The position numbers and the translations under genes were made by a program. This document shows positions 1-64,000 of a DNA stretch of 64,000 bases, in pieces. The DNA comes from a virus. How positions within the stretch are numbered: the first letter of the stretch is position 1; the number at the start of each line of letters is the position of its first letter. The notes beneath the pieces are model-generated. The model saw only the letters and a list, made by a program, of their open reading frames with translations, was not told the DNA's origin and searched no databases. The stretch lies in the IMG/VR virus record IMGVR_UViG_3300033146_004399, positions 32,001 through 96,000 of that record; one strand, 5' to 3'.

Positions 1-1344
1 AAGAGAGCCAGACATAGTATCACCATTTATATTAATAAATCTAGCATCACTTTCAGTCTCTGTATAATATCTAGTATCATGAGTATGTGAATCATTGTTA
101 ACTGATGCGGTGATTGTTATATTAGTACTCCCATCAAAAATTACCGCATCTGATGTTATATCACCACTAATATTAATAGTTCTACCTGTTTCAAGTATTG
201 TCGCTGTTGAAGCATTACCATTTATTGTATTTATATAAGCTGAAGAAAATATTTGTGTAGCAGAACCTATGTTTCTTACAGAAATATTGCCAATTGCACC
301 AGTCATTTCTGGGAGTATATCACCATCAATAAATATACCAGTATCCGAAGTTAACGTTATTGTTTCTCCGGTAGGAGTTTCCATATTAATAGCTGCAGGC
401 GAAACTGCGCCTGATAAAACAACTTCATTGTATGTAGAGCCGTCATAACTAACATTGAACGTGTCGTTGGTACCAGATATAGCGACTCCACCTAAATAAA
501 TAGTGTTAGCGGCAAAATGACCTTCATCAGCATAAACATTACCAAAAGGTTTTGTTGCAGAACCCAAATCAACAGCATTAGTATTAGGGATAATATTATG
601 TACAACAGCATTCAAAGACGTAGCTGTTATTGCTGTGTTAAAATCTAATTGATTTGAATCTATACCATCATGATCGTGACCTGATTGACCAAAGAATTTT
701 TCATCAACATATATTTTAGTTGCATAATTTACTAAGTCTGAAGCTGAATTTATAACAGCTGTTAATTTTTGATCTGGTCCTTCAATATTATATGTAAATT
801 GAATTTTATCAGTTTGTGGATCCCCATCTGAATAAATAAGATAATCATTCCCTGAACCTTGCTCTTGTAAAACACCATTTAAAAAAACCATAAGGTTTGA
901 CCCATCTGCCGCAGCAGTATCTGAACCTAAATCAAAAATACTACCTGTTCCTTGGGGATCATTATCATCAACACCAGTCCAATTTGTAGCTTCATAAGAC
1001 ATTTTTAATACTAATTCTCTATCTTCATCACCTGAAGCAACACCAGTACCTGCTATTAATTGGTGATAAGGTTCTGTTGATAAACCAATCCACAATTCAT
1101 TCGTATTAATATCATAATACATTTGACCTGCCTGAGAGCCATCCCAAATTGGAAGTTCTGCAGTTGTAACCATCTTGATAAGACCTTCGGTTATCCAACC
1201 AGTAGCATCATTTTGCCATGCTTCTATTTTAGATTGTTTAATTTCTGCGTCATTTGCTATATGTGCGTTAGTAAGTCTGTGATCTATCCCATTAACTATA
1301 TCATTACCAATACCAAATATTTGTTCTGCTCGTAATCTCGGCAT
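1..1344 (-). CDS. Virion fibre/tail-fibre-like protein, N-terminal 448 aa (runs off window; absent from ORF track)
   Basis: Manual translation from ATG 1344 (SD AGGAGA 1351-1356) stays open to base 1: MPRLRAEQIFG...GSNLMVFLNGVLQEQG...NASTATILETGRTINISGDIT...HTHDTRYYTETE. N-terminus is paralogous to 46679 ORF. Confidence 0.85.
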   Translation of the reverse strand, partial: MPRLRAEQIFGIGNDIVNGIDHRLTNAHIANDAEIKQSKIEAWQNDATGWITEGLIKMVTTAELPIWDGSQAGQMYYDINTNELWIGLSTEPYHQLIAGTGVASGDEDRELVLKMSYEATNWTGVDDNDPQGTGSIFDLGSDTAAADGSNLMVFLNGVLQEQGSGNDYLIYSDGDPQTDKIQFTYNIEGPDQKLTAVINSASDLVNYATKIYVDEKFFGQSGHDHDGIDSNQLDFNTAITATSLNAVVHNIIPNTNAVDLGSATKPFGNVYADEGHFAANTIYLGGVAISGTNDTFNVSYDGSTYNEVVLSGAVSPAAINMETPTGETITLTSDTGIFIDGDILPEMTGAIGNISVRNIGSATQIFSSAYINTINGNASTATILETGRTINISGDITSDAVIFDGSTNITITASVNNDSHTHDTRYYTETESDARFININGDTMSGSL

Positions 1345-1426
1345 CTTATATCTCCTCTATGATAAATTTTTAATTTAATTTTCTAATATATCTTTACAAA
1401 TAGAATGCCTTTGTGAGCATTTTTAT

Positions 1427-1459
1427 AAAAAAAGAGCCAGGAAAATCTCCTGGCTCTTT
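1427..1459 (-). terminator. Intrinsic terminator after 2300-aa gene
   Basis: AAAGAGCCAGGA-aaatc-TCCTGGCTCTTT stem with T-run on minus strand. Confidence 0.8.
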
Positions 1460-1479
1460 AAGTTCAATTAAATCAATTA

Positions 1480-4400
1480 CTATGCAGTAGCTGATCTATT
1501 ATAAGTACAATCAAACACAATATGATCAGTTACACTTAAAGCAATAGCGTCAACAGCGTTAGCCGCGGTGGCCCAAGTGAAGTCTGAGGTTGAGTGATCG
1601 TTGTTAAATGTTACATATTTTTCGCCAGAAGCTTGATCATAGATATATCCCCATTCTGAATCGGAGAGTCTTAAACCATTTAAATATACAACAAGATAAA
1701 CACCATATGTAGCTCTTAACTGACTAGGTGTTAGTGCGAGGTTTGAACCTCCACCAGGTAAGTCATAAGCATCATTTGTACCAGCAGCAGCAACAGCAAG
1801 ACCGTTAAAAGTAAATGTTTCATCTGAAACCTGAAGGTAAGCTTTAGATACATCAGTAGAACTGAGTGTAGGAGCTTCCATGTAAGATTTCTTAGATACA
1901 TCACCAGTATTACTATATGCTCTGTTAATAGCATCGTAAATTGATACAGGAGCAGAAGCTTGAGCATCAAACGTAAAGGCAACGTTTGAAGGATCAGTAA
2001 GTGGCATAGCAGCAGCCATATCCCAATCTTTAAATGCTATTCCACCAGAACCAATTGTCTGGAGAGTTAAATCAGCAGCAGTTGTTCTAATAAAAGAATT
2101 AGCAGCACCGTCAAGAGTGAAAGCGCCAGAAGCATTCATATCGAATGTAGTAACATTTTGAGTTAATGTTGTTGAAGTTTCAACTATATCACCGGCAGAT
2201 GTAATATTAACATCACCAGAAGTAGTAGTACTAAGAGTTAGTGCAGCACCATCAACTGTAAAATTAGAAGCAGAAGAAGCATCAAGTGAAATACCACCAG
2301 CCATAAGAGCATCAAAAGTTGTACCATCAATATCAAAAGTAACAGCATCCATATCCATAACTGCAGCAGTTACAAGATTAAGTCCGGTTGCACCGTCAAC
2401 AGTAACTGTGGACGCACCGTCAACAAGAACAGCATTATTAGCAACAATATCAAATGTTGAAGTACTAATATCAAAATCTGCAGTAGCAAGACTTATTTTT
2501 GAAGTTGTGCTTACAAAGAATTCAGCATCGCCCATAGGTCTAGCAGAACCATGTACATAATCCCAATCAACGCCTTCGGCAGTTGCAAGACCTTGAACTT
2601 TAACAATAGCAGTTCTATTAGTATCAAGTATGTGAATATGTTCATTTAATTTAAAGAAAGTGCCCGCAGCTTTAGCAGCTAAAAATGTAGCTTCATCAGT
2701 ATAAGTTTTACCACCACCACCTGCAAGAGCAAGACCTTCTAACATAGCTTGAAGATTTGAATCGTCACCTACAGAACCACCAGTTGGTAGAATACCAGTT
2801 ATACCATCAACACCAATAAGGTTTGCACCAGCAGCTGTACCAAAAGCAGCACCTTGTGTAGATAATAATTCGATGTATTCCCACATATCTTCTCTATTAA
2901 CGTTAATAGCGCCAAGTACAGAAGTAATAGCATCTGTTCCAGTTTCTCGTGTGGTAAAATCAAAATCAGTTTGAGAATTATAAGCAAAATCAGTTACAAG
3001 ACCATCAACGAGATTTTGAGCGAACGTAATAGGAACTGTTTGATATTGATCACTGAATGTAACGTTAGCAGCAGAATCAATAACAACATCACCAGAAGTA
3101 GCAGTACTTACAGTTAAATTAGCACCGTTTACGTTAATTGAAGAAGCAGCATCAGCTTCAGCAACAAGAGCACCAGTTCCAGCTTCGATTGTAATACCAA
3201 CAGCAGTTAAGCTAGCAGCATCAGCAGAAGAAAGAGCTAAGTGTGTTCCACCAGTTCCAGCAGCAGCGATGTTAATATCGGTACCGTCGGCATCAATAGA
3301 ACCATCAAGGTCCATATCACCAACAACTTGCGTAGCACCAGTTTGAAGGAGTATACCAGTTGTATTTATATTTGTGGCGCCTAAGTCAAAGGAAGAAGCA
3401 GCAACAACATCCATACCACCAGCAGAAGTAATGCTTACAGCATCAGCTGCAGTAGCAGTTGTATTAATTAAGAAAGTATAGTTACCTGATTGATCAAATG
3501 AACCATCAAGGTCTAAATCACCAACTATTTGAGCATTACCAGTTTGTGTAAGTACACCAGTTGTATCAATAGCAGGAGCATCAACAGTTACAGAAGTAAC
3601 AGCATCAATGTCTACAGTAGTAGCAGCAGATATACCGACATTACCAGAAGTTGTAGTTGAAAGAGTTAAATTAGCTTCGGCAACAGTAAAATTTGAAGCA
3701 ACAGTTGAATCAAGTTCGATACCAGCAGCATCAACGTCGACCTTAAGAGTCGCATTAACATCAATTCCGCCACCAGTAGAATTAATAAATATTGAATCGG
3801 CATCTGATGAGCCAGCTATATTTAACTTAATTTGTTCATCAGTAATTAAAAGTTGTTTTAACCCGTCACTAGTAGCAATATCAACATCTCCACCAGTATT
3901 ACCCGCTCTTACTAATACTGTACCGTCAATACCAATAAATCCTACGGAGTTTGCAGCTAACGAATTTCCAAATGTCATTTTAGAAGCAAGGAATGACACT
4001 CCACCAGTTGTATCAATTTTTACAGAATCAGCAGCAGAACCAGCAGTAACAACAAATTTAGCTGTATCAACAGCATCAGCAAGTATAAATGATTTAGTAG
4101 TATCCATTGTAAAGGTAACATCTGTGTCATCGACGTCAACTGCAGAACCACCATCATATGCAATATCCATACTTATAGTAGTTGACCCGGTAGCAGATGT
4201 CATAATAGTTTCAAATTGTGTGTTAGAATGATTATAAAGTTCCCACGTGTCAGTGCTTTCATTCCATTTAATTTGTGCGTTAGTTTCATCACCTCTTTCA
4301 ACTGTATAAAAAGCATCAAGAGTAGGAGAGCCAGTAACATTTGTATTAAGAACGATTTGATTATCAGCAACCAATAAATCTTGTGAATTAATAGTAGTTG

Positions 4401-7400
4401 TTGTACCAGTAACATTTAAATCACCAAGAATTTCAACTGTATCTTGGTTAATTCTCATAAGGTCAGAAGTAGCTGTACCTTCAGATCTAAATATAATTTG
4501 ATCATTATCTTCATCACCAACAGTAAATACAAGGTTGGAAAAGTAAGTTGTAAAATAATCTGTAGCAGCGCCAGAACCAGTTTCAAGCATAGCAGCATCA
4601 AAGAATATATCTGATTCTTCGGTACCAGCATTAACAATTTGAACAACTATATCTTCGTTAGTAGCACCAGCAACAGCAACCGCTTCATATCTTACCCACG
4701 CACCAGTAGCAGCACCAGTTGCAATAAGCTCAACAGCAGTTCCACCACCAAGACTAACTTGTACAGGAGCAGCGTTTACACCTTTAGCGTAAATTGAAAA
4801 CACATAACTAGCAGCATCAGTAAGAGGAGCATCAGCAGTTTGTGTAAGAATAGCAACAGTTCCAGCAGCAGCAGGAGCAGCGTTAAAATATCTTAAAGAA
4901 TAAGCATTATAAAACTGTTCAGCACCTGTTCTAAGGGCTTCAGCATCTTGTGTCCAGTTATCAGCGACAACAGCAGAACCAGCTTCAAAACCACTATTAA
5001 CAAGTAGGTTGGCAACATTTAAATCACCACCACGAGTACCTGTAATTGTAGCATAATCGGAAGGGTCTACAGAAGTAATATTAATTTTATCGACATAAAG
5101 CTGTTTATTAGATTCGATAACTACGTCGCCGTGGATATCTACCAGCGGAGCGTTAAGATCAACTTCTACTTCAGAGTTAACTTGAACTTGACCTGTGCCA
5201 GTTGTATTCATAATAATATTATCATTAAGAGCACCAGTCGCAGTAAGTTGTCCATCAATAGTAATTGTAGTTGCATTAATGTCTACAACATCAGCTGTAA
5301 TATCAGCTTCGGTATCACTAGTTGTGATAGCAGCACCACCAGTAGTTGCCATAGAAGCAGTTTGTCCTGTAGCAGAATGTAAATCTAATGAACCGTTAAT
5401 ATTAAGTTTAACTTGATTACCAGAATCATCAGTAAGAGCAATACCTTCATCAGAATTGATAATAACACCGCCAACCGTTTCAATAGTAAAAGAATCAATA
5501 CCAGTATCAGTAAGTGTAGAGTTAAAAGTAGCACCATCATGGTCAATAGAACCATCAAGATCCATATCACCAATAACTTGTGTAGCACCTGTTTGTGTTA
5601 AAATACCGTCAGTTGTAATGTTAGTAGCGTCTATGTCTACAAGAGCTCCGCCATTAATTTGAACTTCAGTATCAGAATCGATAAATACTTCTTTACCAGC
5701 ACCTGCGTTAATATCAATAATTCCACCAGTAAGGTCGATTTCATCAGCAGCAGAAAGTTGAATTTGACCAGTTCCAGAAGTTGTAACAACCATGTTATCG
5801 TCAGCAGCACCAGTTGCAGTTAATTGACCGTCCATAGTAATAGCAGCACCATCAATATCTACAAGAGTTCCACCATTAAGTTCAATTTCAGTATCAGAAG
5901 CTACAGTAATTGTTTGACCAGCAGCAGAATCTATATCAACTTGACCAACAGCACTTATATTTACATGAGCACCAGAGTCATCAGCAAGAATTAAACCACC
6001 ATCAACGTTTACAGTCATAGCACCAGTCGTATCGACAGTAACAGCATCAGAAGTTACATTAAATTCATCTCCGCCCATAGGTTCATTAGAACCCCATAAA
6101 TAATCCCAATCTGTTCCTTCAACAAGAGCAGTGGTTCCAGTTTTAACTATAACATATCTGTTTGTATCTAATACATAAACTATTTCATTATTTTTAAAAT
6201 ACATTCCAGAAGCTTTTTCATCAAGTAAATTACCAGGGTTAGTTGGATCACCACTTTCTGTACCACCAGCTCCAGTTCCTAATGAAGGAAATACTTTTCC
6301 ACCAGCAGAGCCAAGTGCAATACCTTCTAACATAGCTTGTACTGTAGCATCGCCACCAAGAGTTCCACCTGTTGGGATAACGCCAGTAATACCAGTTGCA
6401 CCAACTTGGTCAGCACCAGCGGAACCGTCAAGAGTTGCAGGGAGTGTTGTGTTTATTAAGTAATAAAGGTCGTCAGCATTCTCATTAATACCACCAATAA
6501 TAGAAGTAGCAGTATCAAAATTAGCAGAAAGACTAGTTGTTCCACTTTGTGAAAGAGGAAGCGCAGCGCCAAGGAAACTATCTTTAACAAGAAGATTAGC
6601 AACAGATTTAACTGTTAAATCTCCAGAAGTTACAGTTTCAATATTAAGTGGAGCACCAGTTGTTTTAAAAGATGAAGCAGCAGTACCATCAATGGTTACG
6701 TTTGCAGCATCAATATCTACACCGTCAACAGCATTAAGTATAACGTTACCAGAAGTAGTTGTTATAATAGAAGTGTCAGCACCAACATTTGTAAACACAG
6801 AATTATCAGCAGCGTTTACTGTAAAACGTGCAACATCAAACTCAACCACATCACCAGTCGCTAATGCTTCTACATTAATTAAATTAGTAGCGCCAGTATC
6901 AGCTGTAATTTTAAATGATTTAGTATCAGTTAATTGCCAATCAACAAGCGTGTCATCAACAGCAACTACAGAACCATCATCATAAGCATCATCAAGAGAA
7001 AAGTTAATATTTGCTGTACCATCAAGTATATTATCAATATCACCTTGTAATTCTTCAAGAGCATTTTGAACTGTGGCAGAAGCCATAGAACCTGTTGGTG
7101 TTACTCCAACTAAATCAGCACCAGAAGAACCATTAGACGTAGATATAAGTTCACTTTCTAAAAAGTATCTTGTATCAAGTTTAGCTGTACCTGTATCTGT
7201 ACCTGGATTAGGGTCAATTTCACTTTCAGTATAATATCTATTATCTAATTGTCCGCCATCCATTTGTGTTTTATTATAGTATCTGTTATCTAATTGTCCA
7301 GATTCTAATTCAATTTTTGTGTAATAAAGATCATGGTGGTTATGTGAACCAGAAATACCTACAACATCTGCAAATCCAATACCAGTAATAAAAGCAGTAT

Positions 7401-8382
7401 AAGGAGCAGTTAAATAAGAATAAATTTCTGAGAACATAAAGTCAATTAACACTGGAGAACCAGCGGTAACAACTTCAATACCAAAACCCGTTTCCATTCC
7501 GCCAGCACCATCTTGAGGGACTGTAGGTATGCCCGAAACGGCATTAGTAATTGTTACAACAGCCATAGAAGAAGATGCACTAAAAGCTGCATTTGTACCA
7601 ATAGCACTTGCTGTAGCAGAAGCAACCGTATTAGCATCCGCAAGAGGTGCTACTGTAACAGCAATACCTGTTCTTCCAGGATTCGACATTGCAGGGTCTA
7701 TAGAACTTTCACCTGAAACGGTATACCAAACATAGTAATCTATTGAAGGAGAAGAGATTCTAAAATATTTACCATTAAGAGAATGGTAATAAGTTGGCGA
7801 AGCAGTACCAGTAGCAACATTTTCTACTGAATAATCTGCAACAGTTGTAATTTCGGTTACTTCTGCGACAGCCATTGTAAAAGCTGTACCATCAGTTTTC
7901 TTAAATGCAAGAGTATAATTTCCTACACCACCACCAATGTCATCATTGGAAAGTTCACCGTAAACTTGTCCACCAAGACCATCTTGTATAGGGTCCTTAG
8001 TTGATGCATCTCTAATTTGAACTTGATAATTTTCTGTACCAGTACCAGATCCAGACGTACCTGTTGTAAGTACACCTTTTTCAGTACCTGCTAGTACTGC
8101 TGTATCTGTTGTTGCAGTAGATGAAACTACTGTTGTTACATCTATTGATGCTCCAGATACGGCTTGAGATGTTGCGACATCCCATAGTGCGATTAATTGA
8201 GAGTCGAGAACCGCTTGGTGTACTGATTCATTTGAATGTAAATCAGTTGCAACAAGTGAATTGGTTAAGTTTAATTTTTCGTAAACTATACCACTATCCC
8301 ATCGACTGTCTGTATTACCCGCAACATTGTAATTGTTAATTTGACCACCTTGAATTTGGTCACCACGAATGGCTGTTAACAT
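1480..8382 (-). CDS. Giant virion fibre/appendage protein (2300 aa) with beta-rich repeats and a CBM-like insertion
   Basis: Asp/Thr/Ala/Gly-rich repeats; tail-fibre motifs (LDNRYYTESE; DLNVTGTTTTINSQDLLVADNQIVLN...WNESTDTW); modules shared with 46679 ORF; SD GGAGG upstream. Confidence 0.8.
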   Translation of the reverse strand: MLTAIRGDQIQGGQINNYNVAGNTDSRWDSGIVYEKLNLTNSLVATDLHSNESVHQAVLDSQLIALWDVATSQAVSGASIDVTTVVSSTATTDTAVLAGTEKGVLTTGTSGSGTGTENYQVQIRDASTKDPIQDGLGGQVYGELSNDDIGGGVGNYTLAFKKTDGTAFTMAVAEVTEITTVADYSVENVATGTASPTYYHSLNGKYFRISSPSIDYYVWYTVSGESSIDPAMSNPGRTGIAVTVAPLADANTVASATASAIGTNAAFSASSSMAVVTITNAVSGIPTVPQDGAGGMETGFGIEVVTAGSPVLIDFMFSEIYSYLTAPYTAFITGIGFADVVGISGSHNHHDLYYTKIELESGQLDNRYYNKTQMDGGQLDNRYYTESEIDPNPGTDTGTAKLDTRYFLESELISTSNGSSGADLVGVTPTGSMASATVQNALEELQGDIDNILDGTANINFSLDDAYDDGSVVAVDDTLVDWQLTDTKSFKITADTGATNLINVEALATGDVVEFDVARFTVNAADNSVFTNVGADTSIITTTSGNVILNAVDGVDIDAANVTIDGTAASSFKTTGAPLNIETVTSGDLTVKSVANLLVKDSFLGAALPLSQSGTTSLSANFDTATSIIGGINENADDLYYLINTTLPATLDGSAGADQVGATGITGVIPTGGTLGGDATVQAMLEGIALGSAGGKVFPSLGTGAGGTESGDPTNPGNLLDEKASGMYFKNNEIVYVLDTNRYVIVKTGTTALVEGTDWDYLWGSNEPMGGDEFNVTSDAVTVDTTGAMTVNVDGGLILADDSGAHVNISAVGQVDIDSAAGQTITVASDTEIELNGGTLVDIDGAAITMDGQLTATGAADDNMVVTTSGTGQIQLSAADEIDLTGGIIDINAGAGKEVFIDSDTEVQINGGALVDIDATNITTDGILTQTGATQVIGDMDLDGSIDHDGATFNSTLTDTGIDSFTIETVGGVIINSDEGIALTDDSGNQVKLNINGSLDLHSATGQTASMATTGGAAITTSDTEADITADVVDINATTITIDGQLTATGALNDNIIMNTTGTGQVQVNSEVEVDLNAPLVDIHGDVVIESNKQLYVDKINITSVDPSDYATITGTRGGDLNVANLLVNSGFEAGSAVVADNWTQDAEALRTGAEQFYNAYSLRYFNAAPAAAGTVAILTQTADAPLTDAASYVFSIYAKGVNAAPVQVSLGGGTAVELIATGAATGAWVRYEAVAVAGATNEDIVVQIVNAGTEESDIFFDAAMLETGSGAATDYFTTYFSNLVFTVGDEDNDQIIFRSEGTATSDLMRINQDTVEILGDLNVTGTTTTINSQDLLVADNQIVLNTNVTGSPTLDAFYTVERGDETNAQIKWNESTDTWELYNHSNTQFETIMTSATGSTTISMDIAYDGGSAVDVDDTDVTFTMDTTKSFILADAVDTAKFVVTAGSAADSVKIDTTGGVSFLASKMTFGNSLAANSVGFIGIDGTVLVRAGNTGGDVDIATSDGLKQLLITDEQIKLNIAGSSDADSIFINSTGGGIDVNATLKVDVDAAGIELDSTVASNFTVAEANLTLSTTTSGNVGISAATTVDIDAVTSVTVDAPAIDTTGVLTQTGNAQIVGDLDLDGSFDQSGNYTFLINTTATAADAVSITSAGGMDVVAASSFDLGATNINTTGILLQTGATQVVGDMDLDGSIDADGTDINIAAAGTGGTHLALSSADAASLTAVGITIEAGTGALVAEADAASSINVNGANLTVSTATSGDVVIDSAANVTFSDQYQTVPITFAQNLVDGLVTDFAYNSQTDFDFTTRETGTDAITSVLGAINVNREDMWEYIELLSTQGAAFGTAAGANLIGVDGITGILPTGGSVGDDSNLQAMLEGLALAGGGGKTYTDEATFLAAKAAGTFFKLNEHIHILDTNRTAIVKVQGLATAEGVDWDYVHGSARPMGDAEFFVSTTSKISLATADFDISTSTFDIVANNAVLVDGASTVTVDGATGLNLVTAAVMDMDAVTFDIDGTTFDALMAGGISLDASSASNFTVDGAALTLSTTTSGDVNITSAGDIVETSTTLTQNVTTFDMNASGAFTLDGAANSFIRTTAADLTLQTIGSGGIAFKDWDMAAAMPLTDPSNVAFTFDAQASAPVSIYDAINRAYSNTGDVSKKSYMEAPTLSSTDVSKAYLQVSDETFTFNGLAVAAAGTNDAYDLPGGGSNLALTPSQLRATYGVYLVVYLNGLRLSDSEWGYIYDQASGEKYVTFNNDHSTSDFTWATAANAVDAIALSVTDHIVFDCTYNRSATA

Positions 8383-8423
8383 AATTATTGCCTCCTAAAA
8401 TTTCTTTTTGTAAAGATTCAATA

Positions 8424-8438
8424 TTATCTTACAAGATA
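8424..8438. promoter_or_regulatory. Back-to-back AAGATA(A) putative late-promoter motifs for divergent genes
   Basis: TTATCTT-ac-AAGATA near-palindrome, about 40 nt from 8382 start and about 30 nt from 8468 start. Confidence 0.55.
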
Positions 8439-8467
8439 GTTATATAATAGTTGATTTAGGAGAAAAA

Positions 8468-10060
8468 ATGTTATTAAAAATAAATGATGAAAAAATATTA
8501 AATATTAAAACAACAGATGGTAAACTATTTTTAAATGAGAAAAAGGTAAAAAAATATGATAAAATTGAATATAGGTGCGATAAATGTTCAATTACGGAAA
8601 CCATACATTATAGATATAATAAAAAATTTAATAATCATATAATTCTTTGTACAAAATGTGCTCGAAAACAAACTAATATAGAACACTTCGGTGTAGAAAA
8701 TATATCACAATCTTCTATTATACAAAAAACTATAAGAGAAAAATCAATAGAAAAATATGGCACTAAGCATTTTCTATCTTCACCTAAAGTAAGAAAGAAA
8801 ATAAAACAAACTAATATAGAGAAATATGGTGTAGACGAAATATTTAAACTAAAAGGTTTTAAAGAAGAAACAAAAAAAATTATGATTGAAAGGTATGGTG
8901 TTGAGTATTCTCTTCAATCTAATGAAATTAAGAATAAATATAAAACTACAATGCTTGAAAAATATAAAGTAGATAAACCAATGCATTCTACTATTATTAA
9001 AGATAAAAGACGTTTAACTATACAAAGCAATATTAAAAATGAATTGATGAATTTCAAAGAATTCGAACCTCTTTTTGCACTAAACAGATTTCGTGGAATA
9101 AATCATATCTATATGTGGAAATGTAATAAATGTAATTCAAAATTTGAAGACCATCTTAAAAATGGACATATACCTAGATGCCCTAAGTGTTATCCTCGTA
9201 ATATTAAAATAGATAGAAAGGTAAATAATCTTCACGAGTGGTTAAAGACATTAAATATAGGAGAAATACAATTAAACAATAAAGAGTTAATTAAACCTTT
9301 TAATATAAGTATATATCTCCCTAATCATAATTTGGCTATAGAGTTAGTAAGTCTTTATTGGCACTCTGAGATACAAGGCAGAAGTAAAGATTACCATTTA
9401 ATTAAGTCATTACGTTGCTCTGCGCAAAACATTCAAATGATTTATATATTTGAAGATGAGTGGGTTTATAAACAGGAAGCCGTTAAATCTATTATAAAAA
9501 GAAAATTAAATTTAATCACAAACAATATAAATGCAAAAGAATGTAAAGTTGGTATTATTAGCAACAAACAAGCAAAAGCATTTTATGTAATAAATAATAT
9601 TAAAAGTTTTATATATAATAAAATTAATATAGCTCTTTTTTATAATAATGAAATTGTAAGTTGTTTAAGTATATCTAAACCTAGATTTAATAAAAATTAT
9701 AACTGGGAAATAACACGTTTCTCTAACAAAACAGATTTATATATTATAAATGGTTTTAATAAAATGTTGCAATATTTTAAGAAAGAACACAATGGTTCTA
9801 TTATTGCTTACGGTGATTGTCGTTATTATGATTCTAATATATATGAGAATAATAATTTTGAACATATTAATCAATCTGAACCAAATTATCATTATACAAA
9901 TTATGTAGAGAGATTTGCAAGATTTAAGTTTAATAAAAAAAAGTTGAAAAAAATAATTACAAATTATAATCCTAATTTAACTGAATGGCAAAACATGCAA
10001 CTAGAAGGGTGGGATAGAGTATGGGACGTGGGTAATGATGTTTATGTTCTCATTTCATAA
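8468..10060 (+). CDS. Free-standing homing-endonuclease-like protein (KYG repeats + Vsr/Hef-like nuclease + C-terminal domain)
   Basis: CxxC motifs, T-x-x-E-K-Y-G repeats, IYLPNHNLAIE...YWHSE...IFEDEW, C-terminal WEITRF...GWDRVWDVGN as in Hef-like phage endonucleases. Confidence 0.75.
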   Translation: MLLKINDEKILNIKTTDGKLFLNEKKVKKYDKIEYRCDKCSITETIHYRYNKKFNNHIILCTKCARKQTNIEHFGVENISQSSIIQKTIREKSIEKYGTKHFLSSPKVRKKIKQTNIEKYGVDEIFKLKGFKEETKKIMIERYGVEYSLQSNEIKNKYKTTMLEKYKVDKPMHSTIIKDKRRLTIQSNIKNELMNFKEFEPLFALNRFRGINHIYMWKCNKCNSKFEDHLKNGHIPRCPKCYPRNIKIDRKVNNLHEWLKTLNIGEIQLNNKELIKPFNISIYLPNHNLAIELVSLYWHSEIQGRSKDYHLIKSLRCSAQNIQMIYIFEDEWVYKQEAVKSIIKRKLNLITNNINAKECKVGIISNKQAKAFYVINNIKSFIYNKINIALFYNNEIVSCLSISKPRFNKNYNWEITRFSNKTDLYIINGFNKMLQYFKKEHNGSIIAYGDCRYYDSNIYENNNFEHINQSEPNYHYTNYVERFARFKFNKKKLKKIITNYNPNLTEWQNMQLEGWDRVWDVGNDVYVLIS

Positions 10061-10333
10061 TTTATAATCAATACTTGAATGCCATTCACATTCGAATAAC
10101 TGTCTTATTAAAGAAGTAGGTAAGGAACCTTTAGTATTTTCTATATCAACTAATTCACATTCTTGTTCAAACCATTCAAGCCAATCGTTTTTAGTAATAT
10201 AATCAATTTCAATAATGTCACCAAAGAAACCAAATCCATAAAAAGTATTTTCATCTTTTTTAAATATAGCCATATATGGTGGTGGAGAAAACTTTCTAAA
10301 AACCATTCCATCTTTTAAGTCTTCAAACTTCAT
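10055..10333 (-). CDS. Small hypothetical protein (92 aa)
   Basis: SD GAGGAG; N-terminus MKFEDLKDGM resembles 24139 ORF (MKFNDLKVGM). Confidence 0.7.
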   Translation of the reverse strand: MKFEDLKDGMVFRKFSPPPYMAIFKKDENTFYGFGFFGDIIEIDYITKNDWLEWFEQECELVDIENTKGSLPTSLIRQLFECEWHSSIDYKL

Positions 10334-10498
10334 ATAATCTCCTCAAAATTGGGACATGTATAAATTACAAGTTCCATAACCGACTCATTATTATTTTGTA
10401 TATCTTTTGTTGATGCTTTAATTGCTTTTTGTATACTACAATTATTATGTTTTTACAGATAGAGCATACACCGGTATCTTTTGATGAAAAAGCTATTT

Positions 10499-13400
10499 TT
10501 ACCAATCTTCCATCCTTATACCTTCAATATAGTTTGTATCTGCGAAAAGGGTTATTTTTAATATAATTAAATAACTTGAATTAGCTGTGTTAAATATACC
10601 AGAAGTCCATTCATAACTCTCCCCTTTGTTATGTATTAGACAACCATCACCATTGGCACCTGTAAAATCTGCTTCGTTATATAAGGTGGCTAAATCCAAC
10701 CAACCAGTAAGACCCGGAAGTTTTATTTCAGCTTTTATATTTGAATCAGCATTGTAAAAATTCTGTATTATTAACTTTCCATTACTGTGTGGATTTGCAT
10801 GATGAAAAACACGATAATAATATTTAGGTCCTGAACAATTCTCATAATTAACAGTTTGTGAAGGGAAATAATTTGTGAAATTTTGGTTAGGATATATTAG
10901 TCTCCCTCCAAAAACTTGTAAATCATCTGGTGTTAATTGTTGTTCAGAATTCCATTGACCAGTATATGCAGTGATAGAATTATAATCTCCATGAAGAAGA
11001 CGATAATATTCATCTACAAATTGTTCTGTTAAAGGTGTTGATTTAACATCTACAGTATTGATTAAAATTTGAGTATTTGTTTTAGAATGTTGTTGAACAC
11101 CAAATGGGTTTTTTGCTTCCAATTTTAAATTAGGTTGAGAAGAATAAACACCGCTCAACTCTAGTTCAAGTGTATTCATATAATATATATCTTCTCCTAT
11201 TCTTGTAACTGGAACACCAAGAATATTAATATCTTCATAGTTTATATAGAAGGGAGTAATCCCAAATTCATCTAAATTGAGAAATATTTGTTCATCTTTT
11301 ACAAATGTATTATTGAATAAATTTTCAACTTTAAAACGGAAACGCAATTTATCACCCATAGAATAATATCTAACTCCAGATAAATATTTATTTGAATTCA
11401 ATTCCATCTCATCTATATATATTTCTTTGAAACCCATATATCCATCAAATTCGTCCCAAAAGACAGTGAAATCTTCTGTTGAATTTATATCACCTGCTGA
11501 ATTACCTATTTCATGTACCAATTTAATATTATTTTCCCCTTGCAGTAAAAGTCTTGATTTTATGTTAAGTTGAAAATCTGCTCTCTGATATATAGGATAT
11601 TGATTATAAGGACCAACCGAAAGAATTTCTATGATATTGTTTAAACCAAATTGTCTAGGATATGTTTGTCCATTTATTCTTTCATCTTCATTAAACCATT
11701 CAGCTAAATTGAATTCATCAACTTGCTCACCGTTTATGTAACAATATAAAATACCTTTGTCTGCGTCTTTAAATTGTGTAACATCATTGTTAGAGAGAAT
11801 AAAAGATGTATCTTTTATTATTTTATTAAAATAATCTCCTGCTGCTAAAGTATTATATCTTAATATAGACCTACCTTCTGAAAGATAACCAGAATATATT
11901 TTAGTACCAGTTATAGCAAAATTACCAGATAAAGGTTGAGCATCTTTAGGCTTTAAAGATTCTAATAAATTTAATCTTTCTTCCATAGTTCCATGATATT
12001 CATCAAGTTCTGATTTAGGATAATAACGTGCGTCGTGGTCATCAACTATTTCCCAATCTTCATCTCTTAATTCCTCATGAATAAGATCTACATCTGCAAT
12101 TATAGGTTTCCATTCCCTATCCCAAGCAAACCATCGATACAATTTATTTTCATTTAATACAAGACGTAAATCTCCTTCACCATTATTTGACATTGGAAGG
12201 TCTGTGACATTATTTACTAAATCTCTTAGATAAGATGAAGAAGATGCACTCGTTACACGAATCCATTCATTTTGTGTTGAACTCCATCTATAAAAACTTT
12301 CTTCAGAAATTATAAATACAACAGTACCATTAGATAACGTATTAGATTCTATTTCTAACAAATCATCAGAAGTATCTACGGGTGGTAACCAACTACCACC
12401 AGTTGACCCAGATATTTTAACCCATTCTTCTTGAGCTGAAACCCATCTATAAAGGGTTGATGAATCTAATACCATTCTAATATCACCATCAACATTTAAA
12501 GAAGTCGGTAATTGTGTAAATGAGTTTACAGGATCACGCCATATAGATGAACCATTTGGGTCTCCGACTAGACGCCATTCACCAGGAGGATCAACCCATT
12601 GATAATAAGCACCAGGGGACGGCTCTTCCACAAAATATATATCTCCGTTTTCTACATCAGGTGGAAATGGTAAATCACCATATACGGAGACAGTTCCATA
12701 ATCGCCGCTTTTAGCAAAACTTCTTAAGAAAACTACTAAGTTTACTTCAGAGTCTATTGCTATATTCAAGTTAAATCTTATTTTATATATATCAAGTAAT
12801 TCGTAATCACCTTCATCTTCTGTTAAACCTTGATTTTTAAACTCACCATCAACAAATACCATAAGGTTTGAGCCTGTAGAATCAAACGGAGCTTCAGATT
12901 CAAATAATCTTCTTTCAAAGTCTAAACTTTCTCCACCTTTGAAAGTAGTAACCCATGCAAGTGTGTTAGGCGGAATAGAAGGACCCGTTGGTGTTGTAGT
13001 TACAGCTTTTTGTGCTGTTCCTCTAGGCCCTGAATGCTGTGCAGTAGAATCTCCTCCAAAAGGGAAAGCAGCAGGATTTTGAGGTTCGCACTCCTCGGAC
13101 ATTGTATCACTTCTATCATAATCACCACTTCCAGCGTTCACATCATATGCTTTAACTTTATAATATGGATGTGTTATTGTAGCTGGATCTACATCGTTAG
13201 GTATTGGGTCCACATCACCATCTATAATATAAGTTAGGACCTTCCCGGTATTCGCGTCAATATCAGTCATTGTATAATTAGTATTACTAACTTCTAATTT
13301 ATTCCATGTACCTTGTTTTGTTTCAGGGTCGTAATCATCACTTTTCCAAACATCATAACCGTTGCAATGTGTTTGTCCACCCCACGCAACCAACCAACCA

Positions 13401-15157
13401 CCAATTTCCATTTCAAACGTTGTTTGGTTCATAACAGGGTAAGCTTCAATACCAACTATTATCGGAGTTGGTATAAATTTAGGTTCTGTTATACCAAACA
13501 TATATAACTCTTCTTCAGCTTTTTTCAACTTCTTTTCCATAATGTCAATAGCCATACCAGTAGCATTTACTGCTGTTTTAGAACCTTCATTGGGATCTAC
13601 AATAGATCTAATCCACATAAATCTATGACCATATAAAGTTAAAGGATTATCTATTGTACCAAATATAGAAGTACTATCTATTGCAGCTCCTAAAGCAGTT
13701 ACTGTCGTAAGAGCCCCTAAAAGGTAAGCTTTTATACTAATTAATTCTTGATCCACAATATTACGCGCTGAAGCATTGGTAAGAGAAGAACCATTTTTAT
13801 GCACATCAATAAAATCAAGTGATTGTTGTATTCTATCTTTTATCGTTGTTAATGTATTTATCCATCCATTTTGTAAATTCCATGAAAAACCTATATTACT
13901 ATTTACATCATCTGGATCATAATTTGGGTCTATGCCTGGTATAATCATATAATTAACAAAATATGTAAAATTAGTTATTTTAGTATAATCAATATAAGTT
14001 ATTATATCATTTATTTTAGAAATAATAGCTAACGCAGCTGAATCATATGATGAAGTCCAATAATCTTGAGATGGAGTATAACCTGGTGGATATGAGTATT
14101 GTGTCCCATTAACATCCCAAGTTCCATTACCAAACACCGTTTCTCCATCAACGTCATGAGTTAAAAACCCTTCAGTGCGGGGGGTATTAATAGCATTTGG
14201 AAGATTAATAATTCCAGGAGAATCATTAATCTCTAACAAACTAGTAGCATCAGTACTAACAATATTATTAATAAGAATATTATTTGTTTTATCGGTACCA
14301 CTACCAAAAAAAGAAAATGTTCTTGTTGGCTCAGTATAAGTATAAGGCGCGACGTCTCTATGCCTTATACCTAAAAGAGTATTATTAGTATAATAAGTAT
14401 ATGGAACTGGAGAAGAACCATAAGATACCGATTTTATATGAGGGCCAACAGGACTCTCTGTACCTATAACTGCAAGAAGATCATCAATTTTACCAAGAAG
14501 AGACTGTGACCTTTCATCTGGAGGATATATCCAAATTAAACTTCCAGGCGTAGGGCCTGGAGGATCATACCAAATTTGATATTTATCTCTGTTAATAGTA
14601 AATGAAGTACTATAATTTGGTTTGCCTAATTGTGAAGCTAATGTTGTCCACCCTTTAGTCATAGGTACATCAAATTCACCTTTTCTTCCTCGGCTTAATA
14701 CGTTATTTAATTTTATTTTCGTAGTTGTGTTACTGGTATTTGCAATTTCTGATTCTAATGTCTTCCAGCCGATATAAAAACCTGATTTATATCCTTGACC
14801 ATCTGTAAGATTATTAGCAGCTGCCCGTAAACCAGATCTTTCTGTCGAATTATGAGAAGTAAACGAAGTATTATTACCACCTTCTTTAATTATATTATTT
14901 CTTACTGTACCCCGAAGTTTATATATTATTTCGTAATAACATCGTATTAAGCCTTCAACGCCCATACTTGTCCATGTAATATTTTCATTTCTTGAATAAC
15001 CAAATAAAAGACCTAAATTAAATAAATCTTCATCAGCCATAGAATCAATTGGGGGAGCAACAGAACCATCTCTTGCCATCAATACATTTAATTTAGCCAT
15101 AAGAGCATCAGAACGTTTTTGTTTCAGTTCAAATTTTCTTTCATTTATTGTTGGCAT
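10499..15157 (-). CDS. Large virion structural protein (1552 aa); FN3-like segment, four Trp-rich repeats, C-terminal region paralogous to 41743 ORF
   Basis: Long ORF with SD GAGGTG; W-x-x-PV..DLP..GD.R.V...YRW repeats; GSNLMVFVDG module. Confidence 0.75.
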   Translation of the reverse strand: MPTINERKFELKQKRSDALMAKLNVLMARDGSVAPPIDSMADEDLFNLGLLFGYSRNENITWTSMGVEGLIRCYYEIIYKLRGTVRNNIIKEGGNNTSFTSHNSTERSGLRAAANNLTDGQGYKSGFYIGWKTLESEIANTSNTTTKIKLNNVLSRGRKGEFDVPMTKGWTTLASQLGKPNYSTSFTINRDKYQIWYDPPGPTPGSLIWIYPPDERSQSLLGKIDDLLAVIGTESPVGPHIKSVSYGSSPVPYTYYTNNTLLGIRHRDVAPYTYTEPTRTFSFFGSGTDKTNNILINNIVSTDATSLLEINDSPGIINLPNAINTPRTEGFLTHDVDGETVFGNGTWDVNGTQYSYPPGYTPSQDYWTSSYDSAALAIISKINDIITYIDYTKITNFTYFVNYMIIPGIDPNYDPDDVNSNIGFSWNLQNGWINTLTTIKDRIQQSLDFIDVHKNGSSLTNASARNIVDQELISIKAYLLGALTTVTALGAAIDSTSIFGTIDNPLTLYGHRFMWIRSIVDPNEGSKTAVNATGMAIDIMEKKLKKAEEELYMFGITEPKFIPTPIIVGIEAYPVMNQTTFEMEIGGWLVAWGGQTHCNGYDVWKSDDYDPETKQGTWNKLEVSNTNYTMTDIDANTGKVLTYIIDGDVDPIPNDVDPATITHPYYKVKAYDVNAGSGDYDRSDTMSEECEPQNPAAFPFGGDSTAQHSGPRGTAQKAVTTTPTGPSIPPNTLAWVTTFKGGESLDFERRLFESEAPFDSTGSNLMVFVDGEFKNQGLTEDEGDYELLDIYKIRFNLNIAIDSEVNLVVFLRSFAKSGDYGTVSVYGDLPFPPDVENGDIYFVEEPSPGAYYQWVDPPGEWRLVGDPNGSSIWRDPVNSFTQLPTSLNVDGDIRMVLDSSTLYRWVSAQEEWVKISGSTGGSWLPPVDTSDDLLEIESNTLSNGTVVFIISEESFYRWSSTQNEWIRVTSASSSSYLRDLVNNVTDLPMSNNGEGDLRLVLNENKLYRWFAWDREWKPIIADVDLIHEELRDEDWEIVDDHDARYYPKSELDEYHGTMEERLNLLESLKPKDAQPLSGNFAITGTKIYSGYLSEGRSILRYNTLAAGDYFNKIIKDTSFILSNNDVTQFKDADKGILYCYINGEQVDEFNLAEWFNEDERINGQTYPRQFGLNNIIEILSVGPYNQYPIYQRADFQLNIKSRLLLQGENNIKLVHEIGNSAGDINSTEDFTVFWDEFDGYMGFKEIYIDEMELNSNKYLSGVRYYSMGDKLRFRFKVENLFNNTFVKDEQIFLNLDEFGITPFYINYEDINILGVPVTRIGEDIYYMNTLELELSGVYSSQPNLKLEAKNPFGVQQHSKTNTQILINTVDVKSTPLTEQFVDEYYRLLHGDYNSITAYTGQWNSEQQLTPDDLQVFGGRLIYPNQNFTNYFPSQTVNYENCSGPKYYYRVFHHANPHSNGKLIIQNFYNADSNIKAEIKLPGLTGWLDLATLYNEADFTGANGDGCLIHNKGESYEWTSGIFNTANSSYLIILKITLFADTNYIEGIRMEDW

Positions 15158-16229
15158 TTAACACCTCTAATATATTTTCTATATTATATTTTTCATTAAA
15201 GTATAATATATTCACTTGTTTTTTTATTTCTTTCATTTTCCACTTAAACTTATCATCCCAATAATAATTTGAATGAGGCTCTAAATACAAATCATAATCA
15301 AGCAAATAAAAGTCTGGGGCATAAAGTCCATCTAATTTATTTTCTTTTTTATATTTTATAAATTTTAAACCATTATGAGCAATAAAATTTATATTATTAT
15401 TTACAAGAAATTTTGCAACTTTTAGTTCGAACTTACCTTGTACTTTTTGACCATTTATATTAAACCATGCACATTTATTGTTTGAATTATTCTCTCTTGC
15501 AGTTTTCATCATTTTTATCTTAAATTCATATAACTGAGCCGGTCTCTTAACACCATATTTATTCATAAAATAAGATGTCATCCTGTCTTGCATGCCTTCA
15601 ATCTTTGAAGGGTGAGTAACACCATAATTATTATATAATGTTTGTTTACATTTCTCTTTTACGTCTTTATTCTGTAATGAACATTTAGTACCATACTTGT
15701 CTAAATTGGTATTTTGTGCTTTTAATATATTATTATATTTTTTATTTCCGTATTTTTTTAATTTAGTTTCTTCAGATTTATTTATTATAATTTTATTACC
15801 TAAACTACAAATATTACCGTATCTTTTTAAATTAGTTTTTTGTGCTTTTTTGAGTAATTTATTCGATTGTCCACTATATTCAACACCATATCGTTTTAAC
15901 ATTGTTTTAGTACGTTTCTCTGTATTAAAAGCTAATTTACCGTTATTATTTAATCTTTGAGTATTTTGAGCTTTTCTAGATATATCTTTATTCATCATAC
16001 AATTTTTAACTCCATAATTTAACATGTGCACATATTCAGTTTGATGTTTTTGACATAAACATTTCTCATGTTCTTTATAAAATTTTTTAAAACGCTTGAT
16101 GGCTTTAGATACTTTTATCCCGCATTCTTCACATATAATATCTAAACGGTCATAATTATTAAGTTTTTTACCATTTACATATATACAATTCTGCTTCAGT
16201 TCAAATTTTCTTTTATCTATTGTAGGCAT
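15141..16229 (-). mobile_element. Homing-endonuclease-like gene (KYG repeats + PD-(D/E)XK domain) fused to a copy of the downstream gene's first 13 codons
   Basis: QGKFELKVA...YAPDFYLLDYDLYLEPH nuclease motif; starts MPTIDKRKFELKQ versus MPTINERKFELKQ of 15157 gene. Confidence 0.8.
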
Positions 16230-16283
16230 TTATATTTTCCTAAATATTTTATATGATTTTATCTTTACCAAACAAGATAAATT

Positions 16284-16367
16284 TATAGTGAATTGTAAAA
16301 GATTAAATATATAGTGAATTGTAAAAGATTAAATATATAGTGAATTGTAAAAGATTAAATATATAGT
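16284..16367 (+). repeat. Three perfect 26-bp tandem repeats plus a partial copy in a divergent intergenic region
   Basis: TATAGTGAATTGTAAAAGATTAAATA at 16284, 16310, 16336, then TATAGT. Confidence 0.95.
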
Positions 16368-16385
16368 AAATGATTAGGAGTTAAA

Positions 16386-17924
16386 ATGTCAATAATAGTA
16401 AATAGAATGATGGCCTTAGAATTAGAATTTGTTAATTCAGAAGCGTTTGGATATATCGCTTGGTTCGATGTACCACCAGAACCGGAAAACGAAAACGACC
16501 CAATAATACCTCAAACGCAAGTCGCAACACTTGGCTTGGGGTCTACTACAGATAAATTTATAACATGGTCTTTAGCTGAATTAGATTATATTAAAATAAC
16601 AGGTGGAGGCTTACAATTTGATTCTACAGCTTGGTTTAAAACAAAAAATTCAAAACCTCAGTTTAATGAATATGGTGATCCAATAGAAGATAAAATATTT
16701 ACAAATTGTAAAGTTAGTTTTAATCAAGATCTTACAGGTATGGAATATGCATCATATTTACCGATTGGTCCTGATTTAACTATAGACCCAGAGAATTATA
16801 CAGATGAAGAAAAAAGATATGAAGAATTAAAAGCTATAAAAGAAGAATATGCTAATAATAATACAGCTCTCCTTATTGAACATGAAAATGCTATAGCTTT
16901 TTCTAATCCTGTAACTGGCAGACTTATAGGTTCTATAGATACTGTAGGCGAAGCATTTAATTGGTATGGTGCTTTCTCCTTGGGTTCTGAAACAGAAGAT
17001 TCAACATTTGAAGTTAAAAGAGTTGACGTAAATAAATTTAATATAACTCTTAATGCTGATACTAATTTAATGCCAGAATTAGCTTTTAAATATGAAAATA
17101 TTAAGTCATGGAGTATTTATATGGATACAGACCTTCATATAAAAAATAATAATGATAATGGAATAATAATAAAAAACACTGAAATAGAATTTACTGGCGA
17201 GATAATTTATCAAGATGTATTTTTATCAGATTATTTTTACGCACAAACTGAATTAAATGACGGAATACTAGATGAAAGATATTATACTGAAACTGAATTA
17301 AATGACGGAATACTAGATGAAAGATATTATACTGAAACCGAATTAAATGACGGAATACTAGATGAAAGATATTATACTAAAACTGAAGTTGATGATATAA
17401 TTTCCGCATTAGATTTAAATTCTTTAAAACCAATATATTATGAATTTATAAATGATGAATGGGTTGAGATTACTCTTAATATTACTGATGAATATTATGA
17501 TCTTCAAAATGAAACTGTAGAAGATGACGAATATTGGCTGGCAGAGTTAGAAGACGATATTTATAAACGTGTATCTGATTCTTGGGTCTCAATTATTCAA
17601 GTCGAAATAACATATCCAGAACTTTTACCTCACGTTTTAGTAATAGGAGAAACTGGAATTACTAATGATAAATTATATGAATGGAATGGGAACAATTGGC
17701 AATTTATTAAAAATGAAAATGAATTAACATATACTATAGTATTACACAAATCAGATATTATTGATCCTATGGAAGGCGACGAATTTAAAATCAATGCAAC
17801 AAATAAATTTTATAGATACGAAAATGGTGAACTTGTAATTATGGATACACCACATCCTCTATATGATAGTCTTCCGTCACAATATGACATTATTAATAAA
17901 GTAGTAAAATACTCATTCACATAA
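16386..17924 (+). CDS. Acidic probable virion protein (512 aa) with 3x 15-aa repeat
   Basis: SD AGGAG; TELNDGILDERYYTE repeats resemble fibre D-x-RYY motif; C-terminal Trp/Tyr repeats. Confidence 0.7.
   Translation: MSIIVNRMMALELEFVNSEAFGYIAWFDVPPEPENENDPIIPQTQVATLGLGSTTDKFITWSLAELDYIKITGGGLQFDSTAWFKTKNSKPQFNEYGDPIEDKIFTNCKVSFNQDLTGMEYASYLPIGPDLTIDPENYTDEEKRYEELKAIKEEYANNNTALLIEHENAIAFSNPVTGRLIGSIDTVGEAFNWYGAFSLGSETEDSTFEVKRVDVNKFNITLNADTNLMPELAFKYENIKSWSIYMDTDLHIKNNNDNGIIIKNTEIEFTGEIIYQDVFLSDYFYAQTELNDGILDERYYTETELNDGILDERYYTETELNDGILDERYYTKTEVDDIISALDLNSLKPIYYEFINDEWVEITLNITDEYYDLQNETVEDDEYWLAELEDDIYKRVSDSWVSIIQVEITYPELLPHVLVIGETGITNDKLYEWNGNNWQFIKNENELTYTIVLHKSDIIDPMEGDEFKINATNKFYRYENGELVIMDTPHPLYDSLPSQYDIINKVVKYSFT
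17245..17379 (+). repeat. Three near-perfect 45-bp in-frame tandem repeats
   Basis: AAACTGAATTAAATGACGGAATACTAGATGAAAGATATTATACTG x3, only single substitutions in copy 3. Confidence 0.95.
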
Positions 17925-17990
17925 TGAACATGTATATTCATATAGTGAAGAGTGTCTTCATACTATGAACACTAGTGTTCATAGGATGAA
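17925..17990. other. Array of TGAA-N7/8-TTCA inverted repeats including a perfect 22-bp palindrome
   Basis: TGAA at 17925, 17946, 17966, 17987; CTATGAACACTAGTGTTCATAG at 17963-17984. Confidence 0.7.
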
Positions 17991-18127
17991 CCGATAAATA
18001 TATAATAAATAGATCTTATATAAACATAATACTACTATAGAATTTTACCTTTATACTAAATATATTATATTATTAAATTCAATACTAGTGAATTAATCAC
18101 TGCTTAAAATTTGTATAATATTGTATT

Positions 18128-19231
18128 TTATCCATTTAATAGTTCCTTAATTTTTTCTATATTATATTCTTCATCAAAGTAAAATATCTTTACTTGTTTC
18201 TCTATTTCCTGCATCTTCCACTCAAATTTATCATCCCACCAATATTTAGCATGTGGTTCTAAATATAAATCGTATTCTGGTAAATAAAAATCTGGGTGAT
18301 AATAATGTTTATTACCATCTTCTGCATAATATTTTATACTTTTTAATCCTTTATGCGCTATAAATTTAATTCCATTTTTTAATAAATAATTTGCCACTTT
18401 TAATTCAAACATACCTTGGAGCTTATGGTCTTCAATTAAATACCACTTGCATCTACCACCTTTCCCCCACGAATTATTTTTGTTTTTAGTTTTGCGGATT
18501 TTTTGTTTTATTTCTTCAATTTGTGTACAACTTTTTGCACCATATTTTTTTAACATTGTTGCCTGCGATTTCAACATCATATCAGCTACAACTTTTGGGT
18601 CTTTCATTCTATGTTCATAGCCATATTTCTCAAGATTAGTTTTCTTTATTCTCTCTTTTATTTCTTCAGATTGAAAACCATTTTTAACACCATATTTTTT
18701 AATCATACCTTCTTCTAATAAATCTCTTCTCTTTAATATTTCATTTACACCGTATTTCTTTAATACGGTAGCTGTTTGCTTTTCTTTTAATTCTTTATTT
18801 TGTGTCGCGTACTTTACACCATATCGTTTTATCATAGTATTTTCTTGTTTCATTTTAACATCTTTAATTTGTAAAGCATGTTCAACACCATATCGTTTTA
18901 ACATGGTATTTTTGCCCTTATTTTTTACATCTTCAATTTGCATAGGATTAGAGACACCATACTTTTCCATATTGGTATGTTTCTGCTGACAAGCTTTACA
19001 ATATTGTTTCACATTAAGGAAATTTTTATTATAATCAAAATAAGACTTAAATTTTTTTTTACATTCATCACAAATGTATATTACTTTATCTCTTTGAGTA
19101 AGATTAATTTTATTATTTATAAGGAGTGTTTTTACTTTCTCTTTTCGATGGTAAGGTAAAAAATCTACAATATTTATAGATTTAATATCTACTATTTCTT
19201 TAGTTTTATACAATTTAATTTGTTTTATCAT
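18128..19231 (-). mobile_element. Homing-endonuclease-like gene (KYG repeats + PD-(D/E)XK), leaderless start
   Basis: QGMFELKVA...YHPDFYLPEYDLYLEPH; paralog of 15141 and 20214; AAGATAA-N4-ATG with no SD. Confidence 0.8.
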
Positions 19232-19260
19232 ATAGTTATCTTATAAAATAGTGTCAAGCT

Positions 19261-20235
19261 TTAGATCACAATTCCTAAACTTTTAACAATTCCATCCGTT
19301 ATAGATTCCATTTTAGCTGCAGCAGGAGGTGGCAATGTAGGCATTTGTGCTCTAACACATTCTAACATTCCACCTATAGCTAGACCTATAGGGAGGATCA
19401 TTGGACATGTAATCCATTTCCCTAACATTTGTCTTACTTTATCTGTTATACAATTACCTTTAGGGAGTACAGGGAGAGTTGGTAAAGATGGAGGATCTGG
19501 AAGATCAGGATAGTATGGTACAGGAACTTCAAAATCATCTGCATAATCTTCCAAGAATTCCCAATCTTTTTTTAATTGAATAAGAGTTAAAGGGGTTATT
19601 CTTTTGACAGCTCGTTCCATTTCCCACACTTCCAACTTTTTATTCATAATTTCTATAGTTATAAGGAGAATGGCAACAAGCCATTCATCAAGAGAAGTTA
19701 TCATATCTTGCCATGTTTGTGACATCTCTTCGTTACCTTCCTCTTCTGCAGCTTTAGCTTTTTCTGAGTATTTAAATACTGTATCTTTATATTTAGCTAA
19801 TTCTGCAGCTTGATAAACCTTTAATTCATCCATCTCAATATATATTTCTGGTATTCTTTCTTCATATTCTTTGAGTTGAATTTTCATTTTATCTTGAGCT
19901 TCTTTTTCGTCTATGTAGAGTTTTTTTAATGCAGCAGCCCTTTGCGTTTTTGCTTTTCTCAATTGTTTAGCATACATTTCAACCATTTTCTGAATAATTT
20001 TAGCAATTAATTCAAAAAAGAAATTTATTAAATACTCTAACAATTGTAAGATAAAAGATATTGCAGCACCGAAAGGGATTGCTGGTATTGCTATAATACC
20101 CATAGGTATAAGCCCCATAGAATCCATTATAACTTCAGATATAGTTTTAATACCTGCAACAAGGATTGGAGGAGCTGCTGCTGTAAAATCTAAGCCTAAT
20201 TTAATCGCTTCGCCTATGCTGGGTAGAACCGGGAT
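19261..20235 (-). CDS. Coiled-coil, Pro-rich probable structural protein; start proposed at ATC 20235 rather than ATG 20127
   Basis: Frame open 36 codons upstream of 20127; SD GGAGGT 6 nt before ATC CCG GTT; ATG 20127 lacks an SD. Confidence 0.65.
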   Translation of the reverse strand: MPVLPSIGEAIKLGLDFTAAAPPILVAGIKTISEVIMDSMGLIPMGIIAIPAIPFGAAISFILQLLEYLINFFFELIAKIIQKMVEMYAKQLRKAKTQRAAALKKLYIDEKEAQDKMKIQLKEYEERIPEIYIEMDELKVYQAAELAKYKDTVFKYSEKAKAAEEEGNEEMSQTWQDMITSLDEWLVAILLITIEIMNKKLEVWEMERAVKRITPLTLIQLKKDWEFLEDYADDFEVPVPYYPDLPDPPSLPTLPVLPKGNCITDKVRQMLGKWITCPMILPIGLAIGGMLECVRAQMPTLPPPAAAKMESITDGIVKSLGIVI

Positions 20236-21392
20236 AGTAGTACCTCCTCTATATTATATTTTTCATTAAAGTATAATATTTTCACTTGTTTTTTTACCTC
20301 TTTCATTTTCCACTTAAACTTATCATCCCACCAATACTTAGCATGTGGTTCTAAATATAAATTATATTCAGGTAAATAAAAATCTGGATAATAATTACTT
20401 TCTACATTATCTTCATTTAAATATTTAATTGATGCTATATTATCATGTGTAATAAATTTAATTTTATTTTCTACCAACCAGTTAGCTACTTCTAATTCAA
20501 AAGTACCTTGTATTTGTTGCCCCTCTATTTTAAACCATTTACAGGAATTTTTAACAGAAGTACCATAACGTTTTAACATTGTTTCTTTTGATTTATCAAG
20601 CCGGGCAATTGAAGTAACGCCATGATTTTTAATAAATGTTTCTTGCCTCCGCTTAACTATATCAGGATGTTTAGAGGGGTTATCAACTCCCCAATTATTT
20701 AACATAGTTTGTTTCATTTTGTCTTTTACCTCTTTCAGTTGTGTAGTGCTTTCAACACCATATTTATTTAAGTTGTTTTCTTTTATTTTATTTTGTATTT
20801 CTTTTGATTGTGACGGGTTTTCTACACCCCAATTATTTAACATAGTTTGCTTTATTTTATTTTGTATTTTTTCCGATTGAAAAGGATTTTTCACTCCGTA
20901 TTTTTTAAGATTAGTTTTCTCCATTTTTTCTATATTATGGTATCCTTCATTACCATATCTCTCTAATTTAGTTTGTTTAATTTTAACTTTGACAAAATCT
21001 AATGTATTTACATTATTTGTTCCATACTTCTTGTTTATAAGATTGTTATGTTCTTTAGTCCCATAACCATAAGCCACTTTTGAGCCATATCGTTCTATAC
21101 ATGTTTGTTCTGTTTTGTCTCTTACTATTTTTGATTGTGTTGGCCATTCAGTACCATACTTATTTAGATTCGCTTCTTTTCTATGACATTTGGTACATAG
21201 AATTTTATCATTCCAGTATCTTGGTCTTCGTTTGAATACAGCCTTTTCTTCTTTACCACATTCATCACACTCAATAACAATATAATCAATAGCATTTATT
21301 TTTTTATTATTTACATGAATGTTTTTATCATCTATAACTATATTGCCTTTTACTGTCTCGTTTGTTTTTCTATCTATAAAATATTTTATCAT
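20214..21392 (-). mobile_element. Homing-endonuclease-like gene (KYG/NWG repeats + PD-(D/E)XK)
   Basis: QGTFELEVA...YYPDFYLPEYNLYLEPH; 3' 83 nt nearly identical to 15141 gene. Confidence 0.8.
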
Positions 21393-21544
21393 TACATTCT
21401 CCTATAGTAGGTATTACAGGATTATCTTAGTAAAAAATAATAAAAAGTGGTATTTTCCAAAGCATATCTTGTTATGAAATGACAGATGATAAAAAAGCTA
21501 AAAAATGCTTACAGACTCCATACTGAAAGTTTTATATTTTTTGA

Positions 21545-21733
21545 ATGGTAACCACTACAACACTCTATGAACAAGCAGACCCGCAGCATATCCCAAAAAA
21601 AGATGATTATGTGGTTATTGATGGGGAAGAATATATAGTACGTTATAATATATTTGAACCTACAAGAGAACAAATTACTATCAGCTTAATGTCTTTAGCT
21701 GAATACAATAAATACCAAAGAAGAAAAAACTAA
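21545..21733 (+). CDS. Small hypothetical protein (possibly 3' part of a frameshifted gene starting at 21486)
   Basis: ORF track; upstream frame MIKKLKNAYRLHTESFIFFEW* overlaps its start. Confidence 0.5.
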   Translation: MVTTTTLYEQADPQHIPKKDDYVVIDGEEYIVRYNIFEPTREQITISLMSLAEYNKYQRRKN

Positions 21734-21793
21734 CCTCCTTTTAATCATTTTATTCCTTTCACGTAAAGATAATTTTATAGGAAGGGGGATAAT

Positions 21794-22180
21794 ATGAATG
21801 ATCAAACAGGTATGCTCACACCGCAACAATACCAAGATCAAGTGGCAGCACGGAATGGGCTTAACCAGAGATTAGGTTCAAGTAGTATGCATTATGAGAT
21901 GGGCACAGAAAATCTTAACGTAAATAAAAAAAGTAAATCAACATCTAAATTATTAATAAATATAGCTTTTATGGCGATACTCACTGCTGGGATAGGGGGC
22001 TCATTTGTATCATTTTTTGATATGGATAAATTTGTTTCTTTCCTTGAAGTGTTTGGATATATATGGGCTCCTTTAATCATAGCAGTAGGTGGAGGCAGAG
22101 CTCTAAAGGGCTATACTGAAAAAAAGTATTTAGCTAATAAAAATCAACAACAAATGGACATGACACAACCACCAGTATAA
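21794..22180 (+). CDS. Two-TM membrane protein (holin-like topology, unproven)
   Basis: Two hydrophobic helices; SD AAGGGGG; AAGATAA motif at 21766. Confidence 0.6.
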   Translation: MNDQTGMLTPQQYQDQVAARNGLNQRLGSSSMHYEMGTENLNVNKKSKSTSKLLINIAFMAILTAGIGGSFVSFFDMDKFVSFLEVFGYIWAPLIIAVGGGRALKGYTEKKYLANKNQQQMDMTQPPV

Positions 22181-22193
22181 AACGGAGAAGAAA

Positions 22194-22466
22194 ATGAAAT
22201 TTGTAATTTTAATTGAAGAAAGTGGGTATGAACTTAGATATTGGGACGAAGTAAACGAAGAAATAAGAGATTCAATTGTTACATGTTGGGATAAGAATGA
22301 ATTTTATGATAAACTTGTTGAAATGGGTTTTCATATGAGTAAAAGAGTATTAGAGCGTGTGTTCTTTTTGATTGAGGATGGTAAACCATTTGTAGTACTT
22401 TCCTCAGTAAATAATCTAAACCATTTAGACAATCTTCATTATGATGAATTTGTGATAGAAGAATAA
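22194..22466 (+). CDS. Hypothetical protein
   Basis: SD GGAG; co-oriented operon. Confidence 0.7.
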   Translation: MKFVILIEESGYELRYWDEVNEEIRDSIVTCWDKNEFYDKLVEMGFHMSKRVLERVFFLIEDGKPFVVLSSVNNLNHLDNLHYDEFVIEE

Positions 22467-22546
22467 TATTAAGTGAATGGAATCAAGATATTGAACTTGA
22501 TAGTGGAGATATATAACAGAAGAAATAATAATGTTTAAGAGAGGAC

Positions 22547-22807
22547 ATGATGCCGAAAAACATACCATTGAAAATAAAGCCAACAAAAGCAACAACGACT
22601 ATAGCAATATCACAAATTGATTTTTTAAATAAATTTAAAGAAAAATTTAAAAATAAGCAAGTTTATAACTTCTTCATATTTGGAAAAACCACAGTTGGTC
22701 ATGATATATATTTCGAAATACGTTCTATGCGTGTTAATGAGTTTGTATATATGTTGGACGATTTTTCTATTCGCTGGAAGCACATAACTGATAGGAGGTA
22801 TAAATAA
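22547..22807 (+). CDS. Hypothetical protein
   Basis: SD GAGGA; stop overlaps next start. Confidence 0.65.
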   Translation: MMPKNIPLKIKPTKATTTIAISQIDFLNKFKEKFKNKQVYNFFIFGKTTVGHDIYFEIRSMRVNEFVYMLDDFSIRWKHITDRRYK

Positions 22808-23070
22808 TGTTATACGAGGATACTGAAACTGCCAGATTATTTTTAATGTTAAAACCTTTAACCGGAGTGAAAAGTCATTTATATAGTTGCATAGAAATAT
22901 CACGTAAAAATAAAGTTAAATATTCGCAAGTTGGTATGCATTGGATAAATCAAGGGTTAAGAGAGGGTATTTTAACAGAAGTAGAAGTAGATGATGCTTT
23001 GGGTAAATTACATGGTAAAAAGATATTTAAACATCTTTTTAAAAATAAACCGTCTAAGGAACGGGAATGA
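22807..23070 (+). CDS. Hypothetical protein
   Basis: SD AGGAGGT; ATGA coupling to next gene. Confidence 0.7.
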   Translation: MLYEDTETARLFLMLKPLTGVKSHLYSCIEISRKNKVKYSQVGMHWINQGLREGILTEVEVDDALGKLHGKKIFKHLFKNKPSKERE

Positions 23071-23318
23071 AAAGTAAATATATAAATAAAATATGTTTTG
23101 ATAGTATTGGAAAGGATTATAAAAATAAATCAGATTATATGGTTATTACTAGTATAGAGAAGAAAGAAAATAGTATGGTGAGAATAGAAGGTATCTATTT
23201 TAATGGTAAAGAGTTTAATAGATATATGCCATTAAATCTTTTGTATAAAAAGTTAAAAATATTAGATCCACCGCCTTCTCATTTAATAAAAGAATTTATA
23301 AAGAGGATATTTATATAA
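23067..23318 (+). CDS. Small hypothetical protein, paralog of 23520 ORF
   Basis: Shared MKSKY.NKIC start and identical ILDPPPSHLIKEFIKRIFI end. Confidence 0.75.
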   Translation: MKSKYINKICFDSIGKDYKNKSDYMVITSIEKKENSMVRIEGIYFNGKEFNRYMPLNLLYKKLKILDPPPSHLIKEFIKRIFI

Positions 23319-23406
23319 TAGAAAAAATGAAAGATATAATAACACTATGTGGCTTCCAGTGGAGTAAAGCCCAAGAAATAATAATAACAGTATTTAAGAG
23401 GATATA

Positions 23407-23517
23407 ATGCCGAAAAATATACCATGGAAAATAAAACTTTTAGACGGAACGAAAAGTCATTTATATAGTAAGAAAATAATCAAAACATTTTTTCAAGAGA
23501 AATTATTCAAGGGATAG
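23407..23517 (+). CDS. 36-aa chimeric deletion derivative of 22547 and 22807 genes
   Basis: MPKNIPWKIK-LLDGTKSHLYS-KKIIKTFFQEKLFKG; SD GAGGA; absent from ORF track. Confidence 0.55.
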   Translation: MPKNIPWKIKLLDGTKSHLYSKKIIKTFFQEKLFKG

Positions 23518-23519
23518 AA

Positions 23520-23768
23520 GTGAAAAGTAAATATTTAAATAAAATATGTATTGATAATAATATTAGTAAAAATAATAGATCAGGTTATATATTTATTATT
23601 AATATAAAGAATAAAAAAAATAATATGATTATGTTAAAAGGGGTTTATCTTGATGGTAAAAAGTTTCAAAACAATATATCATTAAATATTTTATACAAAA
23701 AAGTAGAAATATTAGATCCGCCGCCTTCTCATTTAATAAAAGAGTTTATAAAGAGGATATTTATATGA
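23520..23768 (+). CDS. Small hypothetical protein, paralog of 23067 ORF
   Basis: 60-nt 3' segment has 2 mismatches to 23257-23316. Confidence 0.75.
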   Translation: MKSKYLNKICIDNNISKNNRSGYIFIINIKNKKNNMIMLKGVYLDGKKFQNNISLNILYKKVEILDPPPSHLIKEFIKRIFI

Positions 23769-24142
23769 TAATTAAAAAATCAGACTTTAACACAAAAATG
23801 TTTAGCACCCTATTTAATCCTAATGTGGGGTCTTCACATAAAGGTGATAGGTTTGTTACTTATGTATTAGAAATGAACAAATTATTTGTAGATGGGAGTT
23901 TTAGTTTAGGAAAGGCGATAAGTACTATCGATTTTAAATCTGATATAGTTAAAATATCTAATTACGAATATTTAGAAATAGATTTAAACAGGATTTCATG
24001 TTTAGGTATGATGAGTTTAAATGGTGATGAGAAAATAAGGTGTTTCATTGATATTCACCCCAGTGAAGTTGAAAATATATTTTATATATCTGTCATGATA
24101 ACCAGTACTGGTTATACAGTAAATGGAATATATAAAGTATGA
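23765..24142 (+). CDS. Hypothetical protein
   Basis: ATGA-coupled operon. Confidence 0.7.
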   Translation: MIIKKSDFNTKMFSTLFNPNVGSSHKGDRFVTYVLEMNKLFVDGSFSLGKAISTIDFKSDIVKISNYEYLEIDLNRISCLGMMSLNGDEKIRCFIDIHPSEVENIFYISVMITSTGYTVNGIYKV

Positions 24143-24435
24143 AATTTAATGATTTAAAAGTAGGTATGGTAGTAGGCGAAGTAGTATTTAAAGACGATCC
24201 TCAAACAAGTACCTATTATACAATTAAAATTATTAATAGCATTAAAGATGGAAGAGCAGATATAACAGTTTATGGTTATTCTGAAGATGGTGGAGAGTAT
24301 CACTTTTTTACGGGGAAGTTACCTAAAACTGGAGGACTTAAAGATTTTGGTCTCTCCAGAAATATAAATGATTTTGGCGATGACGATAAAATGGAATTTA
24401 TTAAAGCAGTATTTGAGAGTAATTCAAGATGGTAG
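24139..24435 (+). CDS. Hypothetical protein
   Basis: ATGA-coupled operon. Confidence 0.7.
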   Translation: MKFNDLKVGMVVGEVVFKDDPQTSTYYTIKIINSIKDGRADITVYGYSEDGGEYHFFTGKLPKTGGLKDFGLSRNINDFGDDDKMEFIKAVFESNSRW

Positions 24436-24656
24436 GAATAGTTGGATTAAAGGGTAATTTTACAATATTTGAATTTTATAATGATACTATATATAGTGAT
24501 TATAAAGTATTATTTACAGTATTGAATAAATATCAAGTATCTAACCTAAGAAATAGAAAGGATTTTAAAGATATTATACATCTCGAGTTCAATGATGAAT
24601 TTGATAATAAAACATTTATAAGAAAATTATTTCGTTCAAAGGAATATGATGATTAG
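24429..24656 (+). CDS. Hypothetical protein
   Basis: Overlapping operon arrangement. Confidence 0.6.
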   Translation: MVGIVGLKGNFTIFEFYNDTIYSDYKVLFTVLNKYQVSNLRNRKDFKDIIHLEFNDEFDNKTFIRKLFRSKEYDD

Positions 24657-24742
24657 AATATGTAATTCTGATAGTGAGAAATATATAGATTCTAATCTTC
24701 CACTTAACAAATGTAAGAGTATCACATGGAAAATGAAAATTT

Positions 24743-24931
24743 ATGAACATTAATTATTATAAAAGTGATATAGTTAAACGTTCTCCAGGAGCTCGTGGTA
24801 CAATTGTTGGTTCTGAAATGTTTTTCTATACTAAAGACGAAGATTATAGAGTCATTAAACATACTGTTAAGACAGTAGTAGATTTAAAGCGTTTCATTAA
24901 AAAAGTGAATGCTAAAGAGGTAATATTATGA
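24743..24931 (+). CDS. Hypothetical protein
   Basis: ORF track; start uncertain, may be frameshifted with an upstream 34-aa ORF. Confidence 0.5.
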   Translation: MNINYYKSDIVKRSPGARGTIVGSEMFFYTKDEDYRVIKHTVKTVVDLKRFIKKVNAKEVIL

Positions 24932-25206
24932 TAGAGTGGAAAACAATACATGAAGACTCACGGTATAGAGAATTTCGGGGTATTATTGGTGATAAAACTA
25001 TTTTACATTTAGAATGTCAAAAAAATAAAGATGGTAGCTGGTCTATATTTATTATAAGTAGAAAAATATCAAATTTTAAAATGATATCTTGGAACAATAG
25101 ATGGAATAAAGATAAAGTATTAGCTTATGTATGGGAAAAAGCTCAAGAAAACGGTGAAATAAGAGATTTAATATTTGATATGATATTCAACGGAGGAATA
25201 CAATGA
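24928..25206 (+). CDS. Hypothetical protein
   Basis: SD GAGGT; ATGA coupling. Confidence 0.7.
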   Translation: MIEWKTIHEDSRYREFRGIIGDKTILHLECQKNKDGSWSIFIISRKISNFKMISWNNRWNKDKVLAYVWEKAQENGEIRDLIFDMIFNGGIQ

Positions 25207-25826
25207 AATTAGAAAATGCAGTAGGTGAAACACAGTTATATGAAGCAAAAATAAAGAAATTATTATTACTTGATATAGATGATACTATAGTAAGTGCTAG
25301 AAATATTTACATATATAAAAAAATGCCTAATGGTAGAGAGATGGCTTTAACACCTGAAGAATTTTCTAAGGAAAATGTAAATTCAGAAACTAATCATTTA
25401 TATGACTTTAGGGAATTCAAAGATGCAGAAATTGTTAAAAATTCCATTCGTACTGGTAAACCTATATTACATGTCCTTCAGTATATGGATCATATGATTA
25501 CTAAAGGTTATAAAATAGGTATACTTACAGCACGTGGTATGGAGCCAGTTATTCGGGACACTCTTCAGTCTTGGTTAATGTATAAGAAGAGAGGTAAATT
25601 GAGAGCTATAGGTGCTAAACTTAAAGAAGTATTTGCTATCAGTGATGAGATTAAAAATTATGATGGTGATACATCATTTGTAAAGAAAGCTAATGTAATT
25701 AAGAGCTTAGTTAAAAAATATCATAAAATTATTTTTATAGATGATGATATAAAAAATATAAATGCAGTAAATGATTTAAGACTTCGTGGTGTGGTATCAA
25801 AACATATTAATGACGTAACATTCTAA
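25203..25826 (+). CDS. HAD-superfamily phosphatase-like protein
   Basis: Motif I LLLLDIDDTIV, motif II ILTARG, K in FVKKANV, motif IV FIDDD. Confidence 0.7.
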   Translation: MKLENAVGETQLYEAKIKKLLLLDIDDTIVSARNIYIYKKMPNGREMALTPEEFSKENVNSETNHLYDFREFKDAEIVKNSIRTGKPILHVLQYMDHMITKGYKIGILTARGMEPVIRDTLQSWLMYKKRGKLRAIGAKLKEVFAISDEIKNYDGDTSFVKKANVIKSLVKKYHKIIFIDDDIKNINAVNDLRLRGVVSKHINDVTF

Positions 25827-26092
25827 TGATTGAATTATTTCAGGTATATACCAATGACGGTAAAGATTTATATATCCCTATATTGATAAAACAGATTCAT
25901 GTAGGAGTAAAAATATTTGTTTATAAATATAAAAGTTTCGTTAAAAAATGGGTGTTATCAAGTGTTTTATATGACACAGAAAACGAATTTAATAAGTATA
26001 CAACTAAATATAAAGGAAGTATAGATTATCATAAATTATTTAAATGTGTGTTTATTTATGAAAACAAAACTGAGTATGGAGATATGATATAA
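25826..26092 (+). CDS. Hypothetical protein
   Basis: TAATG coupling. Confidence 0.65.
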   Translation: MIELFQVYTNDGKDLYIPILIKQIHVGVKIFVYKYKSFVKKWVLSSVLYDTENEFNKYTTKYKGSIDYHKLFKCVFIYENKTEYGDMI

Positions 26093-26143
26093 AATTTGTT
26101 ATTTTTAATGGCAAATTATTAAGATAAGCAGAGAGGTATAAAA

Positions 26144-26818
26144 ATGAAAGAAAAAATGTTAAGATTATATGAAGATTGGGAACGATCACAAGATATCAGT
26201 AAAGTAAGAGAAGCAAGACGAGCACTAAAAGCTTCACAAACAAATCCTGCTCACTTTAGTAAAGTTGGTAAGATGATGGGTTTAGATGGTTCAAGATTTA
26301 ATAAATATTTCGAGGAGTCTAAATCTGAATTTTCTGATAATGTGTTTGCAGCTAAAAGAGCAGCAGCAACATTTATTCTTGAGGCTAAGGATATAGAAGT
26401 TGCAAAGCCTATAACTGCTCTTGGTATAGATAATTTTGCTCTTGCTTATGAACCAGTAACTAGCGGAGGTAGTAAGTCTATGACTTCCCATATTGAAGCT
26501 GGTACAGCAAATGGAACTGTAACAAAAATTCTTAGAGCTATTGTTGGTGGTAACATACAGCTGGCATCTGCTCTCACTATGGCAGCTTGGGGACATTTAT
26601 CTATAGGTGATCGAAACACTATATTAAATTTAGCTAAAGTGCATGGGCAGTACAATATAGGGTCTGATGTTGATAAAGATGCTGGTAACACAGTATTTTA
26701 TGGTGTTGAAGCAAAAGATGAAATTAAGAAAAAAGGTGATGTATCTAAAAATGAATTTTTAGCAATGGCTTTTCCTATGGCTGATCCACAACATACAAAA
26801 ATATATGGTGAGAAATAG
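26144..26818 (+). CDS. Hypothetical protein (224 aa)
   Basis: SD GAGGT; AAGATAA at 26121. Confidence 0.75.
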   Translation: MKEKMLRLYEDWERSQDISKVREARRALKASQTNPAHFSKVGKMMGLDGSRFNKYFEESKSEFSDNVFAAKRAAATFILEAKDIEVAKPITALGIDNFALAYEPVTSGGSKSMTSHIEAGTANGTVTKILRAIVGGNIQLASALTMAAWGHLSIGDRNTILNLAKVHGQYNIGSDVDKDAGNTVFYGVEAKDEIKKKGDVSKNEFLAMAFPMADPQHTKIYGEK

Positions 26819-26976
26819 TAATAATTTTACCATTTTTACTATGGAGGCGAAGACTATTAAAAATTTTAACGATGAATTGGTAGATATACGGAAATATATA
26901 AATATTATATAAGTAAAAAATAGTACAAAAATAAGCATATTTATTCTTAAGTTGATCTATATTTAAGGGGTAAAAA

Positions 26977-27321
26977 ATGGAAATGTTTAATAAAGATGGT
27001 GATCCAACTAAAGAATTTTTTGTATTTTTAAAATATAATACTATACCTTCAACTGAAGTTAAATTATTAGAATCAGACATAATGCTATATAATGATTTTT
27101 CTAGTAAAATGAGATTATTAACAAAATATGTTAATAATGATGATGATAGAATGAAAGTTATCTCGTCCTCATTGTTTTCTATGTTTGGTTATAGTAGACA
27201 CTATTGCAGTATGACTGGTTCACCTATAATCGGGAAGTATTTCAAAATTAATGGTAAAGTTGTAAGTCGTGAAGCCTATGAGTCATATAAAATAATTCAA
27301 GAAATTGAGGATAAATATTAA
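26977..27321 (+). CDS. Hypothetical protein
   Basis: SD AAGGGGT. Confidence 0.7.
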   Translation: MEMFNKDGDPTKEFFVFLKYNTIPSTEVKLLESDIMLYNDFSSKMRLLTKYVNNDDDRMKVISSSLFSMFGYSRHYCSMTGSPIIGKYFKINGKVVSREAYESYKIIQEIEDKY

Positions 27322-27322
27322 A

Positions 27323-29041
27323 ATGACTATTGAAATTGATAATAAATTTGTAGAATACAATCATGATTTATTATTAGAAGATAAAAATAAAAAACGAAAT
27401 AAATTTACATATGATAACAAATCAATTTCAGTAACAAATAGAATGCAATTTTATTGTTCTAAGTGTGGCAAAACCGTAAATACTATATTTAGATACTATA
27501 ATGATTCTTTTGTAACTTTATGCAAAAATTGTAAAAAAGAATCAACTATGATAAAAAATTATGGTGTAAAATCTAATTTTTCTCGTGAAAAAGTTTTAAA
27601 CAAAATAAAACAAACTAATTTAAAACGATATGGTGTTGAAAATCCTTTTCAGTCTGAAGAAATAAAAGAGAAGATAAAGCAAACTAATTTAAAAAAATAC
27701 GGACATGTTCATGCGATGAACAATGATAATATAAAAAATAAATGTAAAGCAACTCAATTTAAAAATAATAATGGGAAATTTGCTTTTAACAGTAAAAAAC
27801 AAGAATTGACTATGATTAAAAAATATGATGTCAAACATGCTTTACAGAACAAAGAAGTTTGCCAGAAACAAAAAGAAATAATGATTAGCAAATATGGCAA
27901 CAAAAATAATTTTAATAAAATTAAAAAAACAAATTTAAAACGATATGGTGTTGAAAATCAATTTAATAGAAATTCTATAAAACAACGAATAGCAAAACAA
28001 AAAAAAATAAATTTTTTTAAATATTTAAAAAAACGAAATGAAAATATAGTTCCATTGTTTAATATTGAAGAATATACTAATGTTAGTTTAAGCTATAAAT
28101 GGCAATGTAACAAATGTAATACTAAATTTAAAGACAATATAGATGACGGTCATATACCTAGATGTCCTACTTGTTTTCCTAAATACAAATCTAAACCTGA
28201 AAAAGAAATTACTGAGTGGATTAAATCTTTAAACATTTCTAACATCATTGAAAATGACAGATCTATTTTAAGCGGTAAAGAGTTAGACATTTATTTACCT
28301 GATTATAATCTAGCTATTGAATTTAATGGACTTTACTGGCATTCAGAATTAAATGGTAAAGACAGAAATTATCATTTTAATAAAACTATTGAATGTGAGA
28401 AACAAGGTATACAATTGCTTCATATATTTGAAGATGAATGGATCGATAAACAGAATATTATAAAGAATATAATTAAAGTTAAATTAGGTTTAATAGATAA
28501 AAAAATATCTGCTAACGAGTGCACAATAAAAGAAATAGATAATCAAGAAGACTTTTTAAATGTAAACCACGTACAAGGATATATACCTGCTGAAATAAAT
28601 ATAGGTTTATATCATGAAGAAGAATTGGTTGGTCTTCTTACGTTTAGTAAATTTAGATATAATGAAGATTATGACTGGGAAATACTTAGATGTGTTGATA
28701 GATTAGATACACATGTGGTCGGTGGGTTTGCTAAAATATTGAAATATTTTACAAATAAATACAAAGGTAGTATAATAGCATACTCAGACAGAAGATTATG
28801 CAGTGTGAATATATATGAAAATAATGGATTTATGAAATTAAAATTTACCAGGCCAAGGTGTTATTATTTAAATAATAATAATTATTTTATACGCTACAAC
28901 AGACAACAATTTCAAAAACATAAACTAGATACTTTTGATCCTTCGTTAACAGAATGGCAAAATATGCAGTTAAATGGTTGGGATAGAATATGGGATGTTG
29001 GCAACAATATATTTATATATAAAGGAGAACTATATGTCTAA
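27323..29041 (+). mobile_element. Homing-endonuclease-like gene (KYG repeats + Vsr/Hef-like), paralog of 8468 ORF; start at second ATG
   Basis: KELDIYLPDYNLAIEFNGLYWHSE...HIFEDEW; LTEWQNMQLNGWDRIWDVGN almost identical to 8468 C-terminus; SD GAGGA before 27323. Confidence 0.8.
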
Positions 29042-29651
29042 TTATACAATGGATGACTTACTTGATGAATGTTTATATGGTAAAAAGAAAAAAAAGAAAA
29101 AGAAAATCAAAAAAATAATAGAAACAAAAGTAAATGTAAAAGAAATACTAGGTGAAGCTGAGGATAAAGATAAGGCTGAAAATGAAAAAACAGCTGATGA
29201 TGCCTCTACTCTTGATGCTAAAGATGCTACAGCTGAAAAATCGAAAGAAGACGCTGATAAAAAAGAATTAAAAGGTGATTTAGTAATGACTATCTCTTTA
29301 ACTATTTCAAACTCTAATCAAGGTAAGTTAGAAATTGGTGAGGAAGAATACGCGTCTATAACTAATATAAATTCGCTCTTAAGTCTTTACGATATTGATA
29401 CTAAAAATCTTATAGACCCTGAAAAGGCTACAGATACACTTACGTTAACTATTGAGGAACAGGTATCAAAATCAGATAAAAATAATATAGCATTAGTAAT
29501 GCGTTCTAACGTAGATGGAACTCTCTCTATTAATATTCTTATAAATGAAATGGGTCAACCATTTGATAATATAGAAGCAGCAATAGTATATTTTAACCAA
29601 CAATACCAAAATAATATTTTAAATATTATTAATAAAGAAGTCAGAGCTTAG
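29034..29651 (+). CDS. Hypothetical protein (poly-Lys then acidic N-terminal region)
   Basis: SD AAGGAG encoded inside upstream endonuclease; start MSNYTM. Confidence 0.7.
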   Translation: MSNYTMDDLLDECLYGKKKKKKKKIKKIIETKVNVKEILGEAEDKDKAENEKTADDASTLDAKDATAEKSKEDADKKELKGDLVMTISLTISNSNQGKLEIGEEEYASITNINSLLSLYDIDTKNLIDPEKATDTLTLTIEEQVSKSDKNNIALVMRSNVDGTLSINILINEMGQPFDNIEAAIVYFNQQYQNNILNIINKEVRA

Positions 29652-29659
29652 TGTTAAAT

Positions 29660-30003
29660 TACATTATTATTAAAAAAGAAAAAATAAAAGTTAATTCAAT
29701 AGATGGTATAGTTATCAAAATCTTTCAGAATTTCAATGTATTGAATATTGCTAAAATAATAATATTAACATATGGGATGGTTCTTCTATACCATATAGAT
29801 TTGAAAATAAAAAACACATTTATCATATAGATTTCGAAACTAATAAATATTTAATAGAAATTAAAGGTTCACACCATTGGTATAAAGAAAATTTAGCCTT
29901 AGGTAAAATAGAAGCCAAAAATAAAGCAGCTAAAGAATATGCTTCATCTATAAATAAAGAATTTTTTTCTTTTAGATGTTAAAGATTATTCTAAACATCT
30001 ATA
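29660..30003 (+). pseudogene. Relic nuclease domain of a 32825-type endonuclease
   Basis: YQNLSEFQCIEYC*NNNINIWDGSSIPYRFENKKHIYHIDFETNKYLIEIKGSHHWYKENLALGKIEAKNKAAKEYASSINKEF aligns with 32825 C-terminus; in-frame TAA, frameshift near 3' end, N-terminal repeats missing. Confidence 0.85.
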
Positions 30004-30025
30004 AATCATTACAGGAGTAAAACTA

Positions 30026-30679
30026 GTGGCAAATTATTATAATAACGACGAAGTACAAAATTGGGTAGTCTCATATTTAGATTATGAAAAAGAAGAAAGA
30101 AAGACAGAAGAAGGAGCATTATTTTTACGTCAAAAAATAATGATTGAGGTAGGTAAAATAGTAAACGGAATAATATTTAAACATAGATTTACAGTATGGG
30201 AATCATATGATGATTTATATCAAGAAGCTATGGAAGCATGTACTAAAGCATTAGAGAAGTTTAACCCTTTCTTTGTCACCTCTAAAGGTGAATATGCTAC
30301 TACTTTTAACTACTTCTCTTTAACTGCAAAGAGATGTTTGAAGTTTTATACCATGCGTAATCAAAAGAATAGAAATAATTACGCTCTCGAAGATTATTCC
30401 AATACTCTTCAATATACAGAAGAATTGACAGAACACTCTCAAGAAATGATTTCAGAAGAATTTATAAAACATTTAAAGGAAATTTTTATGGAATCAGGAC
30501 ATAAAAAATTTCTACCTCTTATAGATATACTCAAAGAATATTTAGAAAAAATTGGTTCATTTAATAAACGTGATTTCTTCAGATTTTCAAAATCGTATGG
30601 ATGGAGTCCCAACCTTATACGTAAATTTCTTAAAATAATTAAAGATAATAAAGACGCATTTTATGAAGTAAATGTATAA
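30026..30679 (+). CDS. Phage sigma factor, T4 gp55-like (late transcription)
   Basis: N-terminal YYNNDE; region-2-like SYDDLYQEAMEACTKALEKFNP...FNYFSLTAKRCL; GTG start with SD AGGAG. Confidence 0.7.
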   Translation: MANYYNNDEVQNWVVSYLDYEKEERKTEEGALFLRQKIMIEVGKIVNGIIFKHRFTVWESYDDLYQEAMEACTKALEKFNPFFVTSKGEYATTFNYFSLTAKRCLKFYTMRNQKNRNNYALEDYSNTLQYTEELTEHSQEMISEEFIKHLKEIFMESGHKKFLPLIDILKEYLEKIGSFNKRDFFRFSKSYGWSPNLIRKFLKIIKDNKDAFYEVNV

Positions 30680-30711
30680 GATAATTGTATAATCGCGTAA
30701 GGAGTAATATA

Positions 30712-31872
30712 ATGTTTAACGAAAAACCAATCGATCAATTCTTATTTGAATTAGATAACAGATATCCAAATATGACCATAACAGATGACGACTCAGGTAG
30801 TCAAACTATGTTTTCTGCCAATTCTTTTAACGGTGTTAAAAGTGATCTTGGCTCATTTGAGAAAATGATGGCCATTCTAACAGGTCAGGAGAAGTTTGAA
30901 TATGGTCTACTAGATGATAAAAGAAATGTTCGAGTTCTTATTGATCAAATTAAAAATATTAATGACAGAAAAGAAGAATTAAAAAAACAAAATAAAACTG
31001 TTAATGATCAAATTAAGAGTTTAGAAAGTAATGAACATAGAAGTCCAGAAGAAAGTGAAATACTAGATAATCTTAAAAGTAAATATAAAACTTATCAACT
31101 ACAAAAACGTTTGACTCAATTTGGAACTAAAATTAAAGACCTTGATGATATTCTTAAAGATATTGAAGATGGTGTTAACGTCGGTGAAAAGAGAATAGAT
31201 AAGTATGATAGTATTGTTGGTGATCTTGAAGATGCTCTCTTCGATGAAACTTACGTTAAAAGAAATCTCAACTCTCCTAAAGGTGAAATAGGACCTAAAA
31301 ATATACGTCCTAAAGTTATGAATAATTTTCCTATAAAATATATTTCAGATACCGGAATAACATACTTTGGTATAGTTAGACCCCCATCTGGTATAATAAC
31401 CTGGGAAGGTTCAGAAGCAAGACAGGCTTGGTTGGCAGATGAAGATATTAAATCTCTGTTTCGAAGTTTTGAAAATTCAAAACGTTTTTCAAAGAATGAC
31501 ATTCTTAAAATAAGACTTAATTCAGATTATACTGTCGCTAAAGAACAAATTAATGATGCACTTTTATCTATGCGAGCTAAAACTAGTATCAGAAAGATAA
31601 CTGTTAAAGATGACAGTTCGACCATTTTGGCAGTTAAAGATTACATATTTAATGGTATGGAAAATACTGGTCTACATCCAGGTAGAGCAGATAAATTACC
31701 TGGTATTGAAACAAGAAGTAAATCTCTCGGCAGCTTCATGGATAAAATGAAAGATACAACTTCCGATAAAGAAATAAGTGTTGGTATTGACAAAAGAACT
31801 GCATATTCTAAAGGTGTTATTGAAGTAATTGATACAGTAGAATTTTGGCGGTTTATTAGAAGTCTATTCTAA
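30712..31872 (+). CDS. Hypothetical protein with coiled coil; start at ATG 30712
   Basis: SD AAGGAG; AAGATAA at 30678. Confidence 0.75.
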   Translation: MFNEKPIDQFLFELDNRYPNMTITDDDSGSQTMFSANSFNGVKSDLGSFEKMMAILTGQEKFEYGLLDDKRNVRVLIDQIKNINDRKEELKKQNKTVNDQIKSLESNEHRSPEESEILDNLKSKYKTYQLQKRLTQFGTKIKDLDDILKDIEDGVNVGEKRIDKYDSIVGDLEDALFDETYVKRNLNSPKGEIGPKNIRPKVMNNFPIKYISDTGITYFGIVRPPSGIITWEGSEARQAWLADEDIKSLFRSFENSKRFSKNDILKIRLNSDYTVAKEQINDALLSMRAKTSIRKITVKDDSSTILAVKDYIFNGMENTGLHPGRADKLPGIETRSKSLGSFMDKMKDTTSDKEISVGIDKRTAYSKGVIEVIDTVEFWRFIRSLF

Positions 31873-32126
31873 TGTTCTATCCTGTATATGAAAATGACAA
31901 TAAATTAATTGTTGCTATATTTGAATTTACTGAAGATGATATAAATTATGAACCTGCACCGGCAAGTGGTTCCGATTATGATGAATATGTTTATTCAGAT
32001 GATATCAATGCAATAAATTATGTTGGTAATTTTAATGAATGGGGAGATTATTATTTAGAAGATAACGTTAAATGTAATACTTTTTATGATGCTCAAATTA
32101 TGTTAATACAATGGGTTATTAAGTGA
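31872..32126 (+). CDS. Acidic hypothetical protein
   Basis: TAATG coupling. Confidence 0.65.
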   Translation: MFYPVYENDNKLIVAIFEFTEDDINYEPAPASGSDYDEYVYSDDINAINYVGNFNEWGDYYLEDNVKCNTFYDAQIMLIQWVIK

Positions 32127-32143
32127 ATTACCTTAATAGAGTT

Positions 32144-32290
32144 ATGAAACAAGTTAAACTTTCTTCAGAAGAATGGGATCAAATGATTGAAGATTATCAG
32201 AACGGTGAAACTAAAAATATTATGATACTAAAATATAAACTCAATACCATTCAATATAAAACTTTACGTAAACATTTTATAGGACGGTAA
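32144..32290 (+). CDS. 48-aa possible HTH-like protein (not in ORF track)
   Basis: MKQVKLSSEEWDQMIEDYQNGETKNIMILKYKLNTIQYKTLRKHFIGR. Confidence 0.45.
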   Translation: MKQVKLSSEEWDQMIEDYQNGETKNIMILKYKLNTIQYKTLRKHFIGR

Positions 32291-32291
32291 A

Positions 32292-32768
32292 TTAATAAAG
32301 TATATTTTCTGGATGCCACTCAGATACAAAATATGGATAATAATCATCTATATTATCAGTTCCAGCTTGCAATAAAAGTTTATTACTCTTCTTACAATAC
32401 AATTTCAATATATCACAATTCTCATCATTATTTGTCCCAAAATACTTAGCTACAACTTCTATAGGTTGGAAGGTATTTTTAACTTGATAAGTTTCTACAA
32501 TGAGATGACGCATAGAACTTCTATATCCATCACCAGGATCTTCAACAACACTATAAGTAACTCCATCTAATATAAATGAGAACACTTGTGAGTTTTCAAA
32601 ATCATTACTATAATTACTTTTTATTTGTGTTGTATCTCTATCAACGCCTGTGAGAGTAAATTCGCCTACTAAATCATTAAGTTCCATTTTAAGAGTACCA
32701 TTAGATAGAAGACGTTTTGCTATTTCTGAGTGGTTAAACATATTATAAACTATGCTAAAATTGCACAT
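32292..32768 (-). CDS. Hypothetical phage protein
   Basis: 158-aa ORF with normal composition; start uncertain. Confidence 0.7.
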   Translation of the reverse strand: MCNFSIVYNMFNHSEIAKRLLSNGTLKMELNDLVGEFTLTGVDRDTTQIKSNYSNDFENSQVFSFILDGVTYSVVEDPGDGYRSSMRHLIVETYQVKNTFQPIEVVAKYFGTNNDENCDILKLYCKKSNKLLLQAGTDNIDDYYPYFVSEWHPENILY

Positions 32769-32824
32769 TTAAGTAAATTTAAGTAAGATAATTTTATGAA
32801 TGATTTTATAAAGAGCGAGCAACT

Positions 32825-33931
32825 ATGATTAAAGCAATTAAGCTTTATAATTTAAACAAATCAATAATTGTTAATGACATTAAAATAATTGAAACAGAAT
32901 ACAGATTAAAAAAATTTAAAACGTTATTAATCAATAAAGAATATAAACTAATACAAAGAGATAAAATAACATTTATATGTGACGAGTGTAAAAGAGAATT
33001 TGAAGAAAAATTTGCTTTTAATAAAAAGTTTTTTGGATTAAAACAAAATTGTAGGACTTGCGATATATCAAAAACAAAGTTGATAAAATATGGTTCTAAA
33101 AATGGTTTTTCTCAAATAGAAAAAAGTGTTATGAATAAATATGGGGTTAAGAGTGTTTTTCAGTTAGATTTTGTTAAAAAGAAAATTGAAAAAACATTTA
33201 TAAAAAGATATAACGCTAAGAATAATTTTGGACGGTTTGAAGTTAGAAAAAAATTATATAATAAAGATGGCAGTTATAAAAATAATAGAAATAGAGCTAA
33301 AATGACTAATATTAAAAAATATGGCGTCGAAAATGTATCCCAGCTTAAAGAAATAAAAGAAAAAAAGAAAAAAACATGTTTAAAAAATTATGGAGTCGAG
33401 AATATATTTCAAGATAGAATTTTAATGGAAAAACTAATGTTTGCTAAATATGGCGTAAAACACCCGCTTGAATCAAAAATGATAAAAAACAAAATGAAAC
33501 AAAATTTTTTAAAACATTGGGGTGTGGAATATCCTGGTCAACATCCAGAAATTCACAAAAAGCAAATGCATTCTTTTAAAAATAAAACATCTGTTAAAAT
33601 TATAAATAATAATTTATATTACCAAACTAAGCCTGAATTAGAATACATTGTATATTGTCAAAATAATAACATTGATATATATAATGGGCCTTCTGTACCA
33701 TATATGTTTGAAGGTAAAAAACATATTTATCATATAGATTTTGAAACTGATAAATATGTAGTGGAAATTAAAGCATCTCATATATGGTATAAACAAAATC
33801 TAGTTTCGGGTAAGATAGAGGCTAAAAATAAAGCAGCTAAAAAATATGCAACATCTATAAATAAAGAATTTCTCTTTTTATTAGATGTTAAAGATTATAA
33901 AAAATATATGGAGAATTATAATGTCAGATAA
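32825..33931 (+). mobile_element. Homing-endonuclease-like gene (KYG repeats + TnsA-like PD-(D/E)XK)
   Basis: CDEC/CRTC motifs, KYG repeats, HIYHIDFETDKYVVEIK. Confidence 0.75.
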
Positions 33932-34322
33932 AGAACTAGAGGTTGTAGATGAAGCTTCACCAATGGATTTAGCTATTACACAAATGAATGAAATTGCTGC
34001 GGTTGTCGTTGAAAATATAGTTGACGATAGGGATAAAGCTGATGAATTATACGATTTCATGTGTTCAGAAATTGATATTAACGGAGATAAAAATCCTGCA
34101 ACCAGAGAAGCTATGTCTAAAGCCATGGAACTTAAAATGAAAGGGTCCGATCAAATGATTGAACTTCTTAAAGTTAAGGCTAAACTTATTAATCCTAATA
34201 AAGGTTTAAACGTTAACATTTCTTTGGGTAAATTTTCTGATAATAAAGGTGGAAATACAAGTGCTATGATTGATGTAGTTGAAAATATACAATATGAAAT
34301 CGACAATGAAGACAATGATTAA
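33921..34322 (+). CDS. Helical hypothetical protein (weak resemblance to small terminase architecture)
   Basis: Start MSDKELE with SD GGAG inside upstream endonuclease; helical body followed by NVNISLG strand. Confidence 0.6.
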   Translation: MSDKELEVVDEASPMDLAITQMNEIAAVVVENIVDDRDKADELYDFMCSEIDINGDKNPATREAMSKAMELKMKGSDQMIELLKVKAKLINPNKGLNVNISLGKFSDNKGGNTSAMIDVVENIQYEIDNEDND

Positions 34323-35231
34323 GTGGGCAAAAAACTAACAACAGAACAATTTATAGAGAAAGCTAAAACTATACATGGCAATAAATATGATTATTCTCTC
34401 ACTGATTACAAAGGTGCTTTTAAAAAAGTTAAAATAATATGTCCAGAACATGGAATATTTGAACAAATAGCAAATTTACATATTCATAAAACAAAAAAAC
34501 AAATTTGTCCTATATGTACTAAAATTATAAAAAATAAAAAAATGTCTAAAACAACTGAAGAATTTATAAAAGAAGCAAAAGCTATACATGGTAATAAATA
34601 TTATTATTCATTAGTTGATTACAAAAATTCATACACTAAAGTTAAAATAATCTGCCCTGAGCACGGGATATTTAAAATACAACCTAGAGCCTTCATATTT
34701 AATAAACAAAGTTGCTCAAAATGTACAAACTATATTAGGAAAACAACTGAAGAATTTATAAAAGAAGCAGAGGCTATACATGGTAATAAATATAATTACT
34801 CGTTAGTTAAATATAAAGGTGCTAAAATTAAAATTGAAATAATATGTTCAAAACATGGAATCTTTAAACAATTACCAACTGTTCATATTAATGCAAAAAG
34901 TGGATGTCCTATATGTAATGAATCAAAAGGTGAAAAGGCAATAGCTCGGTACTTAGACAATAAAAATATACAATATATAAGAGAATATAAATTTAATGAT
35001 TGTAAAAACATAAAGCCTCTTCCGTTTGATTTTTATCTTCCTAATAAAAATATATTAATAGAATATGATGGAAAACAGCATTATAAACCGATTGAACATT
35101 TTGGTGGAAAAGAAACATTTAAACAACGTAAAATAAATGATGTTATTAAAACTAAATATTGTATAGATAATAATATTAAATTGATAAGAATTAGATATGA
35201 TGATAATATTATAAAGATGATTAACCTTTAA
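34323..35231 (+). mobile_element. Homing-endonuclease-like gene (DUF723-like Zn repeats + Vsr/DUF559-like nuclease)
   Basis: IHGNKYDYS..ICPEHG.F.Q...H....CPIC repeats; LPFDFYLPNKNILIEYDGKQH. Confidence 0.8.
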
Positions 35232-35574
35232 TTTGATTTATTACAGCTTCTAATATATTTAAATCAATTGGTTTTTTTATGAAGCCTTTTATCTTATTTT
35301 CATATTCTTTAGACTTCTCTTCATAATCATAAGCGCTTTCAATAACAACAGGTATATTAATTCCCCTCTCTATAAGTATGTCTATAAGTTCAAAACCGTC
35401 AATACCTGGCATCTTAATATCAGTAAGAATGAGATCAAAGTTTTGATCTTTCTCTAGTAAAGATAGGGCTTCAGCAGCAAAATTAGTTGCTATAACCTCC
35501 CCGTTTATTTGTGACAATTGTGTCTGGAGATAAAACTGTACAATTGGTTCATCTTCAATCAACAAAATTCTCAC
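35221..35574 (-). CDS. Stand-alone CheY-like receiver domain protein; GTG start
   Basis: ILLIEDE, DLILTDIKMPGIDG (phospho-Asp), VIESA, FIKKP; SD GGAG before GTG 35574. Confidence 0.9.
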   Translation of the reverse strand: MRILLIEDEPIVQFYLQTQLSQINGEVIATNFAAEALSLLEKDQNFDLILTDIKMPGIDGFELIDILIERGINIPVVIESAYDYEEKSKEYENKIKGFIKKPIDLNILEAVINQIKG

Positions 35575-35667
35575 AATATTTTCTCCAGATATTTTTCTAT
35601 ACAATATTTAGTTTTATATTTTGTTTGTTTACGCATATAGTATCTTACGTTATTTATTTATTAAATT

Positions 35668-35698
35668 AAAAAAACCCACACTTAAGTGTGGGTTTTTA
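35668..35698 (-). terminator. Intrinsic terminator (bidirectional)
   Basis: AAAAAAACCCACAC-ttaa-GTGTGGGTTTTT. Confidence 0.85.
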
Positions 35699-35700
35699 TA

Positions 35701-36573
35701 TTATTGATCTGCTGGTATTTGCCAACTTTTAAATGCATAAAAATATTTCAATGTTTCTGCTAAATTACCTTCTTTATAGAATTTATCAGGGATAGCTCCT
35801 TCACCATCGTTCCAATATTTAGCTATAACATCATATTCGTTAGTGAAAAGAGCGAGTATCACCCAGTCTTCTCTACTCCTAAAAGTAGTCATAAGATTAT
35901 CGATACGTGCAACTAAAACTTTCATCATTTCAGTGGGATTGTTTGCCGTCTCACTTCCTCTATATACGGTTCTAAATACAGGATCATTTCTCATAAGAGG
36001 AAGATTAATGGTATCTTCTATAGATTTAAGATAGAAAGCTGCAATACCTCTTTGCGAGTTAACGTTATGAATAGGATTAAAATTTGTAGCAACTTTCATA
36101 TAAGCCATGGGAAGAAAGAAATTAATTGATGGTATTTTTTTAGTTGTTCTCCACAGTTGGTCAAAAGTTTCAAGTATTTGCTCATCATTCATTTTTTTAT
36201 CATCAGGAAGTTCATTAGTATAGTAACGAATAATAGTATAATATTGTTCTCTAAGCCTAGACTTTTGTTGTTCTTCAGGAAGACGTTCCCAATCGTTTGT
36301 AGTTTGAATATTAGCACGGGAGGTTATAACCTCTTCAACATTATTGATATAAGTTGTGTGCATTTTATTTAAAGTATTAGAAACTAATATACCTGTCATT
36401 ATCATAATACCCATAAAAGCAACAACTATAATTATAAATGTAATCATCCAACCTTTAGATATACCATAATTAGGTCTTGCATCCATTTGAAGAATTTTTT
36501 GCATTACCTGTGTACTCATATCTGCATTATCCTCTTTAACTCGTTGCCTAGGCTTCTGTTGTAATTCTGCCAT
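35701..36573 (-). CDS. Membrane-anchored SLT (lytic transglycosylase)-like protein lacking catalytic Glu
   Basis: TM helix about aa 43-63; LPMAYMKVATNFNP (ESxFNP equivalent), RGIAAF (GLMQ equivalent), NNPTEMM..F....WVILAL, ETLKY. Confidence 0.55.
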   Translation of the reverse strand: MAELQQKPRQRVKEDNADMSTQVMQKILQMDARPNYGISKGWMITFIIIVVAFMGIMIMTGILVSNTLNKMHTTYINNVEEVITSRANIQTTNDWERLPEEQQKSRLREQYYTIIRYYTNELPDDKKMNDEQILETFDQLWRTTKKIPSINFFLPMAYMKVATNFNPIHNVNSQRGIAAFYLKSIEDTINLPLMRNDPVFRTVYRGSETANNPTEMMKVLVARIDNLMTTFRSREDWVILALFTNEYDVIAKYWNDGEGAIPDKFYKEGNLAETLKYFYAFKSWQIPADQ

Positions 36574-36584
36574 TTTATCTCCTA

Positions 36585-37178
36585 TTAAACTTCATCCCAT
36601 TTTTTAATTACTCTATCAACTAAACCAAAATCTACAGCTTCCGCAGAAGACATAAAAAAGTCTCTATCCATAGCCGTTTTTGTATCATCAAACGATTTAC
36701 CAACGTTATCAGCCATATACTGAGTAAGCATATTATTAAGACATTCCATTTCCTTTGCTTGGATTTGAACATCTAAAATTTGACCCTGAGCACCACCAGA
36801 AACTTGATGAATCATAATACGTGAGGATGGAAGAGAAAAACGTTTTCCTTTCTCACCATTAGAGAGGAGCATCGCTCCCATAGAGGCAGCTTGACCGATA
36901 CAGATAGTTCTTACATCTGGCTTAATATAATTCATTGTATCATAGATTGCCATCCCTGCTGTTACACTTCCACCAGGGGAGTTGATATACATATTAATAT
37001 CTTTTTCATCATCTGCACTTTCAAGGAAAAGAAGCTGAGCTACGATTAAATCAGCCATAGCATCTTCTACTACACCATCTACAAAAATTACTCTATCTTT
37101 TAGAAGTCTAGAAAATATATCATAAGACCGCTCACCACCACCTTCACTCTCAATTACTATTGGAACTAAATTACTCAT
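36585..37178 (-). CDS. clpP: ATP-dependent Clp protease proteolytic subunit
   Basis: [31 protein letters not shown] (Ser), MIHQ (His), DRDFFM (Asp); start MSNLVP with SD GAGGTG. Confidence 0.95.
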
Positions 37179-37223
37179 ATACACCTCTTATATTTATTTA
37201 TAATTAACTATGCATAAAGAAAT

Positions 37224-37248
37224 AAAAAACCTCCTAAAAGGAGGTTTT
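37224..37248 (-). terminator. Intrinsic terminator
   Basis: AAAAAACCTCCT-aaa-AGGAGGTTTT. Confidence 0.8.
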
Positions 37249-37264
37249 ATTATGTAACAAACTT

Positions 37265-38128
37265 TCAATACGGCATCGCGAGAAGAGATAAGGGATCTAT
37301 AGAAACGCGATTGTTTCTTATTTCATAGTGAAGATGCGGTCCAGTAGAAGGTCCTGAACTGCCTATATAGCCGAGAATATCGCCTCTTTTAACATGTTGC
37401 CCCCATTTAACTATAAAATGATCTGCATGCCCATAATATGTTTCAAAACCATAATCATGTTTAACAATTAGAAATTTACCATAATCAGGATGTTCTCCTG
37501 TGCTATAGTTATTTGTATAGATTGGACCTACGATACCGTCGGCTGTCGCAAGAATAGGTGTAGAAGAATCACCTGGTATATCTATTCCGGCATGGAAACG
37601 TATTTCACCTGGTTTGAATGGATTTTCAATAAAGCCGTAACCTGCAGTAATACGAGGTATTCCCCCACTAACAGGCCAAGAAAATGGGAATGAATTTATA
37701 AATCCCTGTCTTGCTGTTAAATAATCTTTAACTCCAGACATAAGAAGGAGATCATCATTCATACTTGATATAGTCGTTTGCATTTGGAGCAAAACACTTT
37801 CATCACTTGTAGGTATTTTGAACTCTGTAGTACCACCTACAGCGGTATCTTTATTATATAGAAGTTTAACTATTTCTTTAACATTAAATCTATATTGATC
37901 TCGTATTTTAATAACATTTTTAAGTTGTTCTTTGTATTTGGTTATTTCGTCATCTCTCTGAAGAATTTGATATTCTAATACAGTAATTTGACTTTCAGTA
38001 TTATATTTTGATACGATGCTAGCTATGAATAAAGCAGAAGAGACCGTTATGACAAATGCTACAGCTAATATTATTATCACAACCTTTCGATGAACTAATA
38101 TAATAAATCTTTTAAAAAATTTATTCAT
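37265..38128 (-). CDS. Membrane-anchored M23 family peptidoglycan endopeptidase
   Basis: N-terminal TM + coiled coil; HAGID, YGH, STGPHLHYEIR zinc motifs. Confidence 0.9.
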   Translation of the reverse strand: MNKFFKRFIILVHRKVVIIILAVAFVITVSSALFIASIVSKYNTESQITVLEYQILQRDDEITKYKEQLKNVIKIRDQYRFNVKEIVKLLYNKDTAVGGTTEFKIPTSDESVLLQMQTTISSMNDDLLLMSGVKDYLTARQGFINSFPFSWPVSGGIPRITAGYGFIENPFKPGEIRFHAGIDIPGDSSTPILATADGIVGPIYTNNYSTGEHPDYGKFLIVKHDYGFETYYGHADHFIVKWGQHVKRGDILGYIGSSGPSTGPHLHYEIRNNRVSIDPLSLLAMPY

Positions 38129-38268
38129 TTATCCTCCAATATTTATATCTTATCTTAATACAACAATTTGAAATAATGTTAAAGATAAATATATATAACT
38201 AATATAAATATGCTAAGAGAGGTTTATGTGATTGACGATATTTAGATACTGCCATCTATTATAATAGA

Positions 38269-38649
38269 ATGGTTGCTGGCCTTTATTTCTCTTATATTTA
38301 TTATCAAGGCGGTGATAATATTTCTAATATGTATGAACCTAAAGAAATTAGATGGGCTTGGAGAGAATTTAAAAATTGGGCTAATAAAAAAATGAATGAT
38401 ATAGACACTTATATTGATGAAGTTGAAGATGACGAAAGTGTCGAGATAGCAATAGAAGCTATTTTAAACTGGCCTGATTGTGAAGAGCTTGCCTCTCAGT
38501 TAAAAGAAGATAAATATTTCTATGAAGCTGAAAGTTTCGAAGAATTAAGAAAAAATATGAGAGAGAACAAAGATTACTCGGAGTGGGACAACGCAATAGA
38601 AACATATTGGGAAGAAATACGATATCAAATAATTGAGAGGTTGATGTGA
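38269..38649 (+). CDS. Acidic hypothetical protein
   Basis: ORF track; 5' end uncertain. Confidence 0.6.
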   Translation: MVAGLYFSYIYYQGGDNISNMYEPKEIRWAWREFKNWANKKMNDIDTYIDEVEDDESVEIAIEAILNWPDCEELASQLKEDKYFYEAESFEELRKNMRENKDYSEWDNAIETYWEEIRYQIIERLM

Positions 38650-39668
38650 TAAACGAAGCAATTAGTATGAATACAGTTGGTAATATGACCATTCAATATG
38701 CCGCTGAATACAGATATATAAAGAAATATATTATCAAAAGATTTAATAGTAAAGGCATTAAAGTTAAATTGAATAATTCATATGGTAAGAAGCAATATAG
38801 TAAAAATATATTAAAAACTTCTTTGTTTGAGGGATTTACCATCTATTTACATGATGAAGGATTAGCTTCCTCTAGCGATAAAATGAGTATGTCTAACTTC
38901 TCTGTTGAGTTTAGTACCCAAGGCAATAAAGTAGTAGTAAAGTTTGTTTTATATAATGATAAGGTTGAGAAAACAATACCTATAAATAACACAAAAATGG
39001 CTTCATTCATGGACGAAGTTTTATCCCTTTATCCAAGTGCCAAAGAGGAATTATTGCAAATTCATCAAACTAAATATGCAAACAGAGGCGGATTTACGTA
39101 TAATAATCAAGCCAATAGAGCAAAATTAGAAGAAATTGCAAAAGGCTTCAATTACAAAGGTTGTACTATAAGATATAGAGACAACAGTTATAATAACGAC
39201 AATCCTACATTAGCATTAGAAATAAAATATGAACATACTTCAAATAGTTCAAAATATAAATTAGCTACTGTTGTAAAGAAATTATTTCAGGACCCAACAA
39301 TTAAAAGATATATGGAAAAGGATGATAAGTTGGATAAAAATTTCAGGTGGGGTTTTAGTTTTAACGCTTCCCGATACGAAGCAAATTATGATTTTATAAA
39401 GGAAGCAATAAACGCTTTTGTAAATTATATAGATGGGAGAACAGATATATCTATTAAGTATGTTAGTTATAATAAATTGGAAGTTGGTATTCTCAAAAGT
39501 GGTGCTGGAGGTATGAAATCATATCATGCAAAGAAGGAAATGATTGAGGGTGTAAATTCACAAATTAAGAGTATGAATAGAGGTTTTGATAGAATGATTG
39601 AAAAGACACCGAAATATGGACAACTTCTTATAAAGAGATTTTGGGCTAAACCAGAGAAATATATATAA
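38646..39668 (+). CDS. Hypothetical protein (340 aa)
   Basis: GTGA coupling with SD GAGG. Confidence 0.7.
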   Translation: MINEAISMNTVGNMTIQYAAEYRYIKKYIIKRFNSKGIKVKLNNSYGKKQYSKNILKTSLFEGFTIYLHDEGLASSSDKMSMSNFSVEFSTQGNKVVVKFVLYNDKVEKTIPINNTKMASFMDEVLSLYPSAKEELLQIHQTKYANRGGFTYNNQANRAKLEEIAKGFNYKGCTIRYRDNSYNNDNPTLALEIKYEHTSNSSKYKLATVVKKLFQDPTIKRYMEKDDKLDKNFRWGFSFNASRYEANYDFIKEAINAFVNYIDGRTDISIKYVSYNKLEVGILKSGAGGMKSYHAKKEMIEGVNSQIKSMNRGFDRMIEKTPKYGQLLIKRFWAKPEKYI

Positions 39669-39694
39669 TGTATTTTAAATTAGGAATAATATAA

Positions 39695-40051
39695 ATGGCT
39701 ATTAGACATAAAACGCTATATAATGTAACTAAAAAATATAATTGGGACTGGTTTATAGGAACAACTATTAATAAAGGCCATAGACACCAACTATACTATG
39801 ATGGCTTCCTATATAAAACACGTGTAGATAGGAATATTATGCCTTGGGCTTATGGTTCAGACTTAAATGCTGCCGCCTTCTCAATCTCAATAAAGGGGTT
39901 TAAATTCCTGTGTAAGGAATATCCTGGTACAACAGTAGACGAAATGAAATATGATATATTTGCTGAAACACTTAATAGTGGTATTAAAATATTTGCTCAT
40001 CTTAAAAATAGTGAAGGCTTCTATAAGAGAAGTGGAGAGAGATTGTTATGA
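39695..40051 (+). CDS. Hypothetical protein
   Basis: SD AGGA. Confidence 0.65.
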   Translation: MAIRHKTLYNVTKKYNWDWFIGTTINKGHRHQLYYDGFLYKTRVDRNIMPWAYGSDLNAAAFSISIKGFKFLCKEYPGTTVDEMKYDIFAETLNSGIKIFAHLKNSEGFYKRSGERLL

Positions 40052-40332
40052 AAAGAATAAGTATATTAAAACCAATCATATTTCAAGAATGGGAATTTAC
40101 TATGCGTATTATACAACCTAAATGCATTTACGGATTTGTAAATATAGAAGGAGACCGGATATACGGGTGACAATTAAAAGCTTATGGACAATTTGAAATG
40201 GGTTATTATTCTAAAAAAGAATGGATTCGAGCAATTAAAACATCAGATCCTGATAAGTTTAGAAAGTTTGATATTGATTCTTTAGGGAAAGTAAGAAAAA
40301 GAAACTTACTTAAAAATATTATGAAAAAATAA
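40048..40332 (+). pseudogene. 94-codon small gene interrupted by an in-frame TGA at codon 41
   Basis: MKRISILK...GDRIYG*QLKAYG...RNLLKNIMKK; ATGA-coupled to upstream gene and fills the gap to next SD. Confidence 0.65.
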
Positions 40333-40343
40333 AGGAGTAAGAT

Positions 40344-40889
40344 ATGGCATTTCCAACAAGTCCAACTGATGAACAAATTTTTGAAGATTATAAATATGAT
40401 ACAAATATAGGAGCTTGGCTAACTGTAGAAGATTTAACTGTTTATGCAAAATATAAAAACAATAGTTCATCATTAACAGGTAATTCTGGTACAATTATAA
40501 ATTTTAATGTTAAAATAAGTGATTCGCTTAATACAGTAACTACTGGAAGTGATTGGAGATTTGTTGCACCATATGATGGAGTATACATTATCAATGGTTA
40601 TGCAGAAACTACTATAGAAAATACTACCCCTGCAGGGTTTTCAGAAATATATTTTAAATATTTAAAAAATGGAACTTTAGCAACTGATCATATAGGTGGC
40701 AAATATAATTATCCACAAACAACATATTCATCGTGTGGAGTTGGCGGAGCGTTTGGTACTACTATAAAATTATTAAAAAATGAGTATATATCTTTTATTA
40801 TAATATATACTTCAACTTATGGTATTATATCGTCTACTAATCCATGGTCTAGTATTTCATATATATCTATAGTAAGAGCAAGTTCATAA
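40344..40889 (+). CDS. Short fibre/adhesin with C1q/TNF-like domain
   Basis: N-terminal FPTSPTDEQ..Y.Y....W fibre motif; RFVAPYDGVYIINGY strand pattern. Confidence 0.55.
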   Translation: MAFPTSPTDEQIFEDYKYDTNIGAWLTVEDLTVYAKYKNNSSSLTGNSGTIINFNVKISDSLNTVTTGSDWRFVAPYDGVYIINGYAETTIENTTPAGFSEIYFKYLKNGTLATDHIGGKYNYPQTTYSSCGVGGAFGTTIKLLKNEYISFIIIYTSTYGIISSTNPWSSISYISIVRASS

Positions 40890-40927
40890 AAATGAAATGT
40901 ATATTTAAGAAAAAAGGAGAAAATAAA

Positions 40928-41665
40928 ATGAAAGACGCTAATTATTACAACAAGAAGTGGAAAAGGTCCCCTATAATATATGGTGGACGAGCACTAAGAG
41001 GTAGAAAAGATAGGATCAACGTAGATGTTAAAAATTTTATAACAACAAACGATGCTATATTAGATAATATAGTAAAGAAATACAGGCTTAAAAAATCATC
41101 AACAGATGCTACGGTATTAGCTGTTCAAAAGTGGGTTGTTAAATTTCTCACGTATAAAAGTGATGATAAAGAAAATCAAACACCTGAATTTTGGCAATTT
41201 CCATTTGAAACCCTGCAATCACAGATCGGTGATTGCGAAGACGGTGCCATTCTTATTACATCACTTTGTATAGCAGCAGGAGTACCTCCATTCAGGGTTA
41301 AAGTATCTGCAGGTTATGTCCAATCAGCACCTCATGCAGAAACCGGTGGGCATGCATACGCAATATATTTAGCGTCAGATTCTGAATGGAGAATAATTGA
41401 CTGGTGCTACTTTCAAGATTCTAACATTAAAGTTTTGAAAAAACCATTGGCCAAAAATGGTGGGCAAAGAAACGCTTATAAAGAGACATGGTTTACTTTT
41501 AATAATGAATATTCATGGAATCAGACTTCACTTAAATTAGGTGGAAGAATTAGTAATGATGTAGCCGATTTATCATCTAATACTAAGGAAGAAACTTTAA
41601 CAGAGAGTAAAACTCAGATGAAAGATATACTAGCTGATATTGATAAGAAATATAAAGCTAAATAA
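40928..41665 (+). CDS. Transglutaminase-like cysteine protease (BTLCP/C93-like)
   Basis: WQFPFETLQSQIGDCEDGAIL (Cys), GGHAYA (His), IIDW (Asp); SD AGGAG before 40928. Confidence 0.8.
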   Translation: MKDANYYNKKWKRSPIIYGGRALRGRKDRINVDVKNFITTNDAILDNIVKKYRLKKSSTDATVLAVQKWVVKFLTYKSDDKENQTPEFWQFPFETLQSQIGDCEDGAILITSLCIAAGVPPFRVKVSAGYVQSAPHAETGGHAYAIYLASDSEWRIIDWCYFQDSNIKVLKKPLAKNGGQRNAYKETWFTFNNEYSWNQTSLKLGGRISNDVADLSSNTKEETLTESKTQMKDILADIDKKYKAK

Positions 41666-41742
41666 ATTTAGAATAATTCAATCTTTATACCAGGTGGAAT
41701 GAAGATAATATAGAATAAAACCTTATTTGGAGGAATGTATAT

Positions 41743-43659
41743 ATGAGTGGTAGAACGAAAATTAAACTACCTTGGCAGACTAGATTCTCTAAAGATGTAT
41801 CTTTAGAAAATGTAAGTTTAACTGATTTAGTAATGCCGGAAGATAAAGCAATACCTGAAGCAACATCACCCAATGATGTTATTAATAGACAATATGTAGA
41901 AGGCGTAATAGGCGGTGGTGGTGCTGCAGTTATTGGACCATCTGAAGATGGAACGTATGATGATGGATTATTTCAAGATTTTGAAGAAACTACAGAAGTT
42001 GGTACTGCAGTTGATAGATTTAATGAGCTTTTTAAAGCTCTTGCACCTGCTCCTGCACCGAGTCTTTCTAATATTGGAATAGCCGATTCTGGTGTGTCTG
42101 GGAAACTATCTTTCGGAACATCGAATGTAATAGCAGGATATACACCCGTTCCAGCTAAAGATGTAGGTGGAAGTTTTACATCCTCAGGAGAAGAAGCTGG
42201 TATCTTTGCGGCTGGAAGAGTAATTAACGGATCCATTGCTGATAATGTTCCAGTAGGTGGAGCAAATAATAGACCTTATCCAGCAAAAGCTTTTGGAGAT
42301 GCCGATCAAGGTTTATTACATCTTGAAGTAAACGGTACAATTATTCATACTGTGGATTTAACAACTTTTAATTCTGGTAATTCATTAAATGGAAACGGTT
42401 CAGGATTTAGTTTATCTACTGCTGCTCCTATTCAATTTGATTCAGGAGAAACATTAGACTTATTTAATTATAGAACAGGAACTTGGACAGTAAGTGCTGC
42501 AGATCAAGTCAACGGATATAATGTCGTAAAAGTGAGACACGAATACACGGCCGGATCATTTAGAGATACTAATATATATGGTTGGGTTATCGACAATGAT
42601 ACAACAGCAACAACATTTACAAGCGAAAACGTAGCAAATCCATCAATGTCTGGTATAAATCAGATTTCTGGTGTTACATATCATACAGCTGGTACAATTG
42701 ATTATTCAGTAACTATATCTAATCCGTATAGAAACACATACTCATCTTCTGGAAGTGCTGTTAATTATACTGGTACCAATATATCCCCAGTAGATGAACC
42801 GTTGGCGACGCCATCAACTGAAACGCAAGATGTAGCCATAGTTGCAAAAACTATAGCAATAAGTAGTGTTAGTAGAATGTTAAACGGGAGTGTTGAAGTT
42901 GGTGTTACTTTAGACAGAACAGTACAAGGTGATTTATCTTCATCCGGCGACTCTTTAGCAGGTTTCCTTGTAGACGCAACTACTGATTCTTCCACTGATA
43001 CTTCTGAACCATTCAATGGTGAAGGTTATAGACTCCATACAGGGTTAGTTTTAACTGATACAAATTATGGAAGTGGAAAAAATGCTTCAGCATACGATTG
43101 GGATTCTTCACAGAATTTAATGTCAGGTGGGGCAGATTATACTACTGGACTTTTAATTGCTAACGGACAATTGTCTTACCCTTCACAAACTAATCATATA
43201 CCAAATATTGCTGGTGGCGATTTCAGTTCTGTAACTTATGGTCCTGGTGGAAATCCAAATTATGCAACAGCTTCTGGTAATAGAACATATCTTAGATATT
43301 TTTATTCTTCAATGTCCTATTCAAATTTTAAATTAGCTCTTGCAGTGACAAATACATCTTTTGTGACTACTGCTACTGGTCCTTCCGCTAACAATGTAAC
43401 GCTTGAAATACTTGCACCTAACACAACAAAAAATACTGGCGGTACGGTTGAGTTTAAAGATGCTGTAGAACCGCATAACGCAAACGATAAAGACATCGGT
43501 TGTTTCGCATCAACATTCGGTGATACAATTCCTACAAATTGGGGATTAACTCTTGGCGCAGAAAACACATCAACTTCTGGTCAAGTAATAGTAGTTCGAA
43601 TCACTGCATCTTCAGCATGGACTGGAAGTATTGATTCAATGAACATAACTTGGCTATAA
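41743..43659 (+). CDS. Virion structural protein (638 aa), paralog of C-terminal third of 10499 ORF
   Basis: Colinear shared motifs DADQGLL/DADKGIL, SGVTY/SGVRY, EGYRL/EYYRL, WDSSQNL/WNSEQQL. Confidence 0.75.
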   Translation: MSGRTKIKLPWQTRFSKDVSLENVSLTDLVMPEDKAIPEATSPNDVINRQYVEGVIGGGGAAVIGPSEDGTYDDGLFQDFEETTEVGTAVDRFNELFKALAPAPAPSLSNIGIADSGVSGKLSFGTSNVIAGYTPVPAKDVGGSFTSSGEEAGIFAAGRVINGSIADNVPVGGANNRPYPAKAFGDADQGLLHLEVNGTIIHTVDLTTFNSGNSLNGNGSGFSLSTAAPIQFDSGETLDLFNYRTGTWTVSAADQVNGYNVVKVRHEYTAGSFRDTNIYGWVIDNDTTATTFTSENVANPSMSGINQISGVTYHTAGTIDYSVTISNPYRNTYSSSGSAVNYTGTNISPVDEPLATPSTETQDVAIVAKTIAISSVSRMLNGSVEVGVTLDRTVQGDLSSSGDSLAGFLVDATTDSSTDTSEPFNGEGYRLHTGLVLTDTNYGSGKNASAYDWDSSQNLMSGGADYTTGLLIANGQLSYPSQTNHIPNIAGGDFSSVTYGPGGNPNYATASGNRTYLRYFYSSMSYSNFKLALAVTNTSFVTTATGPSANNVTLEILAPNTTKNTGGTVEFKDAVEPHNANDKDIGCFASTFGDTIPTNWGLTLGAENTSTSGQVIVVRITASSAWTGSIDSMNITWL

Positions 43660-43673
43660 AAATAAAAAGGAGT

Positions 43674-44783
43674 TTATATTATAAGCTCCTTTTTTAATAC
43701 GTCTTTAATATTTTCATTATATTTTATTCTAATTAATTTTATATTATTATCTAAACAATATTGATTTTTAATTTTATCATTTTGTTGTATATATTTAAAA
43801 CCTTCTTCTCCGCCAAAAAAATCTATAGGTTCATAATGTTGTTTTCCATCGTATTCTATTAAAAGCTTATCATGTATATAAAAATCAAATGGAAGAGGAA
43901 GAATATTTTTACAGTCATTAAATCTTTTTTGTCTTATATATTGTATATTTTTATTATCTAAATAATGAGCTATTGCTTTTTCACCTTTTGATTCATTGCA
44001 TACCGGGCAACCTGTGTCACCATAAATATGATTTCTTGCTATTTGTTCAAATACTCCATGAATAGGACATATTATTTTAATTTTTTCTCTACCTATTGTA
44101 TATTTAGAAAGAGAGTAGTTATATTTATTACTATGTATTAATTTTGCTTTTTTTATAAATTTTTTTGTATCAATTCTGCTTTTCAATCTATAACATTTAT
44201 CACAACCTGCTCCATTTAAATGCGCAGGCGGGATTTGTTCAAATATTCCATGTTCTGGACATATTATTTTAACCTTGGTATTTGCATTAATATAACTAAC
44301 TAAAGAATAGTTATATTTACTACCATGTATTTGTTTAGCTGTAGTAATAAATTTTTCTTTAGTAAATGATTTTATACTTTTTATATAATTATGTTGACAT
44401 TTAATGCATCCTTTGCCACTTAAATGCGCATCTGGTCTTTGCTCAAATGTTCCGTGGATAGGACATATTATTTTAATTTTAGTTTTATTGTTTATATATT
44501 CAACCAAAGAATAATCATATTTATTGTCATGTTTTTTAGAAGCTTGTTTTATAAAAGTTTCAAGTGTTTTAGTTTTAAATTCTGTTCGTTTTCTTATACC
44601 ACATTTTTTACATCCTCTATTGTGTAAATGATTTTTGGGTGTTTGTGCAAATATACCGTGTTCAGGACATATTATTTTAACTTTAGTTTTATTATTTATA
44701 TATTCTACTAAAGAATAATCATATTTATTATTATGCACAATATTAGCTTCTTCTATAAATTCATTTAGCGACTTTCTCCCCAT
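43674..44783 (-). mobile_element. Homing-endonuclease-like gene (four DUF723-like repeats + Vsr/DUF559-like nuclease)
   Basis: KYDYSLVEYINNKTKVKIICPEHG repeats; LPFDFY..LIEYDGKQH; start MGRKS at 44783. Confidence 0.8.
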
Positions 44784-44878
44784 ACATTTAATTATGCTTT
44801 TATACAATAAAAGCAAGACTATTGGTAATAAATAACTTAAGATAATTAAATATAACGAAATATAAGGAGAAATTAATT

Positions 44879-45775
44879 ATGGCATTTATTGATAAAACTA
44901 AGGCGAATATAGCATATAAAAGAGTATTAGGCAAGATTCATACATCTAACGACAGAGAAGCTTTTAATGAACCTCTCTCTTCAAAATTTTTAATAGCAGC
45001 GCAGGATATATGGGCAGAAGATGTTCCACCTGTACCTGTTAGCGGAGGCACTTCAGTGGTAAGTGATCTTTTAGATTTGAATTTAGTACCGGTTTCGGGT
45101 ACAGATAATACTGGTATTTTCTCTGCTTACATGCTTAAACTAGGTGCTACTGTTCCTGCTTCACTTGTTGGTAAAAAAAACCGGTTGACTGGTGCAGTTT
45201 ATGCTGCATATGATAGAGTTGGGCAAATCATACCTATGGACATGGGGCCTGGTTATCAGCCTAAACCTTATGAAGGCACAACAGCAGTTTTCCCAATGGA
45301 TGCAAGTGATTGGTATATCGATAACTTCTCTGGTATTTTAACTCAAGAAACAGATAATCCCTCTTTCATGAGAGATTATACTCAAGCAAATTCTAAATTT
45401 CAATGTTATGTTTATATTGGTAAAATGATTACCGAAGCTTTTGGCGGTTTGGGTGGTGGTGCAACATATAATTTCTTTGATAAACAAAGTCCACAAGTTT
45501 TAGACGGACCTGGTGGGAATATAATTACAGCAGCTAATGGTATATCTGGGGACCAAGACGGAGTTAATAGAGTTTTTACTCTTAATGCTGCATGCGATTA
45601 CAATTCAGAGCATGTTTATATGAATGGTTCCCTTATGCAAGCTGGTAAAGATTATACTATAGCTGGAAGTGTAATAACTTTTTCAAATTCAGTAGAAATA
45701 TCTACTGGTGTATTCGCAGATAGAACACCCGAACCTACAGACTTAGTACAAGTTTCATACAGAGAAGAAGCTTAA
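44879..45775 (+). CDS. Probable virion structural protein
   Basis: C-terminal VYMNGSLMQAGKDYTIAGSVITF module shared with fibre proteins; SD AAGGAG. Confidence 0.7.
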   Translation: MAFIDKTKANIAYKRVLGKIHTSNDREAFNEPLSSKFLIAAQDIWAEDVPPVPVSGGTSVVSDLLDLNLVPVSGTDNTGIFSAYMLKLGATVPASLVGKKNRLTGAVYAAYDRVGQIIPMDMGPGYQPKPYEGTTAVFPMDASDWYIDNFSGILTQETDNPSFMRDYTQANSKFQCYVYIGKMITEAFGGLGGGATYNFFDKQSPQVLDGPGGNIITAANGISGDQDGVNRVFTLNAACDYNSEHVYMNGSLMQAGKDYTIAGSVITFSNSVEISTGVFADRTPEPTDLVQVSYREEA

Positions 45776-45798
45776 TAAAGAGAAATTTAATATATAGA

Positions 45799-45824
45799 GG
45801 CTGGATTTAAATCCAGCTTTTTTT
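45799..45824 (+). terminator. Intrinsic terminator
   Basis: GCTGGAT-ttaa-ATCCAGC followed by T7. Confidence 0.8.
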
Positions 45825-45845
45825 ATTAAAAGCATAATTAAATAT

Positions 45846-46571
45846 ATGGGCAAAATTTTAACAACTGAAGAATTTATAAAAAGAGCTAAAGAGGTGCACA
45901 GTAATAAGTATGATTATTCAAAAACAAAGTATAAATTAGCCAGAGAAAAAATTGATATAATATGCCCAATTCATGGTTCTTTTAAACAACAGCCAAATCA
46001 TCATCTGAAGGGACACGGATGTGAAAAATGTGGTCATGTTAAGACTTCAAGTCATCATACGAAAACTGTTCAATATTTCATAAAAAAAGCTAAAAGAATA
46101 CATAATAATAAATATGATTATTCTTTGGTTGAATACATAAACAATAAAACTAAAGTTAAAATAATATGTCTAAAACATGGTATATTTGTTCAAACACCAG
46201 ATAATCATTATAAAGGTAAGGGTTGCCCAGTTTGTAAAGAGAGTAAAGGTGAAAAGGCTATAGCCCATTATTTAGACAATAAAAACATACAATATATAAG
46301 GGAACACAGATTCGATAATTGTAAAAATATTCAAGCGCTACCATTTGATTTTTATCTTCCTGAATATAATATATTAATAGAGTTTGATGGAATACAGCAT
46401 TTCTCCTCAAATTTTTTTGGTGGAGAAAACGGTTTAAAATATCGAAAACAAAATGATAAAATTAAAAATCAATATTGCATAAATAATAATATTAAGCTAA
46501 TACGGATAAAATATAATGAAGATATAAATTTAATATTAAACACGTTGGTCAGTACGAATACCTGTTTATAA
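45846..46571 (+). mobile_element. Homing-endonuclease-like gene (two DUF723-like repeats + Vsr/DUF559-like nuclease)
   Basis: Same repeat and LPFDFYLPEYNILIEFDGIQH motif. Confidence 0.8.
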
Positions 46572-46678
46572 CACTTCCTTGTTTTTAAAATATTTAAAAT
46601 TCTTTTTAAATAATACCATACTATCTCCGTCTTAATGTATAAGATAATATAAGAAATTAAAATGACAGGAGGCACAAA

Positions 46679-49600
46679 ATGCCGAGATTAAGATCGGAGC
46701 AGATTCAAAATTTAACATTAACTAACGCCCAAATAGGTGATGGTTATACATATGATGCTAATGGCGTCCAAATTGCTGGGTTTGATCCTACAAGATTAAT
46801 AGATCAGCAAAAAATTAAAGATTTAGAATTTCAACCTAATGGTTGGATTTCTCGTGGTATTGTAAATAAAGTAGATGTTTTGCCGGAATGGACAGCAGAC
46901 CTAGAAGGTCGTCTTTTTTATATTGATAGTACTGACCAATTATACTTAGGTATAGGAACAGAACCATGGTTTATATTAATAAGTGGTGATCAGGCTTCAG
47001 GATGGGATGCTGAACTTACAACCCGTATGGGATCAGATGGTACAAATTGGAATGGTACAATGGCTACACAGTTTCAGACTCTCTCTTATACATTTGCAGC
47101 TGATGGTTCAGATTTGTTTGTATATGTCAATGGTTCATTACAAAGATTAGATCATGATTTTGAAATTGTAGATGAAAGAACTATTAGAACTTTACGAAAT
47201 CTAAATGCTAATGACGTAGTAACTATGTTGGTTATTTTATCCAACTCAATGTTAAATTACGCAACTAAAGCTTGGGTATTTGAAAAAATACAGGCTGGTG
47301 GTATTAATCATTCTCTCGATGCTGCTTATGATGACGGAGCAGTGGTAAGCGTTGATTCTCGAGATGTAGATTGGAGATTAGCTCAAGATACTAAATTTAT
47401 AGTAAGTGAAGCTATATCTGGTATAGCTCTTCCTGCTACACATTTAGGTACTAAAGATATAACATCAGGTCACAATTGGCAAACAAGATGGCAAACATTT
47501 GATGTCGTATTAACTAATGCTGGTACAGTTACTGGACCCAAAACGGTAACCTTAAACAATCCAACAGTAACACTTGCAGAAGTAGCAACAGAAATTAGTG
47601 AAGCTTTAGTTACAGCTGGTATTTCAAATTTATATGGTTTTGGTGATACTGGCTTTGCAGGTCTTCAATCAACTGTAGTAGGTAATGACATATCTTTTAC
47701 TCTTGCATCTGGGTCGAATGCACTTCCAATTTTTGGTCTTGCACCACAAGTAGTATTGGGTGATGATGCTTATTCATCTTACCATGAGTTTGGTTTAGAT
47801 GTAGACGCATCTAGTGATGCAGGCCTTGAAGCTGGAGAAAAATTTTGGTTTTCAGTAAATGGAACAGAATATTTTATTACAACTGGTGCCAACGCAACAT
47901 ATGACCAAGTACGTTCTTCAATTGATACAGTATTAGATATTTCGGGGTTTGCAGCCTCAACTGAAGGCGTTTCACCTAATCAAGATATTCGCGTGACAAC
48001 TGATTTAGTTGGATTAGCTAATCCAACAGTGTTAGCTGATATCAATTATGCTGGACAAATTGAAATTACTCAAGTAACTACAGTAGCTGACGTTAATAGA
48101 TCTTTAGATGGTAAATATTTTGCTATTAATTCTATTGATGCTAATCTTTTTGGACATGAAAAACCTTACTATGTTTGGTATCATATTGATGCTGAGCAAG
48201 AAGTAAGTACCATAACTACTACAGCTGAAGATTCAAATGTTACTCTTGCAGGTTCATATTTTGATCTTCATTCACCTACAACAGATTATTTTGTATGGTT
48301 TGAGGTAGAAACACCAGTGTCTGCTGGTTATCAAGAACTTGGTTTGTCAGCACTTAATGCTGGAACAACTACTGGTTTAACAGAGAATACAACTTATTAT
48401 TTTAAGGTTGCAGTGGATGGGCAAGCTCAGCAAGAGTTTAACATCACAACAGCTCCAGATATTCAACCGGTTGCGGAAATTACAGATGTAACTTTCCCTG
48501 CTGATGTTGCTCAAACATATTCTGGTAGGTATTGGGAATTAAATTCACAAACAGGTTCTGGTTATTATGTATGGTATAATATAGATACAGCTGCTGGATC
48601 AGAAGTTACTGATGTAACAACTGTTGCAGACACAGCGCAATCTCTTTCGGGGTTACAGTTTGATATACATACTCCTAGTCAACAATATTATGCATGGCTT
48701 TCTATGATGACCGATCCAGGTCTTCCAGAATTAGCAGAAACTACAGATATAACTACTGTCGCTGATGTTGCACAATCTCTTTCTGGTTCAACATTTTATA
48801 TAAATTCTGCGGATGGTTCACCATACTATGTGTGGTATGAAATGATTACAGATCCTGGTGCTGCTGCAGTTGGTGAAATATCTGAAATAGTAACTGTTGC
48901 AGATAGTGGTCAATCTCTTTCTGGTAAATATTTTGAAGTAAGTACAATAAGTACAGATTATTATGGTTGGTACAGAATGTTGGTTGCCGGTCCTGTCGTT
49001 GGCCAAGAAGAAATTACAGAAATAACAACCGTTAGTGATGCTGCTAAATCTCTTTCCGGAACTTATTGGACATTTAATACTCCTTATAACGAATATTATG
49101 TTTGGAACAGAATGGAATTGACTGCCGCAGAACCTGCTACTGCTGAAGAAAGTACAGCTACTTTTAATTCAAATGTTGTCGGCGATTACGCTGGTCAATA
49201 TATTACAATCCATAATTTTACAACAGCTTATGATATTTGGTTTGATACAACTGGTAGTGATACAGCGCCGGCTGGAGCGATTTCAAATCCAATTGTTGCT
49301 GATATTTCTGGGGCTGCGGATGCAACTGCTATAGCTCTTATTGTAGTTAACGCGGTTAAAGCTGCCACAACAATGTTTTCAACTTCATCGTCTACAGGTG
49401 CTACTATAACATTTGTTGAAGATAACGCTGGTGCTCAGAACAATTCTGCAGACGGTTCAAATGCTGCAGACGTTGACGTTGCAACTTCAGTAACTGGTGC
49501 AGACTATGTTGTTGCTACTTATTCTACAGACCCTGCTCCTGCTTCAAAAACTGGTGTTCAGATTAATGTTGCTGAGAATGATGCTAATACAGTGATTGCT

Positions 49601-52600
49601 TCTGCTATAAATACTCAAATTAATCTTCTTGGTGATGTATCATCTTCAGTACTTGGTGCTGTTATAACAATAACAAATGATGATATTGGTGCTGTTGCAG
49701 ATGCTGTTGATGTTGATTCTGGTTTCTCTACAAATGTAACACAACAAGGTATTTCATCTGCTCCTGCTACTTATTCCACAGACCCTGCAGTCGTTGGTAA
49801 AACGGGAATACAAATTAATATTGCTGAAGATGATAGCGCTGATGCTGTTGCATCTGCAACACAAACGGTATTAGACGGCATGGCTCAGTTTGATGCTGGT
49901 GTTGTTAATAATACTGTAACAATTACTGCTACTACTTCTGGTGCTACGGCTGATGCTACTGCAGGTAATTCTGGTTTTGCGGTTTCAACTACGCAACAAG
50001 GTTCAGATTATATTGCCCCTACTTATTCTACGGATCCTGCACCTGCTTCAAAAACTGGTATTAAAGTTGTAATAGCTGAAGATGATATTGCTGCCGATGT
50101 TGCAGAAGCAACACGAACTGCTATTGATTTACTTGGAAGTTTTAGTGCTACAAGATCAAACAGCACTATTACTATTATTGATGCTACAACTGGTCCTGTT
50201 ACTGATGCTGTTGATATTGATACAGGTTTTGCGATTTCTGTAACTCAACAGGGTCAAGATTATATTGCTCCTACTTATACAACTGAACCCGCTGGTACAG
50301 GCATTGGTATTAAAGTTGATATAGTGGAAAATGATACAAATATAGCAGTTGCTCAAGCTGTCGAGGCTGCATTTAATGGAACAGTTGGTTTTTCAGCTAC
50401 TCGTACAAATGAAACAGTAACTATAACAAATGATGTTGGTGGAGTTGCAACTAACGCAGCAGCTTCAAACTCTGGTTTTACAATTAATATCGTTGAACAA
50501 GGTTATGAAGCTTATAGTTCTACAGACCCTGCTATTATTGGCCGTACTAGTTTACAAGTTAACATAATTGAAAACGATACAGCAGACGCAATTGCTGCAA
50601 AAACTTCTACTGTTATTAACGCTTCAGCACATTTTTCATCTAGTGCTTCTAATGATACGGTAACAATTATTGATGCTAATGGCGGTGCTGTTACAGATGC
50701 TGTTAATGTTGACATTCCTGCTGGTTTTTCGGTTAATGTTTCTACTCCTGGTGTAGATTTTATATCTGCCGATGTTTCTTGGGGACAAATTCTTACATTA
50801 TTAAATGTTTCTACAACATCAGCTGCAACCTGGGCGTTTAATAATGGTGATATTAGACTTACTTCTGATACTATTGGTTCTTGGACTGCTATATCGTTAG
50901 CTGCTGGCACTACTGGAAATGATTTTTTCAGTTCTGTGAATGATTTTGTATCTTTTGATGCTGAAATTCCTGGTGTCTCTTCTTATTCTGCTCAACCTGC
51001 TGGCGTAGGTACTCCTATTAAAGTGCCTGTACTCGTTGGTGCAAACGCTGTTAATGTTGCTTCTTCGATACAAACTGCTGTTGATACTGAAGGTGATTTC
51101 AATGCTGCTGTTGGTGTAAATGTGGGTGTTGATGATCACATTATAACAGTTACAAATGTTGCTACTGGTTTTGTTACAGATATTGCAGATCATGGTACTG
51201 CTTTTGGGCTTACTGTTTTTAATCAAGGTGCTAACGAGTCTACAGACCCAGTTGGTATAGGTACTGGTATTCAGGTTGATATCAATAAAGATGATAGTGC
51301 AACTGATGTTGCAACAAAAACACAAGCGGCTGTTGACTCTGATGGTGAATTTTACGTTACCAGATTAGATGCTGTTCTTTCAGTACAAAATGATTTCTCT
51401 GGTGCTGTTACACTTGCTGCTGATGTTGATTCTGGTTTTGCTTTTACACGGACTGGTCTTGGTGAAGATGTTAAATATGGTATTTTTAGTGCTAATGGTT
51501 TAAACATAACACTTCCTGCAGCTGTTGATGGTATTGATGCTGTTCCAGCGTCTATCGCTGTTGGTACTGCTGATTTATCTGGTGGTTATAATTTTTACAC
51601 ATTTCCTAAAGACTTCGCAGTTGTTATTAGCGGTGAACCTTTAGTTGAAGTTTTCCTAGATGAAGCAGCTTATAATGCAAGTGAAGTAGTTAGTAAAGCA
51701 AATACAAAAATAGCTGATGCTGGTATTACAAATCTTGAAGCTTATCAAGAAGCTGGACATATAGGTTTTAGAACACTTCTTACTGGTTTAGCTCAAAGTC
51801 TTGATCTTAGAGATTCATTATCTGATGCTCTTGTGACTCTTGGTTGGACAGCAGGTATTTATTCCGGTACGTTAGGTCCTGCAGATTCTATCTTTCAAGT
51901 TGACGCTCTTGCATCTGGTAATGAAATTAGATTTGATGCTGATGTTTTACCTCTTGCAACCGGTACAAATAACATTGGTTCTGAAGATTATAAAGTTAAA
52001 GAAATTTGGGCTCAAGATGCTCACTTTGATGCCGGTACAATTTATATTGGTAATGCAAAAATATCAGAAGAAACTAATGAATTTGCCTTTACTGTTGATG
52101 ATGGTGTTAATGAATGGGATCATTTTGGTAATACAAACTCCGCTATTGCTCCTGTTGGTGCTGACAGAATTGGTGTTGCTGGTGTTGTCGGTGTTATTCC
52201 TGAAATCAGTGGTGGCAGTGCTGCTCCTGGTGATCCTGGTACTCTTCAAGAAATGCTTACTGGTTTTGCTAAAAGCGCTGGTGGTGTAAAAGTATTTCCT
52301 GATATGGGAACAACAACTGGTACATACGGCGATCCAACTAATCTTAAAGGTTTTTTACTTGAAAAAGCTGCTGGTCTCTATTTAAAAGTTGGTGAAATTG
52401 TATATATTAAAGACATTAACCGTTCAGTTATGGTACTCTTGCAAGGAACCGGTGTGGTTGAAGATTTCGACTGGACATACTTAGAAGGTGCTGTTCATGC
52501 TGTTGGTGGAGAGAGCATTAAATATGACTTAACTGCACTTGATGCTAATGGTGCTCCTACTACTGGTACTCTTCCAGTTGATTCCTTTTATGTTAAAACT

Positions 52601-53152
52601 ACTGGTGGTATTAAATTAGAAGTAGGGGAAAATGGAGAAGCTGTATCGATAACAGATAATAATGTAAGTGGTATAGCATTATTAGGTCCAGGAACCTCAG
52701 GCTCTAAAATTGATAATTTTGAAAAAGTATATAATGCTGTATGGAATGATATTGCCGACTTTATAGAAGTTGAAGCTGGAATCGAATTAGAGTTTGGTAA
52801 AGTATACACTCGTAAAGCAGATGGTACTCATGGTATCTCTTCTACATATATGGAGAAAGGTATATTAGGTCTTGCCTCTGATACGTACGGTTTTGGTGTT
52901 GGTAAGAAAGATAATGCTGTTGGAACTCAAATTCCTGTAGCTATCGGCGGTATTGTACTTGCTCATGTTAAAGAAGAATACGAACCCGGTACTGCATTAA
53001 CATGTGGTCCTAACGGTATTCTCATGGAATTTAAACTTGAAGATAAGAGAAACTTCCCTGAAAGAATAATCGCTACATATTATAAGCCCGAAGTCAGTGA
53101 AGAATGGAATGGTATTACTGTTGATGGAAGACATTGGGTAAAGATTAAATAA
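46679..53152 (+). CDS. Giant virion fibre/appendage protein (2157 aa) with nested-domain stalk and C-terminal autocleaving-chaperone-like domain
   Basis: Mirror-ordered half-domain repeats 48056-51463; C-terminal VYNAVWNDIADFIE...PVAIGGIV resembles Peptidase_G2-type domain; SD AGGAGG. Confidence 0.85.
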   Translation: MPRLRSEQIQNLTLTNAQIGDGYTYDANGVQIAGFDPTRLIDQQKIKDLEFQPNGWISRGIVNKVDVLPEWTADLEGRLFYIDSTDQLYLGIGTEPWFILISGDQASGWDAELTTRMGSDGTNWNGTMATQFQTLSYTFAADGSDLFVYVNGSLQRLDHDFEIVDERTIRTLRNLNANDVVTMLVILSNSMLNYATKAWVFEKIQAGGINHSLDAAYDDGAVVSVDSRDVDWRLAQDTKFIVSEAISGIALPATHLGTKDITSGHNWQTRWQTFDVVLTNAGTVTGPKTVTLNNPTVTLAEVATEISEALVTAGISNLYGFGDTGFAGLQSTVVGNDISFTLASGSNALPIFGLAPQVVLGDDAYSSYHEFGLDVDASSDAGLEAGEKFWFSVNGTEYFITTGANATYDQVRSSIDTVLDISGFAASTEGVSPNQDIRVTTDLVGLANPTVLADINYAGQIEITQVTTVADVNRSLDGKYFAINSIDANLFGHEKPYYVWYHIDAEQEVSTITTTAEDSNVTLAGSYFDLHSPTTDYFVWFEVETPVSAGYQELGLSALNAGTTTGLTENTTYYFKVAVDGQAQQEFNITTAPDIQPVAEITDVTFPADVAQTYSGRYWELNSQTGSGYYVWYNIDTAAGSEVTDVTTVADTAQSLSGLQFDIHTPSQQYYAWLSMMTDPGLPELAETTDITTVADVAQSLSGSTFYINSADGSPYYVWYEMITDPGAAAVGEISEIVTVADSGQSLSGKYFEVSTISTDYYGWYRMLVAGPVVGQEEITEITTVSDAAKSLSGTYWTFNTPYNEYYVWNRMELTAAEPATAEESTATFNSNVVGDYAGQYITIHNFTTAYDIWFDTTGSDTAPAGAISNPIVADISGAADATAIALIVVNAVKAATTMFSTSSSTGATITFVEDNAGAQNNSADGSNAADVDVATSVTGADYVVATYSTDPAPASKTGVQINVAENDANTVIASAINTQINLLGDVSSSVLGAVITITNDDIGAVADAVDVDSGFSTNVTQQGISSAPATYSTDPAVVGKTGIQINIAEDDSADAVASATQTVLDGMAQFDAGVVNNTVTITATTSGATADATAGNSGFAVSTTQQGSDYIAPTYSTDPAPASKTGIKVVIAEDDIAADVAEATRTAIDLLGSFSATRSNSTITIIDATTGPVTDAVDIDTGFAISVTQQGQDYIAPTYTTEPAGTGIGIKVDIVENDTNIAVAQAVEAAFNGTVGFSATRTNETVTITNDVGGVATNAAASNSGFTINIVEQGYEAYSSTDPAIIGRTSLQVNIIENDTADAIAAKTSTVINASAHFSSSASNDTVTIIDANGGAVTDAVNVDIPAGFSVNVSTPGVDFISADVSWGQILTLLNVSTTSAATWAFNNGDIRLTSDTIGSWTAISLAAGTTGNDFFSSVNDFVSFDAEIPGVSSYSAQPAGVGTPIKVPVLVGANAVNVASSIQTAVDTEGDFNAAVGVNVGVDDHIITVTNVATGFVTDIADHGTAFGLTVFNQGANESTDPVGIGTGIQVDINKDDSATDVATKTQAAVDSDGEFYVTRLDAVLSVQNDFSGAVTLAADVDSGFAFTRTGLGEDVKYGIFSANGLNITLPAAVDGIDAVPASIAVGTADLSGGYNFYTFPKDFAVVISGEPLVEVFLDEAAYNASEVVSKANTKIADAGITNLEAYQEAGHIGFRTLLTGLAQSLDLRDSLSDALVTLGWTAGIYSGTLGPADSIFQVDALASGNEIRFDADVLPLATGTNNIGSEDYKVKEIWAQDAHFDAGTIYIGNAKISEETNEFAFTVDDGVNEWDHFGNTNSAIAPVGADRIGVAGVVGVIPEISGGSAAPGDPGTLQEMLTGFAKSAGGVKVFPDMGTTTGTYGDPTNLKGFLLEKAAGLYLKVGEIVYIKDINRSVMVLLQGTGVVEDFDWTYLEGAVHAVGGESIKYDLTALDANGAPTTGTLPVDSFYVKTTGGIKLEVGENGEAVSITDNNVSGIALLGPGTSGSKIDNFEKVYNAVWNDIADFIEVEAGIELEFGKVYTRKADGTHGISSTYMEKGILGLASDTYGFGVGKKDNAVGTQIPVAIGGIVLAHVKEEYEPGTALTCGPNGILMEFKLEDKRNFPERIIATYYKPEVSEEWNGITVDGRHWVKIK

Positions 53153-53158
53153 TTACAT

Positions 53159-53185
53159 AAAAACCTCCTCCGGGAGGTTTTTTTT
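53159..53185 (+). terminator. Intrinsic terminator
   Basis: AAAAACCTCC-tccg-GGAGGTTTTTTT. Confidence 0.85.
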
Positions 53186-53208
53186 ATACTCTTTCAGCAT
53201 ACTTAATT

Positions 53209-53236
53209 TTGGACAATTTTAATAATATGGTATAAT
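53209..53236 (+). promoter_or_regulatory. Host sigma70-type promoter (extended -10)
   Basis: TTGGACA then TGgTATAAT at 53228-53236. Confidence 0.6.
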
Positions 53237-53286
53237 TAAACATAACAAAGTACAGATGGTGCTTAATAAGAATAAGAGGTGATAAG

Positions 53287-54681
53287 ATGAAAAAAATTAT
53301 AAGTTTAGTTATTTTGGTTCTTTTGGTATTTATGAGTTGTGATATAAACAACTTGGTTGATAACGCTACAGATAATAGTGCTACAGATAATAGTGCTACA
53401 GATAATAGTGCTACAGATAATAGTGCTACAGATGATAGTTATATGATTGAAGGTAGGATTATAAATCTTATTGCAAATTATAGTTCTGCTACATTAGTAT
53501 ATAATTATGAAATAACTTCAAAAAGTTCTTTTAGAGGTATTATTGCTATTGACAATGAAGTAGTTATAGCAGTAAGTGAAATTCCTGGTATTGGTACAGT
53601 GGTTAAAACTGAGAATGGTAAGTATTATTTAGAAGATGTAAATACTTTTAATGAAATTATGCTGCCAGCTGGTACAACTACTTTACATATTTATCAGTTT
53701 AGTAAATATGGTACAGATATTTATTATGGTGTTGATAATAAACTTTATAAAGAACCTTTTAGTGGATTTGATAATAATTTTAATGGTACGGTTATAGTTG
53801 ATGGCCAGATATTTTCTGATACTGGAAACCTTATAACTGAACTTCAATATGTTGTAAGTGATACAGGAGAAGTACGATATAATACAAGAGGAGTTAGTGA
53901 TGGCGTCCACATGGATAGTGTTCAATTGGAATGGGATAGTAATGGAACTGCTACTGTAGACGATGATACTTCTCATTTTAATGATAATAAAACTTCTGTA
54001 AATTTTTCTTATGCATATTGTAATGCTGATGGTAATTTAGTTGCAATGTCAGATAATACAATTTTAAGTTATGATGTTTTGGTAAATGGATCATCTTATA
54101 TTGCTCCATTAGGGTTCAACATTATGTTTTTTGGCCAAAATCAGGAATTAAATAATGTTGCAGTATATAATAGAATTGATTCATCTAACCCATGTGCATG
54201 GACTGGAGATTTTTCTTTTCCACGAGATACTATGTTTCATTCTTATAGAGATCATCAAGTATATTTTGTAAATGATAATGAAAGAAAATATATTGAATTA
54301 AATTCTGACGGTGATGATGTGGTTGTCAAAGTTCATACAACATCTTCAACTGGTATAACGGAAGTGGGAACATTTAACGTTAATTTTGAGACTGTTGATA
54401 CTTATGACAAATTGATTCCTAATATGTGGGTTGATACTAACAATGATGTATACATAATAGTAGGAAATAAACTTTATAAAAATACTATTACAGATGGATA
54501 TGAAAATATAACTGATATGACTGCGTTTTATACTCACGGTTCAAGGCTTGATGCTGTAACTGTACTTCCTCGAGCAAACGTTAATGATCCTGCAACAATT
54601 ATAGTTATGGACGAAGGTGTTAATTGGTATAATACTGACGGTTCTCCTTATACTGGTGCTAATATAGTAGCAGAATATTAA
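53287..54681 (+). CDS. Lipoprotein (464 aa) with DNSAT linker repeats; moron-like
   Basis: MKK + hydrophobic core + lipobox VFMSC; SD GAGGTG. Confidence 0.8.
   Translation: MKKIISLVILVLLVFMSCDINNLVDNATDNSATDNSATDNSATDNSATDDSYMIEGRIINLIANYSSATLVYNYEITSKSSFRGIIAIDNEVVIAVSEIPGIGTVVKTENGKYYLEDVNTFNEIMLPAGTTTLHIYQFSKYGTDIYYGVDNKLYKEPFSGFDNNFNGTVIVDGQIFSDTGNLITELQYVVSDTGEVRYNTRGVSDGVHMDSVQLEWDSNGTATVDDDTSHFNDNKTSVNFSYAYCNADGNLVAMSDNTILSYDVLVNGSSYIAPLGFNIMFFGQNQELNNVAVYNRIDSSNPCAWTGDFSFPRDTMFHSYRDHQVYFVNDNERKYIELNSDGDDVVVKVHTTSSTGITEVGTFNVNFETVDTYDKLIPNMWVDTNNDVYIIVGNKLYKNTITDGYENITDMTAFYTHGSRLDAVTVLPRANVNDPATIIVMDEGVNWYNTDGSPYTGANIVAEY
53359..53439 (+). repeat. 15-bp tandem repeat, 4 perfect copies plus degenerate flanks
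   Basis: GATAATAGTGCTACA at 53371, 53386, 53401, 53416. Confidence 0.95.
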
Positions 54682-54702
54682 ACCTAATAAGATTAAATTT
54701 CA

Positions 54703-54723
54703 GGCTCCCGAAAGGGAGTCTTT
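54703..54723 (+). terminator. Intrinsic terminator
   Basis: GGCTCCC-gaaa-GGGAGTC-TTT. Confidence 0.7.
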
Positions 54724-54741
54724 ACTAGGTAGGGGGGATAT

Positions 54742-55338
54742 GTGAAGAGTGTAATAAAAGTGTTAAAAGATAAAAATCTTAATTTTAAAGTTAAAGAACG
54801 TAAAAATAAAATTATTTTTAAATTTGAGAATAAAAAAGATTTAGATGCTGCAATTATGATTGTTAGAACTCCTCTGAATAGTGGTAATGACGTGCTTGAC
54901 ACACATTGGGAAGAGCATAAACAATTATTTGTTCAGAAATCTAATGCTAAGAAATTAACAATGACATTAATTGACATAGATGTTATAAAGCAAGAACCAA
55001 ATCCAATAGTTAAAAATGACGACGGATCATATACACTTACAGCTACTAAGAATGGAATGGAGAATTTTCTTAAATTAACATTTCAAAATGAATTTGGTAT
55101 TACTTTGAAAAAAGGCGTAGGTAAATTTAAGACTGAAAGAGAAGCAAGTGAAGCATACGATTCTTTAATTAAAGATGATTTTATTCCATCTTGGGGTTAT
55201 ACTTTCAATCTTAAGGGTAGAAAAATTATTTGTGGTATCGCTTTTTTACACGAAATGACATTTTTTGATTCATTAGATGATTCTAGTTATATGGATGAAG
55301 CTGTAAAGAAATATAAAGCTATTGAAATAAATCCTTAA
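54742..55338 (+). CDS. Hypothetical protein
   Basis: GTG start after G-rich SD. Confidence 0.65.
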   Translation: MKSVIKVLKDKNLNFKVKERKNKIIFKFENKKDLDAAIMIVRTPLNSGNDVLDTHWEEHKQLFVQKSNAKKLTMTLIDIDVIKQEPNPIVKNDDGSYTLTATKNGMENFLKLTFQNEFGITLKKGVGKFKTEREASEAYDSLIKDDFIPSWGYTFNLKGRKIICGIAFLHEMTFFDSLDDSSYMDEAVKKYKAIEINP

Positions 55339-55960
55339 GGCTATCGTCCTCTTGCTCTATTTCATCGGCACCTATTATTCTACCATATGTTTTAGCCCCA
55401 TATTCAATTTGGGGCTTTATTAAATTAGTTTTATGGCCTCGTCGAAATATAATATGCATATCCCATGATGTATGTTGTTCTCCTGGTAATGATTTTATTT
55501 TAGAGTCATATGATAGAGATTTATTTTTATTTGTAGCATTTAATGCATACTCTCTTATACTACGAATCATTTGAAGATATACATTATCGTCCATAACAAA
55601 TTTATTTATTTTACTAGGAACGCTTTTCTCGAAACCGTAATTTTTAGCAAAATTTCGTCGTAAACTATCTTCAAATTCTGATAATGATTTAAATTGTTTT
55701 ATACCATTACCAAATATAGAATCTAGTCCTTCGGTTTTAATTATTACGGGTATGTGTACTTTACCCTCTACGTCAATATGGGCAAATTCTATAGTCATTT
55801 CACCTACTTCTCTTCCAGAGTTTATTGTGCGATCTCGTCTTATTTTTTTCTTTCTGTTAATTTCTATTGTTTTTGTATTATTCTTAATACGTTCTTTTCG
55901 TCTAAGATGAAGTTGTTTATCAAATTTATTATTTTCATTCATTACTTGTTTTAATTTCAT
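55319..55960 (-). CDS. Hypothetical basic protein, leaderless start
   Basis: AAGATAA-N4-ATG, no SD. Confidence 0.65.
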   Translation of the reverse strand: MKLKQVMNENNKFDKQLHLRRKERIKNNTKTIEINRKKKIRRDRTINSGREVGEMTIEFAHIDVEGKVHIPVIIKTEGLDSIFGNGIKQFKSLSEFEDSLRRNFAKNYGFEKSVPSKINKFVMDDNVYLQMIRSIREYALNATNKNKSLSYDSKIKSLPGEQHTSWDMHIIFRRGHKTNLIKPQIEYGAKTYGRIIGADEIEQEDDSLKDLFQ

Positions 55961-56027
55961 ACAATTATCTTATACAAAAAGCATATTTATTTATACTTGT
56001 TGTAAGATAAAATCAAAGGAGATATTA

Positions 56028-56684
56028 ATGCCGATAGAAATTGGTCTACTAAATGTAGATATGAATTTTATAAATAAACCTGAAGTTGTAGGAAATCAAT
56101 TGATAAATAATGATTTTATAAGTACAACCGATATAAAAACTATGCTTCATAGAAATTTGAAACCTGAAGCAATAGTAAAAAAAATGAAATTAAAACATAA
56201 ACATAGAGGGGTTATAACCTCATCAACAGAACAAATTCTCCCTTATTATAAAAAACTTATAGATAAGAAAGTACTTATACCAAAGAGATTTTCATTTGTT
56301 AACGTTAGTTCCCATTGTAACATATATTCATATGGTGGTAGTGCAGAATATATGGGTAAAGATGAGATACATGATTACAACCACCATAATGCATTTGTTT
56401 ATCTTTTTAAGAAAGGATATATAGATAAAATAACTTGGGTTGTTCCAGATCACTATACCGAGAATCAAATAGACGGACATTTTAAAGCTATGGATTTTTA
56501 TAAAAAAAATGCTTATCATATTATAAGTATAAATCAAGGATTAAGAATTATAGTACAAGTAATTAAATGGAGTCAATTTTTAACATCTAAATATGAATGG
56601 AAAGCAATAACACTTATTGCAAATCCACACACAGCTAAATATACATCGGAAGATTTACAAGAATTAAAAAAGTTAATTAGTTAG
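56028..56684 (+). CDS. Hypothetical protein, possibly degenerate UPF0489/ureohydrolase-like fold
   Basis: FVNVSSHCNI...NAFVYLFKKGYIDKITWVVP pattern; SD AAGGAG. Confidence 0.45.
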   Translation: MPIEIGLLNVDMNFINKPEVVGNQLINNDFISTTDIKTMLHRNLKPEAIVKKMKLKHKHRGVITSSTEQILPYYKKLIDKKVLIPKRFSFVNVSSHCNIYSYGGSAEYMGKDEIHDYNHHNAFVYLFKKGYIDKITWVVPDHYTENQIDGHFKAMDFYKKNAYHIISINQGLRIIVQVIKWSQFLTSKYEWKAITLIANPHTAKYTSEDLQELKKLIS

Positions 56685-56692
56685 GAGAAAAA

Positions 56693-56956
56693 ATGAACAA
56701 TATTAGAATGGTAAAAGATGAAAAAGGCGATATATATTTAAGTCAAGACGATTTATTATCGATTTTTGCGGATAGGTTAAAACTCTTCCCCGGGGAAATA
56801 GAAGCCCTTAAAACAGAAAAAGAAAGTTCGATAGTTAATTTAGATGGTTCAAGAAATATAATTCCACCAACAGAGAAAGATGTATTAGATTCTATAAGAT
56901 ATGAAGGTATGCAAAAAATGCTCGAGGGTATTATAGCCATGATTGATATTGAATGA
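56693..56956 (+). CDS. Hypothetical protein
   Basis: SD AGGAG. Confidence 0.7.
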   Translation: MNNIRMVKDEKGDIYLSQDDLLSIFADRLKLFPGEIEALKTEKESSIVNLDGSRNIIPPTEKDVLDSIRYEGMQKMLEGIIAMIDIE

Positions 56957-57297
56957 TTAGCGACCCGGCTAGTATAACTGCAGATGTAAGTAATATAGAA
57001 GGCGTAAAGCTTAAAGCTATGTTATACACACACACTAACACTACTGTTTCGGTAGGTATTGCAATTGGTTCTGGTCCTGTTGCCTTGAAAAAAGATTTTA
57101 GAATAAATGAAATAAAAAAAGAAATTCATTCTGTGTCTATAGTTGGATTTAATATAAACGAAGGTATAATTATACAAATAATAGCCGGTAGCTTTGCAGA
57201 TGATACTATGGAAATTATAGAAGAAAGTCTTATTTTAACTAATAAAGAAATAGGATTATTAACATCTGATATAGCTTTAAAATTATTAGTTGAATAG
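56953..57297 (+). CDS. Hypothetical protein
   Basis: ATGA coupling. Confidence 0.65.
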   Translation: MISDPASITADVSNIEGVKLKAMLYTHTNTTVSVGIAIGSGPVALKKDFRINEIKKEIHSVSIVGFNINEGIIIQIIAGSFADDTMEIIEESLILTNKEIGLLTSDIALKLLVE

Positions 57298-57330
57298 CAT
57301 ATTTTTACACTTTTTTACAAGATAAACTAT

Positions 57331-58227
57331 ATGGGAAAAAAACTAACAACGCAAGAATTTATAGAAAAAGTTAAAGCTATTCATGGTAATAGATATGATT
57401 ATTCTTTAGTTAATTATAGAGGTGCACATAAGAAAATAAATATAATATGTCTAAAGCATGGAGTATTTGTACAAACCGCAAATAATCATTACCGCGGAAA
57501 TAATTGTCCTAAATGTTATGCAGATATATTAAAAAATTCACGTAAAGACGACTATAATAGTTTTATATCAAAAGTTAAAAAGCTTAATAATAAATATGAT
57601 TATTCTTTGGTAGAATATGTAGATAGTCAAACTAAAGTTAAAATAATATGCTCTGAACATGGTGTGTTTGAACAAACACCAAATAACCATATAACTAAAA
57701 AACAAGGTTGCCCTATATGCGGTGGAAGTAAAAAGCTAACTACTGATATTTTTATTCAGAGAGCAAAAAAAATACACAATAATAAATATGATTATTCTAA
57801 ATCTTTATATATGGGTATGGAGGTAAAAATTGATATAATATGTTCAAAACATGGAATATTTAAACAAGTTCCAAAACATCATTTAAATAATCATGGGTGC
57901 CCGATATGCAATGAATCTAAAGGCGAAAAAGCTGTGGCAAAATATCTAGATGATAATAATATTAAATATATAAGACAAAAAAGATTTAATGATTGTAGGA
58001 ATAAACACCCGCTATCTTTTGATTTTTATGTTCCAAAAAATAATATTTTAATAGAATATGACGGAATACAACATTTTGAAATAAATGAACATTTTGGCGG
58101 TAAGAAAGGTCTAGAACATATACAAAAAAATGATGGAATAAAAAATAAATATTGCAAAAATAATAATATAAAACTTATCAGAATAAAATATAATGAAAAT
58201 ATCAAAAATAAATTGGAGCTGATATAA
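57331..58227 (+). mobile_element. Homing-endonuclease-like gene (three DUF723-like repeats + Vsr/DUF559-like nuclease), leaderless, coupled to terminase
   Basis: Same repeats; LSFDFYVPKNNILIEYDGIQH; AAGATAA-N5-ATG; TAATG overlap with terminase. Confidence 0.8.
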
Positions 58228-60188
58228 TGGCGCAGTCGGCAATAACTCGAAAACAATATGTACAAAATCTTGTAAAAGAAAAGTATGAGCAGTACGCTTT
58301 AAAAATACCATATAATAAATTAAGATGGTCTGATGATTACATTGATGTTACCTTAAATGATGGTACTGTCGAAGTAGTTGATCGCCTTGTTGAGTTCACG
58401 TTATGCAAGACATCATCGTACTATTTCATTGATAGATATTGTTTTACTAATCATCCTAAACTGGGATTCGTTCCATTTAAATTGCACGACTTTCAAAAGC
58501 AAGCTTTAAAAGACTTCCAGGAACATAATAAAGTTATTTTCAGAAAATCTAGGCAAATTGGTATAAGTGTAATATCTGGTGCTTACGCCCTTTGGCGGGG
58601 CAATTTCTATAAAAATCAAATGATTAAAGTAATCTCCCTCACCAAGGCAGACGCCATAGAATTTAAAGATAAAACTATCGATCTCAACTATGAGAAAATG
58701 CCTGGTTTTCTTAAAACAGCTGCTAAAGCTGGAAGGCTTGGTAGAACTAAATTTGAATTAATAAATGGTTCTCAAATACAGGTACTTCCAAAAAGTAAAA
58801 ATGCTGGTCGTGGTTCTACACCATCACTGGTAATAATCGATGAAGCAGCTTTTAATGAGTGGATGGATGATATATGGAAAGCAATCGAACCGGCATTAGA
58901 TAAAGGTGGAGATATAATTGTAATTTCAACGACAAATGGTGTTGGTAATTGGTATCACTTAACATATACAAGGGCTGAAGAAGAATTGAATGAATTCTAT
59001 CCCATTTTTATCCCTTGGTGGAGATATCCAGACCGTTCTAATCCTTGGCTTCCTATGGTTATGGAAAAAATTAAGAATAAAGAATGGGATGATAATAAAG
59101 TACAAGAATATGTTAAAAAAATGGAAACTGAACAACTATCATACAAGGGTAGTCCTAAAACTGCTCCTTGGTTATGGATAAGAAGAGCTAACGCAAAGTC
59201 AGAGCAAGAATTTAACCAAGAAATCATGGCTCAATTTTTAGGTTCTGGTTCTACCGTTATACCTTACAGAGAAATTGAAAGAATTGATGAGGAATGGGTT
59301 TGTGAACCTAAGTGGAAGGATGTTCTTCCACAAGACGAAAATAATGAAATTATAAAAGGTTTGTGGATTTGGAAGGATAGAAATATAAATTCTATGTATA
59401 TGTTAACATCAGATACTGCGACAGGTCACGGAAAAGATTATTCAACTATGCATGTTATAGATGTCTATCAAAGGGAACAAGTTGCTGAATATAAATGGCA
59501 AGTACCAACAGATGAGATGGGCAGACTAATAAAAAAAGTTGCTACATATTATAATGGTGCGTATGTTCTTATAGAATGTAATCATCCAGGACCTGCAACA
59601 TTTAATGAAGTTTATAAGCATAAAACTGATCCTTATTACAATTGTTACGTTAAAATGAAAAGTGGTAACCCATGGGGTTGGGATACAACTGCCAAAAGTC
59701 GCGTTCTTCTAGTTGAGGACTTTTACAAAGATATTCTTAATCAAACAACAAAAATATATTCATCACGTCTTTCTAACGAAATTAAAACTTTTATCTGGAC
59801 TGAAGGTGGTAAGCCGGAAGCAGCCCGTGGTAATAACGACGACCTTCTTATAGCTTATACATTTTATACTCATTTAGTTGATAATGTTTTTTCAGCTCAA
59901 CCAGCTGCAATACACAGTAGTAAAAAAATTGTAGATTATAATAACATGAACAAATTTGAAGAAGATTGGGAAGAGAGAGAAGACATGTTTATTAACTCCC
60001 ATGGTATGAGTATGAAAGACTGGTATTGGATACAAGGTAAACCTTTACCGAAAGAATATGTTGAATGGAAAAGAGCAGAAGAGGCTGAAGATGGTATTGT
60101 AGATAGAGAAAGTGATATTTCACTTTTAGAAGATATAAATAACAGAAAAAATTTAGGCTTAACTCCGCCACCTTCTTGGATTAAATAA
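58227..60188 (+). CDS. terL: Terminase large subunit (T4 gp17-like)
   Basis: LHDFQK Q-motif, KSRQIGIS Walker A, VIIDEAAF Walker B, ISTTNG coupling motif, RNase H acidic residues SDTATG..DYS and NDDL. Confidence 0.92.
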   Translation: MAQSAITRKQYVQNLVKEKYEQYALKIPYNKLRWSDDYIDVTLNDGTVEVVDRLVEFTLCKTSSYYFIDRYCFTNHPKLGFVPFKLHDFQKQALKDFQEHNKVIFRKSRQIGISVISGAYALWRGNFYKNQMIKVISLTKADAIEFKDKTIDLNYEKMPGFLKTAAKAGRLGRTKFELINGSQIQVLPKSKNAGRGSTPSLVIIDEAAFNEWMDDIWKAIEPALDKGGDIIVISTTNGVGNWYHLTYTRAEEELNEFYPIFIPWWRYPDRSNPWLPMVMEKIKNKEWDDNKVQEYVKKMETEQLSYKGSPKTAPWLWIRRANAKSEQEFNQEIMAQFLGSGSTVIPYREIERIDEEWVCEPKWKDVLPQDENNEIIKGLWIWKDRNINSMYMLTSDTATGHGKDYSTMHVIDVYQREQVAEYKWQVPTDEMGRLIKKVATYYNGAYVLIECNHPGPATFNEVYKHKTDPYYNCYVKMKSGNPWGWDTTAKSRVLLVEDFYKDILNQTTKIYSSRLSNEIKTFIWTEGGKPEAARGNNDDLLIAYTFYTHLVDNVFSAQPAAIHSSKKIVDYNNMNKFEEDWEEREDMFINSHGMSMKDWYWIQGKPLPKEYVEWKRAEEAEDGIVDRESDISLLEDINNRKNLGLTPPPSWIK

Positions 60189-60657
60189 TATTAAAAAATA
60201 TTAATTCGTTTTCTTCTTCTTTGTTTAAATCTATTACATTGTACTCTTCTTGCAATTTTAAATGTTTTGTTATAAACACATGGTTAAATAATATTACATT
60301 TTTAATTTTTATATTTGGATATTTTTGTTTAATAGTATTTAAAAACAATATATCTTTGTCGACATTTATTATTGCAATACTCCATTCTATATCTGTTACG
60401 AAGTTTTCATTCATGTATTTTTTTTCTAAAATATAATTTAAATTGTCATGATATGGAATTTCATTTATATTTGGAAAAATAGAAACAAATTCTTTAATAT
60501 CGAATATACATGCGCTGCCTTGCTGGTGGTTTACATTAAAAATTTCAAATAAAGATGTATACATGTCAAAATCATAATTTTTACTGTCAAAATTTCTTAC
60601 TAATTCATCACTTATATTGTTTAGATTAAATTTTTTTGTTTTTAATAATATTAGCAT
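60181..60657 (-). CDS. Hypothetical protein
   Basis: SD AAGGA; follows Gly-rich gene. Confidence 0.6.
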   Translation of the reverse strand: MLILLKTKKFNLNNISDELVRNFDSKNYDFDMYTSLFEIFNVNHQQGSACIFDIKEFVSIFPNINEIPYHDNLNYILEKKYMNENFVTDIEWSIAIINVDKDILFLNTIKQKYPNIKIKNVILFNHVFITKHLKLQEEYNVIDLNKEEENELIFFNII

Positions 60658-60658
60658 T

Positions 60659-62155
60659 TTAAGTCCTTACTTGTAAATTTTTTATACCATTATGTCCGTG
60701 TACGCCACCCGTACCTTTATTTACATGGGATTTAGAGAGTGGGTTAACATTGTAATTATGACATTTAATAATTATTAAACCACCATTACCGTTAGTACTA
60801 GCACCACTATAACCTCCGTCTCCACCTTTTCCTCCATTTCCACCATCACCACCACCACCACCATAACCATCATCATCATCACCACCATTACCACCATTAC
60901 CACCATCACCACCATCACCACCATCACCACCATCACCACCAGATTTTCTAGTAACACCATTTCCACCGTTGGAATTTATTGATGCTGAAGTATTTAGATT
61001 TAAATGTTTCGCTTCTATATAAATAATTTTACCGTGTTCTCCACTTGTACCGTGCGTAGCTCCAGTTCCTTTGGTTCCTAGTAATCCTGCTGAGCCTCCT
61101 TGTCCACCACCACCACCACCACGGCCACCTTTTCCCCACTTCCAAACATTATGCCAGTAGGCGCTTCCGTCCCCGCCATTACCGCCAGAACCTCCTTTAC
61201 CATCCGTTCCATCCTCACCGTCCGTTCCATCAGTCCCGCTAGTCCCATCCATTGTTGATGTTTTATTTAAAGAATTTATACTCAAAACATCATTAAAATT
61301 TAGTATGCTAGTAAAACCTAAAGAAACGTTTGAACCATCTGTTCCGTCCGTTCCGTCCGTTCCGTCCGCACCATCCGTTCCGTCATTACCCGCTCCTGTT
61401 TGAGTTCCTCCACTCCCACCAACTCCAGCATTATTACCACCTCCACCGCCAGAACCTCCACCGCCACCTTGTCTTCCTGTAGCTGCGGTACCAGGTTTTC
61501 CATTAGTATCATAATTTACCCGTGCACCTCCAGCTCTGTTATAATAACCTGTACCTCCTTTACCTCCATACGGATTACAAGGCCAGTGACAATCATATCC
61601 TGAAGAGCCGTGAGTTCCTGAACCACCATCCGAACCATCCGCACCCTTTGTACCTGATGTACCAGCTACACCATTTGTCCCGTTTTCACCACTGAAATTT
61701 ATAGAGGAATTCGCACCCATTAATAATGTATCTTTAACCAATATTACTAATCTATTGCCTGTTCCTGTTGGTTTAATTTTAGAATTAGTTTTCATAGTTA
61801 TATTTTGATATTGATGTATAGTATTAACGCTTAAAAATATAGTTGTATTTGCGGGAACTACTAAATTTCCACCAGAGCCATTCCCGCCTGGATAATTAGT
61901 AGCCCATTCTTCAGCAGTTATGGTTGAAGCAAGTGCAGTATTAACATCTATATCATCTATATATTCATCAACTCCAGGTAAAAGATTAGCATTTCCTCCA
62001 TGTGAGGTTATGTATGCTTTTAATTCGTTAACAGTTATTTCTTCGTTATCTGCAAAATCACTTGAAATCCAATATTCAGATAATGCTTCTTCAATACCTG
62101 AACCAGCAGCTCCAGTGTCTTGTATAAATTTATTTTCTATTACTTCCCAAGCCAT
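60659..62155 (-). CDS. Glycine-rich virion protein (GGX / GXD repeats; polyglycine-II adhesin-like)
   Basis: GGDGGDGGNGG and GTDGTDG runs separated by aromatic loops; SD AAGGAG; AAGATAA at 62174-62180. Confidence 0.75.
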   Translation of the reverse strand: MAWEVIENKFIQDTGAAGSGIEEALSEYWISSDFADNEEITVNELKAYITSHGGNANLLPGVDEYIDDIDVNTALASTITAEEWATNYPGGNGSGGNLVVPANTTIFLSVNTIHQYQNITMKTNSKIKPTGTGNRLVILVKDTLLMGANSSINFSGENGTNGVAGTSGTKGADGSDGGSGTHGSSGYDCHWPCNPYGGKGGTGYYNRAGGARVNYDTNGKPGTAATGRQGGGGGSGGGGGNNAGVGGSGGTQTGAGNDGTDGADGTDGTDGTDGSNVSLGFTSILNFNDVLSINSLNKTSTMDGTSGTDGTDGEDGTDGKGGSGGNGGDGSAYWHNVWKWGKGGRGGGGGGQGGSAGLLGTKGTGATHGTSGEHGKIIYIEAKHLNLNTSASINSNGGNGVTRKSGGDGGDGGDGGDGGNGGNGGDDDDGYGGGGGDGGNGGKGGDGGYSGASTNGNGGLIIIKCHNYNVNPLSKSHVNKGTGGVHGHNGIKNLQVRT

Positions 62156-62241
62156 TTAATACTCCTTATTTATTTATCTTTTAATATAAAATAAAATTAT
62201 TGTAAAGATAATATATAAACCTTATAATATGGAGAAAAATT

Positions 62242-62541
62242 ATGACTTTGAAAAAAATGATAAATGAAATAGTAAATAAACCTAAAAGATATACTTCAGC
62301 TACAGGTATACAAGCAACACAAAAATCAAAAACTCAAAGAATTACTCGTGCTTCAAGAATGGATTTAGTTAAATCTAAAGATCTTGATACCTTAAAAGGT
62401 CAAATGGATGCATCTTTTAAAATGATATTGGCTGCAGCTGATAATACAACAATTGAAGCATATGTTATTGGACGACTTAACATGGTTGCGAAACAAATAA
62501 ATGCTCGTATCGATGCTGAGAAGAAAAAACAAACAAAATAA
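62242..62541 (+). CDS. Hypothetical basic protein
   Basis: SD GGAG; AAGATAA at 62205. Confidence 0.7.
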   Translation: MTLKKMINEIVNKPKRYTSATGIQATQKSKTQRITRASRMDLVKSKDLDTLKGQMDASFKMILAAADNTTIEAYVIGRLNMVAKQINARIDAEKKKQTK

Positions 62542-62813
62542 TGACTATATTTGATTATAAAGCTACGCTTATTGAGGATGAACATGATTCACTTTTATAT
62601 GTATATGACGCTGTAGTTAAGAATGATGCTTTCTATGTTCTTGTATATACTCTTGACGATGAAACTTTATATAAAAAAAAAGTTCCTTTTGATTTTGATA
62701 CAGATAAGAAGTGGAAAATTGTAAGGTCTATGGTGTCATATGATTATCGTTATGTTTTCCATGAAGTATTTAAATATAAAGATATATTTGGTATAGAACG
62801 TTTTTATCAATAA
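62541..62813 (+). CDS. Hypothetical protein
   Basis: TAATG coupling. Confidence 0.65.
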   Translation: MTIFDYKATLIEDEHDSLLYVYDAVVKNDAFYVLVYTLDDETLYKKKVPFDFDTDKKWKIVRSMVSYDYRYVFHEVFKYKDIFGIERFYQ

Positions 62814-62840
62814 AAAAACTTTCCTATTAGGAGAGTTTTT
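62812..62840 (+). terminator. Intrinsic terminator
   Basis: AAAAACTTTCCT-att-AGGAGAGTTTTT (one mismatch). Confidence 0.65.
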
Positions 62841-62881
62841 AATCCCCTTGTGCATATTTAATTATAAATAGGAGATAATAT

Positions 62882-63091
62882 ATGATTGAAATAGGTAAAG
62901 ATATTCACGTAGAACATTCTGAGTATAAAGGTAAGGATTATGTTGCAATTCGTAGATATTATGAAGCTGATGGTGAAATGAAACCTGGTCGTCAAGGTAT
63001 CAATATGAAGGCCGAGGAATGGCTTGAATTCTGTGATAAATTTGAGGATATTAAAGCTGAAGTGAATGCTAATTTATTAGCTGAGGAATAA
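62882..63091 (+). CDS. PC4/YdbC-like ssDNA-binding protein
   Basis: EYKGKDYVAIRRYY..DGEMKPGRQGINM...W pattern. Confidence 0.8.
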   Translation: MIEIGKDIHVEHSEYKGKDYVAIRRYYEADGEMKPGRQGINMKAEEWLEFCDKFEDIKAEVNANLLAEE

Positions 63092-63093
63092 GT

Positions 63094-63612
63094 ATGGGTA
63101 ATTATACAACTATATTTTTAGATATGTGGAAGAGAATGAAGGTGTTGATGATTGTTGTGGGTATACTTTTAGGTATTTCTACATATCTTGGTATGATTAA
63201 TTCAACTCCAATAACGAGTAATTTTTCTATAGGTCTCATTCTTGTTATATTCGCAATATATACTTTTGATATACGGAAAGTGTTGAAAAATGCTGCTATA
63301 GTAAATAAATATTTCTTATATACACCTGCTAAAAATGCAGATGAAACTATAAAAAATGCAACTTTAGGTAATATAAGTACTAATACATATTTTATACTTG
63401 GAACATTATACCTTTTTAATGTAGTTATAAATAGATTAGAATTTGCCAACTTAACACGTTTTACATATGTTATTGGAGATTTTTTATATCTTGGAGCGAT
63501 ACTTTACTTTGTTCAAGCGAAACGATATTTAAATAAATATATAAATCTTGCTATCGAAGACAGCACTGAGGATATTAAAAATAAATTGTTTAAGGGCGGG
63601 AAGGATGACTAA
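63094..63612 (+). CDS. Four-TM membrane protein
   Basis: Two pairs of hydrophobic helices. Confidence 0.7.
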   Translation: MGNYTTIFLDMWKRMKVLMIVVGILLGISTYLGMINSTPITSNFSIGLILVIFAIYTFDIRKVLKNAAIVNKYFLYTPAKNADETIKNATLGNISTNTYFILGTLYLFNVVINRLEFANLTRFTYVIGDFLYLGAILYFVQAKRYLNKYINLAIEDSTEDIKNKLFKGGKDD

Positions 63613-63953
63613 AAATTGGGGTAATTTTATTAGTTGGTATTATTTGTATATCATTAGTAGTTATGATAATAGTAAGACCTATTGTTAACGATAAACAACC
63701 TGAAATCATAACCGAAACAGTAGAAGTAGAGAATGTTATCATTCAAGATAACATGTTGAATAGACTAATTGATGAACCTGGAATAAATTTTTGGAATATA
63801 TCATCTTATGAGGATGATACTAGTTTCTATTTAACAGTAGAATTTGACTTTGTTAAAGATACTAAAGTTAAACTTCAAAGAAAGTTTAAATCACCAATGG
63901 AATTGAATGAAAATATAAACTTAATATTAGAAGAAGCAAGGAGTTTAAAATGA
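63605..63953 (+). CDS. Membrane-anchored protein with apparent +1 frameshift in A5 run at 63611-63615
   Basis: TM helix KIGVILLVGIICISLVV is in frame with 63663 ORF, but ATG 63605 is one base out of frame. Confidence 0.55.
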
Positions 63954-64000
63954 GGAATAAAACTATAGGTTGGATATTAGCTTTTCTACCAGTTACATTT
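63950..64000 (+). CDS. Partial ORF running off window
   Basis: ATGA coupling, SD AAGGAG; MRNKTIGWILAFLPVTF. Confidence 0.55.
   Translation, partial: MRNKTIGWILAFLPVTF

Follow-up and report, generated by a model that had tools for sequence, protein, structure and literature searches.

The DNA analysed here, referred to as the window throughout, is a whole stretch of 64,000 nucleotides taken from a virus record of IMG/VR (positions 32,001 to 96,000 of IMGVR_UViG_3300033146_004399). On its minus strand the gene for a putative homing endonuclease, HEG1, lies immediately upstream of a long conserved gene and overlaps it, and the two genes begin with nearly the same codons. The features concerned are as follows.

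10499..15157, minus strand: conserved gene of 1552 aa in a tail/baseplate module, the host gene of the insertion (from homologues P0002-P0015 and from its neighbours)
15117..15157, minus strand: downstream leader copy, the 1552-aa gene's own 13 codons plus 2 nt, near the family consensus
15141..15157, minus strand: 17-nt overlap, with the endonuclease stop inside codons 5-6 of the 1552-aa gene (overlaps of 14-17 nt in L015, L016 and L017)
15162..15167, minus strand: Shine-Dalgarno (SD)-like GAGGTG in endonuclease Glu-Val codons, 4 nt before the ATG of the 1552-aa gene
15144..15473, minus strand: predicted Vsr-like PD-(D/E)xK nuclease domain, endonuclease residues 253-362 (structural alignment, invariant residues)
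15141..16229, minus strand: HEG1, endonuclease ORF of 362 aa (Pfam DUF7487, PHROG, AlphaFold model, dN/dS)
16189..16229, minus strand: upstream leader copy, 13 codons plus 2 nt, forming the in-frame endonuclease N-terminus (repeat comparison; junction also in L015, L016 and L017)
16230..16241, minus strand: putative native ribosome-binding site (RBS) region of the 1552-aa gene (AGGA, 8 nt, ATG), now that of the endonuclease (homology to endonuclease-free relatives)
16259..16280, unstranded: inverted repeat TTATCTT-N8-AAGATAA, back-to-back promoter-like motifs of a divergent gene pair (conserved, 10 loci)
14760..16390, unstranded: tract of about 1.6 kb, about 97-98% identical to contig L017 within flanks about 80% identical (identity profile and dS, one genome pair)

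The first 13 codons of ORF 15141..16229(-), which starts MPTIDKRKFELKQ, are common to ORF 10499..15157(-), which starts MPTINERKFELKQ, with 34/39 nucleotides identical. As the preliminary description had read it, three of the five differences are synonymous (CCT/CCA, AAG/AAA, CAG/CAA), the other two being nonsynonymous (D/N, K/E), and the similarity between the copies extends from about -4 (TAAATG) to +41. The repeat was recovered independently in a repeat search as family D2 and scores 29, the highest score among 300 random comparisons being 14. Under a binomial model at this base composition, 34 or more matches in 39 have a probability of 3.8e-14.

The 1552-aa gene has no match in Pfam or PHROG and nothing comparable in the ESM Atlas; a tail-fibre protein and giant proteins are encoded in its neighbourhood. 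Its designation as an essential virion gene is a contextual one, drawn from its tail-fibre neighbours and its conservation. The notion that the leader might serve as a virion-targeting tag was set aside, the host gene lying in a tail module and packaging signals finding no support.

HEG1 is composed of the leader, a Cys-rich beta domain, KYG-type helical repeats (DUF7487) and a C-terminal nuclease domain. It exceeds the gathering threshold of Pfam DUF7487 (PF24308; 84.4 bits, cut-off 27, E 1.4e-23), a family matched by 20/20 aligned homologues, and also matches PHROG families named 'homing endonuclease', whilst members of its family match in addition Pfam MTES_1575, DUF559 and TnsA_N. Searching PDB sequences with the family profile turned up weak nuclease matches only, and with a narrow C-terminal profile nothing meaningful. 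Likewise, Foldseek alone returned for the AlphaFold model (mean pLDDT 77.5) only matches above E 0.01, clear matches appearing after structural re-alignment with VIA-align. These span the whole nuclease domain with Z values of 8-9.6, and include Bax1 (Z 9.6), the catalytic domain of I-Bth0305I (3r3p_B; Z 9.3, rmsd 2.5, 86/98 residues), the DUF559-like 3hrl (Z 8.9), TnsA (Z 8.3) and Vsr (Z 8.1). D306 and E317 are invariant in the 20-sequence family alignment, and H319 in the seven closest homologues. Since the HEG1 subfamily carries E-P-H in place of the canonical motif, distant members having the canonical E-x-K or IE.HG..WH, nuclease activity is not assured. At the level of fold, HEG1 is a predicted nuclease of a type used by homing endonucleases. 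DUF7487 was mentioned in no paper found in the literature. A search of 14800-16600 against Rfam (E<=1) gave no group I/II intron or other RNA; HEG1 lies outside any intron or intein, a complete start for the host gene follows downstream, and the duplication of the leader renders splicing unnecessary.

Occurrences of AAGATAA are concentrated 6-60 nt upstream of ORF starts (30/138 against 3.8 expected, P 1e-18); the one upstream of HEG1 is at 16265, and in the window none lies near the ATG of the 1552-aa gene. The RBS region of HEG1 is homologous to the GGAG..ATATAA-ATG found upstream of the 1552-aa gene in endonuclease-free relatives, consistent with the earlier proposal that the endonuclease took over a promoter and start; the endonuclease now stands behind the promoter-like motif, RBS and ATG native to its neighbour. 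These signals, originally the host gene's, would now drive the endonuclease together with the 13 codons that follow them. The host gene in turn, as had also been proposed, is complete, with its own leader copy and an SD-like site inside the 3' codons of the endonuclease; it would be translated from the SD formed by the endonuclease Glu-Val codons within the configuration of the 17-nt overlap. The GAG GTG noted earlier is indeed SD-like and lies 4 nt before the ATG, but constitutes codons 355-356 of 362 and not the last codons of the endonuclease, the final five positions (ANNK plus stop) being read from the 5' end of the 1552-aa gene in a different frame. The corresponding site is GAGGTG in two other carriers (L016, L017) and GGAGAT in a third (L015), while the paralogue HEG2 has GAACTA at the equivalent place and no downstream gene on its strand. 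This layout fits translational coupling. Terminator-like sites were absent from 14900-16500 and sigma-70-like promoter matches were no more numerous than AT-rich DNA would give; the host gene is probably transcribed by read-through from a single upstream promoter.

Comparison with relatives distinguishes occupied and empty forms of one and the same site. The site is occupied in four lineages (the window, L017, L016 and L015), in which the upstream block precedes the endonuclease, the 1552-aa gene follows, and the fusion junction KQ|N.IYV is identical; the window endonuclease is 57-97% identical to those of the other three. One carrier lineage is a phage assembled to about 440-480 kb, with the arrangement stable on 12 contigs, and other huge phages have the fusion as well. 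In seven relatives (L010, L012, L014, L018, L019, L020 and L028) the site is empty, with a single leader copy and no second copy found on searching these alleles, so that the supposition of a duplication already present before the endonuclease fails. In 6/7 empty-site alleles the TTATCTT..AAGATAA repeat and GGAG precede the 1552-aa gene itself, the exception being the distant L019. On a quick tree of the host gene, the presence of HEG1 is patchy at one fixed site, with four lineages having it and seven lacking it. When 13500-17500 was compared at nucleotide level with GenBank phages, one weak, irrelevant match was returned; an IMG/VR protein-pattern scan gave one distant locus (L001), and neither a degenerate DNA pattern of the 13-codon leader, run on viral and metagenome contig collections, nor a profile scan of the metagenome collection gave any match, these collections seemingly lacking the relatives known from the protein database.

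The tract shared with L017 contains the promoter-like block, the endonuclease and the first approximately 133 codons of the 1552-aa gene. In this comparison of one genome pair, for which L017 is a single 3.4-kb contig with about 200 nt of right flank, dS inside the tract is 0.05 for the endonuclease and 0.14 for codons 1-133 of the 1552-aa gene, as against 1.33 outside it for codons 134-200 and 0.58 for the divergent 512-aa gene. We take this to be the mark of homing that was recent and accompanied by co-conversion, a pattern that ordinary homologous recombination could also yield. Between the L015 and L016 orthologues dN/dS is 0.064, and the endonuclease is thus kept under purifying selection. 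In the distant lineages the divergence of the endonuclease and that of the host gene are of similar size, so that vertical descent with precise loss is there inseparable from ancient homing.

Such data could also be accommodated if HEG1 were a domesticated, immobile descendant of a homing endonuclease, retained for the translation of the 1552-aa gene, the tract then reflecting ordinary phage recombination. The strength of the purifying selection, the stability on the 12 contigs and the need of the 1552-aa gene for endonuclease 3' codons as its SD all speak for this reading, as does another DUF7487 gene, of 530 aa, which is conserved downstream of the 1552-aa gene wherever the locus of a closer relative reaches past that gene (six relatives; the distant L019 lacks it). 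However, the patchy presence among related phages with clean empty sites, the centring of the low-dS tract on the endonuclease, and the eight DUF7487 paralogues in the window genome, a number typical of an active selfish family, make domestication unlikely.

Another possibility, raised in the preliminary description, is that the gene was restored with a deliberately variant, recoded copy protecting the carrier from its own nuclease. Carrier immunity by target-sequence variation is known in free-standing phage homing endonucleases, and the window copies differ at 5/39 nt, three of these differences being synonymous. Yet it is the endonuclease-side leader that has diverged (E6K), the gene-side copy resembling the family consensus; the copies of L017, the nearest relative, are distinguished by 2 nt only; no nucleotide position from +1 to +60 separates endonuclease-bearing from endonuclease-free alleles; and the sequence across the codon 13/14 boundary is intact in carrier genomes. 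We therefore regard recoding as unsupported and improbable. Three of the differences cluster in the endonuclease-side leader of the window; as the clustering reaches only weak significance (P 0.04 per 39 nt), it does no more than hint at gene conversion between the copies.

The direction of the transfer has to be considered separately, as the shared start could in principle be native to the endonuclease, or have been copied from it, or represent a convergent translation-initiation signal. The modelling of leader residues 10-12 as a beta-strand packed into the N-terminal domain of the endonuclease would accord with a native origin. Against this, the leader MPT..ERKFELKQKRSDALMAK occurs in 14/14 homologues of the 1552-aa gene (P0002-P0015) and is followed by KRSDALMAK in every one, endonuclease-free and distant ones included, whereas only three of 108 endonuclease homologues start MPT, all of them the same fusion at the same locus, the paralogues and the other 105 starting differently; none of the free homologues natively starts MPTI. 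With a nucleotide identity far beyond chance, these origins are already contradicted and retain scarcely any credibility. As the leader is present in all 14 homologues of the 1552-aa gene and absent from free endonuclease homologues, the capture direction first proposed is supported, the leader being native to the 1552-aa gene. The replacement of the native endonuclease N-terminus is borne out by the family alignment, in which similarity to the paralogues begins past codon 13. The endonuclease would have lost about 22 native N-terminal residues, its product being an N-terminal chimera. An origin in misassembly, or in a tandem duplication of recent date confined to the window contig, favoured by nothing beyond the general risk of metagenome assembly, is contradicted by the same architecture in independent assemblies (JGI, NCBI and Logan samples) and is of negligible probability.

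How the fusion arose may be gleaned from its junctions. The right junction carries the microhomology TAAATG, and the paralogue HEG2 ends TTA AAT GGA TAA; the left-junction microhomology is an A-run, and both are short and lie in AT-rich DNA. A single event would be envisaged, most likely microhomology-mediated (illegitimate or one-sided) recombination, in which about 45 bp of target was duplicated. A systematic test of the other seven DUF7487 genes of the genome revealed no flanking direct repeats at the nucleotide level. A second, unfused 5'-end duplication flanks the paralogue HEG3 (20214..21392) in the window and in L015; this relic can be recognised only in the peptide sequence and when relatives are compared.

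Taken together, we favour, with a probability of roughly 75%, the interpretation that HEG1 is a free-standing DUF7487 homing endonuclease gene, with a presumed nuclease activity and cleavage site, which settled at the 5' end of a conserved gene of the tail module, captured its start, duplicated its leader and spread by homing. The host gene stays whole because the same 13 codons are present again at the 3' end of the endonuclease. Purifying selection would since have maintained the fusion, and homing would have carried it from one phage lineage to another as a block together with co-converted flanks.

What this arrangement implies for the coexistence of homing endonucleases with essential genes is that the known range of ways is widened, for here a selfish nuclease gene would occupy, with neither intron nor intein, the beginning of the coding sequence of a conserved structural gene. 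We tentatively entertain the idea that a repeat of about 41 bp represents a third way besides these two. If so, the duplicated codons would keep the gene whole while the element gained a promoter, RBS and start, and hence late, host-matched expression; translation of the host gene would be tied to the element's 3' codons; and recombination between the repeats would excise the element without a scar, regenerating a cleavable empty site and permitting a cycle of gain and loss. In that case the unfused HEG3 relic would represent an earlier step along this path, a recurrent strategy of DUF7487 elements in huge phages. The defined pair of empty and occupied sites offers a means of target finding for an uncharacterised Vsr-like family abundant in huge phages, and the sharp tract, if due to co-conversion, would be direct evidence of DUF7487 elements moving DNA between uncultured huge phages. 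For annotation and proteomics there is also a warning, as adjacent proteins share an N-terminal peptide and the downstream RBS lies inside the upstream ORF.

Among known systems, one close to HEG1 is I-Bth0305I (PDB 3r3p), of the 'EDxHD' / Vsr-like homing endonuclease family, whose background is reportedly given by Taylor et al. in 2011 and Dassa et al. in 2009. The two share a Vsr-like catalytic fold and are phage-borne, multidomain and associated with essential genes; but I-Bth0305I is encoded within an intron, while HEG1 stands free, is joined to host codons and has DUF7487 KYG-type repeats and E-P-H, with no literal EDxHD string seen, and there is no significant sequence match between HEG1 and I-Bth0305I or other PDB chains. 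In mitochondria, the endonuclease ORFs of group I introns can be fused in frame to the upstream exon (review: PMC3943268). As in HEG1, translation then proceeds from the host gene start with an N-terminal fusion to host codons, but there RNA splicing makes the host gene whole again, and here, without an intron, DNA duplication of the interrupted segment does so. For the origin of the fusion, a parallel is provided by the illegitimate 'one-sided' double-strand-break repair that Parker, Belisle and Belfort are said to have described in 1999 for T4 intron homing, which offers a mechanism combining homologous recombination at one end with a microhomology junction at the opposite end and duplicating target sequence; that case is experimental, with limited exon homology, whereas the origin of HEG1 is deduced from short junction microhomologies.

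Free-standing homing endonuclease genes of phages (T4 seg/mob; 'HEG islands', PMC10448857) are similar to HEG1 in their patchy occupation of a fixed site at an essential-looking structural gene, in tracts of high identity between otherwise diverged genomes, and in the multiple paralogues per genome. Known examples are either intergenic with their own start or split a gene, and our literature search found no described case in which an endonuclease appropriates the beginning of its host gene and leaves that gene with a duplicate of it. A comparable solution is found in fungal mitochondria, where gene-end duplications beside mobile endonuclease ORFs occur in Allomyces atp6 (PMC4019555) and C-terminal duplications in atp6 and cob (PMC6279837). 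In both situations a partial duplicate of a host gene end flanks the inserted endonuclease ORF and one copy is functional; the fungal duplications, however, involve the 3' end and leave a pseudogene fragment, whereas that of HEG1 involves the 5' end (-4..+41), the leftover copy with its promoter and RBS being reused as the endonuclease start. As a form of free-standing homing endonuclease gene the HEG1 arrangement is well supported, and it is a 5' mirror image of the fungal mitochondrial gene-end duplications.

The predicted Vsr-like endonuclease ORF HEG1 and the large gene downstream of it (here the big gene), whose 5' end overlaps the last 17 nt of HEG1, open with nearly the same 13 codons, here called the leader.

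Features of the window
10499..15157, minus strand: big gene, 1552 aa; opens MPTINERKFELKQ
15141..16229, minus strand: HEG1, 362 aa; opens MPTIDKRKFELKQ
16230-16241: ribosome-binding site, upstream of HEG1, not of the big gene
16259-16280: inverted repeat, upstream of HEG1, not of the big gene
16265(-), 19242(-), 21428(-), 8430(-), 46641(+): examples of the motif AAGATAA
18128..19231 and 20214..21392: two nearby HEG1 paralogues, HEG2 and HEG3
20127-20250 and 21393-21430: duplication at HEG3 (in the related contig L015, 1340-1421 and 2380-2450)

As the preliminary description had it, the two 39-nt starts are identical at 34/39 positions, three of the five mismatches being silent; the binomial chance of this at the local base composition is 3.8e-14. 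In a test of start-flanks against stop-flanks the pair scores 29, where the null reaches 14 at most, and a repeat finder groups it as a 66-nt family of 79% identity. The similarity spans TAAATG (-4) to +41, ending abruptly at either side. Each of the 14 big-protein homologues starts MPT[ILAV]..(R/K)(K/R)FELKQKRSDALMAK or with a distant but still recognisable variant, whereas only 3 of 108 endonuclease homologues have an MPT start, the others, paralogues included, beginning differently (e.g. MIKYFIDRK); the leader therefore originated in the big gene and was captured by HEG1. Both the direction of capture and the replacement of the native endonuclease N-terminus, as earlier proposed, are thus upheld, the latter by an alignment with the paralogues that resumes beyond residue 13, about 22 native residues having been lost. 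None of the 108 homologues is a free endonuclease natively starting MPTI, since the three MPT-starters all carry this fusion at this position.

These three fusions lie in L017 (endonuclease 97% identical to that of the window; NCBI assembly), L016 (59%; Logan assembly) and L015 (57%; JGI contig of 479,626 bp). In each the native upstream block precedes the endonuclease, the junction is KQ|N.IYV, and the big gene follows with an overlap of 14-17 nt. The claim that the neighbour's Shine-Dalgarno sequence is built from endonuclease codons also stands: the Glu-Val/Ile codons of the carriers read GAGGTG or GGAGAT, against GAACTA at this position in HEG2, which has no downstream gene on its strand. 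The endonuclease is present in 12/12 contigs with an L015-type big protein, and the L015 and L016 orthologues (77% protein identity) have a dN/dS of 0.064; the chimeric protein is therefore under purifying selection. In a quick ML tree built on big-protein sequences, endonuclease-free lineages set the window and L015 apart; the fusion is shared and old. Contigs L015 and L021-L024, bearing the same fusion, measure 437-480 kb, so the window belongs to a huge-phage lineage.

The endonuclease is absent at the big-gene start in seven related contigs (L010, L012, L014, L018, L019, L020 and L028), and these hold no pre-existing duplication, a second 39-mer copy occurring in 0/7 with a best background match of 20-25/39. 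Apart from L019, a distant one, they all have a block ahead of the big gene that comprises a divergent gene of about 500 aa, homologous to window 16386..17924 and scored only where the upstream flank was long enough, an inverted repeat conserved among them, TTATCTT(T)-N6-8-(A)AAGATAA, and GGAG followed by ATATAA-ATG. The window has this repeat and ribosome-binding site too, but ahead of HEG1. In its genomic placement AAGATAA resembles a promoter motif: of 138 occurrences, 30 fall 6-60 nt ahead of an ORF start, where 3.8 would be expected (P 1e-18; permuted motifs average 5.5%). It is conserved in relatives and is probably a promoter element of the phage group. It stands upstream of all three nearby endonuclease genes; near the big-gene ATG there is none, the closest lying 364 nt upstream, within the endonuclease. 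A 26-nt unit (TAAATATATAGTGAATTGTAAAAGAT) is repeated three times in tandem (16278-16371) on the stretch that separates the inverted repeat from the divergent 512-aa gene (16386-17924, plus strand), and L017 is shorter here by 52 nt, or two units. In the 512-aa protein itself a 15-residue unit (TELNDGILDERYYTE) occurs three times in near-perfect tandem at residues ~285-335.

The right junction falls within TAAATG, common to the native endonuclease 3' end (TTA AAT GGA TAA in HEG2) and the big-gene start context (ATAAATGCC), and the left within an A-run (CAA AAA CGT in the big gene, GAT AAA AAC at the homologous position of the paralogue). On the target the right junction lies upstream of the left, so that about 45 bp are duplicated. 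This layout is consistent with template switching through microhomology or with one-sided break repair, either of which would create the fusion, with subsequent selection for an endonuclease in frame and expressed.

HEG3 may represent an earlier, unfused stage of such a route. In endonuclease-free relatives the gene downstream of HEG3 (a 324-aa family) starts ATG CCA GTA ATT CCA (MPVIPTLNEA) behind AAGATAAT; in the window AAGATAAT is separated from the HEG3 start by an ATG-less relic of this gene's first ~8 codons, CCT GTA ATA CCT ACT ATA GGA GAA (PVIPTIGE), which in L015 takes the form of a mini-ORF of 12 codons that has AAGGAG and starts with TTG. Both genomes have the conserved N-terminus of the downstream gene opening with ATC CCG GTT CT within the 3' end of HEG3, preceded by GAGGAGG, which suggests a non-canonical ATC start (window 20235). 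Taken alone, the HEG3 duplication has no nucleotide-level significance in the start-flank against stop-flank test.

The proposal that the gene-side copy was recoded to resist its own nuclease found no support. It is the gene-side leader that has the consensus codons and residues of the family, the endonuclease-side copy of the window carrying E6K where 13/15 big-gene sequences have E or D. The L017 copies agree at 37/39, differing only in the last two codons, and those of L016 and L015 differ at 8-9 sites, mostly synonymous. Carrier and empty alleles cannot be told apart at any of their first 60 nt, and the sequence at codons 13/14 is uninterrupted in carriers. Self-immunity through recoding is therefore unsupported; a target that includes the leader region must span both junctions, or else immunity is located elsewhere. 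The L016 endonuclease-side leader (1001-1039; window counterpart 16191-16229) is nearer to the L015 gene-side copy (7935-7973; 34/39) than to its own neighbour (31/39), sharing with it the rare codons CGA and CCT, which hints, on very short sequence, that leaders were swapped between the two positions during phage-phage exchange.

Comparison of the window with L017 reveals a tract of ~1.6 kb (intergenic region, endonuclease and the initial ~400 nt of the big gene) at 92-100% nucleotide identity, flanked by the divergent gene at 75-87% and, from about window 14760 onward, the big gene at ~79%. The corresponding dS values are 0.05 for the endonuclease, 0.14 for big-gene codons 1-133, 1.33 for codons 134-200 and 0.58 for the divergent gene. 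We read this, from one short contig, as recent exchange of an endonuclease-centred block between two diverged phages, the pattern expected of homing with co-conversion, although ordinary recombination could also account for it. Protein constraint cannot account for the tenfold lower dS. Elsewhere, ~83 nt at the HEG1 3' end (15178-15260) match HEG3 (20248-20330) at about 96%, the remainder being ~70% identical, and at two sites within this stretch L017 HEG1 matches HEG2 instead, which suggests gene conversion among paralogues inside one genome.

HEG1 hits Pfam DUF7487 as well as a pair of PHROG families annotated "homing endonuclease", and is one of eight such ORFs in the 179-kb virus record. 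Its AlphaFold model has a mean pLDDT of 77.5, rising to about 90 in the C-terminal domain (residues 253-362), which aligns with Bax1 (Z 9.6), the I-Bth0305I catalytic domain (Z 9.3, rmsd 2.5, 86/98 residues), a DUF559-like protein (Z 8.9), TnsA (Z 8.3) and Vsr (Z 8.1). D306 and E317 do not vary in a 20-sequence family alignment, nor does H319 among the seven closest homologues, and more distant members match Pfam MTES_1575, DUF559 or TnsA_N; from these a Vsr-like PD-(D/E)xK nuclease is predicted. In phages that are cultured or carry a name (Lak megaphage, E. coli jumbo phages) the endonuclease has distant homologues only. The 1552-aa protein matches no named family in Pfam, PHROG or ESM Atlas; because its gene adjoins a tail-fibre gene and one that encodes 2300 aa, a virion gene is a reasonable inference. 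Directly 3' of it, on the opposite strand, lies a 530-aa DUF7487/"homing endonuclease" gene (8468-10060, plus strand), with homologues of 532-537 aa in L010, L012, L014, L015, L018 and L020, the closer relatives whose loci reach past the big gene, and an unrelated 205-aa gene in its place in L019. Endonuclease-family genes thus stand at either end, bracketing the big gene like a "HEG island", or the 530-aa copy has been domesticated.

Vsr-like homing endonucleases such as I-Bth0305I are already known, the discovery of that family having reportedly been published earlier. Free-standing phage homing endonucleases near essential genes, with surrounding high-identity tracts, are well described (PMC10448857), and mitochondrial intron endonucleases are commonly translated as upstream-exon fusions (PMC3943268). 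Fungal mitochondria have gene-end duplications beside mobile endonuclease ORFs (PMC4019555, PMC6279837); these, however, concern the C-terminal end, whereas at HEG1 it is the 5' end, in a phage structural gene. Literature searches found no description of this combination of features, in agreement with the earlier statement that 5' capture has no known counterpart in phage virion genes. What would be new is the reuse of a stranded leader copy, with promoter and ribosome-binding site, as the endonuclease start, and a replacement ribosome-binding site for the host gene apparently made from endonuclease codons; the arrangement joins features individually known from phage and mitochondrial endonucleases.

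Follow-up and report, generated by a model that had tools for sequence, protein, structure and literature searches.

A free-standing DUF7487 endonuclease gene within the first codons of a phage late gene, and an apparent AUC start of the rebuilt gene downstream

In this study, a conserved late gene of what is probably a large uncultured phage was found to carry a free-standing endonuclease-like gene at its 5' end, with its first codons present on both sides of the endonuclease. The best overall explanation, and one that we consider probable, is that a DUF7487 (PD-(D/E)xK-like) cassette was inserted at about codon 9 of this target gene, bringing with it a substitute AUC start and recoded codons that would make the rebuilt gene immune to the nuclease. 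The 3' end of the cassette would carry the substitute start, consisting of a strong Shine-Dalgarno sequence (SD; GGAGGT), a 6-nt spacer, ATC and the recoded codons CCG GTT CTN and those following, and the resident promoter-like motif and codons 2-9 would have been left upstream without their ATG, forming the leader of the endonuclease gene and probably its SD.

All of the features concerned lie on the minus strand of the window (the whole stretch of 64,000 nucleotides that was analysed), in the order AAGATAA, relic, endonuclease, GGAGGT-N6-ATC and target gene. The promoter-like motif AAGATAA (21422-21428), which stands directly 5' of the target ATG in endonuclease-free relatives, is followed by the stranded relic of target codons 2-9 (21397-21420; PVIPTIGE), which has no start codon and now forms the endonuclease 5' leader, and then by the endonuclease-like gene itself (20214-21392; 392 aa), which begins with ATG at 21392 and ends with TAG. 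Inside its codons E-E-V lies GGAGGT (20242-20247), separated by a 6-nt spacer from ATC (20233-20235), the proposed AUC initiation codon, where the full-length target gene of 324 codons plus stop begins (19261-20235, as delimited by homologue alignment). The endonuclease 3' end (...L S R F Y P A stop) and target codons 1-7 overlap by 22 nt (20214-20235), the target frame being -1 relative to the endonuclease frame, and the endonuclease stop TAG (20216-20214) begins 19 nt past the first base of ATC. The AAGATAA motif occurs 0-41 nt 5' of about 20 ORF starts in the window, as well as 5' of the target gene in L003, L007, L010, L011, L014 and L018, and it probably works as a promoter. The sequence statements of the original prediction for 19261-21428 were all re-checked and hold, and its interpretation of the locus as a stranded relic followed by a gene starting at ATC is supported at the level of sequence. 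The only DNA matches to the window are Lak-type megaphages, which prompted a test of an alternative genetic code (TAG=Q) at the locus; this was rejected, the long ORFs being intact under table 11. TAG ends 19 of the 178 ORFs in the genome, which encodes one tRNA with a CUA anticodon.

The relic (21420-21397) reads CCT GTA ATA CCT ACT ATA GGA GAA, with an in-frame TAA two codons upstream, and is located exactly between the promoter-like motif and the endonuclease start, and the rebuilt copy after ATC reads CCG GTT CTA CCC AGC ATA GGC GAA (PVLPSIGE). The resemblance originally described between them was reproduced, 6/8 amino acids and 17/24 nucleotides being identical and 5/7 differences falling at third positions. 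The doubt raised along with it, namely that a match of eight codons could be due to chance, is answered by its uniqueness: PVIPTIGE is the sole 8-residue stretch in the six frames of the 64 kb that is at least 6/8 identical to PVLPSIGE, against 0.07 such matches expected per shuffled window, and the relic is likewise unique at the nucleotide level, no other 24-mer of the 64 kb reaching 17/24 nt identity. Set against L003 (AAGATAA-taat-ATG CCA GTA ATT CCA ACA), the window relic lacks the ATG and the three preceding nucleotides. That it is a genuine stranded 5' end is borne out by the uninterrupted L003 and by L005/L016 and L004, in which the anatomy of relic, endonuclease and rebuilt start is repeated. 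Within the relic codons I-G-E, AGGAGA (21398-21403) sits 5 nt before the endonuclease ATG, with an anti-SD pairing of -7.3 kcal/mol compared with a window median of -6.3, and it plausibly serves the endonuclease as SD.

Among the relatives, the endonuclease at this site is present (window, L005/L006/L016/L017), absent (L003, L007, L008, L010, L011, L014, L018) or decayed (L004). The endonuclease-free arrangement is an uninterrupted AAGATAA-N4-ATG CCA GTA ATT, with the promoter-like motif directly before the target ATG in L003, L007, L008 and L010. In L005/L006/L016/L017, a relic (TTG CCT GTA ATA CCA ACT ATA AA.; L005:2865-2891) is followed by a 324-aa DUF7487 gene and then by GGAGGT-N6-ATC CCG GTT CTG, and in L004 a relic (ATT CCA GTT CTT CCT ACA TTA AGT GA.; L004:5673-5700) is followed by a decayed 89-aa endonuclease remnant and a TTG start, the relic ending at codon 8-9 in all three lineages (window, L005-type and L004). 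The positional orthologue of the window endonuclease (L005:2922-3896 / P0042) shares 55.5% amino acid identity with it, and the target proteins of this ATC-linked pair are 64% identical. The 17/18-nt identity between the window and L005 relics was dropped as evidence for an operator, its chance estimate being about 1 in 10, given identical amino acids with two favoured codons each. A related-locus search of viral and metagenome contigs returned nothing, and a scan of metagenome and viral contigs for the junction pattern gave one unrelated GC-rich chance match only (L015).

An alignment with endonuclease-free homologues had been set beforehand as a test, with an N-terminus of the type MPV(I/L)P(T/S)... 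expected, and this is what was found. In a set of at least 29 clusters of homologues of the 19261-20127 gene, of about 324 aa (320-325), nearly all clusters begin MPV(I/L)P and align without gaps, residue for residue, from the window ATC (20235-20233) onward, the homologues having ATG, TTG or GTG at exactly the same codon; homologues starting at MDSMG, named in the original prediction as the outcome contrary to it, were not seen. Conservation across the whole family extends to MPV(I/L)P and the first 36 residues. The ATC lies, as had been proposed, exactly 36 codons upstream of the ATG at 20127 in a frame closed by TAA at 20256-20254, and the ORF listing contains no ATG, GTG or TTG between this in-frame TAA and ATG 20127. 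Both ATC alleles keep an intact frame of 323-324 codons, with neither stops nor frameshifts; codons 2-36 have a dN/dS of 0.30 (dS 1.1) between the window and L005, and against L001/L003 the target N-terminus has a dN (0.17-0.23) that does not exceed that of the remaining gene. Part of the conservation seen in codons 5-36 may be due to a recent invasion of each lineage and not to selection under ATC.

The AlphaFold model of the target protein (pLDDT 83.5) is a long helical hairpin. No Pfam or PHROG family was matched, Foldseek searches of PDB and BFVD gave only generic coiled-coil matches (E > 0.01), all protein-atlas leads were below 0.8 and tblastn against phage isolates gave no match. The gene has a tail/baseplate neighbourhood, following a Phage_base_V gene in L018, and its 324-aa product would belong to the tail/baseplate module. 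Gene callers chose internal ATGs in the ATC-start genomes (proteins of 288, 281 and 300 aa), a truncation of 23-42 codons, and further mis-placed target starts in other genomes gave calls of 308, 307 and 317 aa. P0017 and P0032 were considered as further non-canonical starts and rejected as mis-called, with ATG right after AAGATAA; P0026 may start at ATT, its contigs ending 64 nt upstream.

Of 38 ORF starts in the window, the ATC with its GGAGGT has the strongest pairing (-13.3 kcal/mol), compared with -0.5 kcal/mol and no SD for ATG 20127. Both the hexamer and its spacing are conserved in L005/L006/L016/L017 though the spacer differs at 4/6 nt, the window and the L005-type phage being identical in the SD (6/6) and in ATC CCG GTT CT (11/11). 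This GGAGGT-N6-ATC CCG GTT CT junction was recovered in four fetched loci, belonging to a second phage species and to four different samples, and the orthologous endonuclease ends in the tail LSRF in 10/10 protein variants from 65 contigs (the longest 499 kb), which implies the same TCC overlap with ATC as in the four fetched loci. Judged by the identical junction in a second species and the invariance of LSRF in the 10 variants and 65 contigs, the ATC is not an assembly error. No RNA structure masking the ATC start region was predicted beyond that of shuffled sequences, and between the endonuclease and the target neither a sigma-70-type promoter above chance nor a terminator on the coding strand was detected; the two genes would be co-transcribed from the target's own promoter.

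We infer that the target is translated from AUC, read by initiator tRNA, so that the protein would still begin Met-Pro-Val; the N-terminal peptide expected from such a start is (M)PVLPSIGEAIK in the window and (M)PVLPTINEALLLG in the L005-type phage. In E. coli reporters, AUC initiates at 1-2% of AUG, with a Met N-terminus (bioRxiv 10.1101/063800). AUC is a poor initiator in the systems in which it was measured, which counts against this reading; initiation would be aided by the exceptionally strong SD and maybe also by ribosomes that finish the endonuclease gene at its stop, 19 nt further downstream.

The endonuclease matches Pfam PF24308 (DUF7487; E 2e-36) as well as PHROG 3339 and 12131, both labelled 'homing endonuclease' (annotation-level names), and consists of zinc-finger-like CxxC pairs, DUF7487 repeats and a C-terminal PD-(D/E)xK-like nuclease, whose PDF...LEPH region has weaker matches to endonuclease and resolvase PHROGs. 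No characterised DUF7487 member was found in the literature as far as it was searched. The gene lies outside any intron or intein, being an ORF of its own with start and stop, and the target gene is complete downstream. An endonuclease carried by a group I intron or an intein was rejected: Rfam found neither an intron nor another RNA family over 19000-21800, even at E up to 1, and the endonuclease is out of the target frame with its own stop. Splicing would have nothing to restore, as the relic is without a start codon and the copy downstream is whole already. For the other DUF7487 genes of the window (27305-29041 and 32825-33931), the 5' end of the downstream gene is not duplicated.

The endonuclease would be expected to cleave the endonuclease-free allele and to spare the invaded one, for which there are two indirect signs, the end of the relic at codon 8-9 in the three lineages and a tract of rare codons on either side of that point. 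The first 14 codons of the rebuilt gene (20194-20235) contain rare, mostly G/C-ending codons (CCG, CTA, CCC, AGC, GGC, GCG, GGC), with 6/13 G/C-ending codons in this tract compared with 14% for the gene's remaining codons (p 0.007). Across codons 2-14, G/C-ending codons make up 17/39 in endonuclease-linked alleles and 12/102 in endonuclease-free alleles (Fisher 1e-4, which overstates the support, as the three endonuclease-linked alleles are not independent samples), with GCG at codon 10 and GGC at codon 14 as signatures common to the endonuclease-linked alleles. This pattern suggests that recoding of codons 1-14 gives immunity to self-cleavage, most likely by making the invaded allele endonuclease-resistant, and the G-to-C change in the start codon may belong to the same recoding.

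A more specific version of this explanation, which we put forward only tentatively, places the G of the ATG and the silent positions of codons 2-14 within a homing site of about 40 bp. The endonuclease would then impose the ATC, because only an allele recoded down to its start codon would survive beside it, and the lost initiation would be bought back by the strong SD in the last endonuclease codons, possibly with termination-reinitiation. I-TevI in T4 limits its own late expression through an operator, and the stranded half-site could act in a similar manner on the late expression of the endonuclease. If so, expression of the target would depend on the 3' end of a selfish element.

We regard it as unlikely that AUC is used essentially only by ribosomes that reinitiate after the endonuclease TAG (20216-20214), moving back 19 nt, with negligible initiation by free 30S subunits; target-protein output would in that case be tied to endonuclease translation. 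Restarting ribosomes may discriminate less at near-cognate codons, a point in favour of such coupling. The 22-nt overlap, with a start within seven codons of the stop, is in the range discussed for scanning and reinitiation of ribosomes at T4 overlaps of endonuclease and host gene (PMC2988022), and L005 has retained this geometry, its stop TAA beginning 19 nt past the first base of ATC. Against it, the unusually strong SD suggests direct recruitment, and in L004, where only an 89-aa remnant of the decayed endonuclease survives, the gene persists with a TTG start and an SD-like GGGGGT of its own, which means that this lineage can do without coupling.

It is quite unlikely that the ATC is simply a damaged start, with only a 288-aa protein made from ATG 20127, or none, and with the conservation reflecting recent invasion. 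The gene callers' choice of internal ATGs and the weakness of AUC in E. coli agree with such damage, and the invasion may indeed be recent in the L005-type phage, whose population is nearly clonal and whose relic is almost identical to rebuilt codons 5-8 (1/12 nt differ). The window, however, has 4/15 nt differences between relic and rebuilt copy in codons 5-9, an indication of long residence. The family-wide conservation of the N-terminus, the absence of stops and frameshifts in either lineage and the strength of the SD at ATC relative to ATG 20127 are all contrary to damage, as are the retention of SD and ATC between species whose endonucleases have diverged by 45% and whose spacers have diverged too, and the fixation of the ATC allele in an abundant phage on 65 contigs.

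That the N-terminus is instead made as an endonuclease fusion, through programmed -1 frameshifting in the 22-nt overlap, is highly improbable: the target frame is indeed -1 to that of the endonuclease and the window and L005 share a conserved overlap sequence, but the zero-frame codons (CTA TCC CGG TTC) contain no slippery heptamer of the form X XXY YYZ, a stimulatory structure is not predicted (z 0.13), the 716-aa nuclease-structural fusion has no counterpart among homologues and L004 retains the gene without an intact endonuclease. Equally improbable is a chance match, an assembly error at ATC or an endonuclease in a self-splicing intron, a reading tested and rejected, because, short as the match is and although the window's own genome is a single assembly, nothing but the relic matches to this degree in the 64 kb, the same anatomy recurs in two further lineages, the ATC junction is identical in the four loci from four samples and Rfam finds no intron in 19000-21800.

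The insertion of a DUF7487 cassette with a substitute start, our preferred explanation, has a neighbour in the same window. The event at 15141-16229 (orthologues P0054 and P0073) likewise involves insertion in the first codons of a virion gene (codon 13), and there too the downstream gene receives a duplicate start, with the SD inside the endonuclease 3' end. The mechanism had been predicted to be the same at both loci, which is correct for the endonuclease family and the principle but not for the fate of the relic or the start codon: at 15141 the relic, with its ATG retained, forms the translated endonuclease N-terminus by in-frame fusion, the rebuilt start being ATG, whereas at 20235 the relic, lacking a start, is an untranslated leader and the rebuilt start is ATC. 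The claim that the event described here is older than that at 15141 had to be withdrawn, as the age order can not be deduced from identity when rebuilt codons 1-4 were imported with the cassette already diverged and selection preserves the 15141 relic for its role as N-terminus of the endonuclease there.

The closest known design is found, in mirror image, in fungal mitochondria, where endonuclease cassettes occupy the 3' ends of genes; these are the mORFs of Allomyces macrogynus atp6 and Glomus atp6, atp9, cox2 and nad3, as described in PMC3630166 (which cites Paquin et al. 1994). In both cases a free-standing endonuclease lies in coding sequence and brings a substitute for the displaced gene end that has diverged mainly at synonymous positions, and the native end persists as a relic beyond the endonuclease; for the fungal elements, the mostly silent nature of the differences is described in PMC3630166. 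The present locus has the same hallmarks, namely a duplicated gene end flanking the endonuclease, silent-biased divergence and a non-functional relic. Fungal mORFs replace the 3' end, whereas the phage cassette replaces the 5' end and must therefore supply an SD and a start codon. Further differences are that the host is a phage and not an organelle, that the relic is only 8 codons long, that the substitute start is ATC and that the nuclease is DUF7487/PD-(D/E)xK-like instead of LAGLIDADG or GIY-YIG. With its polarity reversed (5' and not 3'), the phage cassette would work like the fungal elements without being their homologue.

Similarities also exist with the T4-like seg/mob endonucleases (intronless homing), which are free-standing, present or absent between related phages, adjoin or overlap conserved genes and occur as several paralogs per genome (PMC2988022). 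For these endonucleases, co-conversion of flanking markers, neighbouring late promoters and ORF overlaps that suggest coupling have been described (PMC2988022). The T4 elements are usually intergenic, and those that interrupt a gene (mobA in gene 60/39, mobE in Aeh1 nrdA) divide it into two expressed polypeptides. Here, in contrast, the target is rebuilt whole with nothing split, the leftover is an untranslated 24-nt relic and the nuclease belongs to another family.

Natural AUU initiation is known from E. coli infC and pcnB. For the dnaA gene of Deinococcus, a natural ATC start was shown by N-terminal proteomics (PMC2830850), and natural AUN starts of this kind share with the present gene a near-cognate codon where orthologues have ATG, a conserved N-terminus upstream of the first canonical start and a properly spaced SD. 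Unlike ancient regulatory AUN starts, the ATC described here would have come with a selfish element to which it stays linked, and orthologues of the target without the endonuclease use ATG, TTG or GTG.

For annotation, these results mean that pangenome and annotation pipelines will mis-call such starts in endonuclease-rich jumbo phages. An AUC start appears to be used for a conserved structural gene in two or more phage species, of which one is widespread, and, if this is true, the locus would be a rare natural test of how far a strong SD or coupling offsets a near-cognate start. The boundary of the relic also predicts the homing site of an uncharacterised DUF7487 nuclease family. The usual view is that a homing endonuclease avoids killing its host gene by residing in an intron, an intein or an intergenic site. 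Together with its neighbour at 15141, the present locus points to another phage solution, in which the endonuclease resides within the first codons of a gene and provides that gene with a substitute ribosome-binding site, a start and recoded codons.

The locus is read on the minus strand. A promoter-like AAGATAA (21428-21422) is followed one base later by CCT GTA ATA CCT ACT ATA GGA GAA (PVIPTIGE, 21420-21397), which lacks a start codon and has an in-frame TAA two codons upstream, and then, after TGTA, by a 392-aa endonuclease ORF extending from ATG 21392 to TAG 20216-20214. The final endonuclease codons contain GGAGGT (20247-20242) and, after a 6-nt spacer, ATC (20235-20233), directly followed by CCG GTT CTA CCC AGC ATA GGC GAA (PVLPSIGE) in a frame that remains open until TAA 19263-19261. 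Upstream, TAA 20256-20254 closes this target frame, whose first ATG, GTG or TTG is ATG 20127; the ORF listing confirmed that the ATC lies 36 codons upstream of this tracked ATG. The two eight-codon copies share 6/8 residues and 17/24 bases, the duplication being as originally noticed, and a chance match is disfavoured since a six-frame search of the whole window yielded no other 8-mer at least 6/8 identical to PVLPSIGE (0.07 expected per shuffled window). The 24-mer likewise has no other match of at least 17/24 nt in the window.

Comparison with endonuclease-free relatives identifies 21420-21397 as the stranded original 5' end of the target gene, as had been proposed. In locus L003, where the upstream endonuclease is absent, AAGATAA and taat precede ATG CCA GTA ATT CCA ACA CTA AAC GAA, and six further endonuclease-free loci (L007, L008, L010, L011, L014 and L018) have an ATG or GTG start; the window stretch is the same sequence minus the ATG and the three bases before it. 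In the four loci of a second phage species (L005, L006, L016 and L017), the relic reads GGAG-N6-TTG CCT GTA ATA CCA ACT ATA AA. and is followed by a 324-aa DUF7487 gene starting, as in the window, with MIKYFIDRKTN, the 3' end of which provides GGAGGT-N6-ATC CCG GTT CTG CCA ACT ATA AAT. A third lineage, L004, carries the relic AAGATAA-ata-ATT CCA GTT CTT CCT ACA TTA AGT GA., a remnant of the endonuclease limited to its final 89 codons, and a rebuilt start, GGGGGT-N6-TTG CCT GTT TTA, 3' of this remnant. The relic ends at codon 8-9 in all of these independent endonuclease-linked lineages (n = 3), which places the insertion site, and presumably also the cleavage site, at this position. Intact, decayed and absent endonuclease copies thus occur at one site, a mixture recognizable as the classical life cycle of homing endonuclease genes. 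The 5' edge of the target gene is a hot spot for insertion, and not of one kind of element alone: in L001 an unrelated 175-aa gene (L001:5463-5990) separates AAGATAA from the target gene, whose start in that locus is a TTG preceded by GGAG.

The true N-terminus can be judged from homologues. A search of 5.8 billion proteins resulted in 12 clusters, mostly of exactly 324 aa, and a profile search of 1.84 billion representatives in 29 clusters, nearly all of 320-325 aa and matching from profile position 1. Their N-termini, MPV(I/L)P..., are of the kind expected and can be aligned gap-free with the window frame, the M falling on the I of ATC, and residues 1-36 are as conserved as the remainder of the protein. 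The competing possibility that homologues start at MDSMG fails because they begin MPV(I/L)P and align to the ATC frame; these alignments put the start of the target gene at the ATC position. Public gene calls for the family are often too short (288, 308, 281, 307, 317 and 300 aa; protein clusters P0003, P0011, P0012, P0017 and P0032, and L016:3523-4425), the true start being either non-canonical or one that lacks an SD and immediately follows the promoter motif. A distant member (P0026; L012:51-110, L013) has AGGAGG-N8-ATT CCA GTA at the family start position, with the next canonical start 14 codons past the ATT, which may be a second non-canonical start; both contigs stop 64 nt upstream, as if a repeat broke the assembly.

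The window's own ATC comes from a single assembly; the identical junction was found in the four loci of the second species, each from a different sample. The endonuclease of that species, cluster P0042, comprises 10 sequence variants from 65 contigs, some up to 499 kb, and its tail ...EEVVLSRFCQL is present in 10/10 variants; this implies the same ATC junction, because in the four loci just named the TC of ATC falls within the Ser codon TCC. The window and P0042 endonucleases are 55.5% identical, the target proteins 64%, and synonymous sites are saturated, while at the junction of the window and L005 identity is 6/6 in the SD, 2/6 in the spacer and 11/11 in ATC CCG GTT CT. Both ATC alleles retain the full frame of 323-324 codons, dN/dS between them is 0.30 for codons 2-36, and dN of the window N-terminus against L001 and L003 (0.17-0.23) is not above that of the rest of the gene. 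Taken as sequence evidence, these data indicate that the ATC is real and maintained.

Predicted anti-SD pairing in the 18 nt before ATC reaches -13.3 kcal/mol, stronger than for all 38 window ORFs of at least 150 aa (best -10.9, median -6.3), and is -0.5 for the region before ATG 20127. No stable RNA structure was predicted over the ATC start site and no terminator was found between the endonuclease and the target gene. AUC is known as an initiator but a weak one: in E. coli reporters it reaches 1-2% of AUG, with N-terminal Met (10.1101/063800), and a natural ATC start has been established by N-terminal proteomics for Deinococcus dnaA (PMC2830850). We read the ATC as a working start codon compensated by its SD, since this gene manages with weak starts in other loci (TTG in L001 and L004, GTG in L014). 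Termination-reinitiation coupling may add to target expression, because the endonuclease stop begins 19 nt past the first base of ATC, within the range at which ribosome back-scanning and reinitiation have been discussed for T4 endonuclease overlaps (PMC2988022).

TAG suppression would carry the endonuclease frame through three TAGs to TAA 20131-20129 (window 20127-20216, minus strand), which overlaps ATG 20127 as TAATG, the classic coupling arrangement, with internal Met37; this is probably a coincidence, because the L005 endonuclease ends in TAA instead. The sole tRNA gene of the 179-kb record (G000:C1:113615-113688, ~17.6 kb past the window end; ARAGORN label tRNA-Pyl) has the anticodon CUA, reading UAG. 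The record gives no sign of wholesale TAG recoding: TAG terminates 19 of its 178 ORFs, and reading it as sense merges no large ORFs.

The rebuilt N-terminus uses genome-rare codons (CCG, 8.7% of Pro; CCC, 6% of Pro; CTA, 7% of Leu; GGC, 11% of Gly); the relics use common ones. Within codons 2-14, G/C-ending codons number 17/39 in the three endonuclease-linked alleles vs 12/102 in eight endonuclease-free alleles (Fisher p 1e-4, the linked alleles being non-independent samples), and in the window allele 6/13 locally vs 14% in the remaining gene (p 0.007). GCG at codon 10 and GGC at codon 14 occur in 3/3 linked alleles and in no free allele. The recoded tract (codons 1-14, ~42 bp), which includes the ATG-to-ATC change, extends to both sides of the relic boundary (codon 9), as would be expected if the homing site had become resistant in the invaded allele. 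Rebuilt codons 1-4 are cassette-specific, and residues 7-8 are lineage-specific and shared by relic and rebuilt copy (IG in the window, IN in L005, LS in L004), a sharing that fits repeated homing within each phage population.

The mechanism had been proposed to be the same as at the neighbouring endonuclease 16229-15141 (minus strand), and this holds in principle; the differences are that at the neighbour the relic is translated within the endonuclease and the gene is rebuilt with a canonical start. That endonuclease starts ATG CCT ACA ATA GAT AAA AGA AAA TTT GAA CTG AAA CA, its N-terminus (MPTIDKRKFELKQ) being a copy of codons 1-13 of the overlapped 1552-aa gene, which restarts inside the endonuclease 3' end from a normal ATG behind GAGGTG. 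The chimera is conserved, since orthologous endonucleases from other assemblies (P0054 and P0073, one on a 480-kb contig) carry the same captured N-terminus. The two endonucleases are ~41% identical in protein overall and share 83 nt with 3 mismatches (15178-15260 vs 20248-20330, minus strand), ending ...ATAGA directly before each target-specific SD, a pattern suggesting that gene conversion occurred recently or that the right end is a module. A ~31-nt unit (cactatatatttaatcttttacaatt...) in about three tandem copies occupies 16283-16377 (minus strand), between divergently oriented genes and a short way upstream of the AAGATAA of the 16229 endonuclease.

The source record is a 179,366-bp IMG/VR virus judged 63% complete, with a large terminase gene at 58227-60188; sequenced phage isolates include no close relative. 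Pfam places the 392-aa ORF in DUF7487 (E 2e-36), a family of which a literature search found no mention; the ORF also matches PHROGs named 'homing endonuclease', and its C-terminal region PDF...LEPH is PD-(D/E)xK-like. Seven endonuclease paralogs occur in the genome, from a family having hundreds of metagenome members. The genome is unusually rich in homing-type nucleases: the window holds at least six DUF7487 genes and a mobile-type HNH endonuclease (43674-44816, minus strand; PHROG 559, E 6e-97). The motif (T/A)AAGATAA(T), probably a late-promoter element of this phage group, occurs at ~20 window sites on both strands, 0-41 nt upstream of ORF starts (e.g., 46641(+), 8430(-), 62180(-), 55971(-), 19242(-) and 16265(-)), and most relatives also have it before the target gene; several window genes begin only 4-5 nt past it, without an SD.

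The target protein had no significant Pfam, PHROG or fold match. Its AlphaFold model (pLDDT 83.5) has a pair of short helices at the N-terminus, a small hairpin, a helix of ~110 residues that doubles back, and a conserved, Pro-rich PYYPDLP segment. A Phage_base_V baseplate gene precedes the target gene in L018, and the downstream gene encodes a 1250-1550-aa protein in most loci and an SLT lytic transglycosylase in L007; we infer that the target is probably a virion tail or baseplate-associated protein.

Free-standing endonucleases of the T4 type lie between genes or else divide a gene into two functional parts (PMC2988022). The closest published parallel comes from fungal mitochondria, where mobile endonuclease ORFs sit at gene 3' ends (Allomyces atp6; Glomus atp6, atp9, cox2 and nad3), bring a substitute C-terminus and strand the original one as a relic (PMC3630166). 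The phage cassette mirrors this: because the 5' rather than the 3' gene end is replaced, the cassette must supply translation signals too. A literature search found no description of such 5'-end replacement cassettes in phages, and the feature added by the target locus is its ATC start, which is non-canonical and kept in two phage species.

Follow-up and report, generated by a model that had tools for sequence, protein, structure and literature searches.

Shine-Dalgarno sites within the 3' ends of phage endonuclease genes probably follow from gene packing

Described systems and the five junctions

Overlapping and abutting operon genes, with the Shine-Dalgarno (SD) sequence of one gene in the 3' end of the gene upstream, have been reviewed together with translational coupling (PMC12548453), and overlap statistics have been reported (PMC6728339). 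For mobile genes, related ideas are already published: start codons created by endonuclease 3' ends were described by Dassa et al. 2009 (PMC2677866), and a retention argument was made for promoters embedded in T4 endonuclease genes by Edgell, Gibb and Belfort 2010 (PMC2988022). Here we analysed five junctions (J1 to J5, Table 1) between an endonuclease gene and the next gene in a 64,000-nt stretch (the window) of a 179-kb phage record. The junctions resemble ordinary operon overlaps in their ATGA/TAATG-type and 8-17 nt overlaps, in an SD 5-13 nt before the start within the upstream ORF, in purine-rich codons at the end of the upstream gene, and in a frequency that is the same in this genome's non-mobile pairs; nothing substantial sets them apart, the upstream ORF here happening to be a mobile endonuclease gene. 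With gene-fracturing free-standing endonucleases (PMC2677866) and Aeh1 mobE in nrdA they share an endonuclease 3' end that overlaps the downstream ORF (6-69 bp), an invading element proposed to create the downstream start, and late-promoter-like motifs upstream of the endonuclease gene. Unlike those systems, they lack split inteins, and no gene is divided into two working parts: J4 duplicates only 13 codons, and at the other junctions the endonuclease lies between genes. As with the T4 seg and mob genes (PMC2988022), free-standing endonucleases sit at the boundaries of conserved genes and hold expression signals of the next gene inside their ORFs; however, the signals embedded in T4 are promoters, whereas those of this phage are SDs, and nothing promoter-like was found near the endonuclease 3' ends.

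Shine-Dalgarno sites at the five junctions

An earlier note on this DNA had proposed that five endonuclease 3' ends encode the ribosome-binding site of the next gene. All five motifs are in place within the last codons of the endonuclease ORFs, which match the homing-endonuclease families DUF7487, phrog_3339, phrog_559 and phrog_12131 (E 1e-17 to 1e-121), and the spacing from motif to start is 5-8 nt throughout. Every one of the five downstream starts is backed by N-terminal homology to relatives, including the 388-kb relative G001, and the motifs are very probably real SD sites of the five downstream genes.

Table 1. Endonuclease genes and neighbouring genes in the window
Junction	Feature	Coordinates	Strand	Details
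J1	g057, non-mobile neighbour displaced by endonuclease gene A	26977..27321	+	44-46% identity to G001/G002 homologues
J1	Endonuclease gene A	27323..29041	+	572 aa, long type; phrog_3339 E 5e-121, DUF7487; AAA GGA GAA CTA TAT GTC TAA; overlap 8 nt
J1	g059	29034..29651	+	205 aa; ATG 29034, start confirmed by homology
J2	Endonuclease gene C	32825..33931	+	368 aa, DUF7487; ATG GAG AAT TAT AAT GTC AGA TAA; overlap 11 nt
J2	g066, conserved	33921..34322	+	133 aa; ATG 33921; 63-67% identity to G001/G002 homologues
J3	Endonuclease gene E	57331..58227	+	298 aa, short type; phrog_559 E 4e-85, DUF4379; TTG GAG CTG ATA TAATG; overlap 1 nt
J3	Large terminase subunit	58227..60188	+	ATG 58227; PF03237, phrog_2; 123 homologues, closest 74% identical
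J4	Endonuclease gene g037	15141..16229	-	362 aa; GAG GTG TTA AAT GCC ... TGA; overlap 17 nt
J4	1552-aa gene	10499..15157	-	ATG 15157
J5	Endonuclease gene g041	20214..21392	-	392 aa; DUF7487 E 2e-36; GAG GAG GTA CTA CTA TCC ... TAG
J5	g040, conserved	19261..20235	-	~324 aa; start ATC 20235 where relative has ATG
	Endonuclease-like gene g082	45846..46571	+	counter-example
	Long-type endonuclease gene	8468..10060	+	counter-example; convergent with neighbour, no SD in tail
	Endonuclease gene	34323-35231	+	counter-example; convergent with neighbour, no SD in tail
	Paralogue g039	18128..19231	-	no co-directional downstream gene
	Paralogue g080	43674..44783	-	convergent with neighbour

At three junctions the motif lies in sequence typical of the endonuclease family. 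The tail of endonuclease gene E at J3 (K-L-E-L-I-stop) contains TTGGAG (58213-58218) and is homologous to the paralogue tails (R)LKELI and LKKELII, and its TAATG overlaps the terminase start. An endonuclease gene upstream of the terminase gene was absent in the six relatives examined; in G001 there is a 4-nt overlap between the terminase gene and an ordinary 132-aa gene, where the only SD-like sequence, GAAGAA, is weak. The g037 tail at J4 (L-E-V-L-N) contains GAGGTG (15167-15162), and DNA homology between g037 and its paralogue g039 extends up to and including TTAAATG. The first 13 codons of g037 duplicate the start of the 1552-aa gene (MPTIDKRKFELKQ vs MPTINERKFELKQ), where its paralogues begin MIK... 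instead; since g037 took over these host codons, it sits between the original start region and the rebuilt start. In G001 the homologue of the 1552-aa gene starts in a TAATG overlap with an 86-aa gene that is not an endonuclease gene and whose end, TTT GGA GAA AAT AA, is also an embedded SD. At J5 the g041 tail (E-E-V-L-L...) contains GAGGAGG (20249-20243), 7 nt before the ATC start, and its N-terminus, MIKYF, is native to the family. This ATC aligns with the homologue's Met/ATG in G001 (IPVLPSIGEAIKLG vs MPIIPQVSQSIKMG); g040 and that homologue are 32% identical over residues 4-329 by tblastn. The g040 frame is open from 20253 and holds no ATG, GTG or TTG until 20127; a related-strain contig (X3 record 17) spans 20194-20805. 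Since the SDs at J3, J4 and J5 lie in endonuclease-family codons, the cassette does supply the SD there, and to this extent the proposal that the element provides the next gene's translation signal holds.

It does not seem to extend to J1, where the SD appears to be the neighbour's. The tail of endonuclease gene A (K-G-E-L-Y-V-stop) contains the SD AAAGGAGAA (29021-29029; dG -8.7) for g059 and reaches past the region conserved with the paralogues at 8468-10060 and G000:142622-144205. The g059 start MSNYTMDDLLDECL aligns with MPDITMEDFIDECL in G001 and MNENMEDFVDEVL in the relative G002, and neither relative has an endonuclease gene between its homologues of g057 and g059. The g057 homologues instead end in codons (K-G-D-Q-N-A-stop in G001; G-T-K-E-stop in G002, where the junction reads AAG GAG TAA) that contain the SD of the g059 homologue. 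In G001 the two genes overlap by 8 nt, as at J1, and K-G-D-Q-N-A-stop matches K-G-E-L-Y-V-stop in frame and stop position. The K-G-E codons at J1 thus look like the old 3' end of displaced g057, a reading that rests on g059 homologues only 27-34% identical (tblastn). The C-terminus of g057 is now shorter than that of its G002 homologue, and its end contains the SD of endonuclease gene A (TGAGGA).

Junction J2 differs again. The tail of endonuclease gene C (Y-M-E-N-Y-N-V-R) is not conserved and contains GGAG (33910-33913). G001 carries an orthologous endonuclease gene (51% identity) in the same place and orientation, with a different tail (GGGG, 1-nt overlap), and G002 carries an inverted endonuclease gene at this site, so orientation is not constrained. 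The length of the g066 N-terminus in homologues fits the start at 33921; an alternative start at 33885 was rejected because it does not fit that length.

Comparison with ordinary gene pairs

We then compared endonuclease and ordinary pairs over the whole 179-kb record, using gene calls made for this analysis, which gave 260 genes and 229 co-directional neighbour pairs, and counting an SD as embedded if its dG was -4.4 or lower and 4 nt or more of it lay in the upstream ORF. The calls are home-made and starts were partly chosen by SD, with the same rule for both classes. Embedded SDs were found in 79 of 219 non-endonuclease pairs (36%) and in 5 of 10 endonuclease pairs (p 0.50; 6 of 10 under some rules). 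Across 11 combinations of start rule, SD threshold and inclusion or exclusion of the ATC case, no endonuclease excess was detected (Fisher p 0.18-1.0), and restriction to longer genes gave the same result. Counting only the pairs of the window gives a nominal excess (4/6 endonuclease vs 11/45 other pairs, p 0.054; 5/6 with the ATC case, p 0.009), which vanishes in the whole record. Non-mobile pairs therefore carry embedded SDs about as often, a result that by the earlier note's own test makes the sites generic compaction and not a pattern special to endonucleases.

The gap between two genes determines if the SD lies in the upstream ORF. Among non-endonuclease pairs, which include 90 overlaps, the median gap is 2 nt. 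At gaps of at most 5 nt every SD is embedded (78 of 78). Among close pairs (gap of 12 nt or less), a good embedded SD was present in 5/5 endonuclease pairs (6/6 with the ATC case) vs 61% of 129 non-endonuclease pairs (p 0.16 and 0.08), and a trend is possible at this sample size. Half of the record's endonuclease-to-gene pairs hold the SD outside the endonuclease ORF. One of them is g082, which is followed by a 107-nt gap and a 2157-aa gene whose SD and TAAGATAA motif both lie outside the g082 ORF. Of the window's ten endonuclease genes, four are not followed by any co-directional gene.

The use of GAG, which the earlier note had remarked on at these junctions, is likewise general. GAA does dominate in the record (3119 vs 618 GAG), although J1 uses GGA GAA and no GAG. 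GAG accounts for 16% of Glu codons in gene bodies and for 40% in the final six codons of those upstream genes in close pairs that are not endonucleases, so that the terminal enrichment is found in non-mobile genes too (odds ratio 3.6, p 1e-7). Moreover, a survey of this endonuclease family in other phages (60 unique junctions) revealed no enrichment (4/36 vs 14/235, p 0.27; close pairs only, 4/17 endonuclease vs 14/93 others). The insertion-free relatives agree: homologues at J1 and J4 have the SD inside ordinary upstream genes, and the J3 homologue overlaps one.

Explanations for the embedded sites

It is likely that the embedded SDs are a consequence of gene packing. Co-directional phage genes usually abut or overlap, so that an SD 5-13 nt before a start must fall in whichever ORF lies upstream; the need for an SD would push the terminal codons of that ORF toward those rich in G (GAG, GGA and AGG, for example). 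The same rule would apply to free-standing endonuclease genes once they had settled at gene boundaries, and they would reach it by more than one route. At J1 we infer insertion upstream of an existing SD, the endonuclease ORF reading on into what had been the final codons and stop of g057; at J3, J4 and J5 the SD lies in codons of the family's own C-terminal tail, and J4 has a rebuilt, duplicated host start as well. Selection would need only to preserve translation of the downstream gene. Since ordinary neighbours show embedded SDs about as often, normal packing is indicated over a special parasitic trick. Weighing against this reading are the trend among close pairs, the nominal excess in the window, and the rare GAG retained in three old paralogue tails, two of which serve no gene.

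The earlier note saw in these sites a way of parasitising operons, in which the element lies between promoter and essential gene and makes its own precise loss costly; as a hostage strategy, the endonuclease would own the SD, its deletion would be lethal and it would be retained. Deletion of any of the five whole ORFs would indeed take away the SD of the next gene, together with its start codon in four cases; promoter-like TAAGATAA motifs closely precede four of the five endonuclease genes, none was found at the five junctions between endonuclease and downstream gene, and a like logic has been proposed for promoters embedded in T4 segG, segA, segE, mobB and mobC (PMC2988022). The placement between promoter and gene thus has some support, including the position of g037, but not as a special strategy. 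The same holds for every ordinary gene that overlaps the next one, and if the insert, not the ORF, were lost precisely, this need not be costly: since the SD codons at J1 look like the old end of g057, excision would leave that SD intact, and the two 39-nt copies at J4 could recombine to give back an intact gene. Orientation is free, G001 lacks an endonuclease gene at four of the five sites, so that these genes are patchily distributed among relatives, and no promoter motif is embedded near the five 3' ends. With nothing to indicate such a hostage function, we consider this account highly improbable.

Two other accounts are unlikely, though less so. The less probable of them holds that endonucleases are poorly translated, so the next genes cannot use termination-reinitiation coupling and depend on a strong SD of their own; this would account for 100% vs 61% among close pairs. 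The endonucleases' own SDs are weaker (mean dG -3.7 vs -5.8, Mann-Whitney p 0.02) and present in 43% of their genes vs 68% of others, weak or absent initiation regions are documented for T4 free-standing endonuclease genes (PMC2988022), and many ordinary ATGA or TAATG pairs lack any SD while all 5-6 close endonuclease pairs have one; yet the trend falls short of significance (p 0.08-0.16) and was not seen in the other phages. Slightly better placed, but still doubtful, is the model already proposed by Dassa et al. 2009 (PMC2677866), in which the cassette's 3' SD, sometimes with the start codon, is a selected part of the mobile unit that lets it insert into or beside a host gene's 5' end while leaving the gene expressed, helping invasion more than retention. 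Against this model, an SD-like tail (dG -4.4 or lower) occurs in only 7 of the 60 unique family junctions elsewhere, most tails there having GAA or no Glu at that position; the J1 SD is apparently host-inherited, the J2 tails differ between two orthologous genes, and embedded SDs are not enriched over non-mobile pairs. In its favour, g037 exchanged its native N-terminus for the host's first 13 codons, the second copy of which follows the SD in its tail, and its homology with g039 passes through the SD-like codons. GAG stands in g037 and g041, which serve a downstream gene, and GAA in g039 (AAG GAA CTA TTA AAT GGA TAA), which serves none. The tails of four other family members (L030, L044, L068 and L085) have an SD with an overlapping ATG. 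Finally, three old short-type paralogues (~55% amino-acid identity) retain the rare GAG in the K-E-L-I tail as (A)AG GAG, two as AAG GAG and two with no gene to serve, among these last g080, with the SD-like AAG GAG in its tail (K-E-L-I-I).

Start sites at the five endonuclease junctions

We examined five junctions (J1-J5; see table) at which a predicted endonuclease gene lies directly upstream of another gene. The five upstream ORFs matched phrog_3339, phrog_559 and phrog_12131, which are annotated as homing or HNH endonucleases (E 1e-17 to 1e-121); they also scored over the Pfam cut-off for DUF7487 and matched the DUF4379 zinc finger. The endonuclease label is the annotation of these profile libraries. 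Fourteen such genes, in three length classes, were present in the record, ten of them within the window. They are free-standing, having their own starts and stops outside any intron or intein, and those at the five junctions are patchily present at otherwise syntenic sites of relatives. GIY-YIG gave zero matches and HNH_3 one sub-cut-off match outside the window, and neither sequence nor profile searches of the PDB with these proteins gave a meaningful match; NCBIfam gave none. An AlphaFold model of endonuclease E, built from a 4-sequence alignment, had a pLDDT of 39-70 in the nuclease domain and a poor C-terminal domain. Intron splicing was rejected as an explanation because no Rfam family reached the gathering threshold in the window, and hence no group I intron was detected there.

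Positions of the junction starts and of associated features in the window
Feature	Positions	Strand	Remark
J1 downstream start (ATG)	29034		endonuclease gene A, then g059
J2 downstream start (ATG)	33921		endonuclease gene C, then g066
J3 downstream start (ATG)	58227		endonuclease gene E, then large terminase gene
J4 downstream start (ATG)	15157	-	endonuclease gene g037, then 1552-aa gene
J5 downstream start (ATC)	20233-20235	-	endonuclease gene g041, then g040 (conserved, 324 aa); G001 ATG position; GAGGAGG 7 nt upstream
39-nt recoded direct duplication	16191-16229 and 15119-15157	-	first 13 codons of g037 = those of 1552-aa gene
512-aa gene	16386-17924	+	without family match
Promoter-like motif, example	19232-19248	-	
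Promoter-like motif, example	57314-57330	+	
Promoter-like motif, example	55961-55977	-	
Promoter-like motif, example	46640-46660	+	
Near-identical 23-nt leader	44784-44806	-	(a/t)taaaagcataattaaat(g/a)tATG, without SD
Near-identical 23-nt leader	45823-45845	+	(a/t)taaaagcataattaaat(g/a)tATG, without SD
Divergent endonuclease gene	43674-44783		
Divergent endonuclease gene	45846-46571		N-terminally shorter
298-aa gene	44879-45775		flanked by the two divergent genes

An earlier note had proposed, from five cases, that endonuclease 3' ends encode the Shine-Dalgarno (SD) site of the next gene, using GAG although GAA dominates elsewhere. The motifs it named were all found in the frame it gave, within the last 4-12 codons and 5-8 nt before the start, and GAA does dominate (3119 against 618 GAG). 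Comparison with the related phage genome G001 confirmed the start of g059 (MSNYTMDDLLDECL here, MPDITMEDFIDECL there), and the N-terminal length of g066 matches a start at 33921, not 33885. The 1552-aa protein and the terminase align with their homologues from the first residue, and the ATC of g040 aligns exactly with the ATG of its G001 homologue. Programmed frameshifting or an endonuclease-g040 fusion at J5 was rejected because in the relative a start codon stands opposite the ATC, which has a strong SD 7 nt upstream; the N-terminus of g041 is native to the endonuclease family, and therefore no stranded old start is seen at this junction. Chance was rejected as the source of the motifs, since an SD-like match occurs in 11% of random 20-nt windows compared with five of five junctions here, a result that only shows that the motifs are real SDs. 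Overlaps between endonuclease ORF and downstream gene range from 1 to 17 nt at J1-J4.

Comparison with ordinary gene pairs

Gene calling on the entire record combined a codon-usage model with one start rule for all genes and gave 260 genes; each SD was scored by the energy of its duplex with the 16S 3' end. The phage makes strong use of SDs: dG is -4.4 or lower in 68% of genes versus 11% of random positions. Among 229 co-directional neighbour pairs, the 219 with a non-endonuclease upstream gene had a median gap of 2 nt, and 90 of them overlapped. The number with an embedded SD, one lying inside the 3' end of the upstream ORF, was 79, or 36% of the 219 pairs and 61% of the 129 whose gap is at most 12 nt. 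The corresponding figure for endonuclease pairs was 5/10, or 6/10 when the ATC case was included (Fisher p 0.50 and 0.18), and p stayed between 0.18 and 1.0 under all eleven rule sets (each of three start rules combined with each of three SD criteria, and two further runs with the ATC case) and when the comparison was restricted to longer genes. At gaps of 5 nt or less, 78 of 78 SDs of non-endonuclease pairs were embedded, and beyond 12 nt none were; embedding thus depends on gap length. The motifs at the five junctions are shown to be genuine SDs serving genuine starts, and their embedded position is a consequence of the gap.

Two comparisons leaned towards the endonuclease genes. Among close pairs (gap of 12 nt or less), every one of the 5-6 endonuclease junctions had an SD (100%), compared with 61% of other pairs (p 0.16 and 0.08); a sample of five or six, with low power, cannot resolve this trend. 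Within the window alone there was a nominal excess, with embedded SDs at 4/6 or, counting the ATC case, 5/6 endonuclease pairs versus 11/45 others (p 0.054 or 0.009). This excess failed to replicate in the rest of the record, where the counts were 1/4 and 68/174. The codon bias was likewise general: among close pairs whose upstream gene is not an endonuclease gene, GAG made up 34 of the 85 Glu codons (51 GAA) in that gene's last six codons, compared with 566 of 3588 (3022 GAA) in gene bodies, an odds ratio of 3.6 for terminal codons (p 1e-7). The terminal GAG bias is thus generic and shared by non-mobile genes.

We asked whether SD-bearing tails characterise the family by surveying short-type endonuclease genes of other phages. 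Eighty loci from IMG/VR yielded 60 unique junctions, of which seven had an SD-like tail (dG -4.4 or lower), five of these with a start codon at or a few nt from the stop; the remaining tails mostly had GAA or no Glu at that position. With controls taken from within the same loci, embedded SDs occurred at 4/36 endonuclease pairs versus 14/235 others (p 0.27), and at 4/17 versus 14/93 of close pairs (p 0.47). The result was unchanged when limited to SD-using loci.

The 14 endonuclease genes of the record have weaker SDs of their own than the other genes do (mean dG -3.7 versus -5.8, Mann-Whitney p 0.02), and 43% of them have an SD versus 68% of the others. Weak own SDs have likewise been described for T4 endonuclease genes (PMC2988022).

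Occupied and empty sites in related phages

The source record is an IMG/VR phage of 179,366 bases with an estimated completeness of 63%, a GC content of 25-39% and a terminase of the T4 type; the standard code fits (60 long ORFs, with stops TAA 44, TGA 10 and TAG 6). The closest relatives of its terminase (P0002, P0005 and P0006) are 71-74% identical. Its closest retrievable relatives are uncultured huge phages, and sites were compared in G001 (388 kb, 98% complete, terminase identity 60%) and in a second related genome, G002 (112 kb). GenBank phages gave zero nucleotide matches and protein matches below 30% identity. Exact-pattern scans of viral contigs with the terminase, the 1552-aa protein, g040 and a 217-aa protein returned no close relative, and one metagenome scan returned only relatives of 53-60% identity. 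Related strains are present in marine-sediment and hydrothermal-vent metagenomes. Contigs of related strains bridge J2 (X1 record 7, X2 record 15) and J5 (X3 record 17), so such strains have both arrangements in common with this phage. Contigs from four DNA runs covering 14900-34899 were fragmentary and came from related strains; they held no endonuclease-skipping joint with adequate flanks, the listed joints having sides of 20-32 nt and not being trustworthy.

Four of the five sites are empty in G001, J2 alone being occupied. At J1, neither G001 nor G002 has an endonuclease gene between the homologues of g059 and of g057, the upstream neighbour. The two homologues overlap by 8 nt in G001, the same overlap as here, and the non-mobile gene ends K-G-D-Q-N-A-stop (AAG GGG GAT ...) where endonuclease gene A ends K-G-E-L-Y-V-stop, in the identical frame and with the identical stop position relative to the ATG. 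In G002 the upstream gene ends AAG GAG TAA, 8 nt before the ATG. Here g057 is shorter than its G002 homologue, and endonuclease gene A has a tail extending 4-6 residues past the region conserved with paralogues. The simplest reading, no more than probable with relatives this distant, is that the J1 element inserted within the 3' end of g057, ahead of an SD that was already there.

At J3 the endonuclease ends in K-L-E-L-I, which has homologous counterparts, (R)LKELI and LKKELII, in paralogues; the J4 tail L-E-V-L-N and J5 tail E-E-V-L-L are homologous to K-E-L-L-N of the paralogue g039, and DNA homology between g037 and g039 extends to TTAAATG. Judged from these alignments, the SD at J3, J4 and J5 is in codons of the endonuclease family. 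Where g037 and g041 have GAG, g039, which has no gene to serve, has GAA, whereas g210 and g080 keep AAG GAG though neither serves a gene. At J4 the first 13 codons of g037 (MPTIDKRKFELKQ) duplicate those of the 1552-aa gene (MPTINERKFELKQ), while paralogues start MIK...; the J4 cassette therefore has the gene's original start region on one side and a rebuilt start on the other. A cassette origin of the downstream start is accordingly plausible at J4, and the relatives' gene order and overlap would contradict one at J1.

At empty sites, ordinary genes stand upstream. In G001 the 1552-aa homologue starts in a TAATG overlap with an ordinary 86-aa gene ending TTT GGA GAA AAT AA, the terminase gene has a 4-nt overlap with an ordinary 132-aa gene, and small ordinary genes precede the g040 homologue, with GGGAG 4 nt before its ATG. 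The terminase site has no endonuclease gene in six relatives. In the comparison with insertion-free relatives that the earlier note called for, ordinary upstream genes thus carry the SD at J1 and J4 and overlap the downstream gene at J3.

At J2, G001 has an orthologous endonuclease gene (51% identity) in the same place and orientation with a different tail (GGGG, 1-nt overlap), and G002 has one of another type in the opposite orientation, whose 3' end is therefore unable to supply an SD. Occupied in all three genomes, this site may be an insertion hot spot. The G002 gene (L026, G002:68451-71780, minus strand, ~2-1414) is of the long type, has a TAG in frame and lies inverted immediately before the g066 homologue. 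Several terminases (P0003, P0004, P0007, P0034, P0035 and P0043), 54-75% identical and of ~1000 aa, contain intein and LAGLIDADG domains (PF14890, PF14528); in this clade the terminase gene is therefore a target for inteins in some genomes and, in the present one, for a free-standing endonuclease gene lying upstream. Within 8468-21392 of the window, the 324-aa and 1552-aa genes are ~4.1 kb apart, compared with ~540 nt for their homologues in G001, the spacer here holding two endonuclease genes and the plus-strand 512-aa gene.

Operon compaction, mobile-element strategy and promoter-like motifs

Promoters of essential genes embedded in the T4 seg and mob ORFs have been argued to favour retention of the endonuclease genes (Edgell, Gibb and Belfort, PMC2988022). 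Endonuclease 3' ends overlap downstream ORFs by 6-69 bp at 15 loci, and the invading element has been proposed to create the downstream start, aiding invasion (Dassa et al., PMC2677866). The idea that the element supplies the next gene's translation signal and so becomes costly to lose is a translation-level restatement of these proposals and as such already known. The junctions themselves differ from both systems. In T4 seg/mob the promoter of the downstream gene lies inside the endonuclease ORF; here, judged against an inferred promoter type for the phage, four of the five endonuclease ORFs have no TAAGATAA-type motif in their final 200 nt, and g041 has one weak match at -200. In fractured genes a host gene is split into two ORFs with split-intein halves; here the flanking ORFs of the five junctions have no intein domains, and the downstream genes are full length compared with their G001 homologues.

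With embedded SDs about as frequent at non-mobile pairs (36% versus 50-60%, not significant) and a generic GAG bias, the outcome is the one that the earlier note had itself named as marking generic compaction, and an endonuclease-specific pattern is not confirmed. The note's interpretation holds only as a description at some junctions and does not rise above generic compaction. The evidence points to an observation that is real but ordinary, explained by operon compaction. Endonuclease genes persisting at gene boundaries would be those that leave the downstream initiation region working, through insertion upstream of it or through suitable terminal codons, and their weak own SDs could explain the constant independent SD in the genes behind them. 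A stronger version, which we think unlikely, is that the endonuclease cassettes in this lineage of huge phages have, in their last codons, a portable translation start that was selected for (an SD with or without a start codon), and that genes behind weakly translated endonuclease genes depend on strong independent SDs, coupling being unavailable. It would account for close endonuclease junctions all having an SD (100%), for the rare GAG that three old paralogues keep (in two of them within AAG GAG) and for the starts rebuilt at 15157 and 20235.

If endonuclease genes did own their neighbours' ribosome sites for retention, this would be a new layer of selfish-element strategy, and such a device would affect the pruning of phage genomes for engineering. 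In this phage, the gene immediately upstream of another carries the latter's SD, mobile or not. The practical lesson concerns annotation and genome design: in such phages, start-to-stop deletion of an endonuclease ORF would remove the next gene's SD and often its start too. Deletions should therefore be placed at the true ends of the insert, as deduced from empty sites in relatives.

Across the whole record, 47 of the 260 genes have a promoter-like motif, T(A/G)TAAGATAAT, no more than 60 nt upstream, in two classes by position. In one, the motif sits ~23-40 nt ahead of the ATG with a normal SD after it; in the other, it ends ~5-8 nt ahead of the ATG without an SD, as in leaderless or near-leaderless mRNA (e.g. 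tataagataactatATG). The motif is enriched upstream of endonuclease genes (7/14 versus 40/246, p 0.005). The pair of near-identical 23-nt leaders belongs to the two divergent endonuclease genes that flank the 298-aa gene.

Follow-up and report, generated by a model that had tools for sequence, protein, structure and literature searches.

The window analyzed here is a stretch of 64,000 nucleotides, covering positions 32,001 to 96,000 of the IMG/VR virus record IMGVR_UViG_3300033146_004399, a 179-kb record estimated to be 63% complete. It contains the gene of a giant protein, hereafter abbreviated as P0001, which is encoded by a single uninterrupted ORF, open for 2157 codons (table 1). The gene lies in a phage; the large terminase subunit (TerL) is encoded 5 kb downstream, homing endonucleases are found nearby and two further giant mosaic ORFs share modules with P0001.

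Motif and HMM scans divide the middle part of the protein into two kinds of repeat, called A and B, which follow each other in the order A1 A2 X A3..A8 B8..B3 X' B2 B1, with exactly eight A and then eight B. Using HMMs trained on 463 A and 507 B segments from unrelated proteins, with the P0001 clade left out, we matched the eight A at independent E values from 3e-8 to 4e-17 and the eight B at independent E values from 6e-4 to 8e-31, so that both repeats are far beyond chance. This layout is that described in the earlier note on this DNA, which had distinguished seven A, a complete A+B unit and seven B with X and X' in the same places. The anchors given there were also correct (YQELGL at nt 48329, the complete unit at 49148-49525 and DVSWGQI at nt 50771), and the intact A+B unit reported at 7456-7866 is present on the minus strand, inside ORF 1480-8382. 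Self-BLAST of P0001 found no repeats beyond this region; profile searches later gave the flanking pair of Y1 and Y2, which recognize each other with independent E values of 4e-8 and 2e-7. Near the C-terminus, residues 1827-1968 align by BLASTP with residues 656-792 of ORF 1480-8382 (44% identity, E 1e-24).

Table 1. Features of the P0001 gene and of the reference domain in ORF 1480-8382 (window positions; levels are those of the proposed nest; limits of single A and B halves are from motif and HMM scans)
Feature	Position (nt)	Strand	Residues (aa)	Evidence
Whole gene P0001, predicted fibre-like, virion-type protein of a jumbo phage	46679..53152	+	2157 in total	ORF list and translation
Y1, intact flanking domain, paralogue of Y2	47462..47749	+	262-357	Reciprocal HMM match with Y2
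X0, intact copy of X-type domain, directly before the nest	47771..48058	+	365-460	X0 HMM matches X and X'
A1 and A2, outgoing halves, levels 1 and 2	48059..48307	+	461-543 (461-503, 504-543)	HMM matches
X, putative N-terminal half of X-type host domain, level 3	48311..48454	+	545-592	X0 HMM; X[AB]X' layout of P0137
A3-A8, outgoing halves, levels 4-9, three beta strands each	48455..49249	+	593-857 (593-635, 636-676, 680-722, 725-767, 770-812, 815-857)	HMM matches; strands in AlphaFold2 model
B8-B3, returning halves, strand-helix-strand-strand-strand each	49250..50764	+	858-1362 (858-945, 946-1029, 1030-1113, 1114-1197, 1198-1277, 1278-1362)	HMM matches; AlphaFold2 model
X', putative C-terminal half of X-type host domain	50765..50983	+	1363-1435	X0 HMM; P0137
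B2 and B1, returning halves, levels 2 and 1	50984..51487	+	1436-1603 (1436-1517, 1518-1603)	HMM matches
Y2, intact flanking domain, paralogue of Y1	51584..51847	+	1636-1723	Reciprocal HMM match
C-terminal region, one module common to ORF 1480-8382	51896..53149	+	1740-2157	BLASTP
Contiguous intact A+B domain in the 2300-aa ORF 1480-8382, reference for the unsplit domain	7444..7887	-	about 170-317 (A match 195-226, B match 228-317)	HMM matches, alignment

In other proteins A and B are joined in a single contiguous domain of about 125 residues, as in ORF 1480-8382 and in the nine tandem units of a giant flagellin (P0007), and the median gap in 205 adjacent A-B pairs is 4 residues. (In this flagellin, the AB domain seems to be split at another point, after strand 1.) A search of 1.84 billion representatives with the B profile retrieved 1855 proteins at E<=1e-3, and the order of A and B was then scanned locally in 155 proteins, corresponding to approximately the top 150 of these representatives. 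Equal numbers of A and B were found in 104 of the 155, and all but two of the 104 are balanced-bracket words, whereas 1000 shuffles of the A/B order gave 29 such words on average and never more than 43. The words counted among the 155 include AABB (18 times), AAABBB (16), A4B4 (4), A5B5 (2) and A7B7 (1). Both P0010 and P0026 have the A5B5 word, and A7B7 is that of P0021, a protein of 943 residues. P0001 is the deepest nest in a large unnamed domain family, absent from Pfam, in which nesting is common, and its clade has the top score of the whole library. The variation in nesting depth for which the earlier note had looked to homologues is found across the family, where depths between 2 and 8 (namely 2, 3, 4, 5, 7 and 8) occur in about 45 of the 155 proteins scanned, but not within the P0001 clade. 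All six members of the latter are 8+8, with no sign of paired halves gained or lost.

Equal numbers of A and B, as well as the placement of X and X', would be coincidental if the two runs were independent tandem arrays in which no A pairs with a B. A point in favour of such arrays is that B by itself (84 aa, beta-alpha-beta-beta-beta) is similar to small ferredoxin-like folds able to stand alone, whereas the contiguity of A and B in other proteins and the predominance of balanced-bracket words argue against them. The similarity among the repeats, moreover, tracks the mirror order and not the parallel one. When the identity matrices of A1-8 and B1-8 are compared, the correlation is 0.90 under Ai-Bi pairing and -0.03 under parallel pairing, the former value being matched or beaten by 33 of the 40320 permutations; leaving out unit 8, the mirror correlation is 0.64 and 44 of 5040 permutations are as good. 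Mirror pairing is better than parallel pairing in eight of nine other deep nests, too. We also computed a pairing score based on mutual information and log-odds, trained on the 205 contiguous A-B pairs with each tested protein left out, which is higher for mirror than for parallel pairing in 34 of 43 nests (p 8.5e-5). Without the innermost pair, mirror pairing is favoured in 16 of 25 cases, which is not significant; the signal of this score arises mostly from the trivial innermost junction and consequently was not used as evidence for the outer levels.

The X segments provide a further argument against independent arrays. The HMM of the intact X0 domain matches X over model positions 3-30 (E 1.3e-3) and X' over model positions 53-89 (E 0.037), which indicates, at the level of sequence, that X and X' are complementary halves of one split host domain. 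A relative of 231 residues (P0137) reads X[AB]X'. Comparison of intact X0 with AB by hhalign gave a probability of 5.5%, and X has thus been treated as an unlike domain.

The AlphaFold2 model of the segment A6-A7-A8-B8-B7-B6 (aa 725-1113) has a mean pLDDT of 91.7 with no residue below 50, its 40-residue A halves score 94-96 and every unit holds a long helix in the predicted secondary structure. Superposition of single domains of solved structure, namely the outer domain of phage sheaths, T4 gp11 and T7 gp12, is as good on the split A7+B7 as it is on the contiguous A8B8. The split pairs A7+B7 and A6+B6 are predicted to form the same fold as A8B8, with units 6-8 lying one inside the other, a pairing that was read indirectly from aligned ranges and lengths. 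Such a fit of solved domains to a split pair in a confident model again argues against two unpaired tandem arrays, an explanation that we consider very improbable. The pTM of the three-level model is 0.57, so the relative orientation of the domains, and with it the straightness of a stalk, is uncertain. For residues 440-1620, where the earlier note expected an anti-diagonal contact map, the model built from a six-sequence alignment has a mean pLDDT of 37 and a pTM of 0.26, with only the A8B8 core reaching 56-82. In contrast to the confident shorter model, it speaks neither for nor against nesting and is equally uninformative with regard to tandem arrays; the mirror order of N-halves and C-halves, which extends over several levels, is thus drawn from sequence evidence for units 1-5 and X/X'.

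Pairing between chains has also to be weighed, in which one chain would supply its A halves to the B halves of another in a domain-swapped dimer or oligomer. The domains would still be split A+B units arranged in mirror order, but they would build a longer rod of several chains in place of a hairpin formed by one. Sequence evidence is the same for pairing within and between chains, fibre proteins are usually oligomers and an exchange of secondary-structure elements sometimes occurs among the HABAS domains that are recursively inserted in RNA polymerase (PMC11515920). On the other hand, a single chain suffices to close the three levels of the AlphaFold2 model, at the high pLDDT reported above, the connection between A8 and B8 is a short loop as in contiguous units, and small relatives, among them P0137 with its X[AB]X' layout and the AABB proteins of about 320 residues, are most simply seen as monomeric nests. 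We hence regard pairing between chains as unlikely.

Since P0001 comes from a metagenome-derived virus contig, its layout might conceivably have arisen in assembly or gene calling, for example through a chimeric contig or an inverted duplication, with no real protein behind it. However, five metagenomic orthologues at 52-58% identity share the 8+8 pattern, including the positions of X and X'; they derive from independent samples (Logan, ENA and JGI) and their loci are syntenic, with the large terminase subunit gene downstream. The P0001 layout is therefore not an assembly artefact. Furthermore, the reading frame remains open across all its codons and an inverted duplication of DNA would not mirror two different protein half-domains on one strand. 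The probability of an artefact is, in our judgement, negligible.

Considering these results together, we think it probable that the middle 1150 residues of P0001 constitute a nine-level recursive domain insertion, with eight self-levels and one unlike level, most likely having a structural role as a projecting arm. The building block would be the domain of about 125 residues in which A contributes three beta strands and B the strand-helix-strand-strand-strand part. A copy of the same domain would be inserted in the loop between strands 3 and 4, over and over for eight self-levels, while the unlike host domain X/X' would be placed between levels 2 and 3. Repeated insertion in the same loop would thus lay down the A halves outward, leave the contiguous A8B8 at the tip and let the B halves complete the domains on the return. 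The proposal of the earlier note, in which every domain is placed in one particular loop of its predecessor and the chain runs out to a tip and back, is in this way supported by the bracket grammar, the mirror similarity, X and X', the layout of P0137 and the three-level model; nesting of the outer levels is the probable extension of the same pattern. Each junction between neighbouring domains would be crossed by two short linkers, and the array would enter and exit side by side, flanked by the paralogous Y1 and Y2. The result would be an arm of nine beads joined by two chain strands, projecting from a virion fibre or appendage; topology and short linkers suggest an elongated geometry, possibly a straight stalk, and the arm may have some binding function.

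Known families offer little help in placing the protein. Pfam, PHROG and NCBIfam contain no family for P0001, its ends, its orthologues or its conserved neighbours, and searches of PDB sequences gave no annotation for it. No known virion, fibre, spike, receptor-binding or chaperone domain was found in the whole protein or its ends across Pfam, PHROG, NCBIfam, PDB and phage databases. In particular, the C-terminal region has no family or PDB match, no further relatives were found for the N-terminal region, tblastn against 50,697 phage records gave no match and no related loci were found in IMG/VR. Location and role are accordingly suggested by context, from which P0001 would be a virion protein.

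The AB fold is that which decorates tail sheaths, the flagellar cap protein FliD and flagellins, where both chain ends must stay in the assembly core. When it is superposed onto the alpha/beta fold of sheath protruding domains, gp11 and FliD D2-D3, most of the domain can be aligned and Z stands well above the background. The likeness extends to the protruding domains of the contractile tail sheaths of Anabaena phage A-1(L), Agrobacterium phages Milano and 7-7-1, PhiTE and Mu, as well as to domains of T4 gp11 and T7 gp12. Sequence similarity to the sheath domains is not significant, the best PDB profile matches (Milano and 7-7-1 sheaths) reaching only E 0.027-0.13, and Foldseek gave no match at E<=1e-3. 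Tail sheaths have one such domain each, or, in the case of T4 gp18, a few unlike nested domains; we know of no solved protein in which a sheath-type protruding domain is nested in itself. Flagellins are the classic out-and-back chains (PMC6248924). Flagellin, which shares with FliD the D0-D1-D2-D3 arrangement, nests three or four unlike domains, whereas P0001 nests one domain in itself eight times and, in a Pfam scan, has neither of the helical regions Flagellin_N and Flagellin_C that its relative P0007 possesses at both ends.

Domain insertion is usually one level deep. The closest parallel to P0001 is the Si3 insertion in the beta' subunit of cyanobacterial RNA polymerase, for which recursive self-insertion has been published with six nesting levels and 8-10 domains of the SBHM/HABAS type (PMC13114784, PMC11515920, PMC10895346) and which a 2026 survey of 2.7 million domains gives as its example of complex nesting. 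In both, one small domain type is inserted in copies of itself, the domains are discontinuous and the appendage, presumed in P0001 to be elongated like that of Si3, departs from its host and returns to it at a single point. They differ in fold, since Si3 is an all-beta SBHM and P0001 an alpha/beta domain (no RNA polymerase or SBHM chains are among the VIA or Foldseek matches listed), and in host, the polymerase trigger loop as against a phage virion-type protein. Moreover, the nesting of Si3 is irregular and branching with swapped elements, whereas that of P0001 is strictly linear with near-constant linkers; unlike Si3, nesting in the AB family is a family-wide habit. The view that recursion to such depth had no precedent needs some qualification, insofar as six levels were already known, even if P0001 goes deeper. 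It thus represents a variant that is new, deeper and more regular, of a principle already known, and offers a cleaner case than Si3.

The definition of this unnamed domain, which is found in at least 1855 protein clusters, is of use for annotation, and nesting explains why many giant phage proteins show repeats of 40 and of 84 residues in separate runs. In protein design, the presumed geometry could serve as a natural model for rigid arms that fit into a loop and whose length can be adjusted. We hold with about even confidence the wider notion that the AB module grows characteristically by self-nesting and serves as a general kit for stalks leaving and re-entering their host at one point, in phage virion proteins (sheath, tube, baseplate and fibres) and bacterial flagellar proteins (flagellin and hook), with depth as the evolvable variable that sets arm length. 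If the module does grow in this way, its A and B halves would have to be duplicated in pairs, which is an unusual mechanism in evolution. The depths present in the family form a natural series for studying the folding of discontinuous domains with halves up to 1100 residues apart, and bear on how paired halves duplicate in evolution and on the tuning of arm length on phage and flagellar surfaces.

The protein that carries the nest, hereafter P0001, is encoded by a single ORF on the plus strand (46679-53152; 2157 codons), and its repeat layout was examined with motif scans and HMMs built on the repeats. All the coordinates in the earlier note proved correct. To avoid circularity, the HMMs were also rebuilt without the P0001 clade, on 463 A and 507 B segments of other proteins; these found exactly eight A halves (independent E values from 3e-8 to 4e-17) and exactly eight B halves (6e-4 to 8e-31) in P0001. 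The same 8+8 layout is present in all five orthologues (2140-2379 aa, 52-58% identity in the repeat region), which come from independent metagenomes and lie in loci syntenic with that of P0001. Scans, rebuilt HMMs and orthologues thus confirm the series of A and B repeats described from the sequence alone. The outgoing linkers of the nest have 2-10 residues, and the returning ones show the pattern QQG..Y(S/T)TDPA. The linkers after A4 and A5 (aa 676-690 and 720-733; window about 48704-48877) read M(M/I)TDPG....E, which resembles (S/T)TDPA..GKTG, the opening motif of every B half; this echo may be left over from the origin of the insertions, may mark a junction that was duplicated, or may reflect linkers that pair structurally.

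Features of P0001 and of its genomic surroundings
Feature	Residues of P0001	Window positions	Basis
Y1, intact domain	262-357	47462-47749	
X0, intact 96-residue domain, directly before A1	365-460		
A1-A8	461-857		motif scans, HMMs
X, 48 residues, after A2	545-592		motif scans, HMMs
B8-B1	858-1603		motif scans, HMMs
X', 73 residues, before B2	1363-1435		motif scans, HMMs
Y2, intact domain	1636-1723	51584-51847	
Homing/HNH endonuclease genes		8468-10060, 27305-29041, 32825-33931, 34323-35231, 43674-44816 (-), 45846-46571, 57331-58227	

A and B are contiguous, with a short loop between them, in a 2300-aa ORF on the minus strand (1480-8382); the intact A+B unit noted at 7456-7866 is real and is encoded within this ORF, hence also on the minus strand. 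Here one intact AB unit has a 17-residue insert after strand 1. Searching 1.84 billion representative proteins with the B profile retrieved 1855 proteins at E<=1e-3, of which 461 also pass E<=1e-10, with the P0001 clade scoring highest. In the 155 proteins scanned, an A half and a B half are direct neighbours in 205 pairs, their median gap being 4 residues. The AB family is essentially unannotated. Most of the 67 smaller members scanned lack a Pfam or PHROG match, the annotated few being a flagellin, the flagellar hook FlgE, a phage tail tube protein, three tail sheaths, a baseplate wedge protein and tail fibres; a look-up of functional names for ten family clusters gave none, P0001 has no family match in Pfam, PHROG or NCBIfam, and tblastn found no relatives of it among 50,697 deposited phage genomes.

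To analyze the order of the halves, we recoded each of the 155 proteins as a string of A and B matches. Nested insertion predicts balanced-bracket words, because each B would close the most recently opened A. Equal counts of A and B occur in 104 proteins, and 102 of these form balanced words, whereas 1000 within-protein shufflings average 29 and never exceed 43; two independent repeat types would not be expected to give this pattern. The frequent words are ABAB (31), AABB (18), AAABBB (16) and ABABAB (13); A4B4 (4), A5B5 (2) and A7B7 (1, in the 943-aa P0021) are rare, and mixed words such as AABBAABB and AAABBAABBB are also present. Pure nests reach A7B7 elsewhere, the 8+8 clade being the deepest seen. 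The 2893-aa relative P0011 has about ten B matches and six detected A matches, separated by 400-aa domains; these repeat domains, with recurring 'LDSTH' motifs, lie between successive A halves and the B matches come after. P0011 looks like a nest with large extra domains on the outgoing strand, and judging from its sequence may be of comparable depth. The giant flagellin P0007, 1806 residues long, combines Flagellin_N, Flagellin_C and FG-GAP domains with nine contiguous AB units in tandem. It also presents nine short serial segments that resemble strand 1, of the form (Q/A)E(I/V)(S/T)x(I/V)T (aa 316-440), followed by an equal number of domain bodies without their own strand 1 (aa 316-1406 overall), which suggests that the same family is nested nine deep here, with its split point behind strand 1 rather than strand 3, as would suit the out-and-back chain that flagellin needs.

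If Ai and Bi are cognate, mirror pairing predicts matching patterns of similarity among A and among B halves. The A and B identity matrices, averaged over six orthologues, correlate with r = 0.90 if Ai is paired with Bi, a value reached by only 33 of 40320 permutations, and with r = -0.03 if the halves are paired in parallel; r is 0.64 (44/5040) without the divergent unit 8, and for units 3-7 taken alone mirror pairing is matched by 2 of 120 permutations. When nine deep nests were scored singly (seven other proteins, plus P0001 and P0003 rescored alone), mirror exceeded parallel pairing in eight, with permutation ranks of 7/5040 for P0021 and 1/24 for both P0040 and P0079. For the outer levels, a contact-style score of pairing that had been trained on contiguous units proved uninformative. 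This sequence evidence is compatible also with a domain-swapped oligomer, in which A would pair with B of another chain, an arrangement that we consider improbable.

AlphaFold2 was applied to aa 725-1113 (A6 A7 A8 B8 B7 B6). Ten natural AAABBB proteins aligned in register with P0001 and three orthologues, giving the 14 sequences of the input alignment. The model has a mean pLDDT of 91.7, a pTM of 0.57 and zero residues under 50, the 40-residue A halves reaching 94-96, and each unit consists of three strands, then strand-helix-strand-strand-strand. Its topology was read from structural alignments. Among 48,161 PDB representatives, a first group of matches covers model residues 94-222, the contiguous A8B8, while a second spans 48-303 with only 85-100 residues aligned; these are exactly A7 (46-88) and B7 (222-305), the alignment jumping over the inner unit. 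Across model residues 1-389, an ESM Atlas model is aligned over 128 residues (rmsd 2.0), a length that fits A6+B6 (127 residues in total). In the model, all three levels are therefore nested, each A half with its cognate B, which supports the earlier proposal of recursive insertion; levels 1-5 and X/X' would, on sequence grounds, be nested likewise, the full range (aa 440-1620, six orthologues) having given an uninformative mean pLDDT of 37. Profile searches touch residues 121-208 of the Milano sheath weakly (E 0.03-0.07), and 20 predicted viral structures match at E<=1e-3, most of them uncharacterised and a few named baseplate J-like or sheath. The AB fold is the surface-decoration fold of tail and flagellar assemblies, whose proteins all have their termini locked in a core.

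The HMM of the intact domain X0 matches X at model positions 3-30 (E 1.3e-3) and X' at positions 53-89 (E 0.037), its two best non-self matches within P0001; X and X' thus complement each other as two parts of a single domain type, which is interrupted after its third strand, and about 770 residues separate them. In P0137, a family member of 231 aa, X is followed by one contiguous AB unit and then X', the minimal form of this pair of X host and AB guest. No kinship between X0 and AB was detectable by hhalign (probability 5.5%). In two further proteins, P0071 and P0148, the A-B loop contains an insert of about 120-125 aa without A or B match; the loop is therefore a general insertion site for other domains too. 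Together with the nested words, such foreign inserts indicate that nesting is a habit of the family.

The nest lies symmetrically between the paralogous domains Y1 and Y2 (reciprocal HMM E values 4e-8 and 2e-7), which may be packed against each other at the arm's base; the short segments preceding them are also weakly similar (E 0.013). In the geometry that we infer, each bead would be tied to its neighbours by two linkers and the array would enter and exit at one point, between X0/Y1 and Y2, projecting as a nine-bead arm from a virion appendage protein. The remainder of this protein consists of mosaic modules common to the neighbouring 2300-aa ORF; P0001 aa 1827-1968 has counterparts in it at aa 656-792 and 1856-1951 (44% identity, E 1e-24). 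That ORF is itself a mosaic with several modules in common with P0001, including an 'INxSLDxAYDDG' module. The window covers bases 32001-96000 of an IMG/VR virus record of 179,366 bp, which has a CheckV completeness of 63% and thus comes from a jumbo phage of roughly 280 kb; the gene for the large terminase subunit lies 5 kb downstream of the P0001 gene. The 64 kb contain at least seven homing/HNH endonuclease genes, two of which immediately precede the P0001 gene, and in one orthologous locus (L002, 22113-25136) an intein with a LAGLIDADG domain lies inside the large terminase subunit gene. A protein with an M23-type metallopeptidase domain (37265-38128, minus strand; PHROG E 9e-25), kept in the orthologous loci, is likely a peptidoglycan hydrolase, either virion-associated or acting in lysis.

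Sheath proteins such as T4 gp18 nest unlike domains. Flagellin and FliD are textbook out-and-back chains (PMC6248924, PMC8306008). For the HABAS/SBHM domains of Si3, an insertion of cyanobacterial RNA polymerase, recursive self-insertion of a single domain type is documented, with eight to ten domains described as six nesting levels (PMC13114784, PMC11515920, PMC10895346). The P0001 nest therefore introduces no new principle, but it is deeper than Si3, strictly linear, very regular and of a different fold. With P0001, a large unnamed family comes to light whose members routinely nest the domain in itself.
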